Source: a virus. Taken from it: 64,000 nucleotides of DNA. A program made the position numbers and the translations under genes. Every line of letters starts with the position of its first letter. Within the stretch, counting starts at the first letter, position 1. This document shows, piece after piece, positions 1 to 64,000 of this stretch. Location: positions 2,527 to 66,526 of the IMG/VR virus record IMGVR_UViG_3300026557_000003, one strand, 5' to 3'. A model generated the notes under the pieces. It ran no database searches. It was given only the letters and a program-made list of their open reading frames with translations, and was not told the DNA's origin.

Positions 1-2
1 AG

Positions 3-341
3 GCCGCTGAGGGTGATCCGCAATCGCCGTTTCTAGTGCGCGACCAAATCATCAACGAGATGCTGCGACTGGCTCTTCACAGCAACGACGACCGTGTAAG
101 GTTTGCTGCCATTAAAGAGATATTCGACCGGACTGAAGGCAAGCCCCTTCAGCGTGTCGAGGTTATTGAAAACGATCAGCGAGATCGATACCTTTCCTGT
201 ATCCAGTTCGTCCGAGACTCGCTTATTAAATCTGGCAAGGAAGTTGACGAGCGGCTGATCCTGGAAGCTGTTTGCGGAACTTACCCGGAAGCTCGGGAAG
301 TCCTGGCGGATATGTTCGCGGCTGCTGATGGCGCGGGTTAG
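3..341 (+). CDS. Terminase small subunit-like protein, 5'-truncated by window edge
   Basis: Frame is open from base 3. The motif AIKEIFDRTEGKPLQRVEV resembles C-terminal DRxxGKP motifs of TerS-like proteins. Upstream of TerL. Confidence 0.55.
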   Translation, partial: AAEGDPQSPFLVRDQIINEMLRLALHSNDDRVRFAAIKEIFDRTEGKPLQRVEVIENDQRDRYLSCIQFVRDSLIKSGKEVDERLILEAVCGTYPEAREVLADMFAAADGAG

Positions 342-592
342 GTTGCATCTTGCTTTATCTCCCAATGAACTGCCTCGTCTTTACCTACAGCAATGAGTGT
401 TAATTCGTGGCCTGCAAATAAATAGAACGTCTCAAGAATTTCGACGCCTTCACTTGTTCTTATGCGAATCATCTGATCAGGCGCGCCGTTACTGAAATTC
501 GTAATACATGTTGCGTCTGGTCGCGGCCAAAATCGCAGCAGCAAATATACTGCGACGATCAGTACCAGTGCGATGATTACGCTATTGTCCAT
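338..592 (-). CDS. Small protein with N-terminal TM segment
   Basis: MDNSVIIALVLIVAVYLLLRFW hydrophobic stretch; overlaps the upstream gene in the leftward module. Confidence 0.5.
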   Translation of the reverse strand: MDNSVIIALVLIVAVYLLLRFWPRPDATCITNFSNGAPDQMIRIRTSEGVEILETFYLFAGHELTLIAVGKDEAVHWEIKQDAT

Positions 593-911
593 CTGATTCG
601 ATCTCCTTTGCACAGTCCTCTATTTCCGCTGTGGCCTCGTCGGCACAATCACCAGCATAATTACGAATTATTGGTATCAGCTGACGCACAATCGCCGCGT
701 CTTTCTCCCGTTGCTCGCGCTGGGCCCGGGCGTTAATCTCATCAGCTAATCCAGAATCAAGTATTGAGGTTGCGATAATCGCCAAGCACTTTACGCATAG
801 GCGAGTATTCAACGCCGGATACAGCTTTGCCGGCGTGAAACAAGACTGACAGCGCGCCTCGGGTTGGCCCGTGAGATTGTCTAGATAACTTCGTTCGATC
901 ATTTTGCTCAC
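582..911 (-). CDS. Hypothetical zinc-binding protein
   Basis: CQSC...CVKC pairs; tightly packed in leftward module. Confidence 0.55.
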   Translation of the reverse strand: MSKMIERSYLDNLTGQPEARCQSCFTPAKLYPALNTRLCVKCLAIIATSILDSGLADEINARAQREQREKDAAIVRQLIPIIRNYAGDCADEATAEIEDCAKEIESDGQ

Positions 912-919
912 AATATCTC

Positions 920-1336
920 CTACGCTGGATTTCCGCTTACGACCTTGCCTTCGCGGTCCTTGAATAGGTAGTCATCTTTGCTAATCGATATGCTCCTGTC
1001 TGAAAAAACTAGCACGAGCGTCTCATCAAACGTTCTGAAGTGTGCAGCATCGGCAAACACTGATACCTGAAATCCATTATTACCAATATATTGAATGCTC
1101 TCGTATTCTGGATTCATTTCACGCCGCCCTGCTTGCTCTGGGATGTATACCACGGCGCGACGATACCCCAGATCGCGCATAATCTGCATTCCTGGTGCTC
1201 TCCGTGCCTTCAGAACATCGCTCAGGTAAGAACCGGACACCCCAATTTTTTCGGCATAGGCTTTCTGTGATCCAGCCTTCGTAACTGCCATCATCAACAA
1301 GTTGTAGAAATCCTGCTCAGTTATCTGGTTCTTCAT
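920..1336 (-). CDS. XRE/Cro-like HTH DNA-binding protein
   Basis: GSQKAYAEKIGVSGSYLSDVLKARR is a typical HTH; promoter directly upstream. Confidence 0.75.
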   Translation of the reverse strand: MKNQITEQDFYNLLMMAVTKAGSQKAYAEKIGVSGSYLSDVLKARRAPGMQIMRDLGYRRAVVYIPEQAGRREMNPEYESIQYIGNNGFQVSVFADAAHFRTFDETLVLVFSDRSISISKDDYLFKDREGKVVSGNPA

Positions 1337-1342
1337 AAATCC

Positions 1343-1371
1343 ATAATACGCATATCAGCGTATCAGGTCAA
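1343..1371 (-). promoter_or_regulatory. sigma70-like promoter, probably giving a leaderless HTH mRNA
   Basis: TTGACC-17 bp-TATTAT on the minus strand; predicted TSS about 1336 coincides with the ATG; TATCAG direct repeat in the spacer. Confidence 0.65.
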
Positions 1372-1557
1372 ATGAAAAACATTAATCAAATCCGCGCGCG
1401 CAAACCATCCGCCGCGTAAGCAAAAATTCGGTCCTGAGAATTTTTCTGAGTGGGGAAGTTGGTACGCGACAGCGTTCAACTTCTTGTGACCTTTTTGTGG
1501 CGTAAGCCACGATATGACCTTTTAAAAAACGGTACATATTAACTATAACATCTTTGT

Positions 1558-1657
1558 GGTACGTTTCGGCCCTACCCCAGGGCCAGAACGTACCTACTTA
1601 AGCAGGGCTGATTCGTACCTACCCTGCGCCGAAAGTAGGGCCAGAACGTACCTACTT
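1558..1657. repeat. Iteron-like cluster (putative origin)
   Basis: AGGGC-N5-CGTACC at 1579, 1604 and 1637, plus an inverted copy at 1558-1573; AT-rich tract at about 1520-1555. Confidence 0.7.
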
Positions 1658-2083
1658 TTTGCGCGCTTTCCGTGCCTGAAATGGGGAAACCTTGCCATCC
1701 TTCGCGTCGATTTCGGGGAATTCTTTCTTGCAAAGGTCCCCCGTTTCTTCCGAGTACCTTTTAATTGCCTCAAGCACAGTCGTAACGCCCACGATAAATC
1801 GACGGGGTTTCCCTCTGGTAACTGTTGGCTCGGTGATGAATTCAAGATCGAGTAAAATAGACCGTGCCATTTCCTGTTGTCGTCGAGTGAGTCCGGTTTC
1901 TTTCTCCCACTGACGACGGGTTTTCCAAAATTCACCGTTGGGCTGATCGCTGCATTCCCACCAAAACCACGCTTGGGATAGAAAGATTGTTGCCTCGATT
2001 GATTTTGTTAGCTTGAAGAAGATTCGACGGTAACGAACAGAAACGCGGAAATAACGGTCAAAAAACGCTGGCGTCTGATTCAT
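1652..2083 (-). CDS. Phage replication initiator-like protein (N-terminal winged-helix domain only)
   Basis: IFLSQAWFWW...WKTRRQWEKETGLTRRQQEMARSIL resembles N-termini of lambda O-like initiators; abuts the iteron cluster. Confidence 0.6.
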   Translation of the reverse strand: MNQTPAFFDRYFRVSVRYRRIFFKLTKSIEATIFLSQAWFWWECSDQPNGEFWKTRRQWEKETGLTRRQQEMARSILLDLEFITEPTVTRGKPRRFIVGVTTVLEAIKRYSEETGDLCKKEFPEIDAKDGKVSPFQARKARKK

Positions 2084-2201
2084 TGGCTACACTTCCAATG
2101 TGAATTTCGTGTGATGATTGCAGCGAGAATGTGTGTAGTTCATCCTCGCCACAACCCAAAACTCTGTGATCAGCAGAGCGACACGATTCGCTGATTATAC
2201 C

Positions 2202-2402
2202 CTACTTCGCGAACAACGCACCCGGTTTTTTGCGGACGCTCACAAGCCGGACGGTCTGCTTGCCAGTGCACCGCGATTCCTCTTCAATAACGACCTGGAT
2301 GCCAAGCAAGCCGTAGTTTTTGCGATCAAGAGTCACGGCTAGCGGCTGCCCACATTTTCCGCAGAATAAAGCATTCGATGCAGATAATTTGATATTTGGC
2401 AA
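2202..2402 (-). CDS. Hypothetical protein
   Basis: CGKC motif; same strand as the module; TTG start uncertain. Confidence 0.35.
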   Translation of the reverse strand: MPNIKLSASNALFCGKCGQPLAVTLDRKNYGLLGIQVVIEEESRCTGKQTVRLVSVRKKPGALFAK

Positions 2403-2464
2403 GTGTAGTTTCGGCTACATCGTGGTAGTATATCCACACAAGAGACTTTAAGGAGAAATAAATT

Positions 2465-2743
2465 GTGGGTTCGGGTCCCACCTTTCGCACCAAATCTATG
2501 GCTGAATACACTGTTAATCAGATAGATAAGATTGTCATCGGGGCGCTACGTGACTGTATCTATCAGCACGGGCCAATAACACACGAGTGGATTGCTTCAG
2601 CAGCCAAAAGAATTACAACGCAGCTTCGCGGAGCGATTAAGAACAAACAAATCACCGAAGAAGACGAGATTCTCGATCTATTCGACTCGGTTGATGGCAA
2701 CGGCAAGGAAACGCTACAACGCTTCGGCGAGATATGCCGCTAA
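2465..2743 (+). CDS. Hypothetical protein
   Basis: AAGGAG upstream of GTG 2465; alternative ATG at 2498. Confidence 0.45.
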   Translation: MGSGPTFRTKSMAEYTVNQIDKIVIGALRDCIYQHGPITHEWIASAAKRITTQLRGAIKNKQITEEDEILDLFDSVDGNGKETLQRFGEICR

Positions 2744-2801
2744 CGATCTTTCCCGGAAGCGCAGCCCGACACTGCACCCGAACGGTAGCGGCTAATCCTG
2801 A

Positions 2802-3470
2802 CTACCAACGACTGTAGGGACATTTTCGCGAAGGCAGCCTGGGTATCCTCGCCGCAATTTCTGGATTCCACCCGGTTCGTATTCTATTTCGAAACATTTC
2901 GAAATCTTCCTCTCTAACGTTAAAACGCTTGGCCCATTCCCGCACTCTCAGTGATTCCCCCGCGAATGTAAACGTTTTGGGCGGATTTGTTTTACGCTTG
3001 GTGTTGGTACCACTTAAAATTTCATCAAGACTCTTTCCTCGCTGAATATTCGTCGCGACAACGCTCCTCTTGAGTCCATGTCGATCACACCATTCAGCTA
3101 AACACATCTTTTCGCCATTGCATTCTACGATTCGATTACTCCGTTTATTCCGTGCGTTCTGGGTTCTTGTGGCCCATCGTAAATTCATCGGCCAACCATT
3201 TTCAAGGCACTCTGAACACTGGCCGCAACTATAGTGCCCGTCATTGTCTTTTCTGTCGATCTGCATTGAAGGGTCTGGTCGAGGACCTACCGTAGAGTAA
3301 AAAGCGCCAGCGGAAGAGAGCAAGTAACCACATATCTTGATTCCCCGACCGCCGTAATCTTTCCATTGTGGTTGGCGCGGATTCAAGCACCGCGTCTTGA
3401 TGCGGTCCCAGGTTTTAAACTCGGGCGTACCACTCAATCCGTGAATCGTGTTAAAATGAAATTCAGCCAT
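2802..3470 (-). CDS. HNH-type homing endonuclease (HNH-1)
   Basis: WDRIKTRCLNP...YGGRGIKIC...IDRKDNDGHY...NLRWATRTQNARNK; AAAGGAG RBS before ATG 3470. Confidence 0.85.
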   Translation of the reverse strand: MAEFHFNTIHGLSGTPEFKTWDRIKTRCLNPRQPQWKDYGGRGIKICGYLLSSAGAFYSTVGPRPDPSMQIDRKDNDGHYSCGQCSECLENGWPMNLRWATRTQNARNKRSNRIVECNGEKMCLAEWCDRHGLKRSVVATNIQRGKSLDEILSGTNTKRKTNPPKTFTFAGESLRVREWAKRFNVREEDFEMFRNRIRTGWNPEIAARIPRLPSRKCPYSRW

Positions 3471-3475
3471 TGAGT

Positions 3476-3555
3476 AAATCTCCTTTACAGATTTATTGAA
3501 TTGGTAGATCGGCGGAAGGTGCTCAAACACCGCCGCCGATTGTCATATTGTATCA
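3476..3555 (-). promoter_or_regulatory. HNH-1 leader: extended -10, hairpin, CTACCA, RBS-occluding hairpin
   Basis: TGaTACAAT; ATCGGCGG/CCGCCGAT stem with TGTTTGAGCA loop; AAATCT-gtaaagg-AGATTT. Confidence 0.7.
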
Positions 3556-3576
3556 CGAATTTCGTTGCCTTATAAT
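3548..3576 (+). promoter_or_regulatory. sigma70-like promoter, back-to-back with the HNH-1 promoter
   Basis: TTGTAT-17 bp-TATAAT. Confidence 0.65.
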
Positions 3577-3582
3577 AGCTTT

Positions 3583-3870
3583 TTCCTGGAGATGCGGACT
3601 GCCTAACCGCACCCAGGCTGAGGGGCGAAAGCTATCACTCTCTGGGTTCGCTGAATTGGCGAGATAATATAGCGCCGGGAATTAAACTTAACCGCAACCT
3701 ATCTATTAAGACAGCCCTCGACGTTTTCTGCAGGGACCAACGCTAATGATTGCAACGCTTAGTTATTAACGTCGAGGCTGGTCCTTCGGTGTGCTATTAT
3801 CTCTCAGGGGCGTATTCGTCGATCTTAAGTGTACCCTCTAACTATGAACGCTGATGGAGCGCCCCGCAAT
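3583..3870 (+). ncRNA. Candidate structured RNA or long 5' leader
   Basis: Multiple stems (3611-3616/3642-3647, 3661-3669/3795-3803, 3712-3725/3768-3780, 3807-3812/3860-3865), GAAA tetraloop; no ORF of 60 aa or more; follows a promoter. Confidence 0.4.
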
Positions 3871-3890
3871 CAAACCCCAGCGAGGTATCG

Positions 3891-4076
3891 ATGGCTTCAA
3901 TTTCTGTCTTGGTCCTTGATTTCATTCTGTCGGTTATCGTGTTTTTCGGCGGTGGTTGGGCTATCTATAAACGCGCTCCCGATGGCGTAACTGTAAGTGC
4001 AAGTAACGTAGCCGCACTGATCCTGATGATCCTGCTGTTTTTGCAGGTAATGAAGATAATCCAGACTTGTGGTTAG
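3891..4076 (+). CDS. Small two-TM membrane protein
   Basis: Two hydrophobic segments; GAGGT RBS. Confidence 0.6.
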   Translation: MASISVLVLDFILSVIVFFGGGWAIYKRAPDGVTVSASNVAALILMILLFLQVMKIIQTCG

Positions 4077-4123
4077 CGAATTCTATTGAAATCACGCGCC
4101 AAATCGGGCAATATGGCGGCTGT

Positions 4124-4513
4124 ATGAGTAAATTTACCATCCACGCAACTTTCGAGGGCGAACACCCAAACGAGTTGCTTCACACTTTAAGCGGTCTGAA
4201 TGCACTGATGGAAATACCCTGTGCGCTTGACCGCCTCACAACTGCAGTTAACGAGACGAAGGAGATTCTTATGGCACTGTCACCAAATATTCAGAAGTTA
4301 GTTGACGCATCGACCGCATTGTCATCGGCGGTCAGTACTTTCCTGGCCAATCAGGGTGGTGCGACTGCAACGGCCGTTCAAGCTGCAATCGACGCAGAGG
4401 ACACTGATCCGGCAGTGGTGGACGCATTGACGAAACTACAAAACGACATCAAGATTCTTACGCCGGCAGTAGCAGCGACCACGGCGGCCGTTGCTCCAGT
4501 CCAGAACGGGTAA
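4124..4513 (+). CDS. Ala-rich helical hypothetical protein
   Basis: ATG 4124; second strong RBS (AAGGAG) before MALSP near 4270; followed by a terminator. Confidence 0.6.
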   Translation: MSKFTIHATFEGEHPNELLHTLSGLNALMEIPCALDRLTTAVNETKEILMALSPNIQKLVDASTALSSAVSTFLANQGGATATAVQAAIDAEDTDPAVVDALTKLQNDIKILTPAVAATTAAVAPVQNG

Positions 4514-4542
4514 CAAGTTCGTTCGTGAGGTAACTCCTGCTC

Positions 4543-4570
4543 GCCCCGCGATTTGCGGGGCTTTTTCTTT
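4543..4570 (+). terminator. Rho-independent terminator
   Basis: GCCCCGC-gattt-GCGGGGC followed by TTTTTCTTT. Confidence 0.85.
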
Positions 4571-4576
4571 GAACTG

Positions 4577-4652
4577 TGTTATAGTGCCGTCACGCGCGCG
4601 ATTCGAGTTGCTCCTGTTGACTAACTTTGCTATGAAAATCGAGTCGCGCGCG
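4577..4652 (+). promoter_or_regulatory. Extended -10 promoter plus 14-bp inverted repeat heading the packaging operon
   Basis: TGtTATAGT at 4577-4585; CGCGCGCGATTCGA (4593-4606) / TCGAGTCGCGCGCG (4639-4652). Confidence 0.5.
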
Positions 4653-4660
4653 GAAAATCT

Positions 4661-5308
4661 ATGGCAAATCCATTCACGGTCCATCTAAACGGAAGCGGAA
4701 AAGTCGCAACCGGCGCTACGGTCGCTCAAAAGGCGTTCATCGGTGAAGATTGCGTTGTACTTGACGCCTGTGAGGTCTACGGCGAGTCCGTAATCCGCAA
4801 GGGTAGTCAACTATCCGGTGCGTGCAGGGTCTTTGGCGGCGCAGATATTCAGAAATCGCGGCTACACGGCTCAGTGATTGTGGCCGGCGAGAAGGCTGCA
4901 GTTATAAATTCCCTCTTAATTGGCGATATCCTAGTCGCTGACAGTGCCTCGGTTCATAGCTGCGATTTGCGCTGTGGACCTGGGCAAATAATCAGAATCA
5001 CTGAAAACGCGCAACTGATGGGAGTTTTGATCTATGGACCGCTGACCGTCAAGGGTGATGCAAAGGTCAGCAATTGCGAGCTGTATCCGTCGACCGATAT
5101 CGTTGAAGGCGAATGGACGAGGCCGCCAAGGGTTGTGCGATCGGTATTCCAATTTAACCTAGTCGAATCAATCAACGATAGGATTGTCATCGGCTGTCAG
5201 GTTCACTCTCTTGATGTTTGGAAGAAACTCGATCCGAACCGATGGGCGCAATTAGGATTCTCACCTGAAGAACTAGCCGAATATTCAAGACTCATCAGCG
5301 AGTGGTAG
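4661..5308 (+). CDS. Left-handed beta-helix (hexapeptide-repeat) protein
   Basis: Repeating [IV]xGxxxV hexads; C-terminal IVIGCQVH motif. Confidence 0.7.
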   Translation: MANPFTVHLNGSGKVATGATVAQKAFIGEDCVVLDACEVYGESVIRKGSQLSGACRVFGGADIQKSRLHGSVIVAGEKAAVINSLLIGDILVADSASVHSCDLRCGPGQIIRITENAQLMGVLIYGPLTVKGDAKVSNCELYPSTDIVEGEWTRPPRVVRSVFQFNLVESINDRIVIGCQVHSLDVWKKLDPNRWAQLGFSPEELAEYSRLISEW

Positions 5309-7390
5309 ATGGCAACAGACGACCTTCGCTCCATTATCGTCGGCCTGGTCGACCAATTCAAGGCTGCGGATCAGGCTGTTGATCTCTACAAAAGCCTGGA
5401 ATCCCGCGAAAAAGGCGAAACCTATCTCAGCAGATTAGACGACGCGCTCGCCCGCTGTGCCAATTGTGAGATTCTTATTGATCTGGCGCAGTCAAAGATT
5501 CAACCGCTAATCGACCGCGCAACCAATGACATCGAGCGTCAGGCCCGAGAATATCAGCGTGATTTAATTGGCTGGCAGCTTCACAGGGCGGCCGAGAGTG
5601 CTCAAGAACGCATCGCTCATCTTGCGAGAATCGTCACCCCAGAAGATCAGGCGGCCGAAAAAGAACTCTGCAGAAAAGACACAAAATACTGGTTCAGATA
5701 TTACGCATGGTCAACCGACCCAAGACCCGATGCGCCGTTGTCGGTGATGCCGACCGTTCCGTTTCCGTTTCAGGATAACTACATCGATTGGTTGGAGTGC
5801 ACGACATTCGAAGAGCACTCATCCGGACTGGTTGAGAAATCCCGCGATATGGGAGCTACGGTGATCTGGATCGAATGGAACGTGAAACACTGGCTGTTTA
5901 CCGAAGGCTTTTCCTCGTTGCTATCATCGGCGACCGAAGATCTGGTCGACTCGAAGCAGGACCCAGATACCTTATTCGAAAAGACGCGGTTTCAGATTCG
6001 GATGCTTCCAAAATGGATGCTTCCGGTTGGTTTTGATCCAAACCGACATATGCCGTATATGAATATCGCGAATCCTGAGAATGGATCAGTTATCACGGGT
6101 CAAGCTCCCACTCAGAATATCGGTCGCCAACGTCGACGAACCGTCGCGCTCTGCGATGAATTCGCAAGCTGGCCGTTTGGCGGATACACGCAACATACAG
6201 CAATGTCTCAAACCGTCCGTTGTATGTTCAAGGTCTCATCAGTCAAAGGCAGGCTCAACAAATTCGCTGAAGAGCGTCACGCTGGTGGTACAAACGTTTT
6301 TACGATGGATTGGCGAGAACACCCTTGGAAAGATGATCGATGGTTCAACTCTCTCGATCACGGATACTGCGGTCCTCGAATGACGACGCAGGAAGTTGCG
6401 CAGGAGGTTTCCCGCGATTACGATGCCTCGCAGCCCGGCAAAGTTTTCACCAAGTACAATGAACTCCTGAACGTCGTCACCTGGAAAGAATTCGCGAGCG
6501 TCGCCGTTGGCGCAGTCAATCCAGACACTAATCTTTATCGAATCCCGACTAATTGGTTTTGTGGTCGGGGCCTTGACTGGGGAGCAACTGACGAGAATCA
6601 ACACCCAGCAGTATGTATCTGGATCGCCATCGCGGCTGAGAATGCACATCCATCAATTCGAGGCTGCATATTCGTCTATCGTGAACGGATGTGGAGCGGC
6701 GGCCCGACTGTCGGAGAAGTTGCCCGCGAGATTAAAACCGTCGAAGCCGTTGATCACGAGACCGAAAGGATGGTTCAAAAACGGATCAGTCACGAGCGAT
6801 CGACGGAACAAAACACGTTTCTGCGCGAACATCGAATGCCCTGGGAAAAATGGCAGACCACCGACAATTGGGGGCTGTCTGTCATTAATGAATTCCTCGA
6901 ACCTCGAAAATGGCAGCATCCGTTCAGAGCGGAGCTGTACGGTTCACCGCGTCTGTATCTGATTGTCGCTGATGATCAGGGTCAGATGGAAAAGGATCAT
7001 TCAGGACACGGTGCCGTCGTCGCTGCTCGCGATCAGGACGGACTAAAACGATTAAGAGCCGAGATGCCCGCGTATCACTATCCGACAACCGAAGCCGGTA
7101 AACCTGTCGGAAAGATGAAGCCTGAGAAGTTCTTCGATGATGCGGTCGATGCATTGCGCGGTGTTGCTGGTCACTTCTTCGGGCCAAGCAAAAAGCTATC
7201 TGATAACGAACGGATGGAGGCATCATTCCCTGAGCCTTTACGCGCCGAAACCCTGACCCGTGAAATCCGGGATGGCACAATCGAGGACCTGAACGTCAGG
7301 ATTATGCAGCGAATCGAAGCGCGCCAGAAATACAAAGAACAGAATACGGGGCGTCGTGGTATACTCGACCGCTATAGAGGTGGAAGATGA
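5309..7390 (+). CDS. terL: Terminase large subunit
   Basis: EKSRDMGAT (Walker A-like), ALCDEFA (Walker B), GLDWG and DDAVDALRG nuclease motifs; upstream of portal. Confidence 0.9.
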   Translation: MATDDLRSIIVGLVDQFKAADQAVDLYKSLESREKGETYLSRLDDALARCANCEILIDLAQSKIQPLIDRATNDIERQAREYQRDLIGWQLHRAAESAQERIAHLARIVTPEDQAAEKELCRKDTKYWFRYYAWSTDPRPDAPLSVMPTVPFPFQDNYIDWLECTTFEEHSSGLVEKSRDMGATVIWIEWNVKHWLFTEGFSSLLSSATEDLVDSKQDPDTLFEKTRFQIRMLPKWMLPVGFDPNRHMPYMNIANPENGSVITGQAPTQNIGRQRRRTVALCDEFASWPFGGYTQHTAMSQTVRCMFKVSSVKGRLNKFAEERHAGGTNVFTMDWREHPWKDDRWFNSLDHGYCGPRMTTQEVAQEVSRDYDASQPGKVFTKYNELLNVVTWKEFASVAVGAVNPDTNLYRIPTNWFCGRGLDWGATDENQHPAVCIWIAIAAENAHPSIRGCIFVYRERMWSGGPTVGEVAREIKTVEAVDHETERMVQKRISHERSTEQNTFLREHRMPWEKWQTTDNWGLSVINEFLEPRKWQHPFRAELYGSPRLYLIVADDQGQMEKDHSGHGAVVAARDQDGLKRLRAEMPAYHYPTTEAGKPVGKMKPEKFFDDAVDALRGVAGHFFGPSKKLSDNERMEASFPEPLRAETLTREIRDGTIEDLNVRIMQRIEARQKYKEQNTGRRGILDRYRGGR

Positions 7391-7914
7391 GCCGAGAAAA
7401 GCAAATAGAGATGGCGAAGGACTTTTGCATTAGCAAAGGAGTCAATCCCGATTTAGTTGATAAGCTGTACGAGGGTCCTTTCGGTATCGCGGCCGATCAG
7501 CCGGAATCATTATTCAGTGCCGAGTTGAAATCAAAGTTTAAGCTACGATCTCAGTTGCCAAAACACGTTGAGGCCGGTATGCGAATGCTGGTCATTACCG
7601 GCGACGTGATCGACATGCACGTCAAGGGCGAGACCGTCGCGAATATGCTTGACCTAATCATTCCACAATTGCCAGCGGATGTTTTCCTCTGCGATGACCA
7701 TTACAGCGGCGGGGTCATCTATCCGTTGCCGATGTTCAACGCGGATGGGAGTAGCGGATATTGCGATGCTTACTGTCTCATTCTCGGAAGTCTTCAATGG
7801 AAGAATCCCGGCCCCGGAAAGATGATTCCGATGCTGGACGTGTTTTTCACCAAAGACCCGACAACCTGGGCCGTAACCGCGAAGGTCGTTGAACGCACTG
7901 AAAACGTGAAATAA
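7387..7914 (+). CDS. Hypothetical protein
   Basis: ATGA overlap with terL; operon packing. Confidence 0.65.
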   Translation: MSREKQIEMAKDFCISKGVNPDLVDKLYEGPFGIAADQPESLFSAELKSKFKLRSQLPKHVEAGMRMLVITGDVIDMHVKGETVANMLDLIIPQLPADVFLCDDHYSGGVIYPLPMFNADGSSGYCDAYCLILGSLQWKNPGPGKMIPMLDVFFTKDPTTWAVTAKVVERTENVK

Positions 7915-8120
7915 TGAAAGTATCAAGGCTAATCGAAATTCTCAAACAGTGCGATCAGGAATTGGAGATTTGGAGTCATTCAAATAATCACACGGCCGAT
8001 GAAGATATAAAAGTCCTTATTGTCTCGGATGGCGGCCAAGATTCTTATGTCATCATAGGCAATCCCGAGGATGCGAGACTGCACGACAACGGCCTGAGGA
8101 TTCAGAAAAGATATAAATAA
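7914..8120 (+). CDS. Hypothetical protein
   Basis: TAATG coupling on both sides. Confidence 0.6.
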   Translation: MKVSRLIEILKQCDQELEIWSHSNNHTADEDIKVLIVSDGGQDSYVIIGNPEDARLHDNGLRIQKRYK

Positions 8121-8320
8121 TGGAAGAGCGGCTTATCCCTAGTTACGAGGCTCAAATCGCGCATCTGGTCGCGCGTGGAGTGCTCTATCCGACGAAAGAG
8201 GGCAACTGGCCTGTGATGATCTTCCACGATTTCCATTGTCCGTTCTTTCGCGGAAATCAATGCGTTTGTGATGTGTTGATTGCGCCGATTGCTTATGTTC
8301 ACAGGGAGAGAATTGTATGA
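8120..8320 (+). CDS. Small His/Cys metal-binding protein
   Basis: HDFHC...CVC motif; translationally coupled. Confidence 0.55.
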   Translation: MEERLIPSYEAQIAHLVARGVLYPTKEGNWPVMIFHDFHCPFFRGNQCVCDVLIAPIAYVHRERIV

Positions 8321-8490
8321 GCCAAGCCGTTAAGATTATTCTTCCAGAACCGCCAGTGGGTGCAGATTCGTGGGATGTTTACGCAACTCAAGTACTCTAC
8401 GATTACTCGATATTCGCCAATCTGTCCGATAAAACTATCACCGCAAGTCACGAAGGCGGTTATTTCGATATTAGTCACCTTGAAGATTGA
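8317..8490 (+). CDS. 57-aa hypothetical protein (below ORF-track cutoff)
   Basis: ATGA overlap with the upstream gene; MSQAVKIILPEPPVG...HLED. Confidence 0.5.
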   Translation: MSQAVKIILPEPPVGADSWDVYATQVLYDYSIFANLSDKTITASHEGGYFDISHLED

Positions 8491-8570
8491 AACCGGTTTA
8501 ATCGGCGATTGTACGAGCATCGTAGTTTCCAGAACGCGAATCGACTATTAAACTATGCGGAGTGCGAACT

Positions 8571-9035
8571 ATGAGCGAACGGTTAGAAGCGTTAACGCAG
8601 TATCGAAACTTTCAAGCGAAAATAAACAAAATCGTCGTAGTCGGTCCAATCCCACATCCCGACTACGATAAATGCCCTGACGAATGTGATTCAAAACACG
8701 CACACGAGATGATGCGACATCGGGTTGGACAACAGAAAGAATCGATGGAAGGTAGCGCAAGAATCAAGGACCTGGAGTGCTCAACGCCCGTTGACGACGC
8801 GCCGAAACCTATACCAAATGCCGCTGCAGACTTCGGGCCACACGAGTACGGCAAGTACCCTGTCGCCGGGGGGCCGAGAAAGACACCTAGTGGCGAAATC
8901 GCGCAAGACCTGATCTGTGGTCTTGCGATTCGCGATGTCATTGAAATCATCAACTGTCTGAAATTAGCGAAAGGCGCAACGGAGCAATCGCTGGTTGAGT
9001 TCGCCGAACAGATTTTAAGGGAGAAAATATCATGA
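8571..9035 (+). CDS. Hypothetical protein
   Basis: GGAG RBS before ATG 8571; coupled to the next gene. Confidence 0.6.
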   Translation: MSERLEALTQYRNFQAKINKIVVVGPIPHPDYDKCPDECDSKHAHEMMRHRVGQQKESMEGSARIKDLECSTPVDDAPKPIPNAAADFGPHEYGKYPVAGGPRKTPSGEIAQDLICGLAIRDVIEIINCLKLAKGATEQSLVEFAEQILREKIS

Positions 9036-9448
9036 ATCTTCAGGACATTATCAACAGCGTTCGATCTGAGGCGCGTAAACTCCGCAGCACAATCACAAAT
9101 GGCGCTCATCCTGAGACACTGAAACAGCATTTCGACACCATTGAATCGCATTTGCAGGAAATGGAGCATCCCGGCCCGGCCATCGTGGGAATCACACTGG
9201 AACGCGCTGTAGAGATACTCAACGAGCGTCAGTATGAAAACTGCGAGTGGGAACGAAGCACAGGTGGTGTCGTGGGCACTCGATTGAGCGCGGGAGTGTT
9301 TGATGAGTTGAGTGTGTTTGCGGCCATTGCTGTTGCTGAAAAACTCGAACGCGAAAACGAGCCGATTCCTGAAACGGCAATTCCAGTAGAAAAACCTGTC
9401 GTGGTTGAACCTGTTCCCGTCACCGAAAAACTCTCAGGGGAATCATAA
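9032..9448 (+). CDS. Hypothetical protein
   Basis: ATGA overlap. Confidence 0.6.
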   Translation: MNLQDIINSVRSEARKLRSTITNGAHPETLKQHFDTIESHLQEMEHPGPAIVGITLERAVEILNERQYENCEWERSTGGVVGTRLSAGVFDELSVFAAIAVAEKLERENEPIPETAIPVEKPVVVEPVPVTEKLSGES

Positions 9449-9630
9449 TGGCATCTGGGAAATCGCTAATTAAAACCGAACCGTCACGTGCTCGAAGACC
9501 TCTTGTGATGCGAGTCATTAGACCATCCCTGGAGGATCCAAAGAAATCCGTGGCCGTCTCGACCGTTTATAATCCCGAATATGTGATGTTGAAAACCGGA
9601 TCGATTCAAAGGAATCCTAACAAGCAATGA
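9448..9630 (+). CDS. Hypothetical protein
   Basis: TAATG and ATGA overlaps. Confidence 0.5.
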   Translation: MASGKSLIKTEPSRARRPLVMRVIRPSLEDPKKSVAVSTVYNPEYVMLKTGSIQRNPNKQ

Positions 9631-9998
9631 AATACTACGAATCCCTCGGTTTCCTTGCCATATTCGGTCTCGCCCGCTCAAAACAAGACAGGATACTTGC
9701 ACTTGAAGATGAACTGCGGGCCGAGCGTGTTGGCCGCGGACTTGACCGCCAGGAATGGACAAAAGAGCGGAATTCGCTTATAGATGTGATCTTGCGGAAG
9801 AACGGAGCGGCGCCGATTCACACAAAACCAGTGATTCAGCCCGAGGTAAAGCAGCACGGCCGGGGTCTGAGCATTGTCGAAGAGCGGCGGCTGGATTTAC
9901 AGAACCAGATGCGACAGGCTTCGGTTGAACAAGAGAAATCAGATTTAGAAAGTTACGGTAGCAAGATTCAAGAGATTCTAGCGGAGGAGTTTCAATAA
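9627..9998 (+). CDS. Coiled-coil protein with hydrophobic N-terminus
   Basis: SLGFLAIFGLA followed by a coiled coil; pre-portal position. Confidence 0.6.
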   Translation: MKYYESLGFLAIFGLARSKQDRILALEDELRAERVGRGLDRQEWTKERNSLIDVILRKNGAAPIHTKPVIQPEVKQHGRGLSIVEERRLDLQNQMRQASVEQEKSDLESYGSKIQEILAEEFQ

Positions 9999-10183
9999 TG
10001 AGTGAAAAACTACTTGATGAGAATCTAGCCGGACGGTCATTTGATCGTGACGGACAACGCCAATTATTCTCGGAAATCTTCGCGGCCGGCATTCCCGCAT
10101 TCAATGAGAACGGCGAAGGCGTCATTTTACCGGGAATCCTGGTAAAACCGGAAGAAATCGATCCGGACCCAATGTTTGACTAA
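9998..10183 (+). CDS. Hypothetical protein
   Basis: TAATG coupling, GGAGG RBS. Confidence 0.55.
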   Translation: MSEKLLDENLAGRSFDRDGQRQLFSEIFAAGIPAFNENGEGVILPGILVKPEEIDPDPMFD

Positions 10184-10207
10184 AACCTGATTCGGAGTTA
10201 GACAAGG

Positions 10208-12955
10208 ATGTCGACACCGCCCAATAATTTGCCAAAGGACGGCGCGCACGGTGCAGAACTGCTGCCGTCCGATGAATATACGCGCCACACGCAGCGACAA
10301 CTCGTAAAGAAGACAAAGAACCGTCGTAACCCCAAAAATTGGGCGATGGAGTTATTCGCAGCCGTCAATAACAACTACATCGGCGAGCGCTGGCCGCGCG
10401 TCCTGAAGATGCAGGAATCCCGGAGATTCACTCGTGGCGAACAGCAACTGGCGATCGATCGCCAATCTGGAATCTGCGAAAACATCCTTACGACTCCGAA
10501 TAGTGAAGGCAAGTTTATTAGTGCCGACGAAGAATCGGCGTTGCTCACAACTGACCACGTAAGTCCGGCTGTGCGCGCGGGATTAAAGGAAATTACGGCC
10601 AGCAATCCCGAATTCAAAGCTGGAGCGCGCGCAAAGAACCCAAAACCTGAACAGCGAGCACGGGCGCGGGTTGCCCAAGCTTACATGGATTTCGACGCCG
10701 CGATTCATTCCAAACCGTCTGTCCGGCAGGACGAAGCTCTGTTTCAGTTGGTCTGTGGCGAATGGTATAAAGAAACCTATTACGACCAGAATGCCGGCGG
10801 TCTGATGGACATTACGGATTACGCGATTGTTCCTGGCGTGCCCGAATCCTGGCAGTACCAATGTACAAACTGTCCGCAAGCAGGCGATGTCAGTGACCTG
10901 GTGGACCAAAGTGGAGCGCCTCCAGCCGTTCAATCGCAATACGGGCAACCAGTGGTCAATTCCCAATGTCCCCAGTGCGGTTCAACGCAATTGGCGGCCT
11001 CAAACACACCCGCAACGCCGCCGATGAAGATTCCGAATGGTAGCCACAAAGAACAGGTCGGTCAGCCAGTAAGTCGATTATTTCCACCTGAAGGCGTTGT
11101 TCTCGAATTCACGGCTCGAACGGTTCCGGAGAGTACGTTTTTTTACACTGAAGACCTGATGAGCCGAGCAGTTCTCGAAGCAATGTATCCGTGGGCTGAC
11201 ATTCCAAGTTCGCCACCATCACCTGTTCTCGTTTTGCAGTATCAACTCGCCCGCGCAACTGGCTCGAACAGCATTCCGGGTTATCAAGGCTATGGGGCAT
11301 CTGGGTATTCTGGACCGTTCGAAAAACTCAGACGCGAACGCCTCTGGCTTGACCCGCCGATGTTTCAGGACATCGAGATTGATCAGGATATAATTCTCGG
11401 TGATCCGCAAAACCCGACCGATACGATTCCCGCGGGCACGAAACTCGGTGACAAGTTTAAAAAGGGATTGCGACTCTATAAAGTCGGTGATTGTATCCTC
11501 CAATGGTTTGACGAATCGAAGAACGGTCGTTGGGTTTCCTGTGGGTACACCAAAAACATTGACGGTTTCCACTGTGACGGAATGGTTGAGCGAATAGTTC
11601 AGCCTCAGAAACGTTACAACGCGCTGGATACCTTGTCGATGAACAGTGATATGACGTGCAGCGTGCCAATAATCCTTGGCAAACGAAGCTCGTTCGATAT
11701 GTCGAAGATGGAAAATCAGCCGGGCTTCAATGCGGTTTACGTTGAAGAGGCTTTCACGGGCGAGGATGTCAATAAGGCGTTCGTCGTTATTCCGGCCTTG
11801 GACGTGTCGGAGCGGGTAAATGAAGACAAGCGAGGAATCGCTGCTGAAATAGAATACATCTCTGGAATGAAAGCTCAGATTCAGGGAACACACGATCCAT
11901 CGGTAAAGACATTTGGCGAGGCTGCGATGGAGCGCCAGCAACAGGTCGGATTACTCGCTCCGCCGTGTGACCTGCGAGCCGAGGCAGAGTCGACGCGAAT
12001 GTATCAGATGCTTGAACTGCGAAGAAAATATTACGTCAAAGGACAAGACGATTTTCTGGGTGAGTTTGAGGACTTCGAAATCAAGGCGTTTACTGATCTG
12101 AACTATGATATGGCGAAGGAAATCGAGATAACCTATGCGCCTGGCTCGCATATTCCGCGCACGCAACAAGACGTAAAGATGGACCTGATGACGCTCGCTG
12201 GCTTTGGTGGCGTTGCCGGTGGTGCGTTCAATAGTCAGGTCTGGGGTCCAAAGATTCAGGAAATCATCTTCGAAGCGTTCAATAATCCATACAATGTCGA
12301 TCAGATTGAGCCGACGAAGCGCAATGCCGAAAAGCGGTTGCAGAAACTTCAGCAGTTTATATTCACGGTCCTGGCGCGGTCGTTTGACATTACTCAGCCA
12401 GTTCCTGATCCACAAATGCAACCAGTCGGCCCACCCGATCAGAACGGACAACCGACAACAGCCCCGACTAATAAAAAGTACGCAGCTTATCAGGCATTGG
12501 TTCAGGAAACGGTTGCCAGAATCAATTTCCAAGGCGACACCGACAACCACGCGGTTTATGTTGCGACCTACACCGATTGGATGCAAACTGATGACGGGGA
12601 ATCTGGCCCGATCTTCATTCAGCAATGTGTTTTAGGTCTGAGACAGCGACACGTTGACGCGATTACACAGGCACAGGATCAGGCACAGCAGAAACAAATG
12701 CAACAGCAGGTTCAACAGGGAATGATCGAAAAAGCTGGCGATGTGATGGATCAGGCAATGAAATCTGACACTGAGCTTGAAAAAGCCAAACTCGATCACG
12801 GTCACGGTGCCGCCAGCCAGGCGGCCGAACAGGCACATGCCGAAACGATGGCGGCGATGCAGCACGGTCACGATCAAGCAATGGCCAGCCAGCAACAAGG
12901 GCACGAACAACAGATGGCTGAGGCCGAACCCGATGCAGACGATTCAGGTGGCTAG
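10208..12955 (+). CDS. Portal protein (P22-like) with CxxC/CxxC insertion and Gln/His-rich tail
   Basis: 915 aa between TerL and scaffold; helical C-terminal barrel-like Gln-rich region; CTNC and CPQC pairs. Confidence 0.8.
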   Translation: MSTPPNNLPKDGAHGAELLPSDEYTRHTQRQLVKKTKNRRNPKNWAMELFAAVNNNYIGERWPRVLKMQESRRFTRGEQQLAIDRQSGICENILTTPNSEGKFISADEESALLTTDHVSPAVRAGLKEITASNPEFKAGARAKNPKPEQRARARVAQAYMDFDAAIHSKPSVRQDEALFQLVCGEWYKETYYDQNAGGLMDITDYAIVPGVPESWQYQCTNCPQAGDVSDLVDQSGAPPAVQSQYGQPVVNSQCPQCGSTQLAASNTPATPPMKIPNGSHKEQVGQPVSRLFPPEGVVLEFTARTVPESTFFYTEDLMSRAVLEAMYPWADIPSSPPSPVLVLQYQLARATGSNSIPGYQGYGASGYSGPFEKLRRERLWLDPPMFQDIEIDQDIILGDPQNPTDTIPAGTKLGDKFKKGLRLYKVGDCILQWFDESKNGRWVSCGYTKNIDGFHCDGMVERIVQPQKRYNALDTLSMNSDMTCSVPIILGKRSSFDMSKMENQPGFNAVYVEEAFTGEDVNKAFVVIPALDVSERVNEDKRGIAAEIEYISGMKAQIQGTHDPSVKTFGEAAMERQQQVGLLAPPCDLRAEAESTRMYQMLELRRKYYVKGQDDFLGEFEDFEIKAFTDLNYDMAKEIEITYAPGSHIPRTQQDVKMDLMTLAGFGGVAGGAFNSQVWGPKIQEIIFEAFNNPYNVDQIEPTKRNAEKRLQKLQQFIFTVLARSFDITQPVPDPQMQPVGPPDQNGQPTTAPTNKKYAAYQALVQETVARINFQGDTDNHAVYVATYTDWMQTDDGESGPIFIQQCVLGLRQRHVDAITQAQDQAQQKQMQQQVQQGMIEKAGDVMDQAMKSDTELEKAKLDHGHGAASQAAEQAHAETMAAMQHGHDQAMASQQQGHEQQMAEAEPDADDSGG

Positions 12956-12989
12956 ATGTCCCCTTTCGCCCCACTCTTATAAAAATCTG

Positions 12990-13018
12990 TTGACTTAACG
13001 GTTTAACTGTACGATTAT
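12990..13018 (+). promoter_or_regulatory. Possible sigma70-like promoter for scaffold/capsid
   Basis: TTGACT-17 bp-GATTAT in the intergenic gap. Confidence 0.4.
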
Positions 13019-13119
13019 CCCTCACATAGCAAGGTCTCAACCAATTCCAATCGTCTTACGGTGTTTCGAGAGCCAACTCTGTAACAATGGACGCCGCAGA
13101 CGAGCCAAGATGAGACTGA

Positions 13120-14493
13120 ATGAACCTTGATGAAACTACAGCCGTAGCGAACCGTGATTCGCAGGCGCTTACAACGCCGGCCTCGACTAGCCAAGCCTTA
13201 AGTACCCCTGACAGTGGGTCATCTGTCATCACCGCCGATCAAGCAGCTATCAACCTATCACCCGAAGAGATTCAAAAACTTCCGGTTCCACAATTCAGGA
13301 AGCAATACGATCTTGTCAAAGGTGAGGCAGCTCAGTGGAAAGCAAAGCACGATGAACTAGCTATTCAACTTGGCGAGTTTACCGAGATTGCCGAATGGGT
13401 TGACGAAGCCGGGGGTAAACCTTACCTTCAGCAAGCGGCGGAAGTATCGAACCTGATGACCAATTCGGACGCCTGGCAGCAACGCGCGGGTGAACCCGAT
13501 GATGTCTATGGACGGCGCAGATATGCGTCACTCCAAAAACTGTTCGATCAAATGTACGCGATCAGTCCGACTAACGCGCCAACAATGGTAGCCGCCACAA
13601 GCGACTATTATGGGCAGGCGAGTTATAAAATCTTCATTGATACCTTCTTTGGTGCTCCACCAACCGATGCGCAACTGGAAGCCCATCACGCTTTTGTTGC
13701 CAACGGTTATCAACTTCAGGCCGCTCCGACGACCGACTCCGATGTCCTTCCGCCGTATTGCTATGCAATGGATGAGTACGGACAGAAGGTCGAAATCCCG
13801 GAAAACGTTGCGTATTTCCGCTCAGAAAAACGCAGGGAACAACGGGAGAAACAAAAGGAACAGCAGGAAAAGCAGGCGCTGAAAAAGCAGGTGGAGAGCC
13901 TGTCTAACGGTCAGGTCAAAAAGACTGAAGTTGACAAGCAGGCCGAAGGTGCTGGTCGCGAACAGAAGTTTAGAGAGCAGGTCTTGTCACCGGTTGACGA
14001 GATAGTGTCGAAAATCTATCCGACTAAAACGCTGCAGACCGAAGGTAAGATGCGGCAGTTACGGTCGTGGATTGATTCACACATTAAAGAAACCGTCGGT
14101 GACGAACTGGATAAGCAATTGGCAAACGCGCGCGCTGGCGGCGGACAGGCGCTTATCGCAGAAGGCAAACTCTCAAGGCTTCAAGCAAAAATAAGGCTTG
14201 GGGCTGGTGAAATCGCTGCTAAATGGTGCAATATCGAAAACATCGATAGCGACGTGATCCAGGCTCAATTAACCACGGTCAAAACGGCAAACGCGGAACC
14301 GTCAACCCAGGCGGGGCTTTCCAATACCGTTCCATCGCGACCGGATCGAAAGGCGGTCGATGCGAGCGGAAAACGTCTTTATGAGGATGGATATAGTAAG
14401 AAATGGGTCGAGGATGCCTCTGCTCATCGACAGAAGTATATGCACCTGTATCCGAACGAGAAAGCCTATATGGACGCGACAACCCAGCGTTAG
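13120..14493 (+). CDS. Scaffolding protein (putative)
   Basis: Low-complexity N-terminus, charged coiled coils, position between portal and capsid. Confidence 0.7.
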   Translation: MNLDETTAVANRDSQALTTPASTSQALSTPDSGSSVITADQAAINLSPEEIQKLPVPQFRKQYDLVKGEAAQWKAKHDELAIQLGEFTEIAEWVDEAGGKPYLQQAAEVSNLMTNSDAWQQRAGEPDDVYGRRRYASLQKLFDQMYAISPTNAPTMVAATSDYYGQASYKIFIDTFFGAPPTDAQLEAHHAFVANGYQLQAAPTTDSDVLPPYCYAMDEYGQKVEIPENVAYFRSEKRREQREKQKEQQEKQALKKQVESLSNGQVKKTEVDKQAEGAGREQKFREQVLSPVDEIVSKIYPTKTLQTEGKMRQLRSWIDSHIKETVGDELDKQLANARAGGGQALIAEGKLSRLQAKIRLGAGEIAAKWCNIENIDSDVIQAQLTTVKTANAEPSTQAGLSNTVPSRPDRKAVDASGKRLYEDGYSKKWVEDASAHRQKYMHLYPNEKAYMDATTQR

Positions 14494-14545
14494 CGTAGAC
14501 GGTCGGACACGGAAGTCCGGGCGGCGATAACAAGGATGTTTCATT

Positions 14546-15814
14546 ATGGCAGTTGACTCAACGGCGATTACGCCGATAACCCTCGAAGAGGTTCAGATGG
14601 AGGTTCGCAATCAGGCGAACGAATCCAGCCACACCTATCCAAAGTTCAAAGACTCAGACCGTAGACCTGTAAACGTCCGCGGCACGTTCATCCCAATGCT
14701 GATGAGACTCAACGGCACTCTTGGCGGCGGCGCTGAAGGTGGCCAATACGCTGACCCTGGTGGAAGTGAATGGGCGCGCGCCACAGCGACCTACAAACGG
14801 TTCTGGATGGCATCGCTGTTCACAAATGACGCGCTCGAATCGACCGATATGATGGTCCAGCAGACACTCCAGAACTCGATGATCAACGATGCCGCAGCAA
14901 TTGCGGTCCAGCGCGACATTATGATTTTTGGTGATGGCACGGGCACGAGAGCCACGGTTCTGAGCGTCTCTGGCGCTTCTGTGACGTTCACTGATCCGAT
15001 GGGCAATTCGCTATTCCTGAAGGGCGGCAAGTTTGAATTCCGTTCGCCTTCTGGAACTCTGCGAGTCGGTGTCACCTATTACAAATGCACAAGCACGACC
15101 GCCGGCAACGTCGCGGGATTTGACAACAACATCGACGGTTCGGTCATCGCTGGCGATATAATGATCTACAAAGGGATGTATAACCTGGAGTATTTCGGGC
15201 TTGCTTATCACGTCAACAGTTCGACGGCCCGCACCTATCAGGGAATCGACACCTCGACTGTTCCGGCGAGTTATCTGCCGCGAACCGAAGATGCGCTCGG
15301 CAAAATGCTCAATATCTCGTTGATGCAGCGCAACAAGAAAGCGCTGACCTACAAGAAGGGTGTCGACGCAAAAGTGCCGCCGTGCTATTGGTTCTTCCCG
15401 ACCGCCCAGTGTGATGCTTACCTGGCGCTTGGTCAGACCCTTGGTGCAAACGTCTCGTCGTTGAAACGATTTGGCGCTGGTGATGCCAATTTCGATCCTC
15501 AATTTCAGACGATTTCCTATGCCGGTGAACTGATCGACGAAGACGAGAAACAGCCAGCCGATACTGTTTACTACACTCACGAGGGGCTGTTACAGCGGTA
15601 TCCCCTACGCGAGTTGGGACTGCAAAGACGTGGCGCTGACGCCGAAGGTCTGATGCTGATCCCCGGTTTCGACAATACCGGCGCTGGTAACTGGTTCGAC
15701 AAGTCACAGTACGTCAATATCTGGAAGGAAGACTTCGGATCGGCCGCGCCTTCGCGAGCCGTGAAGATTTTCAATCTCGGATTTGCAGGACTGCCGATTC
15801 CTTCACAGGTATAA
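14546..15814 (+). CDS. Major capsid protein
   Basis: 422 aa after scaffold; internal beta insertion and terminal strand pattern typical of HK97-fold podovirus coats; synteny. Confidence 0.8.
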   Translation: MAVDSTAITPITLEEVQMEVRNQANESSHTYPKFKDSDRRPVNVRGTFIPMLMRLNGTLGGGAEGGQYADPGGSEWARATATYKRFWMASLFTNDALESTDMMVQQTLQNSMINDAAAIAVQRDIMIFGDGTGTRATVLSVSGASVTFTDPMGNSLFLKGGKFEFRSPSGTLRVGVTYYKCTSTTAGNVAGFDNNIDGSVIAGDIMIYKGMYNLEYFGLAYHVNSSTARTYQGIDTSTVPASYLPRTEDALGKMLNISLMQRNKKALTYKKGVDAKVPPCYWFFPTAQCDAYLALGQTLGANVSSLKRFGAGDANFDPQFQTISYAGELIDEDEKQPADTVYYTHEGLLQRYPLRELGLQRRGADAEGLMLIPGFDNTGAGNWFDKSQYVNIWKEDFGSAAPSRAVKIFNLGFAGLPIPSQV

Positions 15815-16624
15815 ATGGTCAACGCGATCGCACAATACGAGGCAGAGCTCCACCGGTTACGGAATCAACCGCGACCGTATCTGCCTCCGTGGTTTCAACC
15901 TGAGTTAACCCGGATCGGAGGGATTGACAGTCTCTCCGGTCAGCCTTTACGCAAAATAGTCTGGGGTCAATCTGTCGAAGCTATGAAAATGGCGCTCAAA
16001 GACAAACACGTAAACGACCTGATTGTCGATCTCGATAACCAAAAAGAGGGATTGTTCGCGTTCAAACAAGCGCCAGTTGAGATCGAATGGCGACCAAAAT
16101 ATCCCGGCTACCTAGCGGAACAGACTTTCAGAGTTACCGATGACGAGTTATTGATCGAACAGGTGGTCCATCGGGCCGAGATGATTCCGCGTGATCGATA
16201 CTATATCGAGAAATTCATTCCGGTGTCGAAGATACCGCGGGATGTCTGGGAAATCGAATGGCGGTTCTATGTCGATCCTGAAACTGGTATCAAGGAAGAT
16301 GTGATGGGGCCGTTTCCGATAGATGGGCAGTACGTCGAATGGATGTGCCTGGAAAATCCACAGACCAAAGAGATGTGGGAGCCAAACCGGCTCGTCCTTG
16401 AAGAAGTGGCGCGTAAGTTAGACTGGGAGCACCGATTCGATTCAATGTCGCCGCGTCAGTTATTGAAACTGAAACACAGTATTGAGAAATCTCAGCAAGA
16501 ACAGCGAGACCTGCGTTGCATTGAAAGATTGTCCCGGATTATGAAAGAGCATCATCGCAGACGAACAACGACGACTGTTAACGTCCTGACCGACCGCTGC
16601 GCATCGTCAATAGTCACCCTATAA
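15815..16624 (+). CDS. Hypothetical protein (post-capsid)
   Basis: Starts immediately after the capsid stop. Confidence 0.7.
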   Translation: MVNAIAQYEAELHRLRNQPRPYLPPWFQPELTRIGGIDSLSGQPLRKIVWGQSVEAMKMALKDKHVNDLIVDLDNQKEGLFAFKQAPVEIEWRPKYPGYLAEQTFRVTDDELLIEQVVHRAEMIPRDRYYIEKFIPVSKIPRDVWEIEWRFYVDPETGIKEDVMGPFPIDGQYVEWMCLENPQTKEMWEPNRLVLEEVARKLDWEHRFDSMSPRQLLKLKHSIEKSQQEQRDLRCIERLSRIMKEHHRRRTTTTVNVLTDRCASSIVTL

Positions 16625-16633
16625 AGGAAAAAT

Positions 16634-17695
16634 ATGAGTTCACAGTTGTTAGATTTCACACCGAAGCCCCGACCGGGAGTCTACTCGGACACTCAGCAAG
16701 TGGTTATCGAGGATGCCCGCACACGCTATCTATACCTTGCGTTTAATCCGCAGGTTGGCGGCGTACTCGACATTCGGGAATTGAAGTGTTACGCGACGAA
16801 AATACCCCAGCGATTCATAACGCTGATCGCCCGGCATTCGTATCCTGATTATTCGCTGAGACCGGAAGAGCTCGAAAGCTATATGGCGGCTTCCGAGATG
16901 GATCCAGTCGGTTTCCACTGGCGGCCAAAGGCGATCCTACCCCAGGTGCAGGACATACTCAGACAGTACCGGACACTAAAGATGGTGGAACTTCAGACGC
17001 CGCTCAAATACGGTGTTCAGCATCTTCCGATGGGCTGGACGATGGAGCATTCAGTTAGTCTGATCAACGAGATTATCCATTTTCCTGTCAACGGCGAATC
17101 GGTTGATGAACTTCCCTACGAAGAATTTGGTCGTCATTTGTCGGCCGAAGTGCCGCGCCGTCTAAATCTAGCCGTCAGCCGTGAGTGCGTACCCGATCCG
17201 CAAGGTGAGAAGACGCGATTGCCGGAGAAGCTGAAAACAATTGGTTTGGAAATCATTGAAGAGTTGATTAACGCTCTTGACGGTTCTCGTGCATACGCTG
17301 AGAGCGAAATCAAAGCAGCGATAAAAGAGATTGATGGAAGGGGCAAGGATCAGCAGGGTCAGGGTGCAATAGATGACACCCAGGCGCGGTGTTTCTGGTT
17401 TCTGGGCAAACCGACACCGGTTGAACGTCAAATGGAATTTGGCCGCGAAGATAAAGGCTCAATGTTTCAGGATGTTATCGGAACGATACGTGATGGTTTT
17501 AGCAACCTGAGAGGCAATGCACCGGTCGTTGAGGTCGTCGAGGATGAAGAGAAGAAGCAAAAGGACGCTATGGAGATGGCTCGTCAGATGGCAAAAATGG
17601 CAATGGAAGAGCTTTTGGCGAGCGGTGAATACGTCAAGGCTCAGCCAAAACCGGCAGCGCCGACACAGCCAAATAAACCGCAGTCAGGTAAATAA
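16634..17695 (+). CDS. Hypothetical protein
   Basis: AAGGA RBS; 353 aa in the virion operon. Confidence 0.7.
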   Translation: MSSQLLDFTPKPRPGVYSDTQQVVIEDARTRYLYLAFNPQVGGVLDIRELKCYATKIPQRFITLIARHSYPDYSLRPEELESYMAASEMDPVGFHWRPKAILPQVQDILRQYRTLKMVELQTPLKYGVQHLPMGWTMEHSVSLINEIIHFPVNGESVDELPYEEFGRHLSAEVPRRLNLAVSRECVPDPQGEKTRLPEKLKTIGLEIIEELINALDGSRAYAESEIKAAIKEIDGRGKDQQGQGAIDDTQARCFWFLGKPTPVERQMEFGREDKGSMFQDVIGTIRDGFSNLRGNAPVVEVVEDEEKKQKDAMEMARQMAKMAMEELLASGEYVKAQPKPAAPTQPNKPQSGK

Positions 17696-18405
17696 TGGGT
17701 ACAGTTCCGCAATCAGCAATTGATAGTCGTGTCAGGCTGTGGCTTGGTAACATAACCGAAGTCCAGCTTCAGTCGACGATTTTGCACATGCATCGTGAAG
17801 ACGTGATGGCTTTTCACGTTGCGGAACTAGACCTATCTCATCAGAACCATCGGACTCAGAAGACAACCGTTAATCTGCAGATATGGAAACGCGATTATAC
17901 AATGCCTACGGCGTTTGCAAACCCGGTATTGGCCCGTATTAGATTTCCACAGTTCGGTCGGCGGAAATGTAACTGGATGCCCGTCGATATCGTCAATTTC
18001 GATATGATTCCGGAGCGTGAGAACTCAAACTATATGTCTTGCGGGTTTTTTGGGGCCGACAATCAGATGCGGCTCTCGTGGTCCCCGGAAACGATTGCCG
18101 AGATGGAGATTTACTATCAGAATCTGATGTTGCCAGATAAGCTAGCGACTTCGGCGATTCCGATAGCCGATGTTTTCGCCGGGATGACCACCGCCGAGAT
18201 TGCATTTAGATGCTTGCCGGCCGCAAAGATTCCAGATAGCGAGAAAGAGCAGTACAAAGAGGTCATAGTCGAGGCCCTTGAAGAGTGGAAACCGATCTTT
18301 AGCAAATTAATGAATCGTGCGCCTAACCAGTCGAGCCCAAGGCGCACCGCATTTGGGCGTGGTCGTTTTAACTTTGGGCCAGGAAGCGTAGGCTATTATG
18401 ACTAA
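17695..18405 (+). CDS. Head-tail adaptor-like virion protein
   Basis: N-terminal helix pair (IDSRVRLWLG), beta middle, C-terminal helices; synteny. Confidence 0.55.
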   Translation: MGTVPQSAIDSRVRLWLGNITEVQLQSTILHMHREDVMAFHVAELDLSHQNHRTQKTTVNLQIWKRDYTMPTAFANPVLARIRFPQFGRRKCNWMPVDIVNFDMIPERENSNYMSCGFFGADNQMRLSWSPETIAEMEIYYQNLMLPDKLATSAIPIADVFAGMTTAEIAFRCLPAAKIPDSEKEQYKEVIVEALEEWKPIFSKLMNRAPNQSSPRRTAFGRGRFNFGPGSVGYYD

Positions 18406-18425
18406 CGCTTTACTGGAGGTGACCC

Positions 18426-19115
18426 ATGCCTAACCCGACGGCAGACTTCACCGTTGCCCGTAATCTGGTTTATGAGCAGTTGAATACTGCGTCTGTCACT
18501 GCTGGTGTCTGGAATGAAAATGATGCGGCCGACCCAAGATGGCAGCAAGCCTCGATTGATGCCGGAATTGTGAACGCAGATTTCAGAGTCGCAACGATGA
18601 TCTGCAACACCGCTGGTCATCCGAAAGAGAACTACTACCAGGCGACTTCCGGAAATCTCAATTACGGCGATCCGACGCCAGTCGATATGATCGGTCCTGT
18701 TCGTGCGGTCAATATCAAAGGCGCTGATAACGTCACACGCCTTGGTCGCCCGACTGAGACCGACTGGATTGACTTCTTCAACGCAGACGCGGCAAAGACC
18801 TTTGGTGGTCCGGCTTTCACCGACAGGTATTATCAGTTGATCGACGGTCACGTGTACTTTAGCGGAACGTCTGCGCAACTCAAATACTGCACCGTTTCAC
18901 GTGGAACAGCTGCGGTTAATGGATTAATTTCACCCCCAGAGTTTATCGACACGATTATCCTTCTGGCGCTGTTATCGCCGCTGATGAAGGAACAGGATTT
19001 CATGGAAGCCGCCACGTTTTTCCAGAAACAGGCGGAGCTACACATTCAGATTATCACTGGCGGTGGCTCAATTGTGCCGCCTATCACTTTATTGCAACAA
19101 AGACAGGCAGCTTGA
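18426..19115 (+). CDS. Head-tail adaptor-like virion protein
   Basis: Same layout; ISPPEFIDTIILLA motif; GGAGG RBS. Confidence 0.55.
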   Translation: MPNPTADFTVARNLVYEQLNTASVTAGVWNENDAADPRWQQASIDAGIVNADFRVATMICNTAGHPKENYYQATSGNLNYGDPTPVDMIGPVRAVNIKGADNVTRLGRPTETDWIDFFNADAAKTFGGPAFTDRYYQLIDGHVYFSGTSAQLKYCTVSRGTAAVNGLISPPEFIDTIILLALLSPLMKEQDFMEAATFFQKQAELHIQIITGGGSIVPPITLLQQRQAA

Positions 19116-19128
19116 TAAGGAGTAGAAG

Positions 19129-19434
19129 ATGGGAATCACAGCGGGGGCTTTTGGAGAGCAAGATACAGTTACCGTCGCTCGGGTAGGTCAGACTGGGGGT
19201 ACGCCAGTTGCGCTTTGCACGGCGAAACCCAATCGCAAAATCCTGACTTTTAAAAATGAGGGTAGTGTAAAGGCGTGGATCGGCAAGGCCAGCACGATAA
19301 CCACCGCAGCGGGATCGTTCTCCATCGCAGTTGGAGCGGTGCAGAACTTCACGGGTGAGGACGCACAGGGAGCGTGGTGGCTTATCACCGATAGCGGCAC
19401 CTGTGATATTGCCGTAATCGAAGGTGTAGCTTAA
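19129..19434 (+). CDS. Small beta-rich virion/decoration protein
   Basis: RKILTFKNEG...WIG...GSFSIAVG pattern; TAAGGAG RBS. Confidence 0.6.
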   Translation: MGITAGAFGEQDTVTVARVGQTGGTPVALCTAKPNRKILTFKNEGSVKAWIGKASTITTAAGSFSIAVGAVQNFTGEDAQGAWWLITDSGTCDIAVIEGVA

Positions 19435-19463
19435 TTCGCGGTCAGAAAAGGGAGTGAAACAAA

Positions 19464-20045
19464 ATGGGAATCTCAACAGCGCCGTCAGTATCGGCAAGCG
19501 TCACTAGTACATTACAGTCCGGGTCGGCAGTTGCTGGTAAATTTGGCATCGATCAAACTACTCCGGGAAGTACAAACCTAGTCGAAGCGGCAAACATCCC
19601 CGCAAATATCGCTGTCACGCCGACCGTCAGTACGAGTCCGGCATATTCGTCAGGTGATGCCGTGGGCGGTCTTCAGGTATTAACCGGTGCTATTCGTCTC
19701 AACGCCGGAACATCGCTTCTTCGTTCGATAACCATCACCGATAAGGGCAATCAGAAGGTCGCCTTTGACATCATTTTCTTCAACGCTGCCCCGACAGCCC
19801 CGACTGATAATGCGGCATACGCGACACTGGGGACGGATATCGCCAAAGTTGTTGGCCGGGTCCGAATCCTGACAACCGACTATGATACGGTCAACTCCAT
19901 CGGGCTCGCGAGTCAGTTGAATATCGGATTGGTGATGGCATCGGGCGCGACTCAAAATCTGTGGGCGATTGTGGTCACAACCGGAACGCCGACTTACGCG
20001 AGCACGACCGACCTGACATTTACTTACAACTTCGAACAGAATTAA
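19464..20045 (+). CDS. Beta-rich virion protein
   Basis: Thr/Ser-rich; GGGAG RBS. Confidence 0.65.
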   Translation: MGISTAPSVSASVTSTLQSGSAVAGKFGIDQTTPGSTNLVEAANIPANIAVTPTVSTSPAYSSGDAVGGLQVLTGAIRLNAGTSLLRSITITDKGNQKVAFDIIFFNAAPTAPTDNAAYATLGTDIAKVVGRVRILTTDYDTVNSIGLASQLNIGLVMASGATQNLWAIVVTTGTPTYASTTDLTFTYNFEQN

Positions 20046-20053
20046 GAGGCGCA

Positions 20054-20434
20054 ATGCCCTACGTTTATTTCACTATCGACATCGCCGCAGATGGGCCGTT
20101 CAATCTCGGTAAGATTTTGACGGCCGCTGCGTCCAATTCAATCACCGGTTTGACGATCCGGAACGCGCCACAAAAGGACATATCGAATCAGTATATTACT
20201 GTTCAGCATAGTCCTCGTAGCGCGGCGAATGTGATCGGCCTGGCCGACAACAACTCGCTCGTGGTTAATGCGGACGGCGGTAATTACGCGACTGATTTCT
20301 ACGCGCGGTTGCTCCGTCGTGGCGAAGTCGAGCCACTTTTCCCGACAATGGGCAACTCGATTCACCCGCAGGACTGGTGGATCAACTCGGACATCAACGG
20401 GGCGATTATCTGTCTATTCTGGCAACTCTATTAG
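20054..20434 (+). CDS. Beta-rich virion protein
   Basis: GAGG RBS before ATG 20054. Confidence 0.6.
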   Translation: MPYVYFTIDIAADGPFNLGKILTAAASNSITGLTIRNAPQKDISNQYITVQHSPRSAANVIGLADNNSLVVNADGGNYATDFYARLLRRGEVEPLFPTMGNSIHPQDWWINSDINGAIICLFWQLY

Positions 20435-20446
20435 TTATGGTGACCT

Positions 20447-21958
20447 GTGAAAAGACTCTTCCTGCTACTGCTTTTCTCGCTTATCCTCGGTGGGGCCGTC
20501 GATGCTCAGACGGCCTCCATCTTGTTTGGTGGACCAACTGCCGGTAAACCTTCCAGTTGTAGTATCTCAGGTGGCCCTGATATCTATGTTGACACAACAA
20601 CCCACACAGTATTTGTATGCAAAAGCTCGGGCGTTTGGGGGAATGGGTTTTCAATCGATGGCGCCAGCGGCGGAATAACAAACTCCGCGGGAAATAATGT
20701 CATCACCAAATCGGATGGCACAAATATCGTGGCGTCTGGTTTAAGCGACAATGGTACGACGATAACCGCGGCTGAAACCCTAGCCCTGGGAACAAATAGC
20801 TTGACGATGACCGGTTCGCTGGGTGCTACTGGCGCGCGATTAACCAAGGGCTGGTTTACTGATCTTCAGGTCACTAATGCAATCGCCGGGAGCGTCACGG
20901 GAAACGCTGCGAATATCACTGGAAATCTCGCGGTTGCCAATCTCAACTCCGGTACATCTGCATCATCGTCGACGTTCTGGCGTGGTGACGGCACGTGGGC
21001 TACACCGACTGCCGGTTCTCCCGGTGGCTCAAATACGCAGCTTCAATATAACAATTCCTCGGCCTTTGGTGGCATCTCAGGTGCGACCACGGACGGGACG
21101 ACGTTAACTGCCGTTAGTCCGATTATCCTGAACATTGCCCCGGCTGCAGACTTCACCATCACCCAGAACACCAATAAGACGCCATTTAAGTCCGTCAATA
21201 CGGCAGCGGCCAATAACACCTTAACTCTGAGTGGTGGCCAAACTTGGCTAGGAACGGCAACAGGCGGTTACAAGCTCGATGTTCGAGATACGACCGCAAC
21301 GTCTATTGTTCATTTTTCACAGGGTAACGCCGATTCCGGTGGTTATCTCGTCAATAATGCCGCGGACAACGCCTATATGACCGCTGGAGCGAATCTAAAC
21401 GCGGCGGGGTCAAGCTGGGTTGCGAAGTCCACGACGGCCGTTCTCTTTGGGGCAAATGGTGGAGTCACCACAATTTATCAGGACACAGGATTGACTGCTG
21501 GAAATAACTATACCCCAACCGCCAGATTTTCGATTGGAACGACCGGTATCATCACATTCAATACTACAAATTATGCGAGTTGTACGGCTCTTACAACCAC
21601 GGCCGGCGGAGTAGTTAGCTGCACCGCATCTGATGCCCGCCTGAAACAGGATTTCCAGCGATTCAACAACGGTCTTGATTCAATCCGAAAAGTCAATCCG
21701 ACGATATACAAATGGCGCGAAGGCACGATGTATTCTGACGGCGGCAAGGTCCACCTTGGATTAGTAGCGCAAAATGCAAGGGCCGCAAATCCATTATTTG
21801 TATCCGAGCAGGGTAATGGAACTCTACAACTTGAACCGACAGCGATTCAGGCAGCGTCCATCTCAGCAATCCAAGAACTAGACAAGAAGATCACGGCATT
21901 AACTGCGCTGATCGAGGCGCAGCAAAAGGAAATCAACAAACTGCGCCACAGGAAATAA
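20447..21958 (+). CDS. Tail fibre with C-terminal peptidase S74 intramolecular chaperone and N-terminal signal-peptide-like sequence
   Basis: SDARLKQ...IRKVNPTIYKW...GLVAQ plus terminal coiled coil; Gly/Thr-rich shaft; MKRLFLLLLFSLILGGAVDA|Q. Confidence 0.85.
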   Translation: MKRLFLLLLFSLILGGAVDAQTASILFGGPTAGKPSSCSISGGPDIYVDTTTHTVFVCKSSGVWGNGFSIDGASGGITNSAGNNVITKSDGTNIVASGLSDNGTTITAAETLALGTNSLTMTGSLGATGARLTKGWFTDLQVTNAIAGSVTGNAANITGNLAVANLNSGTSASSSTFWRGDGTWATPTAGSPGGSNTQLQYNNSSAFGGISGATTDGTTLTAVSPIILNIAPAADFTITQNTNKTPFKSVNTAAANNTLTLSGGQTWLGTATGGYKLDVRDTTATSIVHFSQGNADSGGYLVNNAADNAYMTAGANLNAAGSSWVAKSTTAVLFGANGGVTTIYQDTGLTAGNNYTPTARFSIGTTGIITFNTTNYASCTALTTTAGGVVSCTASDARLKQDFQRFNNGLDSIRKVNPTIYKWREGTMYSDGGKVHLGLVAQNARAANPLFVSEQGNGTLQLEPTAIQAASISAIQELDKKITALTALIEAQQKEINKLRHRK

Positions 21959-22539
21959 TGACGACGACCTTAACAACTGAATCAATCTGCTTAATCGCGC
22001 TTTCGCGAATCAGCCCTAGCGGTCAAAAGGGTGATCCGCTACACGCGTTATTGCGTGGAAACCTACCTGCGGCTCTGAATACACTTGCCACGCGGGTTTC
22101 GATGGATGGCCGTCGTCGTCTGCTTTCGCGTGAGTTTGACTTTACGATTGATGGCCCGACCCAGAGCGTTGACCTGTCGCCTGCAACATCAGCGAACGAA
22201 CCGTTGTTGTTGCCATACGATCCGAGCAACGGAAACTATCTACCGTTTACGGCCTGTCGAATAGCCGGAATCGACGCCTATATGATTGCTGATCGACAAG
22301 GACTCGCAATCAAAGAACTGGACGATGGCTATCTCTATTACGCGATTGAGTCACAGAAACTTTATCTTAATTCGCAGACGCCTTTGACCGGTCAAGTGGT
22401 AGTCACCGGTAGTTTTATTCCGGCAATCGACCTGACAACCGAGACGATGCCGACGCTACCGCCAGAATTCGAGGATGACATTGTTGCATTACTAGTTGAA
22501 ACGTTTATGAGTGCCCAACAAGGGCAACAGGCGGCATAA
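21958..22539 (+). CDS. Adaptor-like virion protein
   Basis: PTLPPEFEDDIVALLVE motif similar to 18426-19115. Confidence 0.5.
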   Translation: MTTTLTTESICLIALSRISPSGQKGDPLHALLRGNLPAALNTLATRVSMDGRRRLLSREFDFTIDGPTQSVDLSPATSANEPLLLPYDPSNGNYLPFTACRIAGIDAYMIADRQGLAIKELDDGYLYYAIESQKLYLNSQTPLTGQVVVTGSFIPAIDLTTETMPTLPPEFEDDIVALLVETFMSAQQGQQAA

Positions 22540-22568
22540 GATCATAAGGACGTGATTGGAGGACATGG

Positions 22569-23144
22569 ATGTCCGAAGATTCGCAATTCGATATTCCGGA
22601 ATACATCAAGAAACGCTTTGAAGGCGACGAACTGAAGGCCGTGCAAGAGGAACAGGCGCGGTTGCGGTCGAGATATGGCTACGACGCCAATAGAATCCGG
22701 ACAATGAGCCGGGTTCAACGAGATTTTGAACACAATGAGCGGGAGGTCTTGCTTGCGTCGGAGATGCTTGGCGTTCTATTAAAGGAATCGCCTTTGCCAG
22801 AAGCTGAGATTACTTTTCAGCGACGCCGATTGTCGGAGGCGCTCTGGCGAACGGGAAAACTCGAAGAAGCTCTGATCGCCGCTGCGGACAAAGCGCAATT
22901 CGACAAGGTTCTAGCAATTAAGGCGGCGGTTGAATCGGACGATCTCGAAGTCTGCAACTGTGAGGACGCTAAACACAAGGGTCTAAATATCACACGATAC
23001 GCGACAAAGACCCATATCTTTTCACCGAAACACGGCAAGATAATGCCGATGAAGCAGTGCTCGATATGCGGCCATTTGAATTGCTGTGGGAATATTCCGG
23101 CTAGGCCAAAAGACTCAATCCTTCGCCAAGGAGTCGTTAGATAA
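22569..23144 (+). CDS. Hypothetical helical protein with C-terminal Cys cluster
   Basis: GGAGG RBS; CNC...CSICGHLNC. Confidence 0.65.
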
Positions 23145-23670
23145 CATGAGCCCAAGCCAATCTTCTTATAACTCTACTGATCACGCTGGCGTCCATTCCG
23201 ACTATGCCCGCGATGTCCACACATTTCATTCCGGTTGCCGCCATAGCTCTAACTTCTCGGACTTTTTCCGGACACAGTTTCGCCTGTGGAAGTGCGGTAC
23301 CCATGCCGCGTTTATGTCCCGGGAGGTCAAATGCCCCGCGTTTTTTCTTGGCGCAATCGACAGAATTATCTCTGGGCGTACCAAGAAAGAGATGCGCCGG
23401 GTTCACGCATCTAGGCACATCGCATCGGTGAAGAACGCAAAGAGAAGGCCAGCACTGATGTTCCAGAAAATACGAGAGACGACTTGCGATAACGCCTCGC
23501 CTACCAATCATCATGCCTCCGTATTCCATTCGACCAGAAATGCGTTTGGCACCGGTCCATCGCCAACAGTCGCCTTGCGGGCCATAGCCGGGTGTTTTGT
23601 CAACCTTTGCCCAAAATCTATCAATATGCTTTTCGGTTACGATGGGTTGTTGTATGTTAACAGCGGTCAT
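23137..23670 (-). CDS. HNH homing endonuclease (HNH-2)
   Basis: RFWAKVDK...CWRWTG...[28 protein letters not shown]-terminal HTH. Confidence 0.92.
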
Positions 23671-23793
23671 AGTGCGAATCTCCTTATTAGATTCCTGCCT
23701 TGGCTAGGACTGTTGAGGTATTTCCGTATCTCGGCAGTCCGTTTCTATTATAGACATTATCGTATTACCGTCAATCATTTAAGTGAGGTGTAA
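23146..23793 (+). CDS. Antisense bridging ORF spanning the HNH-2 cassette (candidate)
   Basis: AAGGAG RBS; ATG 2 nt after the upstream stop; its TAA abuts the TTG of the next gene. Confidence 0.4.
23671..23774 (-). promoter_or_regulatory. HNH-2 promoter and leader
   Basis: TTGACG-16-TATAAT; GGACTG/CAGTCC stem; CTAGCCA; GAATCT-aataagg-AGATTC. Confidence 0.7.
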
Positions 23794-25836
23794 TTGGGCG
23801 CACCGTGGAGCATTCCAATCAATTTCGAAGGCGGCTTTATCGGGCAGGAGATAACACCTGACGCCGTCAGTTCGAATCATCTGATCTCGCCTAGTCAGAA
23901 CCTTCTCTATAGCGTCCTCGGTCAACTGGAAAGCTTTCAGGGCTGCATCGCTGGTCTTACGAATGTCGGTGGTCCCCAGATTCAGACCGTCGGCGATACC
24001 TGGGTAACTCTCAATGGTGGAACGGCTGCATACTATACCGGTAAGTCAATCTGGTTCAACGGCGGCTCTGGTCCGGTAAAAACTCCCAATCCATCAAACC
24101 CGGCGGCAATCGTCACCCTTGGGACGAATAGCAGTATCCTGCAAGTTGCGGTCTTAAAGAACGGTGTCTATCAAACGGCATTACAGGCCGGATTAAGTGC
24201 TCCTGATGCGCCGGTTCTTGCTGGCCTCGCAACTCCTGGCGTCGGGTTCACCGGAAAGAATACCGGTACATTTGCGGCCGAGATAAGCAAGATCAGAATC
24301 ACTACTGGCGCTGAGAGTAATCCAAGCCCACCATCGAATGTGGTCGCTGTCACCGCGCAATCGATCAGTATCCAAATTGACGGCCCACCGGTTGACGGAA
24401 CGACCGGTTACAACGTCTATGTGACTGCCAATGGATTTGCCGAGAGTGGTCCTTTTTTGATTCTGCTGCAAATTCAGGAGGTCGATCTGACTGATAATGG
24501 AACAGGATCGATCACGATTGCGACAAAAAACTACACGGCATTAACCGGTCACGTTTACACCGCAAATGATGTTGGCAAACAGATTATTATCGGTGGGACG
24601 TTCACAACCGTAATCGATACCGTTACCGATGCGACCCATATTATTGTTCACGACAATGCACCTGGAACGGTCGTAGGCGCGGCGACGGTCATCAATGCTT
24701 TTCTGAATGGTGTCCCACGTGCTATCGAGATTGAATGGTCGGATGGTGAATTGATCCTGAGCCAGACTCCACCGATAGACCACGATCCGCCGCCGTCTGG
24801 CACTTCCTGCGCGGCCATCGGTAACGTGATGAATGTCGGTGGTTGCTACTCTGGTGTCGGTTGGGCCTGCTCGGATGCCGGGCAACCTGAAGCCTTTAAC
24901 CCCGACAACGTTTCGTTTCTATCAGAGCCTTTACAGTTTCCGTTAGGACGCCCACAAGACGGATTTATATATCTCGTCTGTGCGAATTCGATAAGTGCTG
25001 CTGTCTATACTGGTGCTGTCAATGGTCCGCCTGTGATGGTGAGGCAGATTTGGGACCGGGTAGGTTGTGCCGGGTTTGCATCGGCCGCAATATTTGCGAA
25101 GACCCTTTATCTGTTTACGAATGGCAAGAAGATCGCGCGAATCGATCCAAATGGAAATCTTGATTACGAATTCTCAAAACCGATCAATGCCGAGATCGCA
25201 AGTTGGGATGCATCGAAAGTTGTCGTCGGCTATAGCGATGAGCGACAGGCAATGTGTTTTATTCATAATCAGGAAATACTCTGTTTCCATATGAACCTAC
25301 CAAACGGTCGCGGCGGGATGGGCAGATGGTCAACACCATTAAATCTTGCGGCTGTCACCGGTTCGGGGAACCCGACTGGTAATATCACAGGTGCGTACAC
25401 GAACGCCGGAAAACTCTATTTGCTGGCTTTTGAATCCGCCAATTACAATATTTATAAGTTCGATGAATCGGGGGCAGGTGTCAGTACCTGGTTCTTTACA
25501 ACCGGTTGGCAAACAGCCTCAGGCGGTCTTGCGCCCGCTGAAGGTTTTCGCGGAACTAGAATCAGTCAGGACCTAAAGACGACAAAGAAGATTCTCTTGG
25601 ATTACTCGAGCTCGACTGATATTGCGCTGGCTGGTGGTATCTATAATTTCAATCTCGGGACGGGCGCGTTTGTGCGCCCGATTTCAACGACCCTGCCGCA
25701 CGCCAAGAGAATATCAAAATGGATGCGGGCAAACATTAAAGCCGGTCGGATATTCGCGGTCAATTTTGGAGGTACTGGCGCGGGTCAAAAGTTTTATGCA
25801 CTCGAAGTGGAAGGGGTAAGCAGTCGGATTCACTGA
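23794..25836 (+). CDS. Tail nozzle/DNA-stabilisation-like protein (P22 gp10-like beta-propeller)
   Basis: 680 aa beta-rich with internal Ig/fibre-like insert; synteny. Confidence 0.6.
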   Translation: MGAPWSIPINFEGGFIGQEITPDAVSSNHLISPSQNLLYSVLGQLESFQGCIAGLTNVGGPQIQTVGDTWVTLNGGTAAYYTGKSIWFNGGSGPVKTPNPSNPAAIVTLGTNSSILQVAVLKNGVYQTALQAGLSAPDAPVLAGLATPGVGFTGKNTGTFAAEISKIRITTGAESNPSPPSNVVAVTAQSISIQIDGPPVDGTTGYNVYVTANGFAESGPFLILLQIQEVDLTDNGTGSITIATKNYTALTGHVYTANDVGKQIIIGGTFTTVIDTVTDATHIIVHDNAPGTVVGAATVINAFLNGVPRAIEIEWSDGELILSQTPPIDHDPPPSGTSCAAIGNVMNVGGCYSGVGWACSDAGQPEAFNPDNVSFLSEPLQFPLGRPQDGFIYLVCANSISAAVYTGAVNGPPVMVRQIWDRVGCAGFASAAIFAKTLYLFTNGKKIARIDPNGNLDYEFSKPINAEIASWDASKVVVGYSDERQAMCFIHNQEILCFHMNLPNGRGGMGRWSTPLNLAAVTGSGNPTGNITGAYTNAGKLYLLAFESANYNIYKFDESGAGVSTWFFTTGWQTASGGLAPAEGFRGTRISQDLKTTKKILLDYSSSTDIALAGGIYNFNLGTGAFVRPISTTLPHAKRISKWMRANIKAGRIFAVNFGGTGAGQKFYALEVEGVSSRIH

Positions 25837-27347
25837 TGTCCAGTTTTGCAATACCATTAGGTGATAACTTCGCACAGACGCTACAGGAAAGGGCGCTGCT
25901 CGACCACCTGACGACCGCACTTGCCTCGGGCAATATTCAGGCGTTTGCTCAGGCTGTAGCTGCGGCGCTGACCTCTGGTGTAATCGTCAACCTGCTACGT
26001 AATAGCGATCTGAATACCTCGGACGCCGGTCGTCGTGGATTTACTTATTCAATCGGTGGTGGTGCGGTAAACGATGCTGCGAACGTCTGCGCATTTTGGT
26101 ATGCGCCTGGAAGCGCGGCGGCCGGTCCTTTTGTTGACAGCGTGACGGCAACAGAGAGTCCTGATGCCATCGCGGCCGTCAAGTACGTTTCTGACGGCGC
26201 AATCAGTACTGGAAGCCCTCACGCGCTTTCGATGGTGACCGCAACTTTTCTCGCCTCGGATGTCGGTAGGGCTGTCTGGATTGATGGCGCATTGGGGGGC
26301 GCGCCACTTATAACAACCATTTCAGCCTTTACCGATAGCACGCATGTAACTGTTACAGCGGCGGCGACCTCGACTGTTTCAGGAAAACTTGTGCGCATCT
26401 ACAACGCAGGGGCCAGCACCGTCTGGAATTTACCAAAAGGCTACGTCGAATGGGGTGGCGCTTTTACACTAATGAGTCCGCTGGAAAAGAACTTCGTCAG
26501 GCCCGGCGTGGCAAACAGTATTTTTATCATTGGTAGCGTCAGGCTCAATCCGGACACAGGCGCGTTACCGCTCACCGACGGCTACCGAGTTCGAGTTTCC
26601 TGCTGGGATAACACCGCAGGACAGGTGAAGATAATCGAAGGCGCGCCAATTCCGATTTCAGCGGCTCTTATTCGTGGTGCTGGCGCGGTCACACGAAAGT
26701 ATATTGTTAAATACTTTACGGCCGCCGGGGATTTCTGGTTTTCGGATGCGGTGTCACCTGTGGCTGTTACGTCGACTCCTGACCCTACGGCGGTCGATCC
26801 GGGACAAGTGGAAGTTACATTTCCGACCTATCCAGGGGTACGGACATATGAGGTTTATCGGTCTGATTCAGTTGCCGGTTTCAGTAACTTCTACCGGATC
26901 GCCACTGAGTCGACCGGGATAAGCAGCGCTCAGGATGTTGGTGGCAGATTTGAAGGACCGTATACTATCGCGGCAAAGAACTGGCGAGCGCAGGCGTTTG
27001 CGGCCGGGGTCATCGGCTCTGGCTGGTCACCGATAAGCTTCCATATCTTAACACCGGCGACATACAACCTGGGCATAACGGCAGCAAATTCACAATGGCT
27101 ACGATTCGATATTGTGGATGCGAGCGGTGCTGTTGTTTCGATACCACCGTGGACGCTTAATTTCGACTTCGCCGGGTTTAGTTATGCGTCAGGAAAATGG
27201 CAGATGTCGGCCTCGGATCAACAGGCGGCCGGGGACTTCGAATCGAAAAGTCCCTCGCCTTCCGGGGGTATTCCGTCTGGCGGCGGTGGCGATCCGGGCG
27301 GTGGTGGATCGATCGGGCGTGGCGGCAATCAAGACCTTGGGTTCTAA
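25836..27347 (+). CDS. Virion tail protein
   Basis: TGATG coupling; beta-rich; contains a segment resembling the insert in the previous gene. Confidence 0.6.
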   Translation: MSSFAIPLGDNFAQTLQERALLDHLTTALASGNIQAFAQAVAAALTSGVIVNLLRNSDLNTSDAGRRGFTYSIGGGAVNDAANVCAFWYAPGSAAAGPFVDSVTATESPDAIAAVKYVSDGAISTGSPHALSMVTATFLASDVGRAVWIDGALGGAPLITTISAFTDSTHVTVTAAATSTVSGKLVRIYNAGASTVWNLPKGYVEWGGAFTLMSPLEKNFVRPGVANSIFIIGSVRLNPDTGALPLTDGYRVRVSCWDNTAGQVKIIEGAPIPISAALIRGAGAVTRKYIVKYFTAAGDFWFSDAVSPVAVTSTPDPTAVDPGQVEVTFPTYPGVRTYEVYRSDSVAGFSNFYRIATESTGISSAQDVGGRFEGPYTIAAKNWRAQAFAAGVIGSGWSPISFHILTPATYNLGITAANSQWLRFDIVDASGAVVSIPPWTLNFDFAGFSYASGKWQMSASDQQAAGDFESKSPSPSGGIPSGGGGDPGGGGSIGRGGNQDLGF

Positions 27348-27351
27348 AGGA

Positions 27352-27861
27352 TTAAATATGCGTCCAGTTTTCTCCGCGAAGAATATGTGCAATCTCACTT
27401 CTACTCAAATTGAATTTGATCGCAAGCTGGCGTCTCGACAGCAGGCCTCCAAGGCTACGTATTTCGCGCACCGCCTCTTCTGTTGTCTTTGCCATTCCAT
27501 GATTAGAACCTCTACGAAGTCTATTTCTAACTCTCGCGTCTTCTGCGTTCTCAGCCGCCGTTCCTTCGCGAAGATGATCTGGATTAACGCAATTTTTAAT
27601 ATCACAGCCATGGAGCACGTACAATTCAGGCCATTTATTGTAAGCAATGCGATAAGAAGCTACGTGCGCTCCTACCTGGACTTTTCGAAATTGAATCTTG
27701 CCGGGTTGAATCCCGGCCTTCATTTTTGGACGGCGATTGCCAGTTTTCCATTTCCAGCAAGTGCCCCACGGGCCGTATCCGGTGGACTTATCAACCTTTG
27801 TCCAGAAATAGTTAATATCCTTGTCGGTGAGTTGAAGGCGGTTTATATTATCAGTAGCCAT
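27352..27861 (-). CDS. HNH homing endonuclease (HNH-3)
   Basis: FWTKVDK...CWKW...VLHGCDIKNCVNPDHLREGTAAENAED. Confidence 0.92.
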   Translation of the reverse strand: MATDNINRLQLTDKDINYFWTKVDKSTGYGPWGTCWKWKTGNRRPKMKAGIQPGKIQFRKVQVGAHVASYRIAYNKWPELYVLHGCDIKNCVNPDHLREGTAAENAEDARVRNRLRRGSNHGMAKTTEEAVREIRSLGGLLSRRQLAIKFNLSRSEIAHILRGENWTHI

Positions 27862-27939
27862 TTCTTGAAATCTACCTTTCAATTTTGGTTAGAGGCTTCG
27901 GGTTGCAGAAACAACTCGGGGCCTCATCGTGCATTATAG
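27358..27939 (+). CDS. Antisense bridging ORF spanning the HNH-3 cassette (candidate)
   Basis: AAGGA RBS; ATG 11 nt after the upstream stop; TAG 18 nt before the next start. Confidence 0.4.
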   Translation: MRPVFSAKNMCNLTSTQIEFDRKLASRQQASKATYFAHRLFCCLCHSMIRTSTKSISNSRVFCVLSRRSFAKMIWINAIFNITAMEHVQFRPFIVSNAIRSYVRSYLDFSKLNLAGLNPGLHFWTAIASFPFPASAPRAVSGGLINLCPEIVNILVGELKAVYIISSHFLKSTFQFWLEASGCRNNSGPHRAL

Positions 27940-27941
27940 CA
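27865..27941 (-). promoter_or_regulatory. HNH-3 promoter and leader
   Basis: TGcTATAAT; GAGGC/GCCTC stem with TGTTTCTGCA loop; CTAACCA; TTGAAA-ggtaga-TTTCAA. Confidence 0.7.
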
Positions 27942-27956
27942 CGGAAGGAGTGTATT

Positions 27957-28550
27957 TTGGGCTCGGGCAATGATCAAGCAAAACAATTAGCGAACAAAGC
28001 CGATACTTCATCGGTAACGACGCTTGACAACTCGACCTTTAATCCGCTTGCCAAAGCTGGAATTGACAGGGCTGGCACTGATCTTCAGAATATTCAGGCC
28101 GGTAAGTTCGGGAGCCTGCCACTTGTTCAGGCGGTCAATCAGGCGGCGAACAGGTTGAAATCGTGGAATCCGGCCCCAATGGGTGATGCTGCGCTGGCCG
28201 CCGGTGCGAGCGGGCAAGGTGGGTATGCGACCGCAGAGGACTCCTATCGTCGGAGATTACAGGACCGGGCCGTTAGCGACCTGATGCCACAGGCGGTGGA
28301 GGCTGAGCGGAATTATTCGAGTTCCATATTATACCCTGGGGCGCAGGGTGAATCGGCTTATGATTTAGCCAAGGCTGCTGGCTACGCGGGCGCGGGAGGC
28401 CAAGCTGCAAATTTGTACAATCTGGAATCGAATAACGGGTTCTGGAATCATCTGACGAACTCACTTGGCCAGAGTCTCGGCCAAAGTCTTGGCGGCGTCA
28501 GTGGTAGCTACAATAGCGGAAACGGCCAGTTCACGGGTGGCTTTGGTTAA
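27957..28550 (+). CDS. Ejection/pilot-like protein (P22 gp7-like)
   Basis: GGAAGGAG RBS with TTG; Gly/Ala/Asn-rich, GQSLGQSLGG C-terminus. Confidence 0.6.
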   Translation: MGSGNDQAKQLANKADTSSVTTLDNSTFNPLAKAGIDRAGTDLQNIQAGKFGSLPLVQAVNQAANRLKSWNPAPMGDAALAAGASGQGGYATAEDSYRRRLQDRAVSDLMPQAVEAERNYSSSILYPGAQGESAYDLAKAAGYAGAGGQAANLYNLESNNGFWNHLTNSLGQSLGQSLGGVSGSYNSGNGQFTGGFG

Positions 28551-29254
28551 AGAATATGCTTCCACGTTTCACGTCTAACAACATTTCGGATGGTGGCGGG
28601 GCTTACACCGTATCGCTTCCCCTGTGCGTAAAGAGAGCATATCGCTGCGTTCTGGCGTATCTCTCTAACATCCTTTTCAGTCAGACGCGCAAAGCAATGC
28701 AATTCGCCCCTCGCTGGCCTTTGCTGGCTTGCTGCATTGGTGGCGTCTTCGACATGTTTCCAGGTCTGACATTTAATGATCCTCTTTGCAGTACAGGCTG
28801 CAACGCTGAACCTACGACCTATTTCTTCGTAACTCAATCGCGGAAAAAGCGAACGAAGTTCTGTTATTTCGACCTCTGTAAGTGTTGTGTTGTAATTATC
28901 TTCTCCCCGTATCCCGCGGCCCTTCGCTGCCATATCAGCACTATTCTCAGCGTTCGTGCCCTTGAAAAGGTGTGCGGGATTAACGCAGGAACGGTTATCG
29001 CAGTGATGGCAAACGAGCAATTTTGGCCATTCGTGAAAATGAACCATAAAGGAGAATCGGTGGGCTCCTACTATTCTCCTTGGAATGCCTCGTTGTATGA
29101 TCGCCAGACTTCCGTATCCTTGATTGCCAATAGTGCCAGTCCACGACCAGCAATCTCCGTCAGGACCAAAACCCGGCGTTTTGTCAACTCTTTCCCAGAA
29201 CATTTTAAGATGCTTGTCGGTAAACACCGGTGGGTTTATATTAGTCGAAGCCAT
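28547..29254 (-). CDS. HNH homing endonuclease (HNH-4)
   Basis: FWERVDK...CWSWTG...[27 protein letters not shown]; duplicated C-terminal HTH. Confidence 0.92.
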   Translation of the reverse strand: MASTNINPPVFTDKHLKMFWERVDKTPGFGPDGDCWSWTGTIGNQGYGSLAIIQRGIPRRIVGAHRFSFMVHFHEWPKLLVCHHCDNRSCVNPAHLFKGTNAENSADMAAKGRGIRGEDNYNTTLTEVEITELRSLFPRLSYEEIGRRFSVAACTAKRIIKCQTWKHVEDATNAASQQRPARGELHCFARLTEKDVREIRQNAAICSLYAQGKRYGVSPATIRNVVRRETWKHIL

Positions 29255-29332
29255 ATTCTGAATCACCTTTCAGTTTGTTGGTTAGAGCCGCTGCGGACAT
29301 TTAGCGTGTCCGCGCGGCTTGCTGTATTTTAA
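28556..29332 (+). CDS. Antisense bridging ORF spanning the HNH-4 cassette (candidate)
   Basis: ATG 6 nt after the upstream stop; TAA 15 nt before the next start; weak RBS. Confidence 0.4.
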   Translation: MLPRFTSNNISDGGGAYTVSLPLCVKRAYRCVLAYLSNILFSQTRKAMQFAPRWPLLACCIGGVFDMFPGLTFNDPLCSTGCNAEPTTYFFVTQSRKKRTKFCYFDLCKCCVVIIFSPYPAALRCHISTILSVRALEKVCGINAGTVIAVMANEQFWPFVKMNHKGESVGSYYSPWNASLYDRQTSVSLIANSASPRPAISVRTKTRRFVNSFPEHFKMLVGKHRWVYISRSHILNHLSVCWLEPLRTFSVSARLAVF

Positions 29333-29334
29333 CA
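29258..29334 (-). promoter_or_regulatory. HNH-4 promoter and leader
   Basis: TGtTAAAAT; AGCCGC-GCGGACA stem with CGCTAAA loop; CTAACCA; CTGAA-aggtga-TTCAG. Confidence 0.7.
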
Positions 29335-29346
29335 CAGATTTGGAGT

Positions 29347-30033
29347 TTGATTTTGCTTATTACCATTCAGGGTGACACGATTCCAAATTGGCAGCCTCTA
29401 AATCCAACTGTGGAAATGCGGATATTTGCCAATGATGCGTTTGTAACCGACGAAGGTGTACTCATACAGCCTGGGCCATTGTTCTACCAAGCCGTGGAAT
29501 GCACTCCGAATCTAACGCTCAAAACATTAGCCTATCCGACCTTTACAATTGAGGCAACTACTAACGGCACACCAAACAACCAGACCTACAGTTTCCTATT
29601 TTATTCAGGCCCCGGAGTCAACGGCCGTCCAATCAACGGCGGTCAGTTCGTGGGATTCCAAAACCTGCCCGTTCCTTTCGCTCCGACGACTACGACACTC
29701 GCAGCGCTCGAAATTAGTGCCGGTCAGTTTTTCCCGCCTGGGTGGTCGATTGATGAAGCCCTAATCAGTGCGCTACAGGCCCAGCAATCATCGGTTACGT
29801 TTCCTGCGAATAATCCGACACCATCCGTATTCAATCGCGAGAACTTCATAACCGCAAATACGCAGACAACGAATTACACCAATTTTTTGAATCCGTATAA
29901 TGGCCAACGGATTGAGATTCTCGTTAATGATATTTTCACGTCCATTTTCGGGACGCAGTTTAATCAAGGGACGGTCGTCGGACTCCGTTTCGATCTTGGT
30001 CAATGGTACTTCACTGGATTTCAAACCAACTAA
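29347..30033 (+). CDS. Virion protein
   Basis: TTG start with GGAG RBS; beta-rich. Confidence 0.6.
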   Translation: MILLITIQGDTIPNWQPLNPTVEMRIFANDAFVTDEGVLIQPGPLFYQAVECTPNLTLKTLAYPTFTIEATTNGTPNNQTYSFLFYSGPGVNGRPINGGQFVGFQNLPVPFAPTTTTLAALEISAGQFFPPGWSIDEALISALQAQQSSVTFPANNPTPSVFNRENFITANTQTTNYTNFLNPYNGQRIEILVNDIFTSIFGTQFNQGTVVGLRFDLGQWYFTGFQTN

Positions 30034-30035
30034 TT

Positions 30036-31280
30036 ATGAAAAAACTATTACTTTTGCTCACGTTCTTCTTTGCGTTTACAGTCTTGGCCGAGGCCCAATT
30101 CTCAACCCCTATCCAGTCTGGCCCGACGCCGATAGGTATACACTGCACTCCGAATCCCCAGTTAACTCCTTTCTTCGTCCGTACCTCGGACTGGCAAACC
30201 TTTGTCTGTACCGCGCTCGACACCTGGACGCCGACAAGTGGCGGCGGGGGAGGTGGTGGAATATCGACGATTAACGGTAGCGGCATAGCGGCTCAGATCA
30301 TTCAAGGTACGGCGGTAGGCGGTCCGAATGTATCGTCAGTCGCAGGGGTAACCACGATTAGTAATCCATCGGCTGGAGCGGCGACGGCAGGTATCGTAAC
30401 GGCTGGAACGCAGATCATCGATGGCGCAAAGACGTTAACTGGCGCTACGACCGTTACAAATGCAACGGTTAATAGTTTGAATGTTGGCCCAACTGGGGCG
30501 ACCAATCCAGCGTTTTCGGTAGACTCCAGTCCAACGGTAGGATTTGGCCTGGGTGGCATTCAAGTCATAGGTGGCACAAACGGCTCAAACCCGACCATTC
30601 AGGTAGTTTCCCCACTGTCGCCGACCGGACTTAATATAAACACCCTTGGAGCATCTGGAATTACTTTTCAGGTTAACGGGGTAAACACTTTTACCGTTGG
30701 CCCTGCCGCAATTTCAACCCACGGCTCGATGACGATGTTCGCTCCGAATGCTTCGATTCTAATGCAGGGCTCGACCTCTGGAAGCTCAACGATCATCCCG
30801 CAGGCAATTGCCGGAAATTATACGTTTCAGCTTCCGAATGCTAATCCGGCCGTCGGTCAGAATGTATACGTGGCTGGATTTTCCGCTGGCATAGTAACGC
30901 TTGGCTATCAGAACTCCGGTGGGGTAACGGCATCACCTTATGATCTTGGCGCGGAATGGGACGCCATACCGACGGCCTCACAGGAGATGCTTCATTTTGT
31001 AGCCAACCGGTCATTTACGTTGGCTGTCACCGGCTCAACCTGCCACTCGAACTTTGCGGCAACCGCTCAGGCGGATTTTGTCGTTCAGTATTGTCCGTCA
31101 GGTGTGTCATGTATAAGCAAGGGTACTTTACGGTTTGCGGCTACCGGTGTCTTTTGCTCCGTAGTTAGTCCGGTATCGGTTACCGTGTCATCGGGTGATG
31201 TTGTAAAGATCATCGCACCGGCCAGCCCAGACGGGACTCTATCTAATGTAACTTTTACCTTGAAAGGAACAGTGCCTTAA
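30036..31280 (+). CDS. Tail fibre/spike-like protein with signal-peptide-like N-terminus
   Basis: MKKLLLLLTFFFAFTVLAEA|Q; Gly/Thr-rich shaft; C-terminal jelly-roll-like domain with paired Cys. Confidence 0.7.
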   Translation: MKKLLLLLTFFFAFTVLAEAQFSTPIQSGPTPIGIHCTPNPQLTPFFVRTSDWQTFVCTALDTWTPTSGGGGGGGISTINGSGIAAQIIQGTAVGGPNVSSVAGVTTISNPSAGAATAGIVTAGTQIIDGAKTLTGATTVTNATVNSLNVGPTGATNPAFSVDSSPTVGFGLGGIQVIGGTNGSNPTIQVVSPLSPTGLNINTLGASGITFQVNGVNTFTVGPAAISTHGSMTMFAPNASILMQGSTSGSSTIIPQAIAGNYTFQLPNANPAVGQNVYVAGFSAGIVTLGYQNSGGVTASPYDLGAEWDAIPTASQEMLHFVANRSFTLAVTGSTCHSNFAATAQADFVVQYCPSGVSCISKGTLRFAATGVFCSVVSPVSVTVSSGDVVKIIAPASPDGTLSNVTFTLKGTVP

Positions 31281-33385
31281 TGCGTTTTGCAAGTTTAATT
31301 CTCAAGCGAATCATATTTCTATCTATTCTCCTTTTCGTCGCATCTATTCTTGCGATGGCGCAGCCATATAATGGAACACTTCATGGGACGCCGGTTTTTG
31401 GCCCGGCCAAGTTTAGCAACGGTCTAACATCTGTCACCGATGCGAATTACCTATCGCTGCCATCTGGCGTATTCAATTTCAGTTCGTCCAGTAGTTGGGC
31501 GCTTGAGGCATGGTTAAAAACAACGGGTTCGTCCACTGGCGTAGCTATAGCGTCTGGCTCACTTGGCGATATTGCACCGGGCCAGCCGTCTTTTTGGTTC
31601 GGTACTTCGGGCGGTAATTTCGTTTTAAATATCACCGGAAGCGGGGCATTTACAGGGACTCTTGACAGTGGAATCGCCATCAACGATGGGGCTTTCCATC
31701 ATTGTGCAATATCGGTGAACGGGGGAACGACTATCAAATTGTACGTCGACGGGGTCCTGGGAAATACTTTCACCGGCGTAGTGACCACTATGGTTCACAC
31801 AAATGGATTGATTGGACGGTATACAGTGACTTCATTCGCCTGGAATAGCGCGATAGATGAAATCGCTGTCTGGGGTTCAAATAAATATCCCGTGGCCTTC
31901 ACTCCACCATCAAGTCCATACGTCGGAACAGAATCTAATCTGATCGCACTTTATCATCTTCAGGCAAATGGGGTTGATTCGTCTACGCCTCCTGGGATTT
32001 CCGCGTCACCAAATCAGATCGTTATCAGTACCACAGGAAATTCTGTGGTTTTGACCGGTATTACGACTACATGGACGCCTGGCACACCGGGGACACCTAC
32101 GTTTACATTGTCTGGTGGTACAGGTGCGTCCATTACAGCCCAGACAATAGCGAGCGGAACCAGTGCCACATTAACAATAACGGCCGGAAGTGCGCTCGGA
32201 GTTTTGACGATTACAGACCCAAGCACCGGATTTACCACAACCGTTACGGTTGTTTCAACTCCGTCAACCTCCACAATTCCAATGAGCGATCCCGGAATCA
32301 TATTTAGTCCGTACAACTGGAATGTCACGGGTGGAACTGCGAATACAGTCAATCCAGGTGCGTATTTTAGGACGATATTCAACGGTACGCAGGTATCGCT
32401 AAACTTCACGACCAGTGCGGATTCGTCACCTTATCCTCAATTATGGGCACGGGTCGATAACCAATATTGGCAACAGATCGTACTGACGGCCGGTAATCCA
32501 CAAGTCCTGATAACGTCAAGTCTTCAGAACCGGAAGCATCTCGTGGAAGTTGTGGTCAAATCAACTTCCTATAGTGGCGTTGACAGGTGGAGTGGACCGC
32601 AAACCATAGTTACGGTCACGGGAATCGTCGTTGATTATCTTACAACTCTCTCGCTACCGATTCGCAAAACCAAGAATATTCTGATATACGGAGATTCCAT
32701 TACCGAAGGATTGTTGAGCAAGAATAACACTGCCTCGGGTCAGCCAGATCAAAGCGATATCCTTGGTTGCTATTCCTATGCGCTATCGACTGCCGTGGAC
32801 GCTGAGGTTGGCATTGTGGCATTCGGGGGAACGGGGCTGCTTACCAGTTTTGCAGGCGTGCCAGCCCTGACATCTTCTTACAATCTAATTTACAACGGGG
32901 CATCGAGAGTTTTTACGCCCGCGCCTGATTTGGTGATTTACAATGAGGGCACAAATGACGGCTCAAGTATCGTCACTGCTTACGGCACGGTTGTTAGTGC
33001 GATTCTCGCTGCGGCTCCGAACGCGAAACAGTTACTTCTTATTCCATTCAACAATAGCCACGCCTCTGACATTGCGACCGTTGTAACCAATGCGGGAAAT
33101 CCAAAGGTCACATCACAGTCGACCGTGGGCTGGTTTAACTCGTCAGATTCAAGCGACGGTTTGCACCCCTACGATTATTCGCACGTCGGCCTAATTGCTC
33201 CGAAACTGTTTCCGGTTGTGATGGCGCTTCTTTATCCGTCGACCTGTTTAAACCGCGTGCGAACAATTAGGATTATCGCCGAATTGACGCTACCAAGAGG
33301 GCACGGCCGTGTTTTTCAGGGTAACCCACGAATCCCAGACTGCCAATGCTTTATCGTTGGCACGGTGGATCCGGTTACGTGGTAG
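31280..33385 (+). CDS. LamG/concanavalin-like plus SGNH (GDSL) hydrolase protein with signal-peptide-like N-terminus
   Basis: ALEAWLK...DGAFHHCA...LYVDG...IDEIAVW (LamG); GDSITEG, GGTG, EGTND, DGLHP (SGNH blocks). Confidence 0.85.
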   Translation: MRFASLILKRIIFLSILLFVASILAMAQPYNGTLHGTPVFGPAKFSNGLTSVTDANYLSLPSGVFNFSSSSSWALEAWLKTTGSSTGVAIASGSLGDIAPGQPSFWFGTSGGNFVLNITGSGAFTGTLDSGIAINDGAFHHCAISVNGGTTIKLYVDGVLGNTFTGVVTTMVHTNGLIGRYTVTSFAWNSAIDEIAVWGSNKYPVAFTPPSSPYVGTESNLIALYHLQANGVDSSTPPGISASPNQIVISTTGNSVVLTGITTTWTPGTPGTPTFTLSGGTGASITAQTIASGTSATLTITAGSALGVLTITDPSTGFTTTVTVVSTPSTSTIPMSDPGIIFSPYNWNVTGGTANTVNPGAYFRTIFNGTQVSLNFTTSADSSPYPQLWARVDNQYWQQIVLTAGNPQVLITSSLQNRKHLVEVVVKSTSYSGVDRWSGPQTIVTVTGIVVDYLTTLSLPIRKTKNILIYGDSITEGLLSKNNTASGQPDQSDILGCYSYALSTAVDAEVGIVAFGGTGLLTSFAGVPALTSSYNLIYNGASRVFTPAPDLVIYNEGTNDGSSIVTAYGTVVSAILAAAPNAKQLLLIPFNNSHASDIATVVTNAGNPKVTSQSTVGWFNSSDSSDGLHPYDYSHVGLIAPKLFPVVMALLYPSTCLNRVRTIRIIAELTLPRGHGRVFQGNPRIPDCQCFIVGTVDPVTW

Positions 33386-33419
33386 AATCTGGCGTCCGAA
33401 CTCAACCAAGGGAGTATCT

Positions 33420-33791
33420 ATGAAACGATTGATTGGGATGATAATCCTCTGTGTGATGGCGGGAATACCACTGTGTTTCTTACAGAATCATCTTGTGAAG
33501 GCGCAAGCACAGACAAAGGACATTGCGACCGATAAAAAACCGGCCGCCGTGACGCCGTTCACAATAGAGGAAAGCTATGTGTTGACCGACTCTGAGAAAA
33601 CGAAACTCGCACAGGACAGGATCATCGATGAACTGAACGACAAATTGGCAGTCGCAGTGTTCACGAGGAAGGCCGCAATTAATCAGTTCAACGAGATCGC
33701 TGCGAAATATCCTGGCGAGGTATTTACCAAATCGAAGAACGGTTTATACGAAGGCCACCGCCCGCCGACAGAAGCCGAAAAAGGTAAGTAA
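33420..33791 (+). CDS. Secreted/membrane-anchored coiled-coil protein
   Basis: AAGGGAG RBS; MKRLIGMIILCVMAG...VKA|Q. Confidence 0.65.
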   Translation: MKRLIGMIILCVMAGIPLCFLQNHLVKAQAQTKDIATDKKPAAVTPFTIEESYVLTDSEKTKLAQDRIIDELNDKLAVAVFTRKAAINQFNEIAAKYPGEVFTKSKNGLYEGHRPPTEAEKGK

Positions 33792-35344
33792 TGTCAAGTT
33801 ACGCAATGCCGCCGAGTGTCACAGCCGCGCTACAGGCAGGACTAGCCGCGCGAAAACAGCAGTCGAGCGAGAGCGACGGTGATATTCCGCCGTCTGAGAT
33901 TCAGGACTACTCAGCGCCGGAACAACCGGTTAACTTCCCTTTTAATGGACGCTCGGTCTCTGGTCCGCCACAGCAAATGCAGCCCGGTCCGATGGCTGAT
34001 CAACCTGCGTACTCAGGGCCGCCGGTCAACAGGCAGGCAATTGCTGCGCTCGCACAACCTTCAACGTCGGCGGTAGCAAGACCGATGGGCGAGAACTTGT
34101 CAGATGGCACTGACGCTCCGGCGAATGCTCCGCAACAGGCAGGGCCGCCTCCACCGAATATGGCTGTCCCGACACTCAACGACCCTAATTTGCCACACAC
34201 GTCGTTAAATACTTTAAACAATGGTACGCCAAAACCGAACCTACAGGACGACAAGTATCAGCAAATGGGCCGGGGCGCATCGATGAAAAGCATCTTCCTG
34301 AACTCGGTAATGAATCACGGGCTGGCTGGTCTTGTGCCTGGCGCGATCGGTGCAGTCGTTGGGGCGCTTGATCCAAGTATGGGGCGACAGAATGCCTACA
34401 ATATCGACAATCAACGCTGGCTCAATAGCAAGATGGCGGAAGAGAAGGTTAAACAGGAAGACCCGTACTACCAGTCACAGTTGAAAGTAGCTACGCAAGG
34501 AAGTGAGATTCCCAGTCAGGTTGAAAAGTATAATCTTGAACAGAAGATCAATTATGGATTGCGCGGTGATTATCTAAAACAGCAGGGGCAGCAACGCCTG
34601 AACGAAATTGCGGCTCGCGGTCTAAATCAAAAGACAGCGATAGAAACGCGGCAGTCCCTTAAGAATACCGGCGATCTTGATGGACTTACCGCCCTTTATA
34701 CCGGAATGATCGATCCTGACACCGGCCAAAAGTTCACAGCCGACGAAGCGGCTCAGCAGGCGAAAGCGGATATTTTGGATCAGAAGACAGCAAAGACCGA
34801 AAAACTTTGGTCGCAGCAAAATCTTGCGGATAGTCGCGCGGCACAGGTAGATGCGATAACAAAGAATCTGCCGCAGAAGTTCAAGGACCTCCACGACAGG
34901 CTTACCGGGTTTCTGCAAAATGTTCAGACGAATAAGGAACGCTTGGAACTCCAAAAAGGTAACGCTGCCGACCGTGCCGAGAATCAGCGCCAATTGCGAC
35001 AGGGGACGGCGCTCCAAAGCGAAGTGAATATCCTTGAGAACGACCACAAGGCGCAAAACGCGATTGTTAACAATCCGTATAACCAGACACCCGACAAGAA
35101 ACCTTTGGTTGACGCTGCCAATAAGCGAATTCAGGAAATCAATTCTCGCCTCGACGAGATAACCCAACAGCGACTCGAAACCGCAGGCGCTCCCGGCAAA
35201 GGACAGAAGGCGACGAAACCCGGCGGTCCCACGCTCTCTACTGGTCACAAAGCGGGTGACACCGTGAAAGTCGGTGGCAAAGATGTTAGAATCACAAAGG
35301 TTCATCCAGACGGAAAAACATTTGACTACGAAGCAATTCCATAA
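33791..35344 (+). CDS. Ejection protein (P22 gp20-like position)
   Basis: Pro/Gln-rich N-terminus, hydrophobic GLAGLVPGAIGAVVG segment, long coiled coils, KOW-like C-terminus. Confidence 0.6.
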   Translation: MSSYAMPPSVTAALQAGLAARKQQSSESDGDIPPSEIQDYSAPEQPVNFPFNGRSVSGPPQQMQPGPMADQPAYSGPPVNRQAIAALAQPSTSAVARPMGENLSDGTDAPANAPQQAGPPPPNMAVPTLNDPNLPHTSLNTLNNGTPKPNLQDDKYQQMGRGASMKSIFLNSVMNHGLAGLVPGAIGAVVGALDPSMGRQNAYNIDNQRWLNSKMAEEKVKQEDPYYQSQLKVATQGSEIPSQVEKYNLEQKINYGLRGDYLKQQGQQRLNEIAARGLNQKTAIETRQSLKNTGDLDGLTALYTGMIDPDTGQKFTADEAAQQAKADILDQKTAKTEKLWSQQNLADSRAAQVDAITKNLPQKFKDLHDRLTGFLQNVQTNKERLELQKGNAADRAENQRQLRQGTALQSEVNILENDHKAQNAIVNNPYNQTPDKKPLVDAANKRIQEINSRLDEITQQRLETAGAPGKGQKATKPGGPTLSTGHKAGDTVKVGGKDVRITKVHPDGKTFDYEAIP

Positions 35345-38300
35345 TGCTGACAGGCACGGCCGATATTTCAGAGATTGACGATCCGCAATCGGCTACCCCT
35401 CCGTCTGCACCGAAAACCCAGACTGCGACAGTTGACGACATTGATACTGAATCGGTGAAAGACCCGCGAACACTTGTCCGACGATATGCGCCTGACTATG
35501 GACTAGACCCCGACTTTGCTGAAAAGGTAGCCGATAGAGAATCGATTCACTTCAAACCAAGTGTCACGTCTGGAAAGGAATTATCACCCGCGAATGCCAT
35601 CGGGACGATGCAGTTACTCAGCGATACCGCGAAAACGGAAGGCGTCAATCCCTATAATCTTCACGACAATATCAAAGGTGGATTGTCTTACCTGAAAAAG
35701 CAGATTGACGAATTCGGCGATCAGCGATTGGCCTTGGCGGCCTACAATGCAGGGCCGGGAGTCGTGCGCGACTTCAGGGATGGTACGAATACATCGGGTA
35801 AGAATCCAAATCGTAGAGTTACTGGCGGTATCCCACCGTTCAAGGAAACACAGGATTATGTCGATGCGATCTCTCCTGTTCAAAGGGGCACAGCGACCGT
35901 TGACCAGATCGACAGTCAAACCCCGACATCGGGAACGGCAACAGTCGATCAGATAAGCACAGAAGCCCCGACGGTCAACGTAGGCGCTCCTAGTCGTCCA
36001 GTAGTGAATGCACCGACTGACAGCTTTGACATTCGCCGTAATTTGCCAAAGGATAAACCCGTCGCTGATTCGTTTGATATTCGGAAGAACCTGCCGCGTG
36101 ATAGGCAGATTACATCGACAGTTCCAACGACCGCACAGACATTCGATGCTCTCAACAATCCAGGTCCAGGACAGGAAGTATCGAATATTACTGGACAGCC
36201 AATTAAATCGGTGGCTCAGCAAGCACAGTCTGCGCGTGATTTCACAACGAATCAGATACTCCGTCATCGGCAAGCTGACATTGGCGCTCCAGTCGAAAAA
36301 CAGCGGCTGCAAATGCTGGCCGCACTATCGCCAGAAGACAAATTGAAAACCGCCAATCAAATCGCGAGCCAGCGACCATTGACGACCGAAGAACAGGCGG
36401 CCCTTGGTATTAGTCCGCATTATGCATCAACGCTTTTCAGCGCGGGTGCGCGAGAGATCGATTATGGACTGGCCGGTGCTGCGAGACTGGCACAAGCGCC
36501 GTTCGGTGGAGCGAAGCCCGGTGAATCCCCGTCTTTGCTTGAAGAATTCCAGTCTGGCGCAACGCACGCCGCAGAGCAAATGCAGCGACAGATTAACCGT
36601 GAAGGCGTTCGCGGCCTGAGCGGTGAATTGACTGAGGATGTCGGCGCGCTCGCCCCTGACATCGCCGGAACGGTCGCCTTACCGGAAAGCAAAATCGCAC
36701 AGGTTCTATACTGGGGCGCGGTGGGTGGACTTAAGACCGCTGGCCGTGGAGGAAGTGCGACCGACATAGCGACAAGCGCAGCCACAAATGCCGCATTACC
36801 GTCGATTCTACATGGCACAGCCGAATTACCGATTGTTCAGCGTGTTCTTGGCAGTGGCGGCTTGATGTCGACAATTACACTCGCGCAAGGTGGTGACCTA
36901 AACGCTATCGGTAAATCCTTCATCCTTGGTGGGTTGATGGGTATTCCGGGCGGCGAACGGCCACCGGATGATATATTGGCGAAAGCAACCAATTCACCCG
37001 AGCTTCAGGAAGCCGTAATCGAGCACGCGAAAAACCCGTCCGCTGAAACCTTTGATAACGTAGCCAAAACCGCAGAGAAAGCCGGACTTGATGCTTACGA
37101 GGCTCAAAAGTTCGCGACCAATGTTGACAGCTTGAAATCGGCGTCGTCTCCCACTCCTGAAGGTGCAAAGCCTGCTCCACTGGAGAATACCACGACGCCA
37201 ATAAGCCCAAAACCTACGGAGGAAACCAATGCCGAAAATCTACGGGGAAGCCAAAAAATATTACCAGAAGAAGGGCAAATCGGAGCAGGAAGCGAAATCA
37301 ATCGCAGCGGCGATAACGCAGAAATACGGCAGCCCAGCGGACAGGGCCGAACTGGAGAAGGACGCCCAGGCAGCACGGAAGAAGAAATAAAGCCGCCAGG
37401 GATTGGGCAGATTTTCGACTATCGCAATCAGCGATACCGCGTCGATAGTGTTGATGACGAGCATATTCGCGCAACTGACCTCTCCGGCAAAGAGGGAATG
37501 CGAGTGTTCACGCGCGAGGATTTTGATCGAGTAACGAACATACCCGGAAAGAAGATACCGACAGGGGAAGAGCAACGACAATCAGAGGTAAAATCCAATG
37601 AACAAGCTACCGAACGGCTATCAAGTGCGCCCAATTTCGACCACGAAGTTAAAACCGTATCCGATGCCCTCAACGATGACAACCATCCCTTCAGCCAGGC
37701 CCTTGACCGCATCGCCGGGGGTGACACGTCCGATGGAGCAATCAATGCCGCTCGCACAGCCGCAACGGGACTCGACGAATCAAGCGTCAACGATGCAATC
37801 GACGGAGCAACCCGCCTCGCCAATAAACAACCGACAGAAAATCCTGAACCACGTACTAGCGAGAATCCAGCAGCGCAAGAAGGCGTGGGGAAATCCAGTG
37901 GGCCAGTAGGTATCAAGAATCGCATAACTGATGCTGAACGCGAAGCACAAGGCCAGCCGCCTGTCGATACTTCCGATCAGAAACGGTCATTCGATCAGGT
38001 TGTCGAAGCTGGCAAGGCCGCCGTCGATGATGGTCGCATCAATCCCGGTCAACTCGCGGAACGGATAGCAGCTAAGCCGCGGCCGTTAACGCCGGAAGAG
38101 ACGGCATCGCTCCTTTACCACAAAACGCAGTTGCTCAACCACGAAGATTCGATAATGAAGGAATTGCGCGAAAACCGTAATAGCGACAATCCCGATATCG
38201 ATAAAGAAATCGACGCTCGCGGACGGCTACAGGCGGCTCAAGAACAACTCGACACGGCCCGGGTGGCCAGTCGCAAATCAGGATACGAACAAGGTCTGGG

Positions 38301-41130
38301 GCTGGCAATCCGTCGCATAATGATGAAGCGCGATTACTCATTGTCACGGATGATCGAGCGCGCCGAAGCTGCAAATAAAGGAAAACCGATTTCGGCACAG
38401 GATAAAATTGACCTCGAAAAACTGCGCGACACAATAATTAAGCGCGAAGAACAATATAAAGAATATGACGAGCGCAAGTCTAAAGGTGAGGCTGGCAAGA
38501 CCATAACCGAGATTCGCAGGGAAGCATCGGCAGAACGAAAGGCCGGACGGACGGTAAAACGCTCAACTCTCGACGGTGAATTCGCGTCACAGAAAAACGC
38601 ACTCGCGAAACTATTCAAAATGGATAGCGGCGGGTCACGTAAAGGACTTGGCGGTCCTGAGGCTGGTGCCGTTGATCCTGAGTTGCTGACACTCCCGGTT
38701 GAAGCATTGAACATCTTGCGTCAGATGGCGCGCAACCGACTAGAGGCCGGATTGACAACCGTTGATGGTGTTGTCGATTCAATCCACGAGGCTGTTGTCG
38801 ATGTGATGGGCGGCGTTACCAAGCGACAAATCCGCGATTTAATCTCCGGCTATGGGAAGACCTCGAAACCGAACCCTGAAGCCCTGGCAGTGGCAATGCG
38901 CGAACTCACAGCCGGGATGCGCGACGTTTCAGCCGAAGAGGATATATTGAGCGGCAAAGCACCGGAGCGGTCAGGTTATCAGCGCGGACCAATGACACCA
39001 GAAGCCCGAGCGCGAAGACAGCGAATTAATCAGTTGATGCGCGAACACGGTATTGAAATTGAGCGTTCTGGCCGTAGCCCCGAAGAACAGCAGAAATCGG
39101 CATTGGATGGTGTAAAGACTAGGTTAAAAAACGCGATTGATGACTTACAGCGACAAATCGACGCTGGCGAGAAACCGTCGAAACGGACACCCGTACCGCG
39201 CGACGAAGAGGCAAAAGCGTTACAGGCAAAACGCGATGACCTGGCGCAAACTCTTCAGGATATAAATGGTCCTCGAAAGATGACAGACGCCCAACGCCTC
39301 GATATGGCAAAGGGCGCGGCCAAGAAAGCAATCGACGAATATCAGCGCCGTATCGATCAGAAAGACTTTGCAGCTAAACAATCCGGCAAGGTTTCCGACC
39401 CCGAACTGGACGCCCTGAAAGCCAAGCGGGATGCGCTGAAAACCGATTATCAAAAGCTCGCCGATGCTGACCCGGCCGTACAGGCGAAACGTGATTCCGC
39501 GAAACTTGACCAATTAAAAACCCGGATGCAGCAACGGCTCGATAGCCTGAAACAGCAAACAGCAACCGGAAACTTCTACCGCAACGCCCAGGGAAAACTG
39601 ACGACCTCAAAACCGCGTGTGCCTTTTGCCGGACTGGATCCCGAAGCGCAGGAAATCAAGGCGAACGTTGAAAAAGCGCAAGACGCAGCGGACGCGAAAA
39701 TTAAATCTATCGAACTGGCGAACCGTTCAATACCCGAAAAGATAATGGATTCGGCCGCGAAGATTCGCCGGTTTATTGTCCTGTCATCGGCAACGGCGGT
39801 TGAGAAACTAACGGCTGCCGGCGCAGCCCGACAGATCAGCGACCCGATAGAATCAGCAATCGGTGGCGCAATCAGTAAGACACCGGGATTACGTGACATA
39901 GCTGCAAAAGCACCACGAGAGGGCGCGTTCAAGCCATCGGTTGAAGCTCAAGCATCGGCTCTCTATATCAAAAAGATGCTCGACCTTTCGCGGTTCAAAG
40001 AGACGCTGAAAACTGGCAAAGGTAAACTCGACCTGATTCACGGCGGCAAAGAATATTTCGACAGCGACAGCAAAACCGACCGAATACTAGGTTTCTACAA
40101 TCGATTGCACGCGGCGTTAAAAGAGCCGGTAAAGGAAGCTGAATTCTTTAGATCGACGCAGTACAGGACCGATCAGGCGATTCGACAGGGACTTGATGTT
40201 ACCGATGCGAAAGTCCGGGACAGCATCGCGGCTCAGGCGTATCTGGACGCCAACCGCAAGGTGTTTATGAATCCGAACTTTGTCACCGATGCCTATACCG
40301 GGGCAATCAACAAACTCCAAAGCAGCGACCGCCTGGACGCGAAAGCAATGGCAACCGTGATGAAAGTCCTGTTCCCGGTTGTTCGCGTTCCGACTAATTA
40401 CCTGGCTGAAACTTCGAGTTATTCACCTATTGGATTCGCGAAGGCCGCAACGACCTTACTTCGCAAAGGCATCAAAGACCTATCGCCCGAAGATGCCGAT
40501 TATGTGATGCGAAACCTCAAAAAGGGATTGATCGGCACGGCAGCAATGGGCATTGGCGCTGGGCTCTCGCATAACTTCGGTGGTTTCTACACTCAGGGAA
40601 ACTACAGCACGCCGCAGGATATGAAGGCCGGGGAAATTAAAGTATTCGGTGTCAACGTCCCGCGATTGTTCCTGCATCATCCATTAATCGAAGCTATGCA
40701 GGCTGGCGCGACATTTGCCCACCTGCATAATGAAAGACAGGAAGGCAAGCTATCATCGTTGTTTGATACTTCAATCGCGTTGTCAGAGGAACAGCCTTTC
40801 ATCGGTGAGACAATAAGAAACGTTCACGCACTCGAAAAGGATAAGCGAGCGCCCGCAGCCGGGCAATTGGTAGGTGGACTGGTAACACCACCAGGCCTGC
40901 GCAGAATCGCCAACATTCTCGACCCGAAGACACCGACCAGCGTAATGATGAAGTTACTGCAAACCGGCGGACTGCAATCAGCCGACCCGATGTACCGACC
41001 ACCCAAGACGTTTGGCGAAGGGTTTGAGTCGGGCCTGCCGTCGTTCATTCCATACATCAATCGCAAGAATATCCCGGCGAAGGCAATCCCGCCAAGCAGG
41101 CCCCCGCGACCCGAGAAACCGGCGCGGTAA
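35344..41130 (+). CDS. Giant ejection protein with N-terminal lytic transglycosylase (SLT) domain
   Basis: DRES catalytic Glu, AIGTMQL, NIKGGLSYL, ALAAYNAGPG, ETQDYV; long helical repeats. Confidence 0.85.
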   Translation: MLTGTADISEIDDPQSATPPSAPKTQTATVDDIDTESVKDPRTLVRRYAPDYGLDPDFAEKVADRESIHFKPSVTSGKELSPANAIGTMQLLSDTAKTEGVNPYNLHDNIKGGLSYLKKQIDEFGDQRLALAAYNAGPGVVRDFRDGTNTSGKNPNRRVTGGIPPFKETQDYVDAISPVQRGTATVDQIDSQTPTSGTATVDQISTEAPTVNVGAPSRPVVNAPTDSFDIRRNLPKDKPVADSFDIRKNLPRDRQITSTVPTTAQTFDALNNPGPGQEVSNITGQPIKSVAQQAQSARDFTTNQILRHRQADIGAPVEKQRLQMLAALSPEDKLKTANQIASQRPLTTEEQAALGISPHYASTLFSAGAREIDYGLAGAARLAQAPFGGAKPGESPSLLEEFQSGATHAAEQMQRQINREGVRGLSGELTEDVGALAPDIAGTVALPESKIAQVLYWGAVGGLKTAGRGGSATDIATSAATNAALPSILHGTAELPIVQRVLGSGGLMSTITLAQGGDLNAIGKSFILGGLMGIPGGERPPDDILAKATNSPELQEAVIEHAKNPSAETFDNVAKTAEKAGLDAYEAQKFATNVDSLKSASSPTPEGAKPAPLENTTTPISPKPTEETNAENLRGSQKILPEEGQIGAGSEINRSGDNAEIRQPSGQGRTGEGRPGSTEEEIKPPGIGQIFDYRNQRYRVDSVDDEHIRATDLSGKEGMRVFTREDFDRVTNIPGKKIPTGEEQRQSEVKSNEQATERLSSAPNFDHEVKTVSDALNDDNHPFSQALDRIAGGDTSDGAINAARTAATGLDESSVNDAIDGATRLANKQPTENPEPRTSENPAAQEGVGKSSGPVGIKNRITDAEREAQGQPPVDTSDQKRSFDQVVEAGKAAVDDGRINPGQLAERIAAKPRPLTPEETASLLYHKTQLLNHEDSIMKELRENRNSDNPDIDKEIDARGRLQAAQEQLDTARVASRKSGYEQGLGLAIRRIMMKRDYSLSRMIERAEAANKGKPISAQDKIDLEKLRDTIIKREEQYKEYDERKSKGEAGKTITEIRREASAERKAGRTVKRSTLDGEFASQKNALAKLFKMDSGGSRKGLGGPEAGAVDPELLTLPVEALNILRQMARNRLEAGLTTVDGVVDSIHEAVVDVMGGVTKRQIRDLISGYGKTSKPNPEALAVAMRELTAGMRDVSAEEDILSGKAPERSGYQRGPMTPEARARRQRINQLMREHGIEIERSGRSPEEQQKSALDGVKTRLKNAIDDLQRQIDAGEKPSKRTPVPRDEEAKALQAKRDDLAQTLQDINGPRKMTDAQRLDMAKGAAKKAIDEYQRRIDQKDFAAKQSGKVSDPELDALKAKRDALKTDYQKLADADPAVQAKRDSAKLDQLKTRMQQRLDSLKQQTATGNFYRNAQGKLTTSKPRVPFAGLDPEAQEIKANVEKAQDAADAKIKSIELANRSIPEKIMDSAAKIRRFIVLSSATAVEKLTAAGAARQISDPIESAIGGAISKTPGLRDIAAKAPREGAFKPSVEAQASALYIKKMLDLSRFKETLKTGKGKLDLIHGGKEYFDSDSKTDRILGFYNRLHAALKEPVKEAEFFRSTQYRTDQAIRQGLDVTDAKVRDSIAAQAYLDANRKVFMNPNFVTDAYTGAINKLQSSDRLDAKAMATVMKVLFPVVRVPTNYLAETSSYSPIGFAKAATTLLRKGIKDLSPEDADYVMRNLKKGLIGTAAMGIGAGLSHNFGGFYTQGNYSTPQDMKAGEIKVFGVNVPRLFLHHPLIEAMQAGATFAHLHNERQEGKLSSLFDTSIALSEEQPFIGETIRNVHALEKDKRAPAAGQLVGGLVTPPGLRRIANILDPKTPTSVMMKLLQTGGLQSADPMYRPPKTFGEGFESGLPSFIPYINRKNIPAKAIPPSRPPRPEKPAR

Positions 41131-41189
41131 TTCATTGAACCGCTTTTGATTTCCCGCCGAATAATTTCACGATTATTTTAATTTGGTGC

Positions 41190-41220
41190 TTGACATACAA
41201 GTCCTATATAGCGTACAAGT
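41190..41220 (+). promoter_or_regulatory. Early-region promoter/operator candidate
   Basis: TTGACA at 41190; TACAAGT direct repeats at 41196 and 41214; -10 not convincing. Confidence 0.4.
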
Positions 41221-41226
41221 ACGCCT

Positions 41227-41430
41227 ATGGAAAAAGACATAAGAAAAACCATAAAGGTATCTGAGGGCGCGCACGTCGCTATAAAACTCGCGGCTGCGTA
41301 CTCACAGGAAACGATTAGCGATATGCTATTTCGGCTGTCAAAGGCTGAGATCGTGGTGCGGTCACGGGAGCGTGTGGCGAACGGCAAGCCAGCAAAGAAA
41401 GCGAAGGTGGCAAATGGACGCAAGGGTTAG
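41227..41430 (+). CDS. Ribbon-helix-helix (Arc-like) regulator
   Basis: KTIKVS strand followed by two helices. Confidence 0.65.
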   Translation: MEKDIRKTIKVSEGAHVAIKLAAAYSQETISDMLFRLSKAEIVVRSRERVANGKPAKKAKVANGRKG

Positions 41431-41836
41431 GCGAGCAGTCGCTGCGGCTGAGCCGGGCAAGATCAACGTCAAGCTGTGGGCGCTGGTGATCGCAACGATA
41501 GAGGCGAATGGAAAGAAGTACGATCAGGATAAGATTGGTGACGAAAAGCCGCTATGTAAATCGCCTGCGTGCCAGGCCGGGTGGTGTCAGTATCTCGTGG
41601 ATGGTTTTATTGCGGGGGATACGTTGGGTCGCGCACAGGATTTATTGCGACTTGAAGACCGTATTCCGTTTGGTATATTTTTTGGCGGACAGTACGATGC
41701 GGTGAAAAACTGTCTTGTTGACGTGACCGCCAAAACAATCCGGGCTGAAGTAAATCGCTATTTGGGAAACAGGGGATATAGCAGGCTAGGCAAGGTCAGA
41801 CCAGTCCAGTTAGCCGCAAGAAGAGGAAATAGATGA
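41414..41836 (+). CDS. Hypothetical protein
   Basis: Overlapping operon packing. Confidence 0.55.
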   Translation: MDARVRRAVAAAEPGKINVKLWALVIATIEANGKKYDQDKIGDEKPLCKSPACQAGWCQYLVDGFIAGDTLGRAQDLLRLEDRIPFGIFFGGQYDAVKNCLVDVTAKTIRAEVNRYLGNRGYSRLGKVRPVQLAARRGNR

Positions 41837-41928
41837 GCAAGCGCAAAGGCATCTCACCCGAGTGCATCAGGAAAATCATCGCGGCGTGAGTAAAGCGGGC
41901 GGCGAAGATTAGGAGCGGGAAATGTTAA
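41833..41928 (+). pseudogene. Small ORF interrupted by an in-frame TGA
   Basis: MSKRKGISPECIRKIIAA*VKRAAKIRSGKC; AGAGGA RBS; ATGA coupling. Confidence 0.3.
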
Positions 41929-42209
41929 AGCATTATGTCGAACTGGATTATCCGGGAACATTCTTTCCCGAAACCAAAGTGAAGGAAATCGCATCGCGCG
42001 AAGATTTCCAGCCGCCATTCGGTAAGGGGCTGTACGCCTTCGCATTCTTTGATCGTGAAGAGGTCGAGTTGAACGGCGAAAAGCTAACCAGCGCAGCAAA
42101 GAATCGCCTGCTGGATAATGCCCGTATCAATGGATGGGACATACTGGTTCTCTGCCCTGCTGGCAATTGGCAGCCCCTTCAAGAGGGCGAATCGTTAATT
42201 GAGACATAG
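41922..42209 (+). CDS. Hypothetical protein
   Basis: AGGAG RBS. Confidence 0.6.
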   Translation: MLKHYVELDYPGTFFPETKVKEIASREDFQPPFGKGLYAFAFFDREEVELNGEKLTSAAKNRLLDNARINGWDILVLCPAGNWQPLQEGESLIET

Positions 42210-42296
42210 AGATTCCCGGCACCCAACGCGCTTCTCGTCTTGGGAGAGCGGGATTCGCCGGACCAGGGTGTCGGGAAAGATTGGAGAGGTAGCACG

Positions 42297-42557
42297 ATGG
42301 GCGAATATACCGGTATCTACGAGTTGACCTCTTTGAACTTGACCGGCCTTGGCGGCCCGATGGGCACCGAACGCGTTACGGCAAACTGGCGGCGATTCTA
42401 TGGCAGCTTTGAAGACGCAAAGTCAGCGGCCCAAAAAGATTATGTGCGCGGCGAAATTCACTGGCACTATAAGGCCGGCGGCTGTTCCTCGGGTGATTTA
42501 GGATATGTTGCATACGCAATTAGCGAGATTTGCACGGAGAAATCAGATGAAAAATAG
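42297..42557 (+). CDS. Hypothetical protein
   Basis: GGAGAGG RBS before ATG 42297. Confidence 0.55.
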   Translation: MGEYTGIYELTSLNLTGLGGPMGTERVTANWRRFYGSFEDAKSAAQKDYVRGEIHWHYKAGGCSSGDLGYVAYAISEICTEKSDEK

Positions 42558-42846
42558 CAACGGCGAACTCCACATCAAGAAATCATCCTCAGCGTTCGAC
42601 ACCTTGCAGTTCGCGAAGGCCGGCGATCACGAGATAGTTTTCGTTGAACCAGAGGATGGTGATCAGGTTGTAATCGCGACCGCCGACTTGGGCGACTCCT
42701 GGCAACGGTTGATCGACGACTGCGAGCGGGACCTGCAACGGATCGATAGCACCTTGGGCTTGCGGGATCAGGTTGTCGTGCTGGATAAGCGAGTCGATAA
42801 CGCGATTGAGCGCGCGGATAAGCTGGCAAAGGAAATTACTTACTGA
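42547..42846 (+). CDS. Hypothetical coiled-coil protein
   Basis: GGAG RBS; overlap with the upstream gene. Confidence 0.55.
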   Translation: MKNSNGELHIKKSSSAFDTLQFAKAGDHEIVFVEPEDGDQVVIATADLGDSWQRLIDDCERDLQRIDSTLGLRDQVVVLDKRVDNAIERADKLAKEITY

Positions 42847-42939
42847 ATTTAGCGGCGGTCCAGCACCGGAGAAAGTCGCAAGGCGTCGAGTACCCCGTCG
42901 AACGTTGGAACAAGCCGCCGCTGATTATTGGAGGATAAA

Positions 42940-43119
42940 ATGGATTATGTGCTTGCTTCGGAATTCAGCCCAAACGAATTGGCTAAAAGTGTAGAGCGTT
43001 ATTTCGAGGCCGGATTTAAGCTATACGGCAATCCGTTTGCCGTGGTCCAGACGCACCCGCATCCTCTTCAAGGGGACATGATGGTGTTTTGTCAGGCTTT
43101 AACAAGAGAAAGAAAATAA
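42940..43119 (+). CDS. Small DUF1737-like hypothetical protein
   Basis: ELAKSVERYFEAGFKLYGNPF...FCQAL pattern; GGAGG RBS. Confidence 0.55.
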   Translation: MDYVLASEFSPNELAKSVERYFEAGFKLYGNPFAVVQTHPHPLQGDMMVFCQALTRERK

Positions 43120-43128
43120 GGAGCAGCA

Positions 43129-44496
43129 ATGAAAGAACAAAAGGAACTGCGGGTAACACGGCTGTCGATTAAAAATATCCTGGGGATCCAGAGTCTTGAA
43201 ATCAGGCCGGACAGAAGCATTACCGTGATAAACGGCGAGAATGCCAGCGGTAAGACCTCGCTGATTCAGGCAATTCAGTCGATTTTCAAAGGTGGCAACG
43301 ATGGCTCGCTCTTAAAAGTCGGTGCTGATAAAGGCGAGATCGTTCTTGAGCTAAACGATGGCGTAAAGATCGAACGAACGGTTACGGCCAATAAGTCTGC
43401 GACGATGATTACGCACCCGGAATTTGGGCAAATATCGAAGCCGGCCGCGTTTCTCGAATTGCTGATCGACAAACTTGGAACGAACCCTATCGACTTCCTG
43501 ACGGCCCCAGCGAAGATGCGCGTCCAGTTGTTGCTGGAAGCAATGCCGATTAAATTGGATAACGACCTGATTGAGCCGATCATCGGGCACAAGGTTGACC
43601 CGCTGGACACAAACGCCCTAGAACTGATCGACCGCGAAAGCAAGCGGTTCTATGACGACCGGACGGGTGTCAACCGGGTAGCCAAAGAGAAGCGGGCGAC
43701 GATCCTTCAGATGAAGCAGACGCTGCCAGAAGATGCAGAGGATACCGATTGGGCGCGTATCGTCGTGGCCACCGAAGGCAGTCTTGCCCTTGTAAGCCAG
43801 AGCGTTCAGATGAAAATCGACGCCATAATTACCGATATGGACGTCGAGAAAGATACAGCGCGTGGCACCCAAGCTGTTCTTTGTGGCGAGATTGATTCGA
43901 GACTTGAGGCCGAAATCGCCAGGCTACGGCTCGACGCAGAGGCCAAAAAGGATGAAATCAGAGCCGACACAGCAACGAGTCTGGATAGGATTCATCGGTC
44001 AACGCAGGAAAGCGTTGATAAACTGCGAATGGACGCCGCGCCAGAAGTCCAGAAACTGACCGGAAAGCTGGCTGTCGCCCGTGAGAACCTTACCAATCAG
44101 TCGAAGATCAACCAAACCAAAGAGTACATCAAGACTCTCGGTGAAGAAGCGACCAAGGCCGAAGCGCAGTCCGACAAAGACACCAAGACAATCGAGGCGC
44201 TGGCCAACCTGAAAACCAAGCTTTTGAACGACCTGCCGATTAAAGGCGTCGAGGTCAAAGACGGTGAACTGTTCGTCGATTCAATCCCGTTCGATAGAGT
44301 CAATGAAGCGCGGAAGGTAGAGATTGCGATTCAGATTGCGGGACTCAGAAGCGGCAAGTTACCGCTGATTATTGTAGACGGTCTGGAACGTCTCGACAGT
44401 AAGACATTCGAGGCATTCAAGAAGCACGCGGCGAAGTCCAAGGTCCAGATGATCGTAACGCGGGTGTCAGATTCGGCGCTCGCAGTGGAGGCGTAA
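43129..44496 (+). CDS. SMC/RecN-like AAA ATPase
   Basis: Walker A GENASGKTS, long coiled coil, Walker B IIVDGLERLD. Confidence 0.88.
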   Translation: MKEQKELRVTRLSIKNILGIQSLEIRPDRSITVINGENASGKTSLIQAIQSIFKGGNDGSLLKVGADKGEIVLELNDGVKIERTVTANKSATMITHPEFGQISKPAAFLELLIDKLGTNPIDFLTAPAKMRVQLLLEAMPIKLDNDLIEPIIGHKVDPLDTNALELIDRESKRFYDDRTGVNRVAKEKRATILQMKQTLPEDAEDTDWARIVVATEGSLALVSQSVQMKIDAIITDMDVEKDTARGTQAVLCGEIDSRLEAEIARLRLDAEAKKDEIRADTATSLDRIHRSTQESVDKLRMDAAPEVQKLTGKLAVARENLTNQSKINQTKEYIKTLGEEATKAEAQSDKDTKTIEALANLKTKLLNDLPIKGVEVKDGELFVDSIPFDRVNEARKVEIAIQIAGLRSGKLPLIIVDGLERLDSKTFEAFKKHAAKSKVQMIVTRVSDSALAVEA

Positions 44497-44699
44497 TGCA
44501 GGTACAAATAACAAGCTACAAATGCGATTTACAAAATTGTCCGAATGTAACCGATGGCAAGGGACTGGACGGTTATGTTCAGTTAACTCAGTTTGCGTTT
44601 TACTACCATAATCGCGGCAATGAAGTTCGGCAGGGCGGCGAAAAACACTTTTGCTGCAAAGACCACTTTATGCAATGGATAGACCGGCAGGTCGGATAA
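44496..44699 (+). CDS. Small zinc-binding protein
   Basis: CDLQNC...FCCKDH. Confidence 0.55.
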   Translation: MQVQITSYKCDLQNCPNVTDGKGLDGYVQLTQFAFYYHNRGNEVRQGGEKHFCCKDHFMQWIDRQVG

Positions 44700-44710
44700 A
44701 AGGAGCAATC

Positions 44711-45025
44711 GTGGTTCACACAATCCAAAGACCTAGCGGCGGGTGCGAGTTTGATGACCAATCAAAGCCTACGGCAGTCGCTGAGTATTATGATGATATA
44801 AGCCTTGGTAACGATTCAGGCTTTATTATCGACTGTTCGGGCGATCACAAGGGACCGCCGATTCGTGTTATCGTAGTTAATCCCCGGCTGGAATGGGACG
44901 GTGATCGCCACAATATTGATTACGACAAGATCACATACGAGGATGGCGAAAAGATAGATGACATCGTTGACGACACCTATCACGACGCCATCATGCAGGA
45001 AGTCAAAAACTGTATAACTACATAA
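44711..45025 (+). CDS. Acidic hypothetical protein
   Basis: AAGGAG RBS with GTG 44711. Confidence 0.55.
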   Translation: MVHTIQRPSGGCEFDDQSKPTAVAEYYDDISLGNDSGFIIDCSGDHKGPPIRVIVVNPRLEWDGDRHNIDYDKITYEDGEKIDDIVDDTYHDAIMQEVKNCITT

Positions 45026-45036
45026 GGAGCAATCAA

Positions 45037-45903
45037 ATGTCGAATCCCATTCCCGACGAACAGGGAATCATTGAAAAGCCGGGGTTAAAACCTCAGTTAC
45101 ATATCTCAGCATTGAACATGTTGAATTTTTGTGGAGAGCAGTTCAGGCGTCGGTATATCCTGAAAGAGAAGCGACCGCCCGGTGTTGCGATGATCGTGGG
45201 CACGGCCGCCGATAGATCAGTCACCCGCAATCTTCAGAGCAAGCTGGATACGAATCAGTTATTGCCACTCGCTCAAGTGAAGCAAATCGCGGCTGATACT
45301 CTCAATGCTGAGTGGCAGAACTCTGTCGCGCTTGACGCTGACGAACTAGTCCAGGGAATCGAAAGAGTCAAAGGCGAAGCAATTGATAAAGCTGTCAGGC
45401 TTTCATCTCTTCACGCAACGGAATTAGCCCCAAAGCTACAGCCAACGCACGTACAACGACAATGGACACTGGATATAGTCGGCTACGATATGAGTCTTGC
45501 CGGCACGATCGATGTTCAGGAAGGCTCGGATTCAGTCAGGGACACAAAGACCAAAGGCAAAAGCCCCAGTGAAGATATCGTGCACCACGATCATCAGTTG
45601 ACCGCCTATGCGATGGCGGCAAAAGTTATTGACGGTAAAGTGCCGGAACAGGTGACGCTTGATTGCATGGTCGATAACAAGACGCCAATCTTAAAGGTCT
45701 ACAAATCAACCCGTAACGAGAAAGACTTCCAGGCGTTTTTGGCCCGCGTCGAGAATGCCATCGTTGCACTTCAGAAGGGTGTATTCGTTCCGGCAAAGCA
45801 AACAGACTTTCTTTGCAGTCCTAAATATTGCGGGTTTTTTAGTTCATGTAAATTCGTTATGCAGCCGAAATCCGTTTCAGTCCCAAGCAATTTTAACGTC
45901 TGA
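45037..45903 (+). CDS. PD-(D/E)XK (RecB/Cas4-like) exonuclease
   Basis: LAGTIDV...VRDTKT, QLTAY, Cys at both ends (FC...CSPKYCGFFSSC). Confidence 0.85.
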   Translation: MSNPIPDEQGIIEKPGLKPQLHISALNMLNFCGEQFRRRYILKEKRPPGVAMIVGTAADRSVTRNLQSKLDTNQLLPLAQVKQIAADTLNAEWQNSVALDADELVQGIERVKGEAIDKAVRLSSLHATELAPKLQPTHVQRQWTLDIVGYDMSLAGTIDVQEGSDSVRDTKTKGKSPSEDIVHHDHQLTAYAMAAKVIDGKVPEQVTLDCMVDNKTPILKVYKSTRNEKDFQAFLARVENAIVALQKGVFVPAKQTDFLCSPKYCGFFSSCKFVMQPKSVSVPSNFNV

Positions 45904-45919
45904 TTTTAAGGAGCAACCA

Positions 45920-47059
45920 GTGAGTAAACAAATAGCAACCGAAGATACCGCCCTCGTAACTCGCAATGAATTTTCCAGTGAGCTTGCGCCAACCAGTTCG
46001 GCTGCAGAAAAGCAATTCGAGATTCAATCGGCAATCATTATTGCGAATCGTTTTCCGCGCAATGAAGATGTTGCGCTAATAAAGTTGATGAAATCCTGCG
46101 ATAGACTGTCTTTCGCGGAAGACGCAGAGTATGAATTCCCGCGTGCTGGAACCCAGATAATCGGCCCGAGTGTCCACTTAGCAAGAGAAAGCGCGCGGTG
46201 CTGGGGTAATATTCGATACGGTGTTGACATCATCCGTGACGATGAAAACAGCCGTCAGATTCGCGGATGGGCGTGGGATCTGGAAACAAATATCAAGGTC
46301 ACGTCCGAAGATGATTTTGCAAAGTCAATCTACCGTAAAAATGGTGGCTGGCAGAAACCGGATGAACGCGACCTGCGGGAGTTGACCAACCGAAAGGGTG
46401 CGATACTCGAACGCAACTGCATTCTCAAGATCATCCCAAAAGACTTTATCGAGGATGCCCGAACGCGATGCAATGAGACGATTAAGAAAGGAATCAAAAA
46501 CGATCCTGAGACCGCACGTAAACGACTGATCGTATCTTTCAGCGCGATTGGTGTAACACCGGAAATGCTGGAAAACTATCTTCAACATCCGATAGCGAAT
46601 TCAAGCCCGGCTGAAATCGAGAAGTTGCGTAAGGTCTATTCGTCGATTAAGGATGGCAACTCGACGTGGCAAGAATATACGAGTCCAGCGAAGAAAGAAC
46701 CTGAAAAAGGTTCAATCAACATCACGGACCTGAAACCCGGCACGGAAGAGAATCGCGGCCACGGCAACGACAATCTCGACCAGGCGGCAAAGGAAAAGAT
46801 CATCAATAACATTCCTGATACTGGCATTGCTGAGATTGCCCGAGGGAAATCAGAGCCAGCGGCCGCCTGCTCCGACGAACTATACGCCTCAATGATCGAT
46901 ACCATCGCGGCGGCAAAGGAAGTTCTGAGCGAGAAGAAAATCACGGATACGATTAGAAACTACACTGGTCCTAATCGAAAGAAAGAGGACCTCAAGAATG
47001 ATGAGGTTCAGTTGCTCATCAAGTCGCTAAATGACGCGGTGGCGAAGGCGCAGAAGTAA
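45920..47059 (+). CDS. Putative recombination/single-strand annealing protein
   Basis: FPRNED...YEFPRAG..IIGPSVHLARESARCWGN; position after the exonuclease; function inferred from synteny. Confidence 0.55.
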   Translation: MSKQIATEDTALVTRNEFSSELAPTSSAAEKQFEIQSAIIIANRFPRNEDVALIKLMKSCDRLSFAEDAEYEFPRAGTQIIGPSVHLARESARCWGNIRYGVDIIRDDENSRQIRGWAWDLETNIKVTSEDDFAKSIYRKNGGWQKPDERDLRELTNRKGAILERNCILKIIPKDFIEDARTRCNETIKKGIKNDPETARKRLIVSFSAIGVTPEMLENYLQHPIANSSPAEIEKLRKVYSSIKDGNSTWQEYTSPAKKEPEKGSINITDLKPGTEENRGHGNDNLDQAAKEKIINNIPDTGIAEIARGKSEPAAACSDELYASMIDTIAAAKEVLSEKKITDTIRNYTGPNRKKEDLKNDEVQLLIKSLNDAVAKAQK

Positions 47060-47072
47060 CGAGATTCGTAAG

Positions 47073-47296
47073 GGCGCAGCAGTAGTCCCTGTCGCTGTGG
47101 TACGTCGCCTTTGGGCGTAGAGCAAGGCCAAAGTAGGAGTCGGGCAACCGATATACCGAGAAGGTCTCAGGGATGAACACGAGTGTGAAGCGCTGCAAGG
47201 CAAACGCCGCTGATGCCCACCATAAATGAAATGGCGTGACTTTGCCGGTGGGAGAGAAACCGGCCTAATGTTGAGGGTCAACGGAAAGGCGCAGCA
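47073..47296 (+). ncRNA. Candidate structured RNA
   Basis: 237-nt non-coding gap with nested stems, GCAA tetraloop and alternative pairing; GGCGCAGCA at both ends. Confidence 0.4.
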
Positions 47297-47977
47297 ATGA
47301 ATTTTAATCCACACGAACAAGACTCTGAAACTCAAATCGCAATGGCAGAAGCTAGAAAGACAATGCTAAAGACGAACAAAATTACTGTTTTCGATATTGA
47401 GATTATCAAAGCAATTCCTGACCGCAATCAGGAGAATGACCCGACTATTAAATATTGCGGCGGCTGGCAGGATCACGCCGGAATGGGTATCTCAGTTATC
47501 GGAGCATATTCATACGCAGATGACCGTTATCGGGTTTTCCTCAAAGACAACTTTGGGCTATTCGAGGACCTGTTGCACGAATCAGATATTGTTGTGAGCT
47601 TCAACGGTCTAGCATTCGATAACCGCGTATTGGAAGCCTGTGGCATCAACCCGCCAGACGCGACAACCTACGATCTGTTGGTCGAAACCTGGGCTGCCGC
47701 TGGACTCGCGCCGAAGTTCAATTATAAGACACACGGCGGCTTTGGTCTTGACGCCGTATGTTCTGCGAATTTCGATCTGAACAAGACTGGACACGGCGCA
47801 CTTGCCCCCGTCCAATGGCAACAAGGCAAATACGGACACGTCATTGATTACTGTCTCGAAGACGTAAGATTAACCAAAAAACTGTTCGACCTGGCCACGG
47901 CGGGGCCAATCAAGAACCCGAAATCCGCAATTGGTGGAAGTTATTTGATGTTGCGGGATCCATTTATCGTGAAATGA
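47297..47977 (+). CDS. DEDD/RNase H-like 3'-5' exonuclease
   Basis: VFDIE, SFNGLAFD, YDL, LDAV, YCLEDVRLT. Confidence 0.85.
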   Translation: MNFNPHEQDSETQIAMAEARKTMLKTNKITVFDIEIIKAIPDRNQENDPTIKYCGGWQDHAGMGISVIGAYSYADDRYRVFLKDNFGLFEDLLHESDIVVSFNGLAFDNRVLEACGINPPDATTYDLLVETWAAAGLAPKFNYKTHGGFGLDAVCSANFDLNKTGHGALAPVQWQQGKYGHVIDYCLEDVRLTKKLFDLATAGPIKNPKSAIGGSYLMLRDPFIVK

Positions 47978-47996
47978 TCGATTATATGCTTACTTA

Positions 47997-48080
47997 TGCT
48001 AGAATAAGGTCGAGTCGAAAAGACGTTACCAGCGCCCTTTCGACTCTCACCTATACCACTCGTAACATAAGGAGCACGAG
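47997..48080 (+). promoter_or_regulatory. HNH-5 promoter and leader
   Basis: TGcTAGAAT; GAGTCGAAA/TTTCGACTC stem with CGTTACCAGCG loop; CTCACC; CTCGT-aacataaggagc-ACGAG. Confidence 0.7.
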
Positions 48081-48084
48081 CAAT

Positions 48085-48657
48085 ATGGCTGTCGATAAAT
48101 ATACCATACTCGCCAATCTACCATCTTCCGTGGTTGATCGTTTCTGGAAAAAGGTCGATAAACAGAATGGACCGATCCTTATGCACTGTTCTCGTCTCGG
48201 CCGTTGCTGGCAGTGGTTCGGAGACAGGAATCAGGGCGGCTACGGTAGTATGAGGCTTGGTTCTTCTTCTTGGGCGGCACGTGCCCGTGCGCATATTATT
48301 TCATGTGCCATCGACAGAAACGGAATACCAGAAGGCTCTCTGGTCCTGCATAAATGTGATAACCCCTCATGCGTAAGGCCTAGTCATTTATGGCCCGGCT
48401 CGCAACGCGAAAACGTGGCAGACATGATGGCAAAGAAGCGGGACCGCCGCCCTGGTTCCAGATCAGGCGTTGCTGTGAATTATTCTCGCGGCGAGGATCG
48501 TCACAATGCTCATTGCACGGAAGCGATCGTGCTGGCCATGCGAGCGGATTATATTCCCGGCGTTTTTGGCTGCAACAAGATAGCAAAAAAATATAACGTA
48601 GTATGCCGAGATGTCGTTGCTCGTATTATCAGGAGAGAAATATGGAAGCATATTTAG
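48085..48657 (+). CDS. HNH homing endonuclease (HNH-5)
   Basis: RFWKKVDK...CWQW...VLHKCDNPSCVRPSHLWPGSQRENVAD; TAAGGAG RBS. Confidence 0.92.
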   Translation: MAVDKYTILANLPSSVVDRFWKKVDKQNGPILMHCSRLGRCWQWFGDRNQGGYGSMRLGSSSWAARARAHIISCAIDRNGIPEGSLVLHKCDNPSCVRPSHLWPGSQRENVADMMAKKRDRRPGSRSGVAVNYSRGEDRHNAHCTEAIVLAMRADYIPGVFGCNKIAKKYNVVCRDVVARIIRREIWKHI

Positions 48658-48813
48658 ACGCACGTCTACTACGCCGTCACCATTCCACCGGGGCACGACG
48701 CTAAGGCAGATCGAATCCGCGCGCTAGGAATGGTGCAGATATTCAGGTGCGAGCGCGTGGCGAAGGTCAGGGATGTTGACCGGGAGTTACACCGGATGGT
48801 TCGTCGAGGTTGA
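48658..48813 (+). pseudogene. Probable remnant of a 52-aa gene whose start codon (47974) was separated by the HNH-5 cassette
   Basis: Removing 47977-48657 restores ATG ACG CAC... with an ATGA overlap on the exonuclease stop. Confidence 0.4.
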
Positions 48814-48816
48814 TAT

Positions 48817-48903
48817 GGCACGGGTGGCTGTAATGTAACAGTGTCGCGGTGCACCTTAAAAACAGGAGCGGAAATCTCAGTTCGAGTCTGAGCCCGTGCC
48901 CCA
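48817..48903 (+). tRNA. tRNA-like gene with canonical acceptor, D and T arms but an aberrant enlarged anticodon arm
   Basis: GCACGGG/CCCGTGC acceptor, G-1:C73, encoded CCA, CTCAG-TTCGAGT-CTGAG T arm, GCTG/CAGT D stem. Confidence 0.7.
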
Positions 48904-48919
48904 AAAGGAACGGATAAAT

Positions 48920-49123
48920 ATGCCTGAGTCACGGCGCGAAGATGAGTACATGGAGTAGTTCGGCGACGATGAAGAACACGGCGATCCTTTCTGTTATACC
49001 TGCTACGGACGCGGATTTGTAGTTAGATGCGTCGATGATATTTGCCACGGCAGCGACGAAGGCTGCATTCACGGCGACGGAAATGTACCGTGCCCGGACT
49101 GTAGCAGGAGGGAATGGGATTAA
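48920..49123 (+). pseudogene. DnaJ-like zinc-finger mini-protein interrupted by an in-frame TAG (48956)
   Basis: MPESRREDEYME*FGDDEEHGDPFCYTCYGRG...CPDC; AAGGA RBS; TAATG coupling to the next gene. Confidence 0.5.
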
Positions 49124-49950
49124 TGGCTGAAACGAAAATCGAATGGGCGACATATACATTTAATCCGTGGTTGGGTTGTACCAAGGTGTCACCCGCCTGC
49201 ACGCATTGCTATGCCGAATCGTGGGCAAAACGGAGCGGGCTGGTTCAGTGGGGTGATAATCCAAGGCGCAAAACAACAGATCAATATTGGCGTCAGCCTT
49301 TGAAATGGAACGAGTTGGCTAAAAGTGCGACTGTGAGGCCACGTGTTTTCTGCGCATCATTAGCTGACGTATTTGAGACAAATGAAGAGGTCGCCCCTTG
49401 GCGCAAAGAGTTTTTCAATCTGATTAGTAAGACTCCGAACCTTGATTGGCTTCTACTAACAAAGCGCCCTGAAAATATTCGCGCAATGCTACCGAATGAT
49501 TGGGGTATGGGGTATCCGAATATCTGGCTTGGTGCGACAGTTGAGAATCAGGAATATGCAGATAAGCGAATTCCGAACTTATTAGAGATCGACGCAAAAG
49601 TTTACTTTGTTTCCTGTGAGCCCCTATTGGGCGAGTTGAATTTAGAGCAATATCTTTATAATCGCTACCAGATGGGTGGAGCGCGACCGATGTATAATCA
49701 GGTCAATTGGGTTATTTGTGGTGGTGAGAGCGGTCCTGGCGCACGCCCGATGCACCCGGCTTGGGCTCGGTCACTCCAAGCTCAATGCGAGGCCGCTACT
49801 GTTCCTTTCCATTTTAAGCAATGGGGCGAATTTAGCCCGAACGTCTTAGGTATTAACGATTCGGTCCCACCTTCGAGAATAGGCAAGAAAGCTGCGGGCC
49901 GAATACTCGACGGTCGAACGTGGGATGAATTGCCAGCGGTAGCCAAATGA
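49123..49950 (+). CDS. DUF5131 / phage Gp37-Gp68 family protein (radical-SAM-like)
   Basis: TKIEW...WLGCTKVSPACTHCYAE, LLTKRPEN, FVSCEPLLG, WVICGGESG. Confidence 0.9.
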   Translation: MAETKIEWATYTFNPWLGCTKVSPACTHCYAESWAKRSGLVQWGDNPRRKTTDQYWRQPLKWNELAKSATVRPRVFCASLADVFETNEEVAPWRKEFFNLISKTPNLDWLLLTKRPENIRAMLPNDWGMGYPNIWLGATVENQEYADKRIPNLLEIDAKVYFVSCEPLLGELNLEQYLYNRYQMGGARPMYNQVNWVICGGESGPGARPMHPAWARSLQAQCEAATVPFHFKQWGEFSPNVLGINDSVPPSRIGKKAAGRILDGRTWDELPAVAK

Positions 49951-50240
49951 TCACAATCCTACTCGCTCTTATCGCCATCGCCGCAATCTTCAAAATCAGG
50001 AAGGTACTTTGCCGCGATACCCGAATGAGCAGCACCACGGCCCAATGGATCGACGAAGATTGTGAGCCATTATGAATCCTGTAACGAGTCAATGGAAACC
50101 GCCACGCTGGTCGCCATTTCGTCAGATTCGCGATTGGTTTGATAGGCGAACGATCAATAAGGCGCTGTCACGCCCTAGGCCGCATCGTGATTATGGCAAC
50201 GCGCCTTTTGAAGTGCCGGTGCTAACACAGGAGAAGATCG

Positions 50241-50642
50241 ATGCCCGATAATAAACCCACAACCGAAGTCTCGATTACCAATGACGCGGCCGAATGGCTG
50301 GAGTCGAGGAACGAACTGGTGGTTAGTCAACTGGACGCTGCCGATCTTGCCGATTGTTTTTACGATTCGCAGCCTATACTTGACGGGCTAACCGCTGCAT
50401 ATAAACGTGGCCGGGATGATGCGAATGCGCTGACCGCCAAGGACGCAAAAGAGAAAGATCGGGAAGTCAGCCAGATGGCGGCTCAGGTGCAGGAACTAAA
50501 GGCCACGCTTGACACGATGAAATACTGGATGGCTATCGACAAATGCGACTGTGATACCGAGCGCAAGGACGGCCACACGGTTAGAATGGACTACCCCAAA
50601 TCGCTTGAACTGGATTGGCATCTCGAAGATTGCTATTATTAA
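50241..50642 (+). CDS. Hypothetical protein
   Basis: AGGAG RBS. Confidence 0.6.
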   Translation: MPDNKPTTEVSITNDAAEWLESRNELVVSQLDAADLADCFYDSQPILDGLTAAYKRGRDDANALTAKDAKEKDREVSQMAAQVQELKATLDTMKYWMAIDKCDCDTERKDGHTVRMDYPKSLELDWHLEDCYY

Positions 50643-50809
50643 TACCGCCTGATGCAGTTGAACGCAGGGTGAAACGATGATCAAATGGCTCATCTGCTAC
50701 TTTTTCCATCGCGAATATTGGCGATATTCTCCCCGGTGGATGGACACGGTTGACTATGGCTGCCACAAGCCCGGATGCGGGCGTAGGTGGGAAAAGAAAG
50801 TAGGCTAAA

Positions 50810-51217
50810 GTGGGCTGGACCGATCAGGAATTCGAAGATTTCCGCGCGAAGTCGAAATTGTTTGCCAGCGCCAAGCCCCCAAAGCGCGGCCATAGATCGA
50901 AGGAAAAGGAAACCCTCGGGCGATACCTAATGACCCATGGAACGACCTGGGCGCTCGAACATCGATTTCACCCCGTCCGGCTGTGGCGATTTGACTGGGC
51001 GATTACTTCGTTGAAGATCGCTGTTGAGTTTGAGGGTGGTGTATTCATTCCCAAGGGTGGCGGCCATACAAAAGGAATGGATTACTCGAAAGATTGTGAG
51101 AAATACTCAGAAGCAGCAATTCTCGGCTGGCTGGTCGTTAGATGTACAGCGCCGATGATTCGAAGCGGGCTGGCGTTTGACTTGATCGAGCGGGCTATTA
51201 AGGCCAGACAGAAGTAA
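50810..51217 (+). CDS. DUF559/Vsr-like endonuclease
   Basis: HRFHPVRLWRFDWA...IAVEFEGG...KDCEKYSEAAILGWLVVR. Confidence 0.8.
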   Translation: MGWTDQEFEDFRAKSKLFASAKPPKRGHRSKEKETLGRYLMTHGTTWALEHRFHPVRLWRFDWAITSLKIAVEFEGGVFIPKGGGHTKGMDYSKDCEKYSEAAILGWLVVRCTAPMIRSGLAFDLIERAIKARQK

Positions 51218-51307
51218 TCCCGCGTGTAGATCAACTGAGCACGGCAACCCCGCGCGGGCCGCGATCTGCTTCTGAGGGAGATAACTAATTGATTTTATGG
51301 ACATTTA

Positions 51308-51393
51308 TGTTAACATGGATGCGAATCAGGGAGATGTTTTGAGCGTCTCCCTGGCTCTAATCAAATCGACGAACCTGTAAGGAGATTCGCATC
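51308..51393 (+). promoter_or_regulatory. HNH-6 promoter and leader
   Basis: TGtTAACAT; CAGGGAGA/TCTCCCTG stem with TGTTTTGAGCG loop; CTCTAATCA; GATGCGAATC/GATTCGCATC pairing over the RBS region. Confidence 0.7.
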
Positions 51394-51394
51394 A

Positions 51395-52036
51395 ATGACT
51401 GAGAACAAATCTAACATAATTCCTGAGGAACAAGAAGAGTGGCGATGGGTCAAGGGTTTTGAAGGTAGATATGAAGTTTCGAATATGGGGCACGTCAGAT
51501 CATACGTGAAACATGGATACGGGATTGATCTTTCTCCTGTGCCGATGCGTATTCTTTGTGGTGGCCTCACTAGTGGGTATATTCAGGTTGATTTGTCAAA
51601 GGGTGATCGAGTACGTCACCCTTTTCGCATACATGTTCTAGTTGCTGCTGCTTTTCTAGGGGATTGTCCCGATAGGCATCAGGTCAATCATAAAAATTGG
51701 AATAAGACGGACAATCGCCTCGATAATCTTGAGTATCTTACATCCCAGGGCAACACCTTGCATAGTAGGCCGCGAAGAAGAGGCCAGTGTGGAACACGGA
51801 TCGGAAGCGCAAAACTAAAAGAGAGCGATATTCCGGTCATTAAGTCGCTACGTGCTCAAGGTTTTACGTATAAAATGATCGGTGATCGGTTCTTGGTATC
51901 AGAATCAGCAATTGGCCATATTGTTTTAGGCCGCCACTGGAAGCACGTACGAGAAGATGGCAAAATAGTTCTTCCCACTGGGCGTACCGTCCGGGGAGAA
52001 AGTCGCGCGAAGAAACCGGAAGCGAGGGTAGCTTGA
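51395..52036 (+). CDS. NUMOD4-HNH homing endonuclease (HNH-6)
   Basis: EEWRWVKGFEGRYEVSNMGHVRS (NUMOD4); HVLVAAAF...VNHKNWNKTDNRLDNLEY. Confidence 0.92.
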   Translation: MTENKSNIIPEEQEEWRWVKGFEGRYEVSNMGHVRSYVKHGYGIDLSPVPMRILCGGLTSGYIQVDLSKGDRVRHPFRIHVLVAAAFLGDCPDRHQVNHKNWNKTDNRLDNLEYLTSQGNTLHSRPRRRGQCGTRIGSAKLKESDIPVIKSLRAQGFTYKMIGDRFLVSESAIGHIVLGRHWKHVREDGKIVLPTGRTVRGESRAKKPEARVA

Positions 52037-52221
52037 TGGCTAATAAAAAGGTCGCGGCATCTGAAGGCGTCCAGCCTGGCCAGCGATGGAATTATAAGCA
52101 CGGTGTAATCAGAATTATGGCCGTCAGTGGTAGCTACGCAATGGTTCGTCGTCCGCGGGGAGTGCCGTTCGTGGTATTGAAAAAGGACCTTCAATCGGAG
52201 TGGTCAGTCTACGAGAGTTGA
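52033..52221 (+). CDS. Small SH3-like hypothetical protein
   Basis: VQPGQRW...IRIMAV; overlap with HNH-6. Confidence 0.5.
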   Translation: MMANKKVAASEGVQPGQRWNYKHGVIRIMAVSGSYAMVRRPRGVPFVVLKKDLQSEWSVYES

Positions 52222-52261
52222 ATAAATCGCGTAGAAATCTTCCAACGGCACAAGTTTTGAC

Positions 52262-52445
52262 TTGTAATGAATCGTTGTTTTATGCATAATCGGGGCGTCC
52301 TGAAAAGGATGCTGGTTTAGCGGCCGGCTCGGTAGAAAGAAGAAAGCAATTTAACTTCAGCGAAGCCTTATCGGGTTTGTCGTTGCCAGTGTCTTTTCTT
52401 CTTTCGGGACACCGCTAAACGGCACGACCAATCCGATAAGGCTTT
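52262..52445 (+). ncRNA. c4/CI-like antisense RNA locus with upstream target
   Basis: Promoter TTGTAA-17-CATAAT; GAAA hairpin; GTTTAGCGG (52315-23) complementary to CCGCTAAAC (52412-20); purine tract 52335-46 complementary to 52394-405; 82-nt hairpin 52363-52444. Confidence 0.6.
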
Positions 52446-52464
52446 CTTGTTTTTGGAGGTAAAG

Positions 52465-52722
52465 ATGCACAACTACAATCACAACATTTGCGGAAAGTGC
52501 GGGCACCGATATGCAGATCACGCGCCAGTTTTCCTGAATCATACCGATGTTTGTAAGTATCAAAGCTGCGGTTGCCAATCCTTTCAAGAAACCGCTGTGG
52601 TTCGAACGCTGTCACCGTTAAACCAGACCCGCCAACAGAATCGATTTTCAATTAGCAGGCAATTCTATGTCAACAAAACCTGCATTTATCACGAAGCGGA
52701 TGTTTGTTATGCCGCTGTCTGA
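52465..52722 (+). CDS. Small Cys/His zinc-binding protein
   Basis: CGKCGH...H...CKYQSCGCQSF; GGAGG RBS. Confidence 0.55.
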   Translation: MHNYNHNICGKCGHRYADHAPVFLNHTDVCKYQSCGCQSFQETAVVRTLSPLNQTRQQNRFSISRQFYVNKTCIYHEADVCYAAV

Positions 52723-53176
52723 TCACGTCGATTCCCTCTACGAACAGATCGTCCGGGGCAATGCGTGGGATCCGGCCAACGAAAAGACCGCCGAATTCCG
52801 CGACTTCCTTTACGACGAAATCAAGTCGATTGCCTGGCATCTTCAACGCGATTTAGTCAAAGGCGCCGAACGCGGGATGGAAGAGGTTTTAGGCACTATC
52901 TGTGATCCTGACTACGAAAAACTTAAACGCCAGCAACGGCGCGATGACCGCGAAAAACAGAAGCAAAAGTTTGAGCTGGAACGACTCGAACGCGAGCGGA
53001 AAGATCTGGAAGGTCCGACCGCAGAGGAAAAGCTGCAACAGGTCAAGGCCCTCAAGTCCAGTCTTGAATATCACAGGCAAAAGTTTTACGACACAAAGGC
53101 GGCAATCGAACGCCTTGAGACTGAAGGCTTGCCGGGGTTGAAACTCGTCAAACCAGCAGACGATACGATTATGTAG
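52667..53176 (+). CDS. Hypothetical coiled-coil protein
   Basis: Charged helical ORF; exact start uncertain. Confidence 0.6.
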   Translation: MSTKPAFITKRMFVMPLSDHVDSLYEQIVRGNAWDPANEKTAEFRDFLYDEIKSIAWHLQRDLVKGAERGMEEVLGTICDPDYEKLKRQQRRDDREKQKQKFELERLERERKDLEGPTAEEKLQQVKALKSSLEYHRQKFYDTKAAIERLETEGLPGLKLVKPADDTIM

Positions 53177-53257
53177 CAGGCAATTTCATTGCGCGGCTGC
53201 AAAGCGCCTTCTTTTGAAGACGGCTCAGGCGGGCAGAGAATGTGAGGAATCTCCGGT

Positions 53258-54040
53258 TTGTCACACAAGCTCAGTTCTGCCCTATGGGACTTGGATATAG
53301 ACGGGCCAGAGCGCGAAGTTCTATCAGTTCTCTGTTACTACGCTGACGACGACGGGACGAATTGTTATCCTGGAATGGTGCTTCTTATCTGGAAACTGGG
53401 TAAATCAGAAAGTCAAACACAACGGATTTTGAAGCGTCTTGAGGGTCGCGGAATCGTCACAATAGTTCAACGTGGATTAGGTCGGGGCAACGGAAGCGAG
53501 TACACTTTGGACCTATCAAAAATAAATCCCAAAGAAAATTGTCCAATAAAAAAACCCCGCATTCAGGCCATAAAACCTACTATTCAGGAAATAAAACCTA
53601 GCATCGGGGAAATAAAACCCCCTATCCAGGATACGGAAAAGGTAGCATCCAGCACTGGCACGAAAGTTGCGGATTCTAAGGAATTCTTATTACCCAAGGG
53701 AATAGACCGTAAAGAACTACCACAGGAAGAGCCTGACGCAGCGAGCACCGAAGATCTGATTTGGATTTTCCGAGACGAATTCCAGCGGCTTAAAAAACTA
53801 CCCTACCGCAATAGCGTCAACGATCAGGTTGCGATTGTCACGATGCAGCGGTTTTACAATCCCTCGATTGACGACTGGAGAAAAACCCTTAAAAACTATT
53901 TTGCCACGCCAAACGACCGGCACTGGATTGGCGATCTTTGCGACCATTACGACACGTATTTTGTCAATGCCTTGGATAAGTATCGAAAGCCTGTAGAAGC
54001 TAAAAATGCTCCTGGAAAGCCGAAGAGGGCGGCGGTATGA
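53258..54040 (+). CDS. Replication initiator (lambda O-like, N-terminal HTH)
   Basis: REVLSVLCYYADDDGTNCYPG...RILKRLEGRGIV; internal iterons; directly upstream of primase-helicase. Confidence 0.8.
   Translation: MSHKLSSALWDLDIDGPEREVLSVLCYYADDDGTNCYPGMVLLIWKLGKSESQTQRILKRLEGRGIVTIVQRGLGRGNGSEYTLDLSKINPKENCPIKKPRIQAIKPTIQEIKPSIGEIKPPIQDTEKVASSTGTKVADSKEFLLPKGIDRKELPQEEPDAASTEDLIWIFRDEFQRLKKLPYRNSVNDQVAIVTMQRFYNPSIDDWRKTLKNYFATPNDRHWIGDLCDHYDTYFVNALDKYRKPVEAKNAPGKPKRAAV
53549..53630 (+). repeat. Four 21-bp-period iterons inside the initiator gene (putative ori)
   Basis: A(T/A)AAAACC at 53549, 53570, 53591, 53612; translated as IKPTIQE/IKPSIGE/IKPPIQ. Confidence 0.75.
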
Positions 54041-55815
54041 AACTCTACGAAATCGTTAGAATCTTCGATGCTAAAAAGGCTGGCAAAGAATTTAAGGCCA
54101 AATGCCCGGCCCACAACGACAGCACGCCTTCACTGTCGATAACTCAGGGTAACGATGGTGTAGTTATGATCTGCCATGCTGGATGCGATACTGATTCCGT
54201 ACTGGCGAGCAAGGGGCTGAACGCGTCCGATCTTTTTGAATCAAACTCCACTGTTGCGATTTCCGATCATCAGCGGGCGGTGAAAAAGAAATTCAAGATG
54301 CCGGAATATAAACCTGTCGAGCTCGCACTTGACGAAAAAGTAATCGCCTGGTTTGAGACGCGCGGGATTACTGACGAGGTTTTACTGGCAAACAAGATCG
54401 AATACCGCAAAGTCTGGATGCCGCAAGTTGAGGGCGAAGTAGGCGCGATCTGTTTTCCGTACTTCCGGGACGGCGAAGTCGTGAATGTTAAATACCGCGC
54501 TCGTGGCAAACATTTCAAAATGGAAAAGGGCGCGGAACTGGTTCTCTACGGACTGGACCGGATCCAAGCGGGCGAACCGCTTTATTGGGTCGAAGGCGAA
54601 GTTGACGCGCTCTCTTTGGATGTCGCCGAATATACGAACAGGGTGTCCGTTCCAAACGGTGCTGGCGGTGGCGCATCGAAGGATTACGAACGGGGGTTGT
54701 CCTATCTTGCCAGTTCACAGGTTCAGCTTGAATCGATTGACCGTCACATAATCGCGGTCGATAACGATATTGCCGGACGTGGCCTGCAGAACGAATTGAT
54801 CAGGCGATTAGGTCCAGAAAAGTGCTTTACCGTTGCGTGGCCGAAAGACTGCAAAGACGCAAACGATGTGCTGATGACCTATGGCGTCGATATTTTGAAA
54901 GAATGCTTGGCCGACGTTCAACCAGTTCCAGTTGCTGGAATCTACAGCATTAAGGACATTGAAGACGATATTGTCGGCCTGTACTACAAACCATTGCCGG
55001 GCGGCGAGTATCCCGGAACGGACAATCTGGCGAAGTTCTACCGACCGCGTGCGGGTGAATGGACTCTCGTTACGGGAATACCATCGTCGGGCAAATCGCG
55101 CTGGGTAGGCTGGCACGTCGTCCAATTAGCAAAGAGCCTGGGTTGGCAATTCGCGATTTGCTCACCGGAGCATCAGCCACTTCAGCGACACGCAGCGGAA
55201 TTGATTTCGTGCTTTAACGGAATGCCTTTTCGTGAAGGCCCGAACGAGCGAATGTCCGCCGAGCAGCTAAACCAGGGTATCGATTGGCTCGATAAACACT
55301 TTTCTTTTTTGCTGCCAGACGACGAAATGACAATCGAAAGAATATTAGAACTTTCGCGAGTTGAGGTTTTCAGGCGTGGAATCAAGGGACTTGTGGTCGA
55401 TCCCTGGAACGAATTCGACCATACCAGACCAAAGGGAATGAGCCTGACCGAATACGTGGGAAAGACTCTAATTAAAATCCGACAGTTTGCGCGGCGTCAT
55501 CAAGTCCATGTCTGGGTCGTGGCGCATCCCCAGAAGCTACAGAAAGACAAAGACGGCGAATACCCAGTACCGACGCCATACGACGTGTCTGATAGCGCCC
55601 ACTGGTACAACAAACCAGATATGGCGCTGACGGTCCACCGGGATAAGCTGGACGATTCCAAAGCCGTCGATATTCACATTCAGAAAGTTCGCTTTGAAGA
55701 AAACGGGCACATCGGTGTTGCGGAAATGTTCTTCAACAAACTCAACGGTCAGTATTCAGACGAAGCCCCAGGGCAGAGGTTTTTACAATATGGTAGAGAC
55801 GATGAAAGCAATTGA
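54037..55815 (+). CDS. Primase-helicase (zinc finger, TOPRIM, SF4 helicase; T7 gp4/Twinkle-like)
   Basis: CPAHND...CHAGC; WVEGEVDALS; AVDND; KDAND; TGIPSSGKS; VVDPWN. Confidence 0.92.
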   Translation: MKLYEIVRIFDAKKAGKEFKAKCPAHNDSTPSLSITQGNDGVVMICHAGCDTDSVLASKGLNASDLFESNSTVAISDHQRAVKKKFKMPEYKPVELALDEKVIAWFETRGITDEVLLANKIEYRKVWMPQVEGEVGAICFPYFRDGEVVNVKYRARGKHFKMEKGAELVLYGLDRIQAGEPLYWVEGEVDALSLDVAEYTNRVSVPNGAGGGASKDYERGLSYLASSQVQLESIDRHIIAVDNDIAGRGLQNELIRRLGPEKCFTVAWPKDCKDANDVLMTYGVDILKECLADVQPVPVAGIYSIKDIEDDIVGLYYKPLPGGEYPGTDNLAKFYRPRAGEWTLVTGIPSSGKSRWVGWHVVQLAKSLGWQFAICSPEHQPLQRHAAELISCFNGMPFREGPNERMSAEQLNQGIDWLDKHFSFLLPDDEMTIERILELSRVEVFRRGIKGLVVDPWNEFDHTRPKGMSLTEYVGKTLIKIRQFARRHQVHVWVVAHPQKLQKDKDGEYPVPTPYDVSDSAHWYNKPDMALTVHRDKLDDSKAVDIHIQKVRFEENGHIGVAEMFFNKLNGQYSDEAPGQRFLQYGRDDESN

Positions 55816-56401
55816 AACCGTATACCGTGGAATCAATTTTCGGTCGCGCAACGAAGCTCGGTGGGCGGTCTTTATGGATCAACTCGGAATTCCGTTTGAA
55901 TATGAACCTGAGGGTTTTGAGTTGAACGGTTTGCGTTATCTTCCCGATTTCTATCTAACCGATCAGAAGATTTGGGCCGAAGTGAAATCCCAGTTACCGA
56001 ATGAAACCGAGAAAGAGAAAGCTGTTCGTTTGGTCAACGAAAGTGGGCTGGCGCTGGTTTTCCTGATATTCTCGCACGGCCGCGCCGAATCAATTGAACA
56101 TTCCGGCGGCCCGTTCTATCCACCAAGCTCGAAAGATCGTCACCCGCAACTGGCGGTTTGGCAAAACTGCATTGGCTGTAAAGCGTTCTCGGTCGGCCCA
56201 TATGCACCGGCAGCTGGATTTGAATGCTGGAATTGTGGACTCAAACTGACGAGCGAACAGGTTTTAGAATTGGCCGATAAGGGGCAAGAGGTTTTCGACG
56301 AGACGATCCTGGCTGACGCGTTCACAGTTGCAAGACAGGCGCGTTTTGAATTCGGGGAAACCCCACACGGATTACCGCCTGTGGATCGAGAAGGCGTTTG
56401 A
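55802..56401 (+). CDS. PD-(D/E)XK-like phage nuclease
   Basis: IETVYRGINFRSRNEARWA...YEPEG...YLPDFYL...WAEVK. Confidence 0.75.
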   Translation: MKAIETVYRGINFRSRNEARWAVFMDQLGIPFEYEPEGFELNGLRYLPDFYLTDQKIWAEVKSQLPNETEKEKAVRLVNESGLALVFLIFSHGRAESIEHSGGPFYPPSSKDRHPQLAVWQNCIGCKAFSVGPYAPAAGFECWNCGLKLTSEQVLELADKGQEVFDETILADAFTVARQARFEFGETPHGLPPVDREGV

Positions 56402-56446
56402 CGCGATCAACGCGAAGGTCGAGAAGGTGCAGGAAGGAATGCCGTT

Positions 56447-58183
56447 TTGAGTGCATACTATAACGAGTTTGATCCACAAAAGGCGGCTTGGTTACGTGAG
56501 TTGATCAAACGGAAACTAATAGCGGACGGAGAAGTTGATGAACGTTCAATCGAAGATGTCTTACCAGCCGATGTTGCTGGGTTTCGACAATGCCACTGGT
56601 TCGCCGGCGTCGGAATCTGGTCCTATGCTTTGCGAAACGCAGGTTGGGGTGATGACAGAGCCGTGTGGACTGCCAGTTGTCCTTGCCAGCCTTTCAGCAC
56701 CGCCGGGCTCGGAGAAGGAACCAGCGACGAACGGCACCTCTGGCCTGCATTCTTCAAACTCGTCGATGCCTGCCGACCGCCAGTCTTATTTGGGGAGCAG
56801 GTCGCGAGTAGTCACGTCGTCGGACGGGCATCGGGTGATTTTGATTACCTGCGGGGTTTGTCAGACCGAGAAGAGTTGCGAAGAATTTCGGACGCATGGA
56901 TCCCGGCGGAGATTTCGCGGTACGTGCAAGGACTGCCAGAACGAACAAGAGCGCAAGAGGCGATTAGTAAACGAGACGCGGACATCTGGTCAGCGCAAAG
57001 ATTGGCGGCGGAAGAATCGGGCATCGGCATTGGTCTCTTCAGCCAGATGCAGAGCGCGTACAGCCGGACTTCAATTCGATCTGGATACCGAGAACATACA
57101 AACGAGGATCGATGCTGGACGATGCGAATTAACGGGGATTCATTTCGACCTGGATGGCGATTGGAACAGCCCATCACTGGACAGGATAGACCCGAACGGC
57201 GGCTACACAGCCGACAATATCAGGGTAATTATTACAGCCCTGAATGTGATGATGAACAAGTGGGGAGCGGGGCGAGTCTTGGTTATTGCGGATGCTATGC
57301 GCCAGAAAACAGCTATTCGACAGGCGAGCGAGAACTTGACGCGCTCTTTGCAGGAGAAATTAAAACAGACGACGGACAGGCTTGGTTCGACCTTGTTTCG
57401 GCTGACCTGGAAGGAGCAGGTTACGCCCTCGGGTCGTGTATTACCCCTGCTGCGGGCGTCGGCGCTCCCCATATCCGACACCGTGTTTTCTTCATGGCCG
57501 ACTCCCAGAGCGAACGATGCGGAAAAGCATGGGAACGTAGCGGACGGCCCGTGCAACGGTTTGGTGGCAGCGGCGAATCTGACGAGTTGGCCAACACCGA
57601 CAGCGAACAATTACGAAATCAAGGACGAAGAGAAACTGAACCAGCGCCGGATTGCTTGCAAGGAACGGAATGGCAACGGGAACGGATTCGGTTACACGCT
57701 AGCCCAGGCTGCAATGTTGACGGGATGGGCAACGCCCCGGAGTCAGGAAATAGACGAGATACCGGAGAAGCGACAAGAGAGGAATGCGAGACATTTGGCA
57801 GTGGGGAAGATGAAGGGGATTGGGACCGCGAACCTTTCAACACAAGTCAAGCTGGCATCTTGGACGACTCCGGCGGAGCGAGACTACAAGGATACGCTGG
57901 GAATGGCAACGGTGGGAATCGACCCCGACGGCTCGGAGCGATCACGACTGGATCAGCTACCGAGGCAGGCCCAGTTAACGGATTCTGGCGAGACGCAGAG
58001 TGGGTTTACTGCCGACCAGAGCCAAGATACCCCGAAGGAAGTTATCGGGCAATTAGACCCGGCTCATCCCCGCTGGTTAATGGCGCTCCCGCCCGAATGG
58101 TGCGATTGCGCGGTTATGGCGATGGAATCAATGCAGAAGTCGCCAAAGAATTCATAAAGGCATATCTGGATTGTGTAGATTGA
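56447..58183 (+). CDS. C5 DNA cytosine methyltransferase, alpha frame (motifs I-VIII and X)
   Basis: FAGVG (I), SCPCQPFS (IV), GEQV (VI), GAPHIRHRVF (VIII), RLRGYGDGI (X); no motif IX in this frame. Confidence 0.88.
   Translation: MSAYYNEFDPQKAAWLRELIKRKLIADGEVDERSIEDVLPADVAGFRQCHWFAGVGIWSYALRNAGWGDDRAVWTASCPCQPFSTAGLGEGTSDERHLWPAFFKLVDACRPPVLFGEQVASSHVVGRASGDFDYLRGLSDREELRRISDAWIPAEISRYVQGLPERTRAQEAISKRDADIWSAQRLAAEESGIGIGLFSQMQSAYSRTSIRSGYREHTNEDRCWTMRINGDSFRPGWRLEQPITGQDRPERRLHSRQYQGNYYSPECDDEQVGSGASLGYCGCYAPENSYSTGERELDALFAGEIKTDDGQAWFDLVSADLEGAGYALGSCITPAAGVGAPHIRHRVFFMADSQSERCGKAWERSGRPVQRFGGSGESDELANTDSEQLRNQGRRETEPAPDCLQGTEWQRERIRLHASPGCNVDGMGNAPESGNRRDTGEATREECETFGSGEDEGDWDREPFNTSQAGILDDSGGARLQGYAGNGNGGNRPRRLGAITTGSATEAGPVNGFWRDAEWVYCRPEPRYPEGSYRAIRPGSSPLVNGAPARMVRLRGYGDGINAEVAKEFIKAYLDCVD
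56535..58157 (+). CDS. Nested +1-frame ORF (beta polypeptide): HNH domain, WxTP repeats, motif IX-like segment
   Basis: 540 open codons; CGVC/CKDC, SPSLDRIDPNGGYTADNIRV...N (HNH-like); GQLDPAHPRWLMALPPEW (motif IX-like); start uncertain. Confidence 0.75.
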   Translation: MMNVQSKMSYQPMLLGFDNATGSPASESGPMLCETQVGVMTEPCGLPVVLASLSAPPGSEKEPATNGTSGLHSSNSSMPADRQSYLGSRSRVVTSSDGHRVILITCGVCQTEKSCEEFRTHGSRRRFRGTCKDCQNEQERKRRLVNETRTSGQRKDWRRKNRASALVSSARCRARTAGLQFDLDTENIQTRIDAGRCELTGIHFDLDGDWNSPSLDRIDPNGGYTADNIRVIITALNVMMNKWGAGRVLVIADAMRQKTAIRQASENLTRSLQEKLKQTTDRLGSTLFRLTWKEQVTPSGRVLPLLRASALPISDTVFSSWPTPRANDAEKHGNVADGPCNGLVAAANLTSWPTPTANNYEIKDEEKLNQRRIACKERNGNGNGFGYTLAQAAMLTGWATPRSQEIDEIPEKRQERNARHLAVGKMKGIGTANLSTQVKLASWTTPAERDYKDTLGMATVGIDPDGSERSRLDQLPRQAQLTDSGETQSGFTADQSQDTPKEVIGQLDPAHPRWLMALPPEWCDCAVMAMESMQKSPKNS

Positions 58184-58201
58184 AATAGAAAAGGAGCACG
58201 A

Positions 58202-59131
58202 ATGAAAGACAAAATCGAGGATTACGAATATAAGCATAAGATCAAGGATTCCGAGCTTGTGGAAATCGGCGCTAACCTGGCGCACGTGTCGCAGGAAGAA
58301 TTCGATTTCTTTGAAGAACGGCGAAGTGTTTATGCCGATTTCAAAGAGCGCGCTGATAGCTTCAAAGAGCGGCGAAAACGCCTAACCGAAGAATACAACA
58401 GCGGTTATCGAAAAGAAATCATCAAGGTTCGGGCTGAACCACACCCGGAAAGTGGTGAGGCGTGGCTATACAAAGCCGGAACGAATATTAGGATGGGAAG
58501 TAGGCCGATTACCGAAGATGAACGGCAAGGCACTCTTAAATTTGACGCACTCATCGAACCGTCGAAGAATGAGGATACCAAGGCCGTCCTGAAAAAGTCG
58601 AAGAAGAGTAGTGCGGAAAACGTTGCAGGATTCTTCGCCTCAGATGAGGGAGAAAAAGAAGCAGCGGACGACGGCGACGAAAATCACTACGGGCCGAACG
58701 GTGATGGCACAACGCCTGGATTCTTCCATCAGAACGAGGAAACCGGTGTTACCGCTGAGATCGGCGAGATCGAATCTGGCGGCGAGACCTTCCCGAAAAA
58801 GTCAATCACCGAAACGAAGATCAAGTTCCCCGATGAACTTTACTTTGGCGCTGCGATCAAAGTTGTCGGACAGCCGGGCGACTTCCACTACGGCTGGCGC
58901 ATCTCATCGACCAAATCCCCAAAGGCCGGTGATGCTATCTCGGTGTACGTTGACGGCGTTATTTATACCGATTATGCCGCAATGGTCGAACAGGCCGGCC
59001 GCGCGATGATTCATGCGCTAGTGACTAACCCGCGATTCAAGACGATGGCAGGCGAGCGAGTCTCGCAGATCACCAAGATTATCGAGGACTTCTGCGCGCC
59101 TGAGCGGGCGGAGGCGGTGGCTGCGGATTAA
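58202..59131 (+). CDS. Hypothetical acidic protein
   Basis: AAGGAG RBS; 309 aa. Confidence 0.7.
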   Translation: MKDKIEDYEYKHKIKDSELVEIGANLAHVSQEEFDFFEERRSVYADFKERADSFKERRKRLTEEYNSGYRKEIIKVRAEPHPESGEAWLYKAGTNIRMGSRPITEDERQGTLKFDALIEPSKNEDTKAVLKKSKKSSAENVAGFFASDEGEKEAADDGDENHYGPNGDGTTPGFFHQNEETGVTAEIGEIESGGETFPKKSITETKIKFPDELYFGAAIKVVGQPGDFHYGWRISSTKSPKAGDAISVYVDGVIYTDYAAMVEQAGRAMIHALVTNPRFKTMAGERVSQITKIIEDFCAPERAEAVAAD

Positions 59132-59132
59132 T

Positions 59133-59648
59133 ATGAGCGCTCAACCGAAAATCCAGCTAACAGAAGCGGCTATTCAGGACCTGTTATATTTCCATTGTGT
59201 GAGCAAGGGTCATATCTTGGTCAACCCGAATAGCTGCGTCTTTGGCTGGGAGTCCGATTTCGTGTCAGTGACCAAGAATCTGATGGTCCACGAATTCGAG
59301 ATTAAAATCAGCAAGAGCGATTTCAAGGCCGACGCGAAGAAGGAGAAGTCGGCGCTGATGATCGATCCGGTCAAGATTTATTATCCAGACCTACCGCGCC
59401 ACCGTATAGAAGTGACGGTCCGACGACCAAATTACTTTTATTACGTCGTGCCGCAAGGGATGATCACGCCGGAAGAAGTCCCTGATTATGCGGGGCTGAT
59501 CTACGCCTGCCCTTGGTATGATAAAGGGAGATTGAGAATCGCGAAGAAGGTCCGGCGCATCCACGATCAACCGATTGACCAGCATCAGGTTTTACAGTTA
59601 ACCAGATCGGTGATGTACCGTTACTGGCGACAGCGATTGAAAGGTTGA
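59133..59648 (+). CDS. MmcB-like PD-(D/E)XK protein
   Basis: ESDFV...HEFEIKISKSDFKAD...PNYFYYVVP...VPDYAGLI. Confidence 0.75.
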   Translation: MSAQPKIQLTEAAIQDLLYFHCVSKGHILVNPNSCVFGWESDFVSVTKNLMVHEFEIKISKSDFKADAKKEKSALMIDPVKIYYPDLPRHRIEVTVRRPNYFYYVVPQGMITPEEVPDYAGLIYACPWYDKGRLRIAKKVRRIHDQPIDQHQVLQLTRSVMYRYWRQRLKG

Positions 59649-59652
59649 GAGA

Positions 59653-59856
59653 ATGATGCCTATCGAATTAACCGGATGCCCAAATCCTGAATGCACAGAC
59701 TCGCATCCGGTGATGTTCACCAATCCCGAGAAGCACAAGATGTGGAACTATCGCGTTGAATGCTTCCTCGGTTGTCACGCGGCTGGTCCTGGCGCTGAAA
59801 CCCCGGAAGAGGCCGCGCGGCTGTGGGCGCTGTGCAGCGAAAAGAATTGTAAATAG
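59653..59856 (+). CDS. Lar-like (restriction alleviation) zinc-finger protein
   Basis: GCPNPEC...CFLGCHAAGP...EEAARLW. Confidence 0.55.
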   Translation: MMPIELTGCPNPECTDSHPVMFTNPEKHKMWNYRVECFLGCHAAGPGAETPEEAARLWALCSEKNCK

Positions 59857-59905
59857 TTAAACCGTCGTGTTAGTATTCCCCCATCAGTCTGACCCCGGAG
59901 GCTCG

Positions 59906-60352
59906 ATGGACACGCCAAGTCAACTCACTTTGGAATCGACACTGCGATCGGCGGCCTTGGTCCTCCTCTCGGAGTTAGGCGGCTGGTATGCGAAAAAGTA
60001 TGGTGTTGAGTTATCTCCGGCAATCACAAGTCTGCTACAACACGATATGGTGCCGTTCGTGATACCGGCCTTGGCGCTCTCGCTTTCAAGCTGGTGGTCG
60101 CATCGCAAGACCAAAGAAGCGTCAATAAAAATCGACACCGGCGCTGTGTTAGCTGGGATTTCAAACAGCGATCTGAATGCTATCGCTGGACTGGCGCAAC
60201 AACTGAAGGCTGATCCGGCAGTCTCAGTCAATACCAACGCCGATGCGATCAAGTTGGCGATTCAACGGGCGCTGAGTGCCCAGGCTGCGATGCCGCAAGC
60301 TACAATCAAAGAAGCGGTCGCTGTGGTGAGCTCGAATAAGGGAGTGATTTAG
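59906..60352 (+). CDS. Holin-like two-TM protein
   Basis: Two TM helices then SWWSHRK; GGAGG RBS. Confidence 0.5.
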   Translation: MDTPSQLTLESTLRSAALVLLSELGGWYAKKYGVELSPAITSLLQHDMVPFVIPALALSLSSWWSHRKTKEASIKIDTGAVLAGISNSDLNAIAGLAQQLKADPAVSVNTNADAIKLAIQRALSAQAAMPQATIKEAVAVVSSNKGVI

Positions 60353-60354
60353 TT

Positions 60355-61128
60355 ATGTATACTCACGCGCAAAACCTTAATGAAGACCGTCTTGGGAAAA
60401 TCAAAGGTTCGATTCTGCGTCATGGTCGCTGCTGGTTTCATTTCGGCAAAGACCGTTGCGTCGGCTTCGAATGGAATCTGTTCAAATGGCGCGGACTCCG
60501 TTTTGACATCGGCTTGGCGCATTATGATTGCGCGCTGTCAATAAGCGTAGCGTTCCTTTTCTTTTCTCTCCACGCGCACCTGGATCATTATCAGCTTGAA
60601 AACTGGATACAGGACAAAACGAAGCGCAAAGACGAAACCTATGGCAGTGGCCGGGAGATTGGCTTTCACACCCACGAGTGGGCGCTGTGGTGGTTTCTCT
60701 GGTCTGATCCGATGTGTTCGGCCAGCAAAGATCCGTGGTACGTTCGCACGCACAAATTCGAGCCGCGAGAAATCCTTTTTGGCGATATTAAATGCTCGTA
60801 TGAGTTGATCGCACAGGAGCGGATTAAGATCGCGATGCCCGAATCGGTTTACGAAGGAACTTGTAAGATCGAACTCGTTACCCGTAAACGCCCGCGCTCT
60901 CCTTTTAAAGACCAATTCTATCGTGCCGACATGGATATTCCCAAAGGAATTCCGCATCCTGGTAAGGGTGAAAATTCATGGGATTGCGGCGAAGATGCAA
61001 CGTTCGGACTTTCCTGTCAGGCGTCATCGGTTGAAGAAGCAACAGCAAAACTAATTGAATCGGTTTTGAAATCGCGGCGAAGGTACGGTGGTAAAGACTG
61101 GGTGCCGCAAGAATTTAAGACCGCATAA
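60355..61128 (+). CDS. Hypothetical Trp-rich protein
   Basis: 257-aa ORF in operon. Confidence 0.65.
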   Translation: MYTHAQNLNEDRLGKIKGSILRHGRCWFHFGKDRCVGFEWNLFKWRGLRFDIGLAHYDCALSISVAFLFFSLHAHLDHYQLENWIQDKTKRKDETYGSGREIGFHTHEWALWWFLWSDPMCSASKDPWYVRTHKFEPREILFGDIKCSYELIAQERIKIAMPESVYEGTCKIELVTRKRPRSPFKDQFYRADMDIPKGIPHPGKGENSWDCGEDATFGLSCQASSVEEATAKLIESVLKSRRRYGGKDWVPQEFKTA

Positions 61129-61138
61129 AGGAAACTAT

Positions 61139-61585
61139 ATGAAACCTATTCGCAAATCTACGCTCGCCATCCTTTGCGCCGCTGTCGTGATGCAGTCGAG
61201 CTGTGGCGGCCCAAAGCCGTCAACCGGTGTCCCTGAGCCGCCCCTGGTTACGGCGGCGCGTGTCTCTGACGAAGAGGCGCATACGCTATATCAACTATCG
61301 AACCTGGTAGGCGATCTCAATAGACAGGGGTTGCTCAGCAAAGAAAAGACCCACAAAGTCGACCTATTGTTATTGAAAGCTGCCCGTGATACGAAGACGT
61401 TTAATACCAACGCCCGGCTATTCACGACTTTTGACGCGACGAACAAAAAGGCGCTGTTCGATCTCGGCAAGCAAATCGCAAACACCATCGCACAGATTGC
61501 CGGGATAAGCACCGACCCTAATTATGTTTCGCTGTACAATCTGGCGGTGGCGACGATTAATACGATTTTGGCGCTGACACAGTAA
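61139..61585 (+). CDS. Putative lipoprotein
   Basis: MKPIRKSTLAILCAAVVMQSSC: basic n-region, hydrophobic h-region, lipobox-like Cys (non-canonical). Confidence 0.55.
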   Translation: MKPIRKSTLAILCAAVVMQSSCGGPKPSTGVPEPPLVTAARVSDEEAHTLYQLSNLVGDLNRQGLLSKEKTHKVDLLLLKAARDTKTFNTNARLFTTFDATNKKALFDLGKQIANTIAQIAGISTDPNYVSLYNLAVATINTILALTQ

Positions 61586-61587
61586 CT

Positions 61588-61788
61588 ATGAAGAATATAA
61601 TACTTCTAACCCACGAATCGCACGGACTACCAGCGGGGACACGGCTCATCATTGTCGGACGGCACCCTGAATCGGGTAGCGTCGATGCGCGCACAGAGGA
61701 TGGCCTGCACGTTAAAGGAATTGACATTGACTGGTTTGAATATGCTGAAAACGCCGAAGAACGTAGAGCGTATTCGCGGCTGGATTAA
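61588..61788 (+). CDS. Small SH3-like protein
   Basis: GLPAGTRLIIVG...VDARTEDG. Confidence 0.5.
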   Translation: MKNIILLTHESHGLPAGTRLIIVGRHPESGSVDARTEDGLHVKGIDIDWFEYAENAEERRAYSRLD

Positions 61789-61799
61789 CAGGAGAATCT

Positions 61800-62033
61800 A
61801 TGTCATCACCCACACCGACAACGACCAGCCAAGTCATCACTACGATCAATCAGATAACCTTGCTCGGGGCCACATATGTTCCTATAGCGATCCTCTTATG
61901 GAAGCAGTGGCAGCAGAGCGCAGGACGCCCGTCAAGCGAGTTGTTTGATGAATCAGATGTAGAACTCGACTCGACGGTAAAAGAGATTCTCTTACGCGAG
62001 GAAGCCCTTGGGTATCCGGCGGCAACCGAGTGA
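61800..62033 (+). CDS. Hypothetical protein
   Basis: AGGAG RBS; overlap with the next gene. Confidence 0.5.
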   Translation: MSSPTPTTTSQVITTINQITLLGATYVPIAILLWKQWQQSAGRPSSELFDESDVELDSTVKEILLREEALGYPAATE

Positions 62034-62260
62034 TTATGCTCTGGCGATTTGTTCGACATTTCTTTTGTAAGCACGAATACAGATTCTTGCGTAATATTTA
62101 CGGCGATGAATGTTTTGTTTATGCGCCCGATAGAAGCATCTGGGAATGTACGAAATGTACGTGGTGGGAATTCCGCAAAGAGTTGAACAAAGATGGCCCG
62201 ATTTGTATCGGCGGCTTTCGTTGTCTTGGCGGTATTTATTGCACGTCGGATCATAAGTAG
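62030..62260 (+). CDS. Small zinc-binding protein
   Basis: FCKHEY...WECTKC. Confidence 0.55.
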   Translation: MIMLWRFVRHFFCKHEYRFLRNIYGDECFVYAPDRSIWECTKCTWWEFRKELNKDGPICIGGFRCLGGIYCTSDHK

Positions 62261-62334
62261 ATCGGCATCTGACATTAGCCCTAATAATCAGATGCCAGAC
62301 AGGATGGAAATTGAACCGATGAGGGCGGACGAAA

Positions 62335-62718
62335 GTGGCTCAAGATGAATTTCGACTGCTGCTGCACGAGATTAATAAAAAGCAGGACAGGATACTCGTA
62401 CAGCAAAGGGAGTTAAATAAGATTGTGGCAACAGCAAGCACCCAGGCTGTAGGAACTGGCGAAGCTATTCACGTGCTCGCTGGCAAATTCGAGGAAACAA
62501 TACAGCGCATGGATGGCGTCGTCGATCTTGCTGAAGATGATAGCCGAAAAACCGGGGCTAGTCAGATTCGGGTCACGGGTAAGCAGGAGCAGTTACTTGA
62601 TATTCAAATCCAAAACGCAAAACTAACCCGTATTCAAATTATCTTTGTCCTGGTCGGCCTGCTTGTAACTGGAACATTCGGCGTTCTTGGCTTCTTGAAA
62701 TGGTATGTTCACACCTAG
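62335..62718 (+). CDS. Coiled coil plus C-terminal TM protein (holin-like)
   Basis: IIFVLVGLLVTGTFGVLGFL near the C-terminus. Confidence 0.6.
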   Translation: MAQDEFRLLLHEINKKQDRILVQQRELNKIVATASTQAVGTGEAIHVLAGKFEETIQRMDGVVDLAEDDSRKTGASQIRVTGKQEQLLDIQIQNAKLTRIQIIFVLVGLLVTGTFGVLGFLKWYVHT

Positions 62719-63346
62719 CGACAAACCGCTGATCTTCGTAATCGACAACGCCCCTGATATTGCGGGCTTTTTGCCGCTGGCGTTTCAGGACCACGGCTAT
62801 GAATCGCGCTCAGTTCTCACCCCCGACGACTTCCGCGCTGAATTTCTCAAGCTCTACGTCGATCCCAAATACCGTTCGCCGATTTTCCTGATAGACATTG
62901 CGATTTCTAAACACGAGGACGGATGGGACCTGGTTGACTTCATTCGCAAATATGACCGTGACTGCCTGATCTTTATGTTCACTGGACGTGTGAATAAGAT
63001 CGTTGATCGCGTCCTACTTAAAAAACACGGCGCCAATGCCATGATCTACAAGCCGAAAGACGGCACAGAGATACTGGCACAAATTAAGCTTTACGAGAAA
63101 GAGCGAGAACAAAACGGTCGAGCGGATGGACAGGCTGGGCGGTGGATGTTTACCGATGGACAGATGGCGGCTGTGGCATTTAATATCTTATTCGTGTTGG
63201 CGCTATGCTGGTTTGTGGGACATATTGACGCGAAGGTCGATACCCTAACAAAAGAGTTCTCGACCGAGAGCGCATTTAGGATTGTCGATGACGGTAAGAT
63301 TATGAGACTTCAGGGCCAGTTAGACGGGATAACGAAAGGAAAATGA
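62705..63346 (+). CDS. Response-regulator receiver domain fused to a TM segment and short coiled coil
   Basis: IFVIDN, FLIDI (phospho-acceptor Asp), MFTG, IYKP; TM AVAFNILFVLALCWFV. Confidence 0.8.
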   Translation: MFTPSDKPLIFVIDNAPDIAGFLPLAFQDHGYESRSVLTPDDFRAEFLKLYVDPKYRSPIFLIDIAISKHEDGWDLVDFIRKYDRDCLIFMFTGRVNKIVDRVLLKKHGANAMIYKPKDGTEILAQIKLYEKEREQNGRADGQAGRWMFTDGQMAAVAFNILFVLALCWFVGHIDAKVDTLTKEFSTESAFRIVDDGKIMRLQGQLDGITKGK

Positions 63347-63347
63347 G

Positions 63348-63740
63348 ATGAGCGGAATTGAATGTAAGGTCCTTATCTGTGTCTGTAGTGCGGCGCAAGC
63401 AATTGAGCGGGGTGGTGCGTTACTCTTCTATCGTGCGATGAAGGGCGAGCCTGTTAACACCCACGCGGCTATTTTGCAGCAGATCAGAAATGAAACCGTT
63501 GAGATATACGACATTTTGCATCAGGCAACCGGGCTCGCGATCTTACCAGAAAAAATCAGCCTAGAATCGCTGCCGGTGGTGATGCGCCATGGCTATGAGG
63601 CGATCATTGCGAACGACGAGAAGTTCACACAAGAACAGTTGCTGGAGGTGATCGACCACGGCAACAAGGCTGAAGTCCTCGGGCAGCAGTGGAATGATTT
63701 GTTGCTGAAAGATGCCGGGTGGCCGATTCTTACGGGCTAG
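63348..63740 (+). CDS. Hypothetical protein
   Basis: Starts 1 nt after the receiver gene stop. Confidence 0.55.
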   Translation: MSGIECKVLICVCSAAQAIERGGALLFYRAMKGEPVNTHAAILQQIRNETVEIYDILHQATGLAILPEKISLESLPVVMRHGYEAIIANDEKFTQEQLLEVIDHGNKAEVLGQQWNDLLLKDAGWPILTG

Positions 63741-63925
63741 TCTTTGTAAAGGCGCCACACTATGACTGTTGCGGTGAAGTTGGCAGTTACATTCACAAAC
63801 ACGAGAATTGCAACCGTCCATTTCCATGGTGATTCCATTCTCTCAATTCCCACAAAGATGATTAGGAACGACCCACTCCAGATAAGAGCAATGATCGCAG
63901 TTCTTAATTTAGCGTTCTCGGTCAT
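63737..63925 (-). CDS. Small two-TM protein
   Basis: Two hydrophobic helices; GGAGGGAAG RBS on the minus strand. Confidence 0.6.
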   Translation of the reverse strand: MTENAKLRTAIIALIWSGSFLIIFVGIERMESPWKWTVAILVFVNVTANFTATVIVWRLYKD

Positions 63926-64000
63926 CTTCCCTCCGTTGGTTCTGCGGGCTATTGCAGGGCTGATAAAAGGTCCTCGTCTTTTTGAACAATCTCATATGCC

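Follow-up and report, generated by a model that had tools for sequence, protein, structure and literature searches.

Each of the six HNH endonuclease genes in the window (64,000 nucleotides of an uncultured phage from a soil metagenome) carries at its 5' end a cassette of about 110 bp, in which two opposing predicted promoters flank a folded leader. We consider it somewhat probable (roughly 0.6) that each gene is thereby equipped with its own self-limiting two-promoter cassette, a cis-antisense brake of the type known from IS10 RNA-OUT and IS200 art200. What the sequence shows directly are the elements with their constant spacing, a fold biased toward one strand, and compensatory changes. An earlier note on this DNA had proposed a shared cis-regulatory module, and this stands insofar as the module lies 5' of all six HNH genes and its stems covary. 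The module was read there as a leader of the sense strand, and that reading lacked both the convergent -10-like element in codons 4-6 and the conserved fold on the strand opposite to HNH.

The genes are HNH1 (2802..3470, minus strand, 222 aa, phrog_3377 HNH endonuclease), HNH2 (23137..23670, minus strand, 177 aa), HNH3 (27352..27861, minus strand, 169 aa), HNH4 (28547..29254, minus strand, 235 aa, C-terminal DNA-binding domain duplicated), HNH5 (48085..48657, plus strand, 190 aa) and HNH6 (51395..52036, plus strand, 213 aa), and their leaders are referred to as L1 to L6. HNH2 to HNH5 belong to the HNH_3 family, while HNH6 combines NUMOD4 with HNH_3. The genes had been described as members of different subfamilies, which is correct for HNH6 and HNH1 but not for HNH2 to HNH5, four paralogs with 30-38% identity. 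The six genes make up three subfamilies, and because HNH2 to HNH5 are paralogous the six cassettes are not fully independent cases. No near relatives were found in the phage collection, and a search for relatives of HNH1 found none. Among sequencing runs, this DNA was met only in its source soil metagenome and in no RNA run.

On the mRNA strand the recurring order noted earlier, a sigma-70-type promoter, the strong hairpin 1, a box, a hairpin with the Shine-Dalgarno sequence (SD) and the ATG, was confirmed in all six leaders at the positions given there. Cassette 1 (3449..3555, minus strand) has an extended -10 element TGATACAAT at 3547-3555, hairpin 1 at 3508-3540, the box CTACCAATT at 3499-3507, the SD hairpin at 3476-3494 and the ATG at 3468-3470. 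Cassette 2 (23653..23774, minus strand) has TTGACG (23769-23774) and TATAAT (23747-23752), followed by hairpin 1 at 23707-23740, the box TAGCCAAGG at 23698-23706, the SD hairpin at 23676-23694 and the ATG at 23668-23670. The corresponding elements of cassette 3 (27821..27941, minus strand) are TGCTATAAT at 27933-27941, hairpin 1 at 27892-27925, TAACCAAAA at 27883-27891, the SD hairpin at 27865-27882 and the ATG at 27859-27861, and those of cassette 4 (29214..29334, minus strand) are TGTTAAAAT at 29326-29334, hairpin 1 at 29286-29319, CTAACCAACA at 29276-29285, the SD hairpin at 29258-29273 and the ATG at 29252-29254. On the plus strand, cassette 5 (47997..48106) comprises TGCTAGAAT at 47997-48005, hairpin 1 at 48012-48046, TCACCTATACCA at 48047-48058, the SD hairpin at 48059-48080 and the ATG at 48085-48087, and cassette 6 (51308..51416) comprises TGTTAACAT at 51308-51316, hairpin 1 at 51323-51357, TAATCAAATC at 51358-51367, the SD hairpin at 51371-51388 and the ATG at 51395-51397.

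Five of the six promoters are TGnTAnnnT extended -10 elements and that of L2 is TTGACG-16-TATAAT, as had been stated; the promoter rules of the host may differ. The distance from the -10 hexamer to the start of hairpin 1 is 6, 6, 7, 6, 6 and 6 nt in L1 to L6, which places that start at the predicted +1. Among 113 genomic TGnTAnnnT sites, the four best hairpins at an offset of 5-8 nt are those of HNH leaders and that of one more HNH leader is among the top nine; hairpins reaching -13 kcal occur at 9 of the 113 sites, compared to about 2.6 expected. Folding z-scores of the leaders range from -1.9 to -4.6. The stems indeed differ completely in sequence with the pairing kept: of the 14 stem pairs, 11 are changed on both sides in an alignment fitted to the model, and the stem covariation score of the six leaders was matched by none of 500 shuffles. 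Other parts of the earlier description have to be narrowed. The related loop is limited to L1, L3 and L6. The CTAACCA-like box is exact, as CTCTAA[CT]CAA, in L3, L4 and L6 only and degenerate in L1, L2 and L5, and it is not an independent motif but a helix arm that pairs with the start-codon region. The second hairpin covering the SD is real but weak, the whole tail amounting to -3.3 to -6.6 kcal. The linker after hairpin 1 is C/A-rich and contains no G in five leaders. A pseudoknot between loop and box was rejected, as its duplex energies were no better than with shuffled linkers, and so was a role of hairpin 1 as plus-strand terminator, since only L2 passed a simple terminator scan. A gene at 3891 that does not encode an HNH protein likewise has a promoter of this kind, a hairpin at +1 and a linker rich in C and A.

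In all six genes an antisense -10-like hexamer is located in codons 4-6, 9-10 nt before the complement of the ATG and directed back into the leader. The hexamer is TAAAAT in HNH1 (within the extended -10 TGTTAAAAT, plus strand, 3449-3457), TATGTT in HNH2 (plus strand, 23653-23658), TATATT in HNH3 and HNH4 (as TTGTCG-17-TATATT, plus strand, 27821-27849 and 29214-29242) and in HNH5 (within TGGTATATT, minus strand, 48106-48098), and TAGATT in HNH6 (within TGTTAGATT, minus strand, 51416-51408). With a TG extension in three cases and TTGTCG at 17 nt in two, five of the six have TG or a -35 element. Five of the six HNH genes reach a -10 score of at least 7, as does only 1/59 of the remaining phage genes (Mann-Whitney p 9e-5). 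Against composition-preserving shuffles the combined p is 4e-7, the HNH2 hexamer being the weakest (score 5.0, shuffle p 0.11). The hexamer AATATA is read as K-Y-T in HNH5 and as N-I in HNH3 and HNH4, and being kept in different codon phases it points to a constraint on DNA and not on protein.

The antisense RNAs predicted from these promoters extend over 3464..3540 (plus strand; start +/-2 nt, 3' end not defined, with a 5' hairpin carrying an anti-SD loop and a 3' hairpin), 23665..23740 (plus strand; 3' hairpin of 15 continuous pairs, then GUUUCUAUUAU), 27856..27926 and 29249..29319 (both plus strand), 48012..48091 (minus strand) and 51323..51401 (minus strand; the smallest strand asymmetry of the six). 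Over the exact overlap of 70-80 nt the antisense strand folds better in all six cases (sum -191.6 vs -140.9 kcal) and forms 28 G.U pairs vs 7 on the sense strand. Dinucleotide-shuffle z-scores average -5.3 for antisense and -3.2 for sense (paired t p 0.0035); the antisense RNAs range from -3.0 to -6.3 and have a stable two-hairpin fold in common. The start regions of 59 other phage genes show a small bias in the opposite direction (+1.8 kcal, p 2.7e-4). L6 has almost no overall strand bias, and for its hairpin 1 the mRNA strand gives the better fold. In the antisense fold an anti-SD loop takes the place of the SD hairpin loop and the 3' hairpin corresponds to hairpin 1, while the complement of the "CTAACCA box" pairs with the complement of the start-codon region in a basal helix that is 90% paired in an unfitted MAFFT alignment. 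This helix shows a compensatory change from C-G to U-A in L6, and in five of the six it includes one G.U pair whose counterpart in the mRNA would be a C.A mismatch. Downstream of the 3' hairpins a canonical U-run is absent, apart from partial ones in L2 and L4, which leaves the antisense 3' ends undefined.

We picture the cassette as two host-type (sigma-70) promoters arranged face to face, whose transcripts would overlap by 70-80 nt. The outer promoter would give rise to the nuclease mRNA, with its predicted start at the base of hairpin 1 and a leader made up of hairpin 1, a mostly G-free linker and the SD in a weak hairpin; hairpin 1 may additionally stabilise the mRNA 5' end. The inner promoter, on the opposite strand in codons 4-6, would produce a small cis-antisense RNA whose start would lie near codon 2 and whose sequence complements start codon, SD and the entire leader. 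Its 5' hairpin is predicted to consist of the basal helix and a loop exposing the anti-SD (CCUU), and its 3' hairpin, the complement of hairpin 1, could be a stabiliser or weak terminator; it adjoins the promoter of the mRNA, which it may protect against arriving antisense transcription. Pairing with the mRNA would proceed from loop-loop contact to a full duplex, which would block ribosome binding and possibly attract RNase III, and promoter collision may contribute to repression. As the outcome a potentially harmful nuclease would be held low. From the features described above we infer that both promoters fire, where the RNAs end and that repression takes place. Homing endonucleases, being DNA-cutting enzymes, need low levels, and to our knowledge little has been established on the control of free-standing homing endonucleases outside T4. 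If the proposal is true, a compact and portable sense/antisense cassette would explain how these genes land harmlessly anywhere in the phage genome and in either orientation, and the logic of IS10 and IS200 would extend from transposons to phage homing genes. Annotators would gain a signature for finding small phage RNAs, and since the stems of the six copies, all from one genome, do not cross-react, they would form a natural set of orthogonal 110-bp expression-limiting parts.

Antisense control is known from jumping genes; we found no description of it for phage HNH genes of the present kind. In IS10 and IS200 the antisense RNAs begin in the first transposase codons and cover the ribosome-binding site (RBS) (PMC5006887, PMC4513863). 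Judged by sequence, all six cassettes appear to have an opposite-strand promoter in the first codons aimed across the RBS, and in the folding models all six have a stable conserved antisense structure. IS10/Tn10 RNA-IN/RNA-OUT (PMC5006887) resembles the cassettes in the convergent promoters 5' in the gene of a mobile-element enzyme and in a structured antisense RNA of about 70 nt against the translation initiation region, extending into the mRNA promoter region. It differs in that its gene is the transposase of a bacterial insertion sequence rather than a phage homing endonuclease, its overlap is 35 nt compared to the predicted 70-80 nt, and its mRNA 5' end pairs with the loop of a single long stem, whereas here two hairpins are predicted and an anti-SD loop would face an SD loop. 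IS200 tnpA/art200 (PMC4513863) likewise has a 5' UTR hairpin sequestering the SD and another strong hairpin adjoining the mRNA start; that hairpin lies upstream of the mRNA start as a bidirectional terminator, whereas here it is located at +1 within the mRNA, and there is no sequence similarity between IS200 and the present leaders. The leaders of T-even homing endonucleases (I-TevI type; PMC2988022) share the own promoter and the RBS hairpin limiting translation, but there a stable hairpin occludes the SD and an internal late promoter frees the site, in contrast to the weak SD hairpin, the sigma-70-type promoters and the conserved fold on the opposite strand found here. A T4-type RBS-occluding hairpin with embedded late promoter was rejected: the SD tail reaches only -3.3 to -6.6 kcal, and the promoter is of sigma-70 type and upstream of both hairpins.

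A reading confined to the sense strand, in which hairpin 1 keeps RppH and RNase E off the mRNA, the linker serves as standby site or enhancer, the SD hairpin tunes translation and the antisense features are by-products, seems unlikely to us. It agrees with the start of hairpin 1 at 6-7 nt past the -10 in all six leaders, which would leave the mRNA, with its predicted start, no unpaired 5' end; RppH and RNase E depend on single-stranded 5' ends, which is why 5' secondary structure stabilises mRNAs (PMC3997798). The 5' stabiliser hairpins of ompA and papA (PMC3997798) similarly combine a stem-loop at the extreme 5' end, a single-stranded stretch and a second hairpin near the SD. A stabiliser of this type would have its stem within 0-2 nt of the 5' end of the transcript; in the present leaders the stem starts 6-7 nt past the -10 in all six, the transcript start being a predicted position. 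The G-free linker of five leaders avoids pairing with the loop, PMC5934652 and PMC3879156 report unstructured tails and ACA motifs as promoting translation, and the non-HNH gene at 3891 has a leader of comparable build. The ompA and papA leaders lack both an antisense promoter as partner and a bias of the fold toward the complementary strand, and a sense-only function leaves unexplained the fixed antisense -10 of every gene, the C.A-type mRNA mismatches that are G.U on the other strand (28 vs 7) and the more negative composition-corrected antisense z-scores. Moreover, in other phages the hairpin is often located 13-16 nt past the -10 and not at +1.

The inner promoters of HNH1 to HNH4 also face the next plus-strand genes downstream (at 3891, 23794, about 27960 and 29347) and could serve them instead, so that a cassette inserted against the virion operon would restore the downstream phage gene by its outward promoter and structured 5' leader. 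A stop-free plus-strand frame bridges HNH2 to HNH4, which shows selection to keep the operon working. We nevertheless regard such a service to the neighbours as quite improbable, since HNH5 and HNH6 are on the same strand as their neighbours and yet their inner promoter faces upstream genes, and since the 9-10 nt geometry to the HNH start codon is constant in either genome orientation. Even less probable is a recombination or mobility module in which the repeated promoter and stem-loop are cassette exchange sites, as in the PeSL cassettes of T4-type phages, where a portable strong sigma-70-like promoter and a stem-loop precede accessory genes (PMC2839356, PMC4122927). Each cassette has sharp limits (stop codon to promoter) and a promoter of its own, a 14-mer is common to L2 and L6 and a 10-mer to L3 and L4, and HNH_3 genes are absent from two phages whose large terminase is distantly related; a comparison with the two phages nearest by large terminase, which have almost no other genes in common with the present phage, revealed no empty site. 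PeSL copies, in contrast, are sequence-conserved over about 100 bp and act as recombination sites (PMC2839356, PMC4122927), and their stem-loops lie between -35 and -10 or over the -10 and terminate upstream transcription (PMC2839356). Here the hairpin follows the -10, the stems are entirely different and the continuous identity is too short for homologous recombination; PeSL membership was rejected, and the mobility role suggested by the earlier note is unsupported because the repeats share strings of at most 9-14 nt.

In rrn leaders a boxA-type string follows a hairpin, and G(G/C)CUCUAA(C/U)CAA is found right after the hairpin in L3, L4 and L6, where GGCUCUAA resembles boxA GCUCUUUA; the loops of L1, L3 and L6 are also alike. 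A protein-binding RNA site, be it rrn/lambda-like boxB-boxA antitermination or an operator for the nuclease or a phage regulator, is nonetheless hardly to be expected. Covariation with the start-codon region accounts for the conservation of the box and calls for no protein. Membership in boxB-boxA was rejected, as a boxA consensus (GCUCUUUAACAA-like) would have to stand beside the hairpin in every copy and a boxA-like string was seen in only three of the six, not in L1, L2 and L5, with its 5' part paired in the stem. Rfam, including c4, gave no gathering-score match over the window and only chance-level hits near the HNH genes (E up to 5), and no match at E-value thresholds over eight external loci; the suggested relationship to c4 or another Rfam family is thus unsupported.

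Regarding the occurrence beyond this phage, a model built from the six HNH leaders matched exactly those six leaders in the window. The earlier note had named beforehand a search upstream of other HNH genes, and the model found 0 matches in 80 + 69 external loci (149); the leaders are therefore not one sequence family across phages, and at the level of sequence the cassette was detected in the present phage alone. The same model scored 21 metagenome pattern hits at chance level, a stricter sequence pattern had 0 matches in viral contigs, and a model derived from an external family of bulged-C hairpins had no match in the window. The architecture recurs with unrelated sequences. In 16 sequence-unrelated leaders of the same two-hairpin shape from other viral contigs the antisense strand folds better in 15 cases, with 48 G.U pairs on the antisense and 11 on the sense strand (Wilcoxon p 6e-4), and control gene starts in the external loci average +1.5 kcal. 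An antisense -10 was present in 7/17 external leaders. We see an even chance that a portable two-promoter cassette with a two-hairpin cis-antisense RNA against its own RBS commonly accompanies phage genes for homing endonucleases as well as some further accessory genes with a promoter of their own, a general and undescribed brake on selfish nucleases that would have arisen or diversified into many unrelated sequence families, with the sigma-70 type found here. Testing the external loci for any strong hairpin upstream did not separate HNH from other genes, while the full descriptor did (6/50 vs 2/340, p 8e-5).

The virus record is 69,197 bp long and estimated to be 99% complete, and the window covers 64 kb of it. 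A soil metagenome was the sole sequencing run containing this phage DNA, and no near relative was present in the phage collection searched. The nearest large terminases are found on two viral contigs (38-47% identity) that share almost no other genes with the phage and both lack an HNH_3 gene. The whole genome carries exactly six HNH genes, all within the window: HNH1 (2802-3470), HNH2 (23137-23670), HNH3 (27352-27861) and HNH4 (28547-29254) on the minus strand, and HNH5 (48085-48657) and HNH6 (51395-52036) on the plus strand. Four of the six, HNH2-5, are mutually paralogous (30-38% identity), and the different subfamilies claimed in the earlier note are limited to HNH1, which falls into a PHROG family distinct from the other five, and HNH6 (NUMOD4 + HNH_3), whose similarity to HNH2-5 is confined to its C-terminal half. 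HNH4 also contains a C-terminal helix-turn-helix-like DNA-binding module in two copies, roughly at residues 120-168 and 189-235.

The common order of promoter, hairpin 1, CTAACCA box and Shine-Dalgarno (SD) hairpin proposed in the earlier note was present in all six leaders (L1-L6). Outer promoters are of the extended -10 type (TGnTAnnnT) in five leaders and TTGACG-16-TATAAT in L2, and hairpin 1 starts 6, 6, 7, 6, 6 and 6 nt past the -10 hexamer in L1 to L6, which is the predicted transcript start. Of the genome's 113 TGnTAnnnT sites, the four with the strongest hairpin at this offset are HNH leaders and a fifth HNH leader ranks within the top nine; nine sites have a hairpin reaching -13 kcal versus about 2.6 expected. 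A covariance model built from the six leaders recovered only these six in the window. That stems differ while pairing is kept was borne out, with 11 of 14 stem pairs altered on both sides in the model-fitted alignment and none of 500 shuffles scoring as high; sliding the partners on this alignment reduced pairing from 70% to about 40%. Other elements are looser than had been described: the CTAACCA-like box is exact in three leaders but not in the remaining three, the related loop is found in L1, L3 and L6 but not in L2, L4 and L5, and the second hairpin over the SD is present but weak. The linker contains no G in five of six leaders. A loop-box pseudoknot was unsupported, and no Rfam match was obtained across the window, at the HNH loci or at eight external loci.

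On the opposite strand too there are promoter-like matches, located within the opening codons of each HNH gene. With a -10 matrix, the best antisense hexamer lies 9-10 nt before the ATG complement in all six genes (TAAAAT, TATGTT, TATATT, TATATT, TATATT and TAGATT for HNH1 to HNH6), three with a TG extension and two with TTGTCG at 17 nt; that of HNH2 is weak. A score of ≥7 was reached in 5/6 HNH genes versus 1/59 other phage genes (Mann-Whitney p 9e-5), and shuffling the first 33 coding bases of each gene gave a combined p of 4e-7 (3e-6 without HNH4). As the HNH5 hexamer AATATA lies in a different codon phase from its paralogs HNH3 and HNH4, the hexamer is conserved at the DNA level. Antisense transcripts are predicted to start at about codon 2, so that the two transcripts would overlap by 70-80 nt, including the whole leader.

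In L2, L3, L4 and L5 the strand complementary to the HNH gene gives the better-paired hairpins, and across the predicted overlap antisense folding is the more stable in each of the six leaders (antisense versus sense: L1 -31.9 and -26.4, L2 -32.8 and -17.7, L3 -31.0 and -22.8, L4 -35.3 and -27.9, L5 -35.6 and -21.3, L6 -25.0 and -24.8 kcal, the last with little strand bias). G.U pairs, summed over the six folds, number 28 antisense versus 7 sense. The bias goes beyond composition, with mean dinucleotide-shuffle z-scores of -5.3 antisense versus -3.2 sense (paired t p 0.0035). The other 59 gene-start regions lean slightly the opposite way (+1.8 kcal, p 2.7e-4). The predicted antisense RNA has the same shape in all six cases: a 5' hairpin, one or two free bases, and a 3' hairpin which is the hairpin 1 complement and is terminator-like only in L2. 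At the base of the 5' hairpin, bases complementary to the start-codon region (AGCCA, GGUCA, AGUCA) form a helix with those complementary to the box (UGGUU, UGGCU, UGAUU), and the apical loop exposes an anti-SD (CCUU). This basal helix is 90% paired in an unfitted MAFFT alignment; in L6 a C-G pair becomes U-A, the box changing from AACCA to AAUCA along with the start region from AUGGCU to AUGACU, and at a further position five of the six leaders have G.U, which on the mRNA strand would give a C.A mismatch. Pairing with the start-codon region, including this compensatory change, accounts for conservation of the box without a protein.

Searches of external HNH loci, viral contigs and metagenome matches found no member of the cassette's sequence family outside this phage; its architecture is not private to it. 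In 80 IMG/VR loci with HNH_3 homologs, the order -10, hairpin, C/A-rich linker and SD precedes 6/50 HNH genes versus 2/340 other genes (p 8e-5). Of 16 such external leaders, unrelated in sequence to those of the phage, 15 again fold better on the antisense strand, the G.U pairs numbering 48 versus 11 (Wilcoxon p 6e-4), with the same shape of start-codon complement with linker complement, anti-SD loop and 3' hairpin; an antisense -10 occurs in the first codons in 7/17 external leaders versus about 3% of control genes. Eleven external leaders, upstream of HNH_3 genes on unrelated contigs, share a hairpin built of a lower stem, then a bulged C, an upper stem of 4 bp (GNNG/CNNC) and a loop of 6-8 nt, after which come GUGGC and a tract rich in C and A (L022:601-642, 2808-2847 and 3981-4019; L028:2936-2973; L030:2919-2962; L033:2622-2662 and 6021-6063; L036:2932-2969; L053:2902-2942; L078:2923-2965; L020:2912-2958). 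Its covariation is good, with a score of 0.365 versus 0.131 shuffled, it has no Rfam match, and whole-contig searches placed it upstream of a RadC-like gene (L112) and of a gene for a small secreted protein (L114) as well.

The nearest systems with a known mechanism are two insertion sequences. In IS10 the 69-nt RNA-OUT is complementary to the RNA-IN translation initiation region and extends back into promoter pIN (PMC5006887), and in IS200 an antisense RNA, art200, begins within the opening codons of the transposase gene and spans its ribosome-binding site, a leader hairpin sequesters the SD, and a strong hairpin adjoins the mRNA start (PMC4513863). By this likeness we read the HNH module as a predicted convergent-promoter cassette, in which a face-to-face promoter pair would yield both the mRNA for the nuclease and a cis-antisense RNA of two hairpins that would block the ribosome-binding site of that mRNA. 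Structure at the mRNA 5' end guards against RppH and RNase E (PMC3997798), so that hairpin 1, lying at +1, may in addition confer mRNA stability, and the G-free linker may aid ribosome loading; such sense-strand roles are compatible with antisense control, but alone they leave the antisense promoter and the strand bias unexplained. The inner promoter of HNH1-4 could also feed downstream genes. Complete stem divergence among the six copies would fit specificity of each antisense RNA for its own mRNA, as well as avoidance of inter-repeat recombination. Among the papers searched, none described antisense control of phage homing endonucleases.

At their ribosome-binding sites L2 (23676-23689) and L6 (51378-51391) carry one and the same 14-mer, TAAGGAGATTCGCA, the protein subfamilies being different, and their antisense RNAs, if existing, could cross-react through it. 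A similar sense leader at 3792-3890 (plus strand), not matched by the covariance model, consists of TGCTATTAT, 6 nt, a long hairpin GGGGCG...CGCCCC, GCAATCAAACCCC and an SD, and precedes a non-HNH gene for a small membrane protein (3891-4076). At 33380-33422 (plus strand), CTCAACCAA and GGGAG come after an extended -10 (TGGTAGAAT) and lead up to the ATG of a protein of 123 aa whose N-terminus resembles a signal peptide; a box-like tract is present and hairpin 1 absent. Classical -35/-10 sites are no commoner in the whole window than in shuffled sequence, and good host-type promoters are few, about ten, six of them driving HNH genes. In HNH2, HNH3 and HNH4, inserted in the reverse direction to the plus-strand virion operon, one frame on the other strand is free of stop codons and bridges the insertion, perhaps reflecting polarity avoidance, and HNH1, HNH5 and HNH6 have 5-10 stops in each opposite-strand frame.

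Follow-up and report, generated by a model that had tools for sequence, protein, structure and literature searches.

Do the tail fibres of a phage always fold in the cytoplasm of the host? Tailed-phage assembly is wholly cytoplasmic in the textbook view. The phage considered here is of the short-tailed type, uncultured, 69 kb in size and from soil, and the window, i.e., the whole stretch of 64,000 nucleotides that was analysed, covers most of its genome. A preliminary description of this DNA claimed that four proteins of the tail module, one of them an S74-chaperoned fibre, start with Sec-type signal peptides cleaved before a Gln. Here, we report that, as judged from the sequences of these proteins and of their homologues, the periplasm, and not the cytoplasm, is very probably where two fibres and a fibre-associated esterase fold. 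In the literature searched, we found neither a description of Sec signal peptides on tail fibres of tailed phages nor a precedent for exported fibres joining particles.

Leaders of the four proteins

All four ORFs are on the plus strand: fibre 1 (20447..21958, 503 aa), fibre 2 (30036..31280, 414 aa), the esterase (31280..33385, 701 aa), and an orphan ORF (33420..33791, 123 aa). Their translations match the N-termini quoted in the preliminary description, i.e., with the predicted cut marked by an arrow, M(GTG)KRLFLLLLFSLILGGAVDA↓Q, MKKLLLLLTFFFAFTVLAEA↓Q, MRFASLILKRIIFLSILLFVASILAMA↓Q, and MKRLIGMIILCVMAGIPLCFLQNHLVKA↓Q, respectively. The leader of fibre 1 comprises residues 1–20 (nt 20447–20506) and ends in AVDA↓Q, that of fibre 2 residues 1–20 (nt 30036–30095) with LAEA↓Q, and that of the esterase residues 1–27 (nt 31280–31360) with AMA↓Q; in the orphan ORF, the hydrophobic core is followed by QNHLVKA↓Q and a soluble part of ~90 aa. 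A positively charged n-region (MKR, MKK, MR..KR, and MKR in gene order), a hydrophobic core, a small-x-small site (VDA, AEA, AMA, and VKA), and Gln at +1 are present in all four, as claimed earlier, and none of the leaders has a lipobox Cys at +1 or a twin-arginine (RR) motif. Our criterion for a type I signal peptide was a core of ~7–15 residues, a longer core suggesting an anchor. In both fibres and in the esterase, the core measures 13–15 residues and is rich in Leu, Phe, and Ile; that of ORF 33420 has 18 residues and could be an uncleaved anchor.

Fibre 1 begins at the sole in-frame start downstream of a stop at 20434; fibre 2 begins 2 nt past the upstream stop, and an alternative in-frame ATG at 30003 only extends its n-region; the esterase start overlaps the preceding stop (TAATG); and ORF 33420 has a Shine-Dalgarno sequence, GGGAG, 5 nt upstream. 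Within ORFs of the same phage, 0.6% of the internal windows satisfy a loose leader rule, and leaders with a small-x-small site before Gln are found on only these four among ~75 phage ORFs, all inside 13.3 kb. With the same neutral site-picker, Gln occupies +1 in four of four leaders here versus 4–16% in three control bacterial genomes.

One could suppose that these hydrophobic N-termini are never used for Sec and are instead uncleaved tethers, assembly helices, or segments bypassed by downstream starts, with cytoplasmic assembly as usual. We regard this as improbable. It can draw on an in-frame ATG of the esterase two codons ahead of the predicted cut, giving a start MAQPYNGT that resembles the leaderless homologues, on the core of ORF 33420, which has transmembrane length, and on gp7 of phage P22, which loses a 20-residue N-terminal peptide to cytoplasmic OpdA without export (PMC8402733). 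However, the Leu/Phe/Ile-rich cores are not SAR-like, the start contexts of fibres 1 and 2 contain no ATG close to the cut, leaders accompany paired, even Cys counts (see below), and the small-x-small site and Gln +1 stay across unrelated proteins and relatives while the leader sequences diverge. The leaders of 20447, 30036, and 31280 as real, cleaved Sec/signal-peptidase-I leaders are, at the level of sequence comparison, well supported. The earlier claim stands for these three proteins, in which homologues with and without leader meet at the predicted cut, leaders recur in relatives, and cysteines are paired; it does not carry over to ORF 33420, which has no homologues and sits where ejection proteins sit. 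Homologues lacking the leaders had been named beforehand as a finding that would tell against export; close esterase homologues, fibre homologues, and syntenic relatives do include leader-bearing ones.

The esterase

The 31280 protein combines a LamG (concanavalin-like) domain with putative CE2_N and SGNH/GDSL esterase domains. Its Pfam scores are 56.5 for Laminin_G_3 (above cut-off), 23 bits for Lipase_GDSL_2 (cut-off 32.9), and 26.1 for CE2_N (cut-off 27.9), and its PHROG match is to "neck passage structure" (E 1e-20). The catalytic blocks GDS, G.ND, and D..H are conserved as YGDSITEG, EGTND, and DGLHP in an alignment with 14 homologues. Leaderless homologues start at the residue that aligns with +1 to +3 of the predicted mature protein (QPYNGT). 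The closest homologues have 45–57% identity; among them, P0133–P0138, P0141, P0145, and P0207 have a leader, and the leaderless P0139, P0144, P0148, and P0211 begin M-S-x-NGTVVGSPTF precisely at the predicted mature N-terminus. The C-terminal ~45 residues have no counterpart in any homologue, and no Cys parity was seen in the esterase family.

The two fibres and a split-off proximal half

Fibre 1 runs from a short N-module with a Cys38/Cys58 pair through fibre repeats to Cys379/Cys392, which directly precede the S74 autocleavage motif SDARLK (starting at residue 395), and ends in S74. That this fibre is S74-chaperoned was already proposed and is confirmed by a Peptidase_S74 match (PF13884, E 5.9e-12, 46 bits, cut-off 22, residues 395–450). 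Fibre 2 has a comparable layout, i.e., an N-module with Cys37/Cys58 (model pLDDT 82–89), a Gly run, a fibre shaft, and a C1q/TNF-like tip (residues 300–414, pLDDT 96–98) with Cys336/353/359/374. The identification as fibres is based on the S74 Pfam match, tail-fibre PHROGs, and fold matches, with a C1q/TNF-like tip, to Agrobacterium phage 7-7-1 and Klebsiella phage fibres. We also tried the N-modules of both fibres as homologues of the P0113-type and "LPATC" families and obtained no statistical support: a core-only HMM gave no match, the LPATC HMM gave E values of 0.9 for fibre 1 and 0.16 for fibre 2, and an earlier N-module HMM match was due to the Gly run and the leader.

Residues 62–414 of fibre 2 match residues 216–674 of P0246, a one-piece leaderless fibre, so that the leader and N-module of fibre 2 stand in for the proximal domain of P0246. 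The missing part is next door: a leaderless 228-aa protein at 29347..30033 (plus strand) shows homology along its whole length to P0246 residues 1–219 (36% identity, E 3e-39) and also to P0248. From these alignments, a fibre that elsewhere is one leaderless protein is here divided between two genes, with fibre 2 as its distal half and the adjacent leaderless gene encoding the proximal (particle-side) half. Because of this split-fibre relation to P0246-type fibres, the putatively exported proteins are true fibre parts and not unrelated morons.

The core tail is without leaders, as shown by two conserved leaderless tail proteins at 23794..27347 (plus strand), one of 680 aa (41–49% identical in L001) and one of 503 aa with a weak pectin-lyase-type PHROG match. 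Leaders are also found on fibre-type proteins of two syntenic relatives, L001 and L025. The proximal fibre domain is conserved in L001 (8927–9640), and in L025 this domain itself comes after a leader. The fibre at the orthologous position in L001 has no leader and none of the four tip cysteines of fibre 2. Fibre genes occupy differing positions among the related phages, like mobile cassettes. Promoter and terminator scans stayed at chance level, with no sign of independent fibre-gene expression. No cultured close relatives were found by DNA, nor by tblastn with fibre 2 and the 680-aa tail protein; a TerL search returned distant matches only, and an IMG/VR scan with the 503-aa protein alone returned none.

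Cysteines among fibre homologues with and without leader

We compared 35 fibre homologues with a leader and 86 without. Exactly two Cys lie within the first 60 mature residues in 27/35 leader-bearing versus 2/86 leaderless homologues, and the Cys count is even and non-zero in 31/35 versus 20/86. Both leader-bearing S74 fibres have a Cys pair immediately ahead of the S74 cut, versus none of the 13 leaderless ones. In a replicate with 150 fibre 2 representatives, the tip-domain Cys pair occurred in 26/30 leader-bearing versus 11/120 leaderless proteins. The tip-domain tree contains nine leader changes, and an independent-pairs test of the leader/Cys correlation, with two supported pairs, was underpowered; please note that the association of cysteines with leaders goes back to few independent events. 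L001 retains the two-Cys N-module on a fibre without a leader. No phage-encoded Dsb, signal peptidase, or glutaminyl cyclase was found by Pfam.

ORF 33420 and the ejection-type proteins

ORF 33420 has no homologues among 5.8 billion proteins, no Pfam or PHROG match, and Atlas structure matches at chance level only. It is directly followed by two ejection-type proteins of 517 aa and 1928 aa (33791..41130, plus strand) that have no leaders and, over 2445 residues, no cysteines; the larger carries an SLT lytic transglycosylase at residues 45–152. With sizes of 123 aa, 517 aa, and 1928 aa in this sequence and the SLT domain on the largest, the genes fit the T7-type small-medium-large internal/ejection order; 33791..41130 has a gp15/gp16-like position, and ORF 33420 might have a gp14-like one. 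A protein of this kind, small and internal/ejection or otherwise membrane-anchored, with a helix that inserts into membranes, would not be a secreted tail-module protein, and we give this reading a chance only somewhat short of even. The gene order speaks for it, as do the core of 18 residues with two Cys inside it and a small hydrophobic ORF that L001 keeps at the equivalent position without sequence similarity (15897–16211, ..KIIA↓QEK). However, the seven-residue c-region ending in VKA↓Q suits a cleavable leader, the L001 analogue likewise has A↓Q, and no homologue or fold match backs a gp14-type identity. ORF 33420 may be a membrane-targeted small protein beside the ejection proteins; its N-terminus would act as a signal anchor or as a leader, cleavage being uncertain.

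Gln at +1 and the host

Gln exposed at +1 after the signal peptidase I cut is known as the Q-rule, which was described as a feature of Bacteroidetes only (Bochtler et al. 2018, PMC5837995). Among the leader-bearing fibre homologues, Gln is at +1 in 21/35 with the neutral site picker versus 4–16% in the three control genomes. Despite this Gln +1 pattern, the sequence data argue indirectly against a classical Bacteroidota host because the phage uses Shine-Dalgarno sites, AGGAG/GGAGG preceding many of its genes. Leader + Gln proteins were found in Shine-Dalgarno-using contigs with a GC of 0.50–0.59 and not in low-GC contigs without Shine-Dalgarno. The TAnnTTTG promoter motif is not enriched (21 matches versus 28.6 expected), and D-S/T-x O-glycosylation sequons show no excess in the phage. 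Searching genome contigs for the host, we obtained no matches with the 680-aa protein alignment and only 29–35% relatives (Acetobacter, a delta-proteobacterial MAG, and Planctomycetota MAGs) with the esterase alignment; a search of sequencing runs returned the source soil metagenome only.

Possible assembly route and other roles

That fibres 20447 and 30036 and esterase 31280 are made with genuine cleavable Sec/SPase-I leaders, exported, and folded in the periplasm is, from their sequences, the reading we hold to be reasonably likely. Late in infection, the fibres and the esterase would cross unfolded into the periplasm and be cleaved ahead of a Gln able to cyclise to pyroglutamate. Folding and trimerisation would take place there, assisted in fibre 1 by the S74 intramolecular chaperone, and disulfides would staple the N-module and the distal tip. 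The N-modules might then dock on fibreless tails built in the cytoplasm, after holin lesions admit the particles to the periplasm, with fibre 2 docking through the leaderless proximal domain encoded at 29347–30033. If the exported fibres do dock at lysis, export would amount to access to host oxidative folding. We put forward this joining of the particle at lysis only tentatively. The same caution applies to the complete two-compartment scheme, a possible though rather doubtful one, in which heads and core tails are made in the cytoplasm and fibres and esterase travel via Sec, become disulfide-bonded, and are clipped on at the holin breach, Gln +1 then also marking a lineage of soil hosts, other than classical Bacteroidota, with a Q-rule-like mode of export.

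The proteins could also be exported and never enter the particle, acting free in the periplasm or at the surface of the infected cell, a view that we think rather unlikely. The esterase might deacetylate receptor polysaccharide or peptidoglycan, and the fibres might mask or bind receptors (superinfection exclusion, progeny protected from re-adsorption) or serve as MAT-like adhesins. Comparable cases are on record: Porphyromonas gingivalis phages encode signal-bearing Q-rule proteins of unknown function that are candidates for host outer membrane modification (Matrishin et al. 2023, PMC10367356), signal peptides are present on ~5% of the carbohydrate-active enzymes encoded by soil prophages (PMC13507307), and the mosaic adhesive trimer (MAT) of Bdellovibrio bacteriovorus shows that fibres with an S74 or TNF tip can be exported and function at a cell surface (PMC10769870); the cassette-like mobility of the fibre genes points in the same direction. 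Against such a non-virion role, these are the only mosaic receptor-binding-type genes of the tail module, and the particle would otherwise be without a variable fibre; the fibre of which fibre 2 forms the distal half is a one-piece leaderless protein elsewhere, and its proximal half is retained next door; the L001 fibre at the orthologous position is leaderless; an SPase I substrate gets no further than the periplasm without another secretion system, of which there is no sign here; and proteins with such leaders in Cellulophaga phage phi18:3 are annotated as virion proteins. The split-fibre relation and the phi18:3 proteomics annotations indirectly favour attachment at lysis over the non-virion role.

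If fibres routinely pass through the periplasm, disulfide formation, N-terminal pyroglutamate, and possibly glycosylation would be open to phages, and the last assembly step would be tied to the sequence of lysis events. Fibre function would depend on host Sec, signal peptidase, and Dsb, which would make these systems a new type of host factor and might open a route to resistance, and fibres of engineered phages would need different expression. The window brings together a split fibre of which one half would stay inside and the other is putatively exported, orthologues with and without leader, and a Gln +1 signature in a Shine-Dalgarno-using soil phage.

Comparison with known systems

Among N-terminally processed proteins of short-tailed phages, P22 gp7 is, like ORF 33420, small, and as a virion protein it loses a 20-residue N-terminal peptide; however, the cut is made by the cytoplasmic host protease OpdA and not by signal peptidase (PMC8402733), and gp7 has no sequence similarity to ORF 33420. 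The S74 autocleaving chaperone principle of fibre 1 is that of the phage K1F endosialidase and the T5 L-shaped fibre, which are leaderless, with few cysteines or none, and presumed to assemble in the cytoplasm. P0246 and P0248 have the proximal domain, shaft, and C-terminal tip in common with fibre 2 plus the 29347 protein, but are likewise leaderless with few cysteines or none, cytoplasmic assembly again being presumed, whereas the fibre described here is split, with a leader and three Cys pairs on its distal part.

Phage-encoded SPase-I-type leaders with Gln +1 are shared with the P. gingivalis phages, where they are read as a fit to the host export and glutaminyl-cyclase system (PMC10367356, PMC5837995); those leaders, however, are on genes of unknown function and on capsid and spanin genes, with no tail fibre mentioned (PMC10367356). 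Another parallel is Cellulophaga phage phi18:3 (NC_021794, Pachyviridae), cultured, ~71 kb, and short-tailed, in which the adjacent large proteins gp085, gp086, and gp087 begin with a leader and then Gln (..FGYS↓Q, ..GVSA↓Q, and ..GLNA↓Q), and a Cys-free pair of 499 aa and 1935 aa resembles 33791/35344. The record annotates gp085–087 as structural or tail proteins by MS/MS proteomics, and such detection in virions could stem from co-purifying material. We found no published comment on the N-termini or leaders of gp085–087 and detected no sequence similarity between phi18:3 virion proteins and the phage here. phi18:3 differs in its Bacteroidota host, the phage here using Shine-Dalgarno sites, and in the few cysteines of gp085–087.

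The MAT fibres of B. bacteriovorus are S74-chaperoned, signal-peptide-bearing, exported, and functional (Caulton et al. 2024, PMC10769870). They share with the fibres here the order of signal peptide, conserved N-domain, trimeric fibre, and swappable tip, either S74 (SDxxxK) or TNF-like (PMC10769870). The MAT N-domain is beta-rich and ~130 aa long versus the ~40-aa N-module here, and the two are set apart here by size and gene context. MAT genes are cellular genes of the predator, whose fibres are anchored on its own surface, whereas the fibres described here are encoded within the tail operon of a phage, with one of them making up half of a split phage fibre.

Results

Translation of all four ORFs bore out the N-terminal sequences of the preliminary description, which had assigned Sec-type leaders with Gln as the first residue after the cut (+1) to four tail-module proteins. 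These proteins, with predicted signal-peptidase-I sites, are fibre 1 (ORF 20447, 503 aa), fibre 2 (ORF 30036, 414 aa), a LamG/SGNH esterase (ORF 31280, 701 aa) and a 123-aa protein (ORF 33420). Each start codon sits in a good position: ORF 20447 begins with GTG, the sole in-frame start available, 30036 begins 2 nt past an upstream stop, 31280 overlaps its upstream stop (TAATG), and 33420 is preceded by a GGGAG site. A loose leader rule was positive in 0.6% of internal windows of the phage ORFs, and Gln occupied +1 in 4/4 ORFs versus 4-16% in three control genomes under the same neutral site picker. Core tail proteins 23794 and 25836 and the ejection-type proteins are without leaders. Inside the fibre 1 leader coding sequence, a G+C-rich hairpin and then a T-rich stretch (20492-20517) span the cut site; the overall promoter and terminator scan was at chance level.

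The nearest esterase homologues (45-57% identity) fall into leader-bearing and leaderless groups. The leaders of the former are unrelated in sequence and are followed at +1 by Gln, Gly, Thr, Asn or Ala; the latter begin M-S-x-NGTVVGSPTF, exactly at the predicted mature start of the 31280 product; by this comparison the esterase leader is therefore an optional add-on ending at a domain boundary, which looks like a cleaved signal peptide. In the alignment with homologues, the enzyme retains its catalytic blocks (GDS, GTND and DGxHP). An in-frame ATG at 31355-31357, two codons ahead of the predicted cut, would possibly permit a leaderless isoform reading MAQPYNGT..., closely resembling the leaderless homologue starts MSFNGT, MSYNAS and MSHNGT. 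At the other end, about 45 C-terminal residues including 3 Cys (33250-33385), absent from every homologue, look like read-through past the usual C-terminus.

Fibre 1 carries the SDARLK motif in a Peptidase_S74 domain (E 5.9e-12), and 35/121 of the fibre 1 homologues have a leader, 21 of these 35 with Gln at +1. Exactly two Cys lie within the first 60 mature residues in 27/35 leader-bearing versus 2/86 leaderless homologues, Cys totals are even and non-zero in 31/35 versus 20/86, and leader-bearing members have three times the Cys density of leaderless ones. Just ahead of the S74 autocleavage site, a Cys pair is found in 2/2 leader-bearing and 0/13 leaderless S74 fibres. In a second, independent set (150 representatives of fibre 2, 30 leader-bearing), a Cys pair in the common tip domain (26/30 versus 11/120 leaderless) and even totals (25/30 versus 25/120) again go with the leader. 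The Fisher values overstate independence, since leader-bearing members group together on the tip-domain tree (9 leader changes), where an independent-pairs test was without power. The N-regions sort into several clusters, and members with a Cys pair occur in at least five of them. None of the four Cys of the fibre 2 tip occurs in the leaderless fibre that takes its place in L001, a distantly related viral contig, although this fibre retains the N-terminal Cys pair, a counter-example to the association.

In the fibre 2 model, a leader helix precedes a small beta module predicted with confidence (residues 27-66); confidence is low for the shaft and very high for the tip, which resembles C1q/TNF heads. 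A fold search matched fibre 2 to fibres of Agrobacterium phage 7-7-1 and of Klebsiella phage. P0246 (674 aa), the best leaderless homologue, matches in its first part the full length of the leaderless 228-aa product of 29347-30033 (36% identity, E 3e-39) and in its second part fibre 2 residues 62-414 (E 5e-45), and the homologue P0248 is arranged likewise. By homology, then, the window phage has a split fibre, a leaderless proximal gene followed by one for the distal part, and in fibre 2 the place that the proximal domain takes in one-piece fibres is filled by a leader and a two-Cys module of 41 residues. The proximal gene is kept in L001; in a second relative, L025, the proximal domain directly follows a leader. 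Because of these relations we say that the leader-bearing fibre-type proteins are true fibre parts. Just upstream of the 29347-30033 gene, a plus-strand 258-aa ORF (28556-29332), overlapped by a long minus-strand ORF (28547-29266), encodes 13 cysteines (5%) and matched no family.

Sequence comparison thus upheld the Sec-type leaders for the esterase and fibres, and 33420 stays an orphan. Its hydrophobic core spans 18 residues, and its c-region ends in VKA↓Q; the protein search found no homologue, Pfam and PHROG gave no family match, and Atlas matches were at chance level only. L001 has a small hydrophobic ORF of no sequence similarity at the equivalent position. The 33420 product may be secreted and cleaved, may stay tethered by a signal anchor, or may belong to the ejection proteins; in P22 gp7 a short N-terminal peptide is removable without export (PMC8402733). 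Between its esterase and small hydrophobic ORF, L001 carries an inserted minus-strand gene (15190-15750) whose 186-aa product combines dockerin-like repeats with a leader that ends in VNA↓Q.

The 64-kb window comes from one 69,197-bp viral contig, limited to a single soil metagenome in a sequencing-run search. PHROG/Pfam matches include the large terminase (5309), the major head protein (14546), the fibre proteins and an SLT lytic transglycosylase domain at the N-terminus of a 1928-aa protein (35344). A 517-aa protein precedes the latter, an order like that of T7 gp15/gp16. This ejection-type pair (33791-41130) is without any cysteine across 2445 residues, as are its 499-aa and 1935-aa counterparts in Cellulophaga phage phi18:3; most other virion proteins of the window phage contain 0.4-1.4% Cys. 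Near the genome end, an ORF (61139-61585) with a lipoprotein-like start (MKPIRKSTLAILCAAVVMQSSC...) and no family match could encode an outer-membrane spanin or another lipoprotein. We found no close relative among cultured phages; L001 and L025, IMG/VR contigs 69.9 and 70.9 kb long, are distant syntenic relatives.

Discussion

Gln at +1 is the Q-rule of Bacteroidetes (PMC5837995, PMC10653852), called exclusive to them in the literature and reportedly obeyed by Porphyromonas phages (PMC10367356). Strong Shine-Dalgarno sites precede many window genes, neither the Bacteroidota -7 promoter motif nor O-glycosylation sequons are enriched in the window, and among the fetched viral contigs leader-plus-Gln proteins occur in Shine-Dalgarno-using ones of GC 0.50-0.59 (the window, L001, L008, L009 and L025) and in none of the low-GC ones without such sites. 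All this speaks against a classical member of the Bacteroidota as host; the host is probably a not yet surveyed lineage with a high Gln+1 fraction, and the contig pattern hints at a Q-rule-like regime beyond classical Bacteroidota.

Comparison of sequences establishes leader anatomy and optionality, the cysteine pattern, fibre identity and the split fibre. Mechanistically, the leader-bearing fibres and the esterase would be translocated and their leaders cleaved, followed by pyroglutamate and disulfide formation. More speculatively, exported fibres might dock onto tails once holin opens the inner membrane, a step we regard as rather doubtful; its main rival is export without incorporation into the virion. 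In our literature searches, no paper described Sec leaders on the fibres of tailed phages. Two known systems offer supporting leads for the proposed mechanism. Cultured phage phi18:3 has leader-plus-Gln proteins, gp085-087, annotated as virion proteins from MS/MS, though its virion proteins have no homology to the window phage, and Bdellovibrio exports functional trimeric fibres that are S74- or TNF-tipped.

Follow-up and report, generated by a model that had tools for sequence, protein, structure and literature searches.

Antisense HNH endonuclease genes in a phage virion operon are bridged by full-length plus-strand reading frames that may keep the late mRNA translated

How can selfish genes come to lie backwards inside a tightly packed operon of virion genes, and what happens to the reading of that operon where they do? 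The question is raised by a stretch of soil-phage DNA of 64,000 nucleotides (positions 2,527 to 66,526 of IMG/VR record IMGVR_UViG_3300026557_000003; hereafter the window), in which three selfish HNH_3 homing-endonuclease genes are inserted antisense into the plus-strand virion operon (Table 1). Each of them is spanned by a mirror-frame ORF on the plus strand, which we call a bridge. With the bridges included, the largest gap in the operon, which runs from 4661 to 41130, does not exceed 222 nt, with a median close to zero; with the bridges left out, three gaps of about 600–800 nt would appear. Plus-strand RNA across the inserts has a C/G ratio of 1.13–1.18, compared with 0.76–0.92 in the neighbouring genes, a modest excess of C over G.

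The products of HNH-A, HNH-B and HNH-C match Pfam HNH_3 with E-values of 5e-5 to 3e-6 and PHROG HNH/endonuclease families with E-values of 1e-18 to 1e-31. They contain a catalytic His-Me finger core with Cys/His zinc ligands, and H81, C83, D84, C88, H93 and N102 are invariant in alignment A1. Among relatives, the insertion sites are precise and their occupancy is sporadic, a feature by which membership of this class is judged: site A is occupied in the window only; site B carries an HNH gene in the window, L007 and L013 but none in L006, L008 and L009; and site C carries one in the window and L006 but none in L007 and L008. These features identify the three as probable free-standing HNH_3 / His-Me finger homing endonucleases. 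HNH-C has a duplicated C-terminal HTH/W-K-H module, and its stop codon overlaps that of the upstream gene in a TTAA palindrome. The leader alignment is common to sense and antisense HNH genes; the promoter predicted in the HNH-A leader, TTGACG-16-TATAAT at 23774–23747, is an 11/12 match. The 191-aa product of the gene upstream of insert A ends in GVVR, and its orthologues in L006 and L007 are about 9–10 C-terminal residues longer, ending in RPSLNHLKRQ.

Table 1. Features of the window: the HNH genes, the bridge ORFs that cover the antisense inserts, and the flanking virion-module genes.
Feature	Coordinates	Strand	Remarks
HNH-A, HNH_3 homing endonuclease, 177 aa	23137..23670	-	0 mirror-stop codons
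HNH-A leader	23671..23793	-	sigma-70-like promoter, hairpin, CTAGCCAA box, AAGGAG RBS
HNH-B, HNH_3 endonuclease, 169 aa from ATG 27861	27352..27861	-	0 mirror-stop codons
HNH-C, HNH_3 endonuclease, 235 aa	28547..29254	-	0 mirror-stop codons
HNH-1, among co-oriented minus-strand genes	2802..3530	-	7 mirror-stop codons; PHROG HNH E 7e-42
HNH-5, sense-oriented, same family, internal control	47974..48657	+	5 mirror-stop codons
HNH-6, sense-oriented NUMOD4-HNH_3 gene	51395..52036	+	9 mirror-stop codons
Bridge ORF A, 215 codons	23146..23793	+	through HNH-A and leader
Bridge ORF B, 193 codons	27358..27939	+	through HNH-B and leader
Bridge ORF C, 258 codons	28556..29332	+	through HNH-C and leader
Upstream virion-module gene, 191 aa	22569..23144	+	3' end cut off by insert A
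680-aa structural gene	23794..25836	+	TTG start adjoins bridge A stop (TAATTG)
503-aa tail-module gene	25836..27347	+	upstream of insert B
197-aa structural gene	27957..28550	+	between inserts B and C; TTG start; GGAAGGAG RBS
Structural gene after insert C, 228 aa	29347..30033	+	TTG 29353 likely start, after GGAG

The initial annotation had located the three bridges correctly. It had also described ATG starts close behind the upstream stop, two of them preceded by AAGGA(G), and the sequence agrees: the gaps are 1, 10 and 5 nt for A, B and C, with AAGGAG 11 nt before ATG 23146 and AAGGA 6 nt before ATG 27358. Only some of the bridges have a clear Shine–Dalgarno sequence ahead of their start. 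At the other end, 0, 17 and 14–20 nt separate the bridge stop from the next start, which is TTG 23794, TTG 27957, and TTG 29347 or TTG 29353. The initial observation is thus borne out in full. This geometry of coupled cistrons, in which the start follows closely on the upstream stop and the stop falls at the RBS or start of the next gene, is common to all three bridges and recurs in L006, L007, L013, L031, L039, L154 and L155.

The ATG of bridge A is the reverse complement of a conserved His codon in the C-terminal W-x-H motif of the HNH protein. Its tail, VNHLSEV and stop, is what the upstream gene ancestrally ended in, homologous to the LNHLKRQ and stop of the orthologues, and the ancestral stop adjoins the next start in L007 (TAAGTG) just as the bridge A stop does in the window. 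At site C in L006, too, a bridge ends on the ancestral stop. The stop codon of bridge B falls within sequence complementary to the HNH-B -10 box. Such reuse of ancestral stop–start junctions would fit with the preservation of coupling.

We counted TTA, CTA and TCA codons in the HNH frame, which are read as stops on the other strand (mirror-stop codons). There are none in the 177 + 169 + 235 = 581 codons of HNH-A, HNH-B and HNH-C, in agreement with the absence claimed earlier over about 580 codons, and the remaining two plus-strand frames contain 5–14 stops each. For the control genes HNH-5, HNH-6 and HNH-1, minimum counts of 4, 7 and 1 had been given, and the full counts (Table 1) exceed all three. 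In the phage's 37 long plus-strand genes these codons make up 3.03% of the total (451/14893), and not one of the 37 lacks them. Given the Leu and Ser content of the three antisense genes, the joint probability of finding zero is 5e-8 with the codon usage of sense HNH genes and about 3e-7 with that of the phage. The untranslated HNH leaders, 25–40 codons long in the window and 25–51 over six cases of the clade, are open in the bridge frame in all six (joint shuffle P 2e-5). We conclude that chance is ruled out as the source of mirror-frame openness in the window.

Openness was compared with orientation at 138 IMG/VR loci with HNH homologues. When both flanking genes were antisense to the HNH gene, 12/26 were fully mirror-open, against 1.9 expected; when both were sense, the count was 0/25. 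Broader orientation classes gave 16/47 antisense and 1/69 sense (Fisher p=1e-6; p=4e-4 without this phage's clade). The Poisson-binomial P was 2e-10 overall and 2.5e-3 to 1e-4 with the clade set aside; the resolution of the HNH tree is too low to make these comparisons independent of phylogeny. The initial annotation had named openness regardless of context as a refutation, and openness is instead strongly dependent on context. This supports its proposal that selection keeps ribosomes on the late mRNA across the inserts.

The reading that we consider probable is that selection has acted for uninterrupted translation across the inserts in the late mRNA, with anti-polarity and coupling as the outcome; we infer both the translation of the bridges and this benefit from sequence. 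Three free-standing HNH cassettes have landed backwards between genes of the late operon, or within the last codons of one, each with a sigma-70-type promoter of its own besides a leader hairpin and an RBS. The operon would be translationally coupled and is apparently transcribed by host RNA polymerase; a scan of 10 large ORFs gave no match to an RNA polymerase. The mirror frame, in exact register with the HNH codons, would be held free of stops through synonymous choice of Leu and Ser codons and through the leader sequence. On reaching the end of the upstream structural gene, a ribosome could then re-initiate 1–10 nt downstream, read 193–258 codons without conserved meaning over the whole insert, and terminate at or beside the RBS and start of the next gene, at site A on the ancestral stop codon itself. 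Because ribosomes would cover the insert, the late mRNA would present no untranslated, pyrimidine-rich stretch of 0.6–0.8 kb. Premature termination, for which Rho is conjecturally the agent, and/or decay of naked mRNA would be avoided, and stop–start coupling to the downstream gene would be kept.

Translation of the bridges might have been selected for a reason other than polarity. It could block pairing between the late mRNA and the convergent HNH mRNA, which would expose them to cleavage by RNase III, or it could melt leader hairpins whose plus-strand forms resemble terminators or might mask the next RBS. Each HNH gene does have its own predicted promoter facing the operon, and leader hairpin A, read on the plus strand, has a T-rich tail behind it and scored as terminator-like. 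However, terminator-like matches numbered 8 compared with 8.5 in shuffled sequences, which is no excess, and the melting of a hairpin would need only a short ORF rather than 200 or more open codons. We regard this alternative, in either version, as unlikely.

Openness could also be a filter imposed at the time of insertion, or a trait of one lineage of cassettes, with no present-day benefit. On the poorly resolved HNH tree, antisense genes with an open mirror frame show mild clustering (11 changes compared with a shuffled mean of 14.4), and the conserved His codon supplies the mirror start free of charge. Relatives of the phage favour the reading of continuous translation and speak against such a history. 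Four further antisense HNH genes, two in L006 and one each in L007 and L013, are bridged from the upstream stop to the next start, at sites shared with the window or different; the only two mirror stops among them, both in L006a, fall in a stretch still covered by the upstream gene. The antisense HNH genes of the window and its relatives are 31–56% identical, with a third-position identity of 0.35–0.43, which is near saturation, and because of this divergence openness must have been upheld in each lineage rather than inherited as sequence. The site B orthologues of the window, L007 and L013 are still open despite it; leaders, which are free to drift, remain open too; and sense-oriented members of the same HNH family are closed. 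A filter or lineage trait is accordingly quite unlikely.

A further possibility is that the bridges encode functional proteins and are true antisense overlapping genes, for example for accessory virion or immunity proteins. They are long, they have starts and sometimes an RBS, and gene callers have called them in L007, L013 and 25 database clusters. Yet amino-acid identity is 22–32% in the mirror frame where it is 39–56% in the HNH frame, so that the constraint on both strands expected of a functional overlapping pair is absent, and nucleotide identity, ranked by HNH codon position (2>1>3), tracks the HNH frame alone. The bridge products have no match in Pfam or PHROG profile searches, and their ends are fixed by the neighbouring genes and not by the cassette. 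We consider this reading very unlikely. With amino-acid conservation confined to the HNH frame, selection appears to act on openness and not on the mirror protein.

Chance or general codon bias is hardly credible: shadow ORFs are common opposite genes, the mirror frame is the antisense frame known to be most often open, and openness by chance reaches 0.2–0.6 per gene at loci with GC of at least 0.60, but this genome has a GC content of 50%, the pattern has a P of about 1e-7 in the window by itself and of 2e-10 in the survey, and none of the 25 homologues with both flanks sense was open.

An intein or group I intron was considered and rejected: each upstream gene has a stop codon of its own, the bridge lies in frame 0, +1 or +2 depending on the site, and Rfam intron models gave no match in 22000–30500. 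As with inteins and group I introns that carry endonucleases, a selfish element would render its own insertion harmless to a host gene, but there splicing, of protein or of RNA, takes the element out, and here nothing is removed. The Synechocystis DnaX intein reportedly has its endonuclease gene on the opposite strand, and would likewise place an antisense HNH-type gene under a host-strand frame that must stay open; its host-strand product is a functional intein domain, whereas the bridge product is unconserved and lies between genes. Shadow mirror-frame ORFs share the codon register of the bridges (frame -1) and the same mis-calls by gene callers. Unlike them, the bridges are open far above expectation at 50% GC and in an orientation-dependent way, and extend through non-coding leaders to limits set by the neighbours' stop and start. 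In engineered non-polar cassettes and Rickettsia palindromic elements, ribosomes likewise read on across the insert in an operon or gene, or restart beyond it; the former are man-made and the latter short and non-coding, whereas in the window a complete gene of the opposite strand is recoded so that it can be translated across. The seg and mob genes of T4 are free-standing homing endonucleases between conserved phage genes (PMC2988022). Like the inserts described here, they are HNH or GIY-YIG genes, sporadic among relatives, with regulatory signals of their own and tight junctions, but they are mostly co-oriented and their coupling serves the endonuclease's own expression; of segD, which is antisense, it is said only that transcription is probably poor, and a host-strand ORF across the insert is not described for genes of this type (PMC2988022). 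A literature search found no publication on translated bridges across antisense endonuclease genes.

Bridging is not universal outside this phage's clade. About half of the antisense HNH genes there are unbridged, including L015, L054, L133, L074, L146 and every AT-rich locus. Gene 34 of the cultured Gordonia phage Belphegor, an antisense HNH gene between minor-tail genes, is unbridged too, as are two non-HNH antisense genes in distant relatives. Whether translational bridging is nevertheless a general third way to neutralize the cost of homing-endonuclease insertion, beside intron and intein splicing, seems to us evenly balanced. It would operate with a cassette readable from both strands, a mirror start supplied by the His codon and a bridge that ends on the ancestral junction, and would be expected where the host couples transcription and translation, in Rho-sensitive late operons, and be dispensable elsewhere. 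The unbridged AT-rich and actinophage cases would then be explained by hosts that lack such coupling.

If this general reading is true, bridged antisense genes would be a reporter, available from sequence alone, of polarity pressure in uncultured phage–host pairs, and a testable indicator of how far late transcription depends on coupled translation. Bridges would clearly exemplify selection for translation as such and not for its product, with an ORF kept open purely for the passage of ribosomes, and would give selfish endonuclease genes a new way to survive in operons that the phage cannot do without; for phage engineering they would suggest a design rule for non-polar insertions. They also account for a group of spurious entries annotated as 'hypothetical proteins', since one bridge alone matches at least 25 database clusters. 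These came from a mirror-protein search of 1.84 billion representatives, which returned 25 called 'proteins' of 122–311 aa and serves as an independent sample in favour of bridging. The three that were inspected all overlie a full HNH gene and are coupled at both ends within co-oriented operons, one of them between HK97-gp10-like and gp17-like genes. In L007 and L013, the gene callers had picked the bridge over the HNH gene.

The record from which the window is taken is a 69,197-bp IMG/VR viral sequence from a soil metagenome with a completeness estimate of 99%; the window covers 64 kb of it. Among sequencing runs, the source soil DNA sample contained the phage and no RNA run did. From ~4661 to 41130 on the plus strand, ORFs form a near-continuous chain with a median gap of ~0 nt, many of the junctions being of the ATGA or TAATG type. 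Three HNH genes, HNH-A, HNH-B and HNH-C, lie antisense within this virion operon, and alignment shows their catalytic residues to be intact. The initial annotation held that each is spanned by a full-length plus-strand ORF (a 'bridge'), and we read the same coordinates and tight junctions from the sequence (see table). All three bridges keep exact mirror register, the opposite-strand frame in codon register with the HNH, through the gene and its leader; none has a protein-family match in Pfam or PHROG. The HNH codons that would close this frame (TTA, CTA and TCA, 'mirror stops') were also claimed to be missing, and we counted none in 581 codons. In HNH-5, HNH-6 and HNH-1, which are co-oriented with their neighbours, there are 5, 9 and 7, in line with the proposed minima of 4, 7 and 1.

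Antisense HNH genes, bridges and leaders in the window and in related contigs (L006, L007, L013)
Feature	Position	Strand	Description
HNH-A	23137-23670	-	HNH_3 / His-Me finger endonuclease
HNH-B	27352-27861	-	HNH_3 / His-Me finger endonuclease
HNH-C	28547-29254	-	HNH_3 / His-Me finger endonuclease
Bridge A	23146-23793	+	starts 1 nt past upstream stop; ends 0 nt before next start
Bridge B	27358-27939	+	starts 10 nt past upstream stop; ends 17 nt before next start
Bridge C	28556-29332	+	starts 5 nt past upstream stop; ends 14-20 nt before next start
Leaders	23671-23793, 27862-27956, 29255-29346, 47985-48093, 51300-51403		also in L006 and L007
L006a	L006 5072-5746		antisense HNH, bridged
L006 second HNH	L006 14337-14840		antisense HNH, bridged
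L007 HNH	L007 5880-6383		antisense HNH, bridged
L013 HNH	L013, contig end		antisense HNH, bridged

Megablast and tblastn with the 8.5 kb region and the 680-aa product of the structural gene downstream of site A gave no near relative among cultured phages, and an IMG/VR scan with the 680-aa protein gave no match; relatives were found solely through protein database and contig look-ups. Metagenomic relatives share 41–68% identity in this protein, and SU10-type portal and adaptor domains are present in distant ones. No RNA polymerase match was obtained among ten large ORFs scanned in the window. At empty sites in the relatives, 0–8 nt separate the same structural genes. Bridges span all four of their additional antisense HNHs, reaching from the stop upstream to the start of the following gene, and for two of them (L007 and L013) automated gene calling gave the bridge in place of the HNH. 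L006a has two mirror stops (5099-5101 and 5147-5149), both within a stretch where the upstream gene, ending at 5160, is still translated; its bridge begins with GTG at 5162. Because the seven HNHs of this clade (the window phage and its relatives) are 31–56% identical, with a third-position identity of 0.35–0.43, their Leu and Ser codon choice is effectively independent in each lineage.

We then compared mirror-frame openness by context, as the initial annotation had proposed, in 138 IMG/VR loci with homologous HNHs, classed by the orientation of long ORFs in both flanks (ORFs overlapping the HNH left out), with expected counts derived from flank codon usage. The frame was fully open in 12 of 26 HNHs antisense to both flanks (expected 1.9; Poisson-binomial P = 2e-10), as against 0/25 in sense with both (expected 2.0), so that openness follows context as claimed. 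Broader classes gave 16/47 antisense (expected 4.5) and 1/69 sense (expected 7.2; Fisher p = 1e-6). Without the clade, 6/19 strict (P = 2.5e-3) and 9/24 broader antisense cases were open (P = 1e-4), antisense and sense still differing (Fisher p = 4e-4). Only 2 of the 63 branches in the HNH tree were supported, leaving one usable pair for a phylogenetically independent comparison. Bacterial genome contigs (L160-L239) held only 2 antisense cases among 81 HNHs, too few for a replication, and 1/31 sense HNHs was open there (4.4 expected). Homologous HNHs on bacterial contigs are hardly ever antisense to both neighbours, with 2 antisense vs 31 sense; viral contigs gave 47 vs 69.

The stop-to-start fit recurs outside the clade, for example in L031, L026, L014, L018, L041/42, L050/51, L077, L100 and L117. 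A phmmer search with the bridge C translation returned 25 cluster representatives of 122–311 aa; three of them (L154, L155 and L156) were inspected, and under each a full HNH was identified (E 1e-57 to 1e-66), within a co-oriented operon. The L154 bridge has TAATG overlaps at both ends, and the genes on either side of the L155 bridge are for a head-tail adaptor and for tail completion. At L018 3491-4495, two tandem HNH domains share one open frame and the opposite strand is open for 322 codons, which makes it a double cassette with a single bridging ORF.

About half of the antisense HNHs outside the clade are unbridged, including all those at AT-rich loci (GC 0.37–0.44) and several at GC 0.5–0.64. 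The antisense HNHs of L015 and of the cultured Gordonia phage Belphegor (gene 34) are such cases; tblastn with the bridge protein matched no bridged example in a cultured phage, and the HNHs of Nepra, GP4, BUCT566 and phi674 are sense-oriented. In two distant relatives, a lipase/Laminin_G tail gene is followed by an antisense gene of signal-peptide or dockerin-like type (L008 19941-20447 and L009 20173-20733). These non-HNH genes are unbridged, with 8 and 2 mirror stops respectively, possibly because they lie at the operon end.

Most bridges start on a codon that is the reverse complement of a conserved His codon, the one in the C-terminal W-x-H-[IV] motif of the HNH: CAT yields ATG and CAC a GVG-type GTG. 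The mirrored Trp comes next as CCA. A mirror start is thus supplied by the cassette at 2–3 codons from the HNH stop, and that stop abuts the stop of the upstream gene or overlaps it. Use of CAT or CAC at this His codon did not differ between bridged and sense genes. At site A, the cassette has inserted into the 3' end of the gene upstream, whose product ends ..GVVR* in the window and ..RPSLNHLKRQ* in orthologues; the bridge A end, ..VNHLSEV* + TAATTG, is homologous to the ancestral ..LNHLKRQ* + TAAGTG. The L006 bridge at site C stops on the TAG of TAGGAG...TTG, which is ancestral, judged by the empty L007 allele. Given this reuse of ancestral junctions at sites A and C, ribosomes that finish a bridge would be released at the same point as those that finished the ancestral upstream gene. 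At site B, the bridge and the gene downstream of it each have AAGGA(G) ahead of the start codon. Fusion of upstream gene and bridge by +1 frameshift or readthrough was rejected, as the frame offset varies by site (0, +1, +2) without a slippery motif, and a group I or II intron at the inserts was rejected for want of an Rfam match.

In every HNH cassette, sense or antisense, the HNH strand has a leader of the same plan: a promoter (extended -10, TGnTAnAAT, or -35/-10), a hairpin of ~40 nt, a CTCTAACCAA-like box, an RBS (AAGGAG or AAAGGTG) and the ATG; sense-oriented HNH-5 and HNH-6 share this plan with the antisense cassettes. The box places a TAG on the complement, which the bridge frame avoids in every case. 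Although free of HNH coding constraint, the leaders are nonetheless open in the bridge frame.

Since a frame-specific absence of stops matters only to a reader of that frame, translation of the operon strand would be the parsimonious target of selection. The entire 0.6–0.8 kb is open, rather than just a short ORF close to the next start, and this speaks for ribosomes covering the insert, to prevent polarity or to protect the mRNA, as well as for coupling. Plus-strand RNA over the inserts is pyrimidine-rich (C/G 1.13–1.18 vs 0.76–0.92 in flanking genes); this excess is in the direction that Rho prefers, the effect is modest and a role for Rho is putative. The proposal that selection keeps ribosomes on the late mRNA across the inserts thus has the support that sequence alone can give, from the absence of stops and its dependence on orientation.

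A different translation-dependent benefit scored lower than this reading, as did a functional bridge protein. In aligned codons, HNH amino-acid identity is 39–56% against 22–32% for the mirror, and nucleotide identity ranks by HNH codon position as 2>1>3; the HNH is therefore the protein, and the bridge would be constrained only to stay open. A filter acting at insertion time only was likewise rated below selection for translation across the inserts. So was chance: the three codons account for 3.03% of those in the phage's own genes and occur in every one of its 37 long genes, the remaining two plus-strand frames across HNH-A, -B and -C have 5–14 stops each, and the joint probability, given Leu and Ser content, is 5e-8 to 3e-7 for zero mirror stops in all three and ~1e-13 for the clade's six fully open HNHs.

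The nearest ideas to bridging are introns and inteins, in which splicing neutralises the cost of insertion, inteins containing antisense endonuclease genes, shadow ORFs and engineered non-polar cassettes. The cassettes themselves are ordinary free-standing HNH homing endonucleases, but a bridging ORF is absent from the descriptions found. Full-text literature searches yielded no account of an ORF on the host strand that spans an antisense free-standing endonuclease gene; in a review of T4 mobile elements, the one remark on antisense segD is that it is probably poorly expressed (PMC2988022).

Elsewhere in the window, at 29347-33385 (compared with L006 14937-18962), a 228-aa ORF matches the relatives' 1321–1341-aa tail protein over the first 226 residues only, and different genes (425 and 701 aa) stand in place of the remainder, a pattern that resembles an exchange of modules behind an N-terminal anchor that is conserved. 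At 56447-58183, a gene for a C-5 DNA methylase (Pfam E 3e-10) has a 540-codon ORF (56535-58157) nested within it on the same strand in the +1 frame, which has no Pfam match. At 62705-63346 the phage encodes a protein with a response-regulator receiver domain (Pfam Response_reg, E 4e-7).
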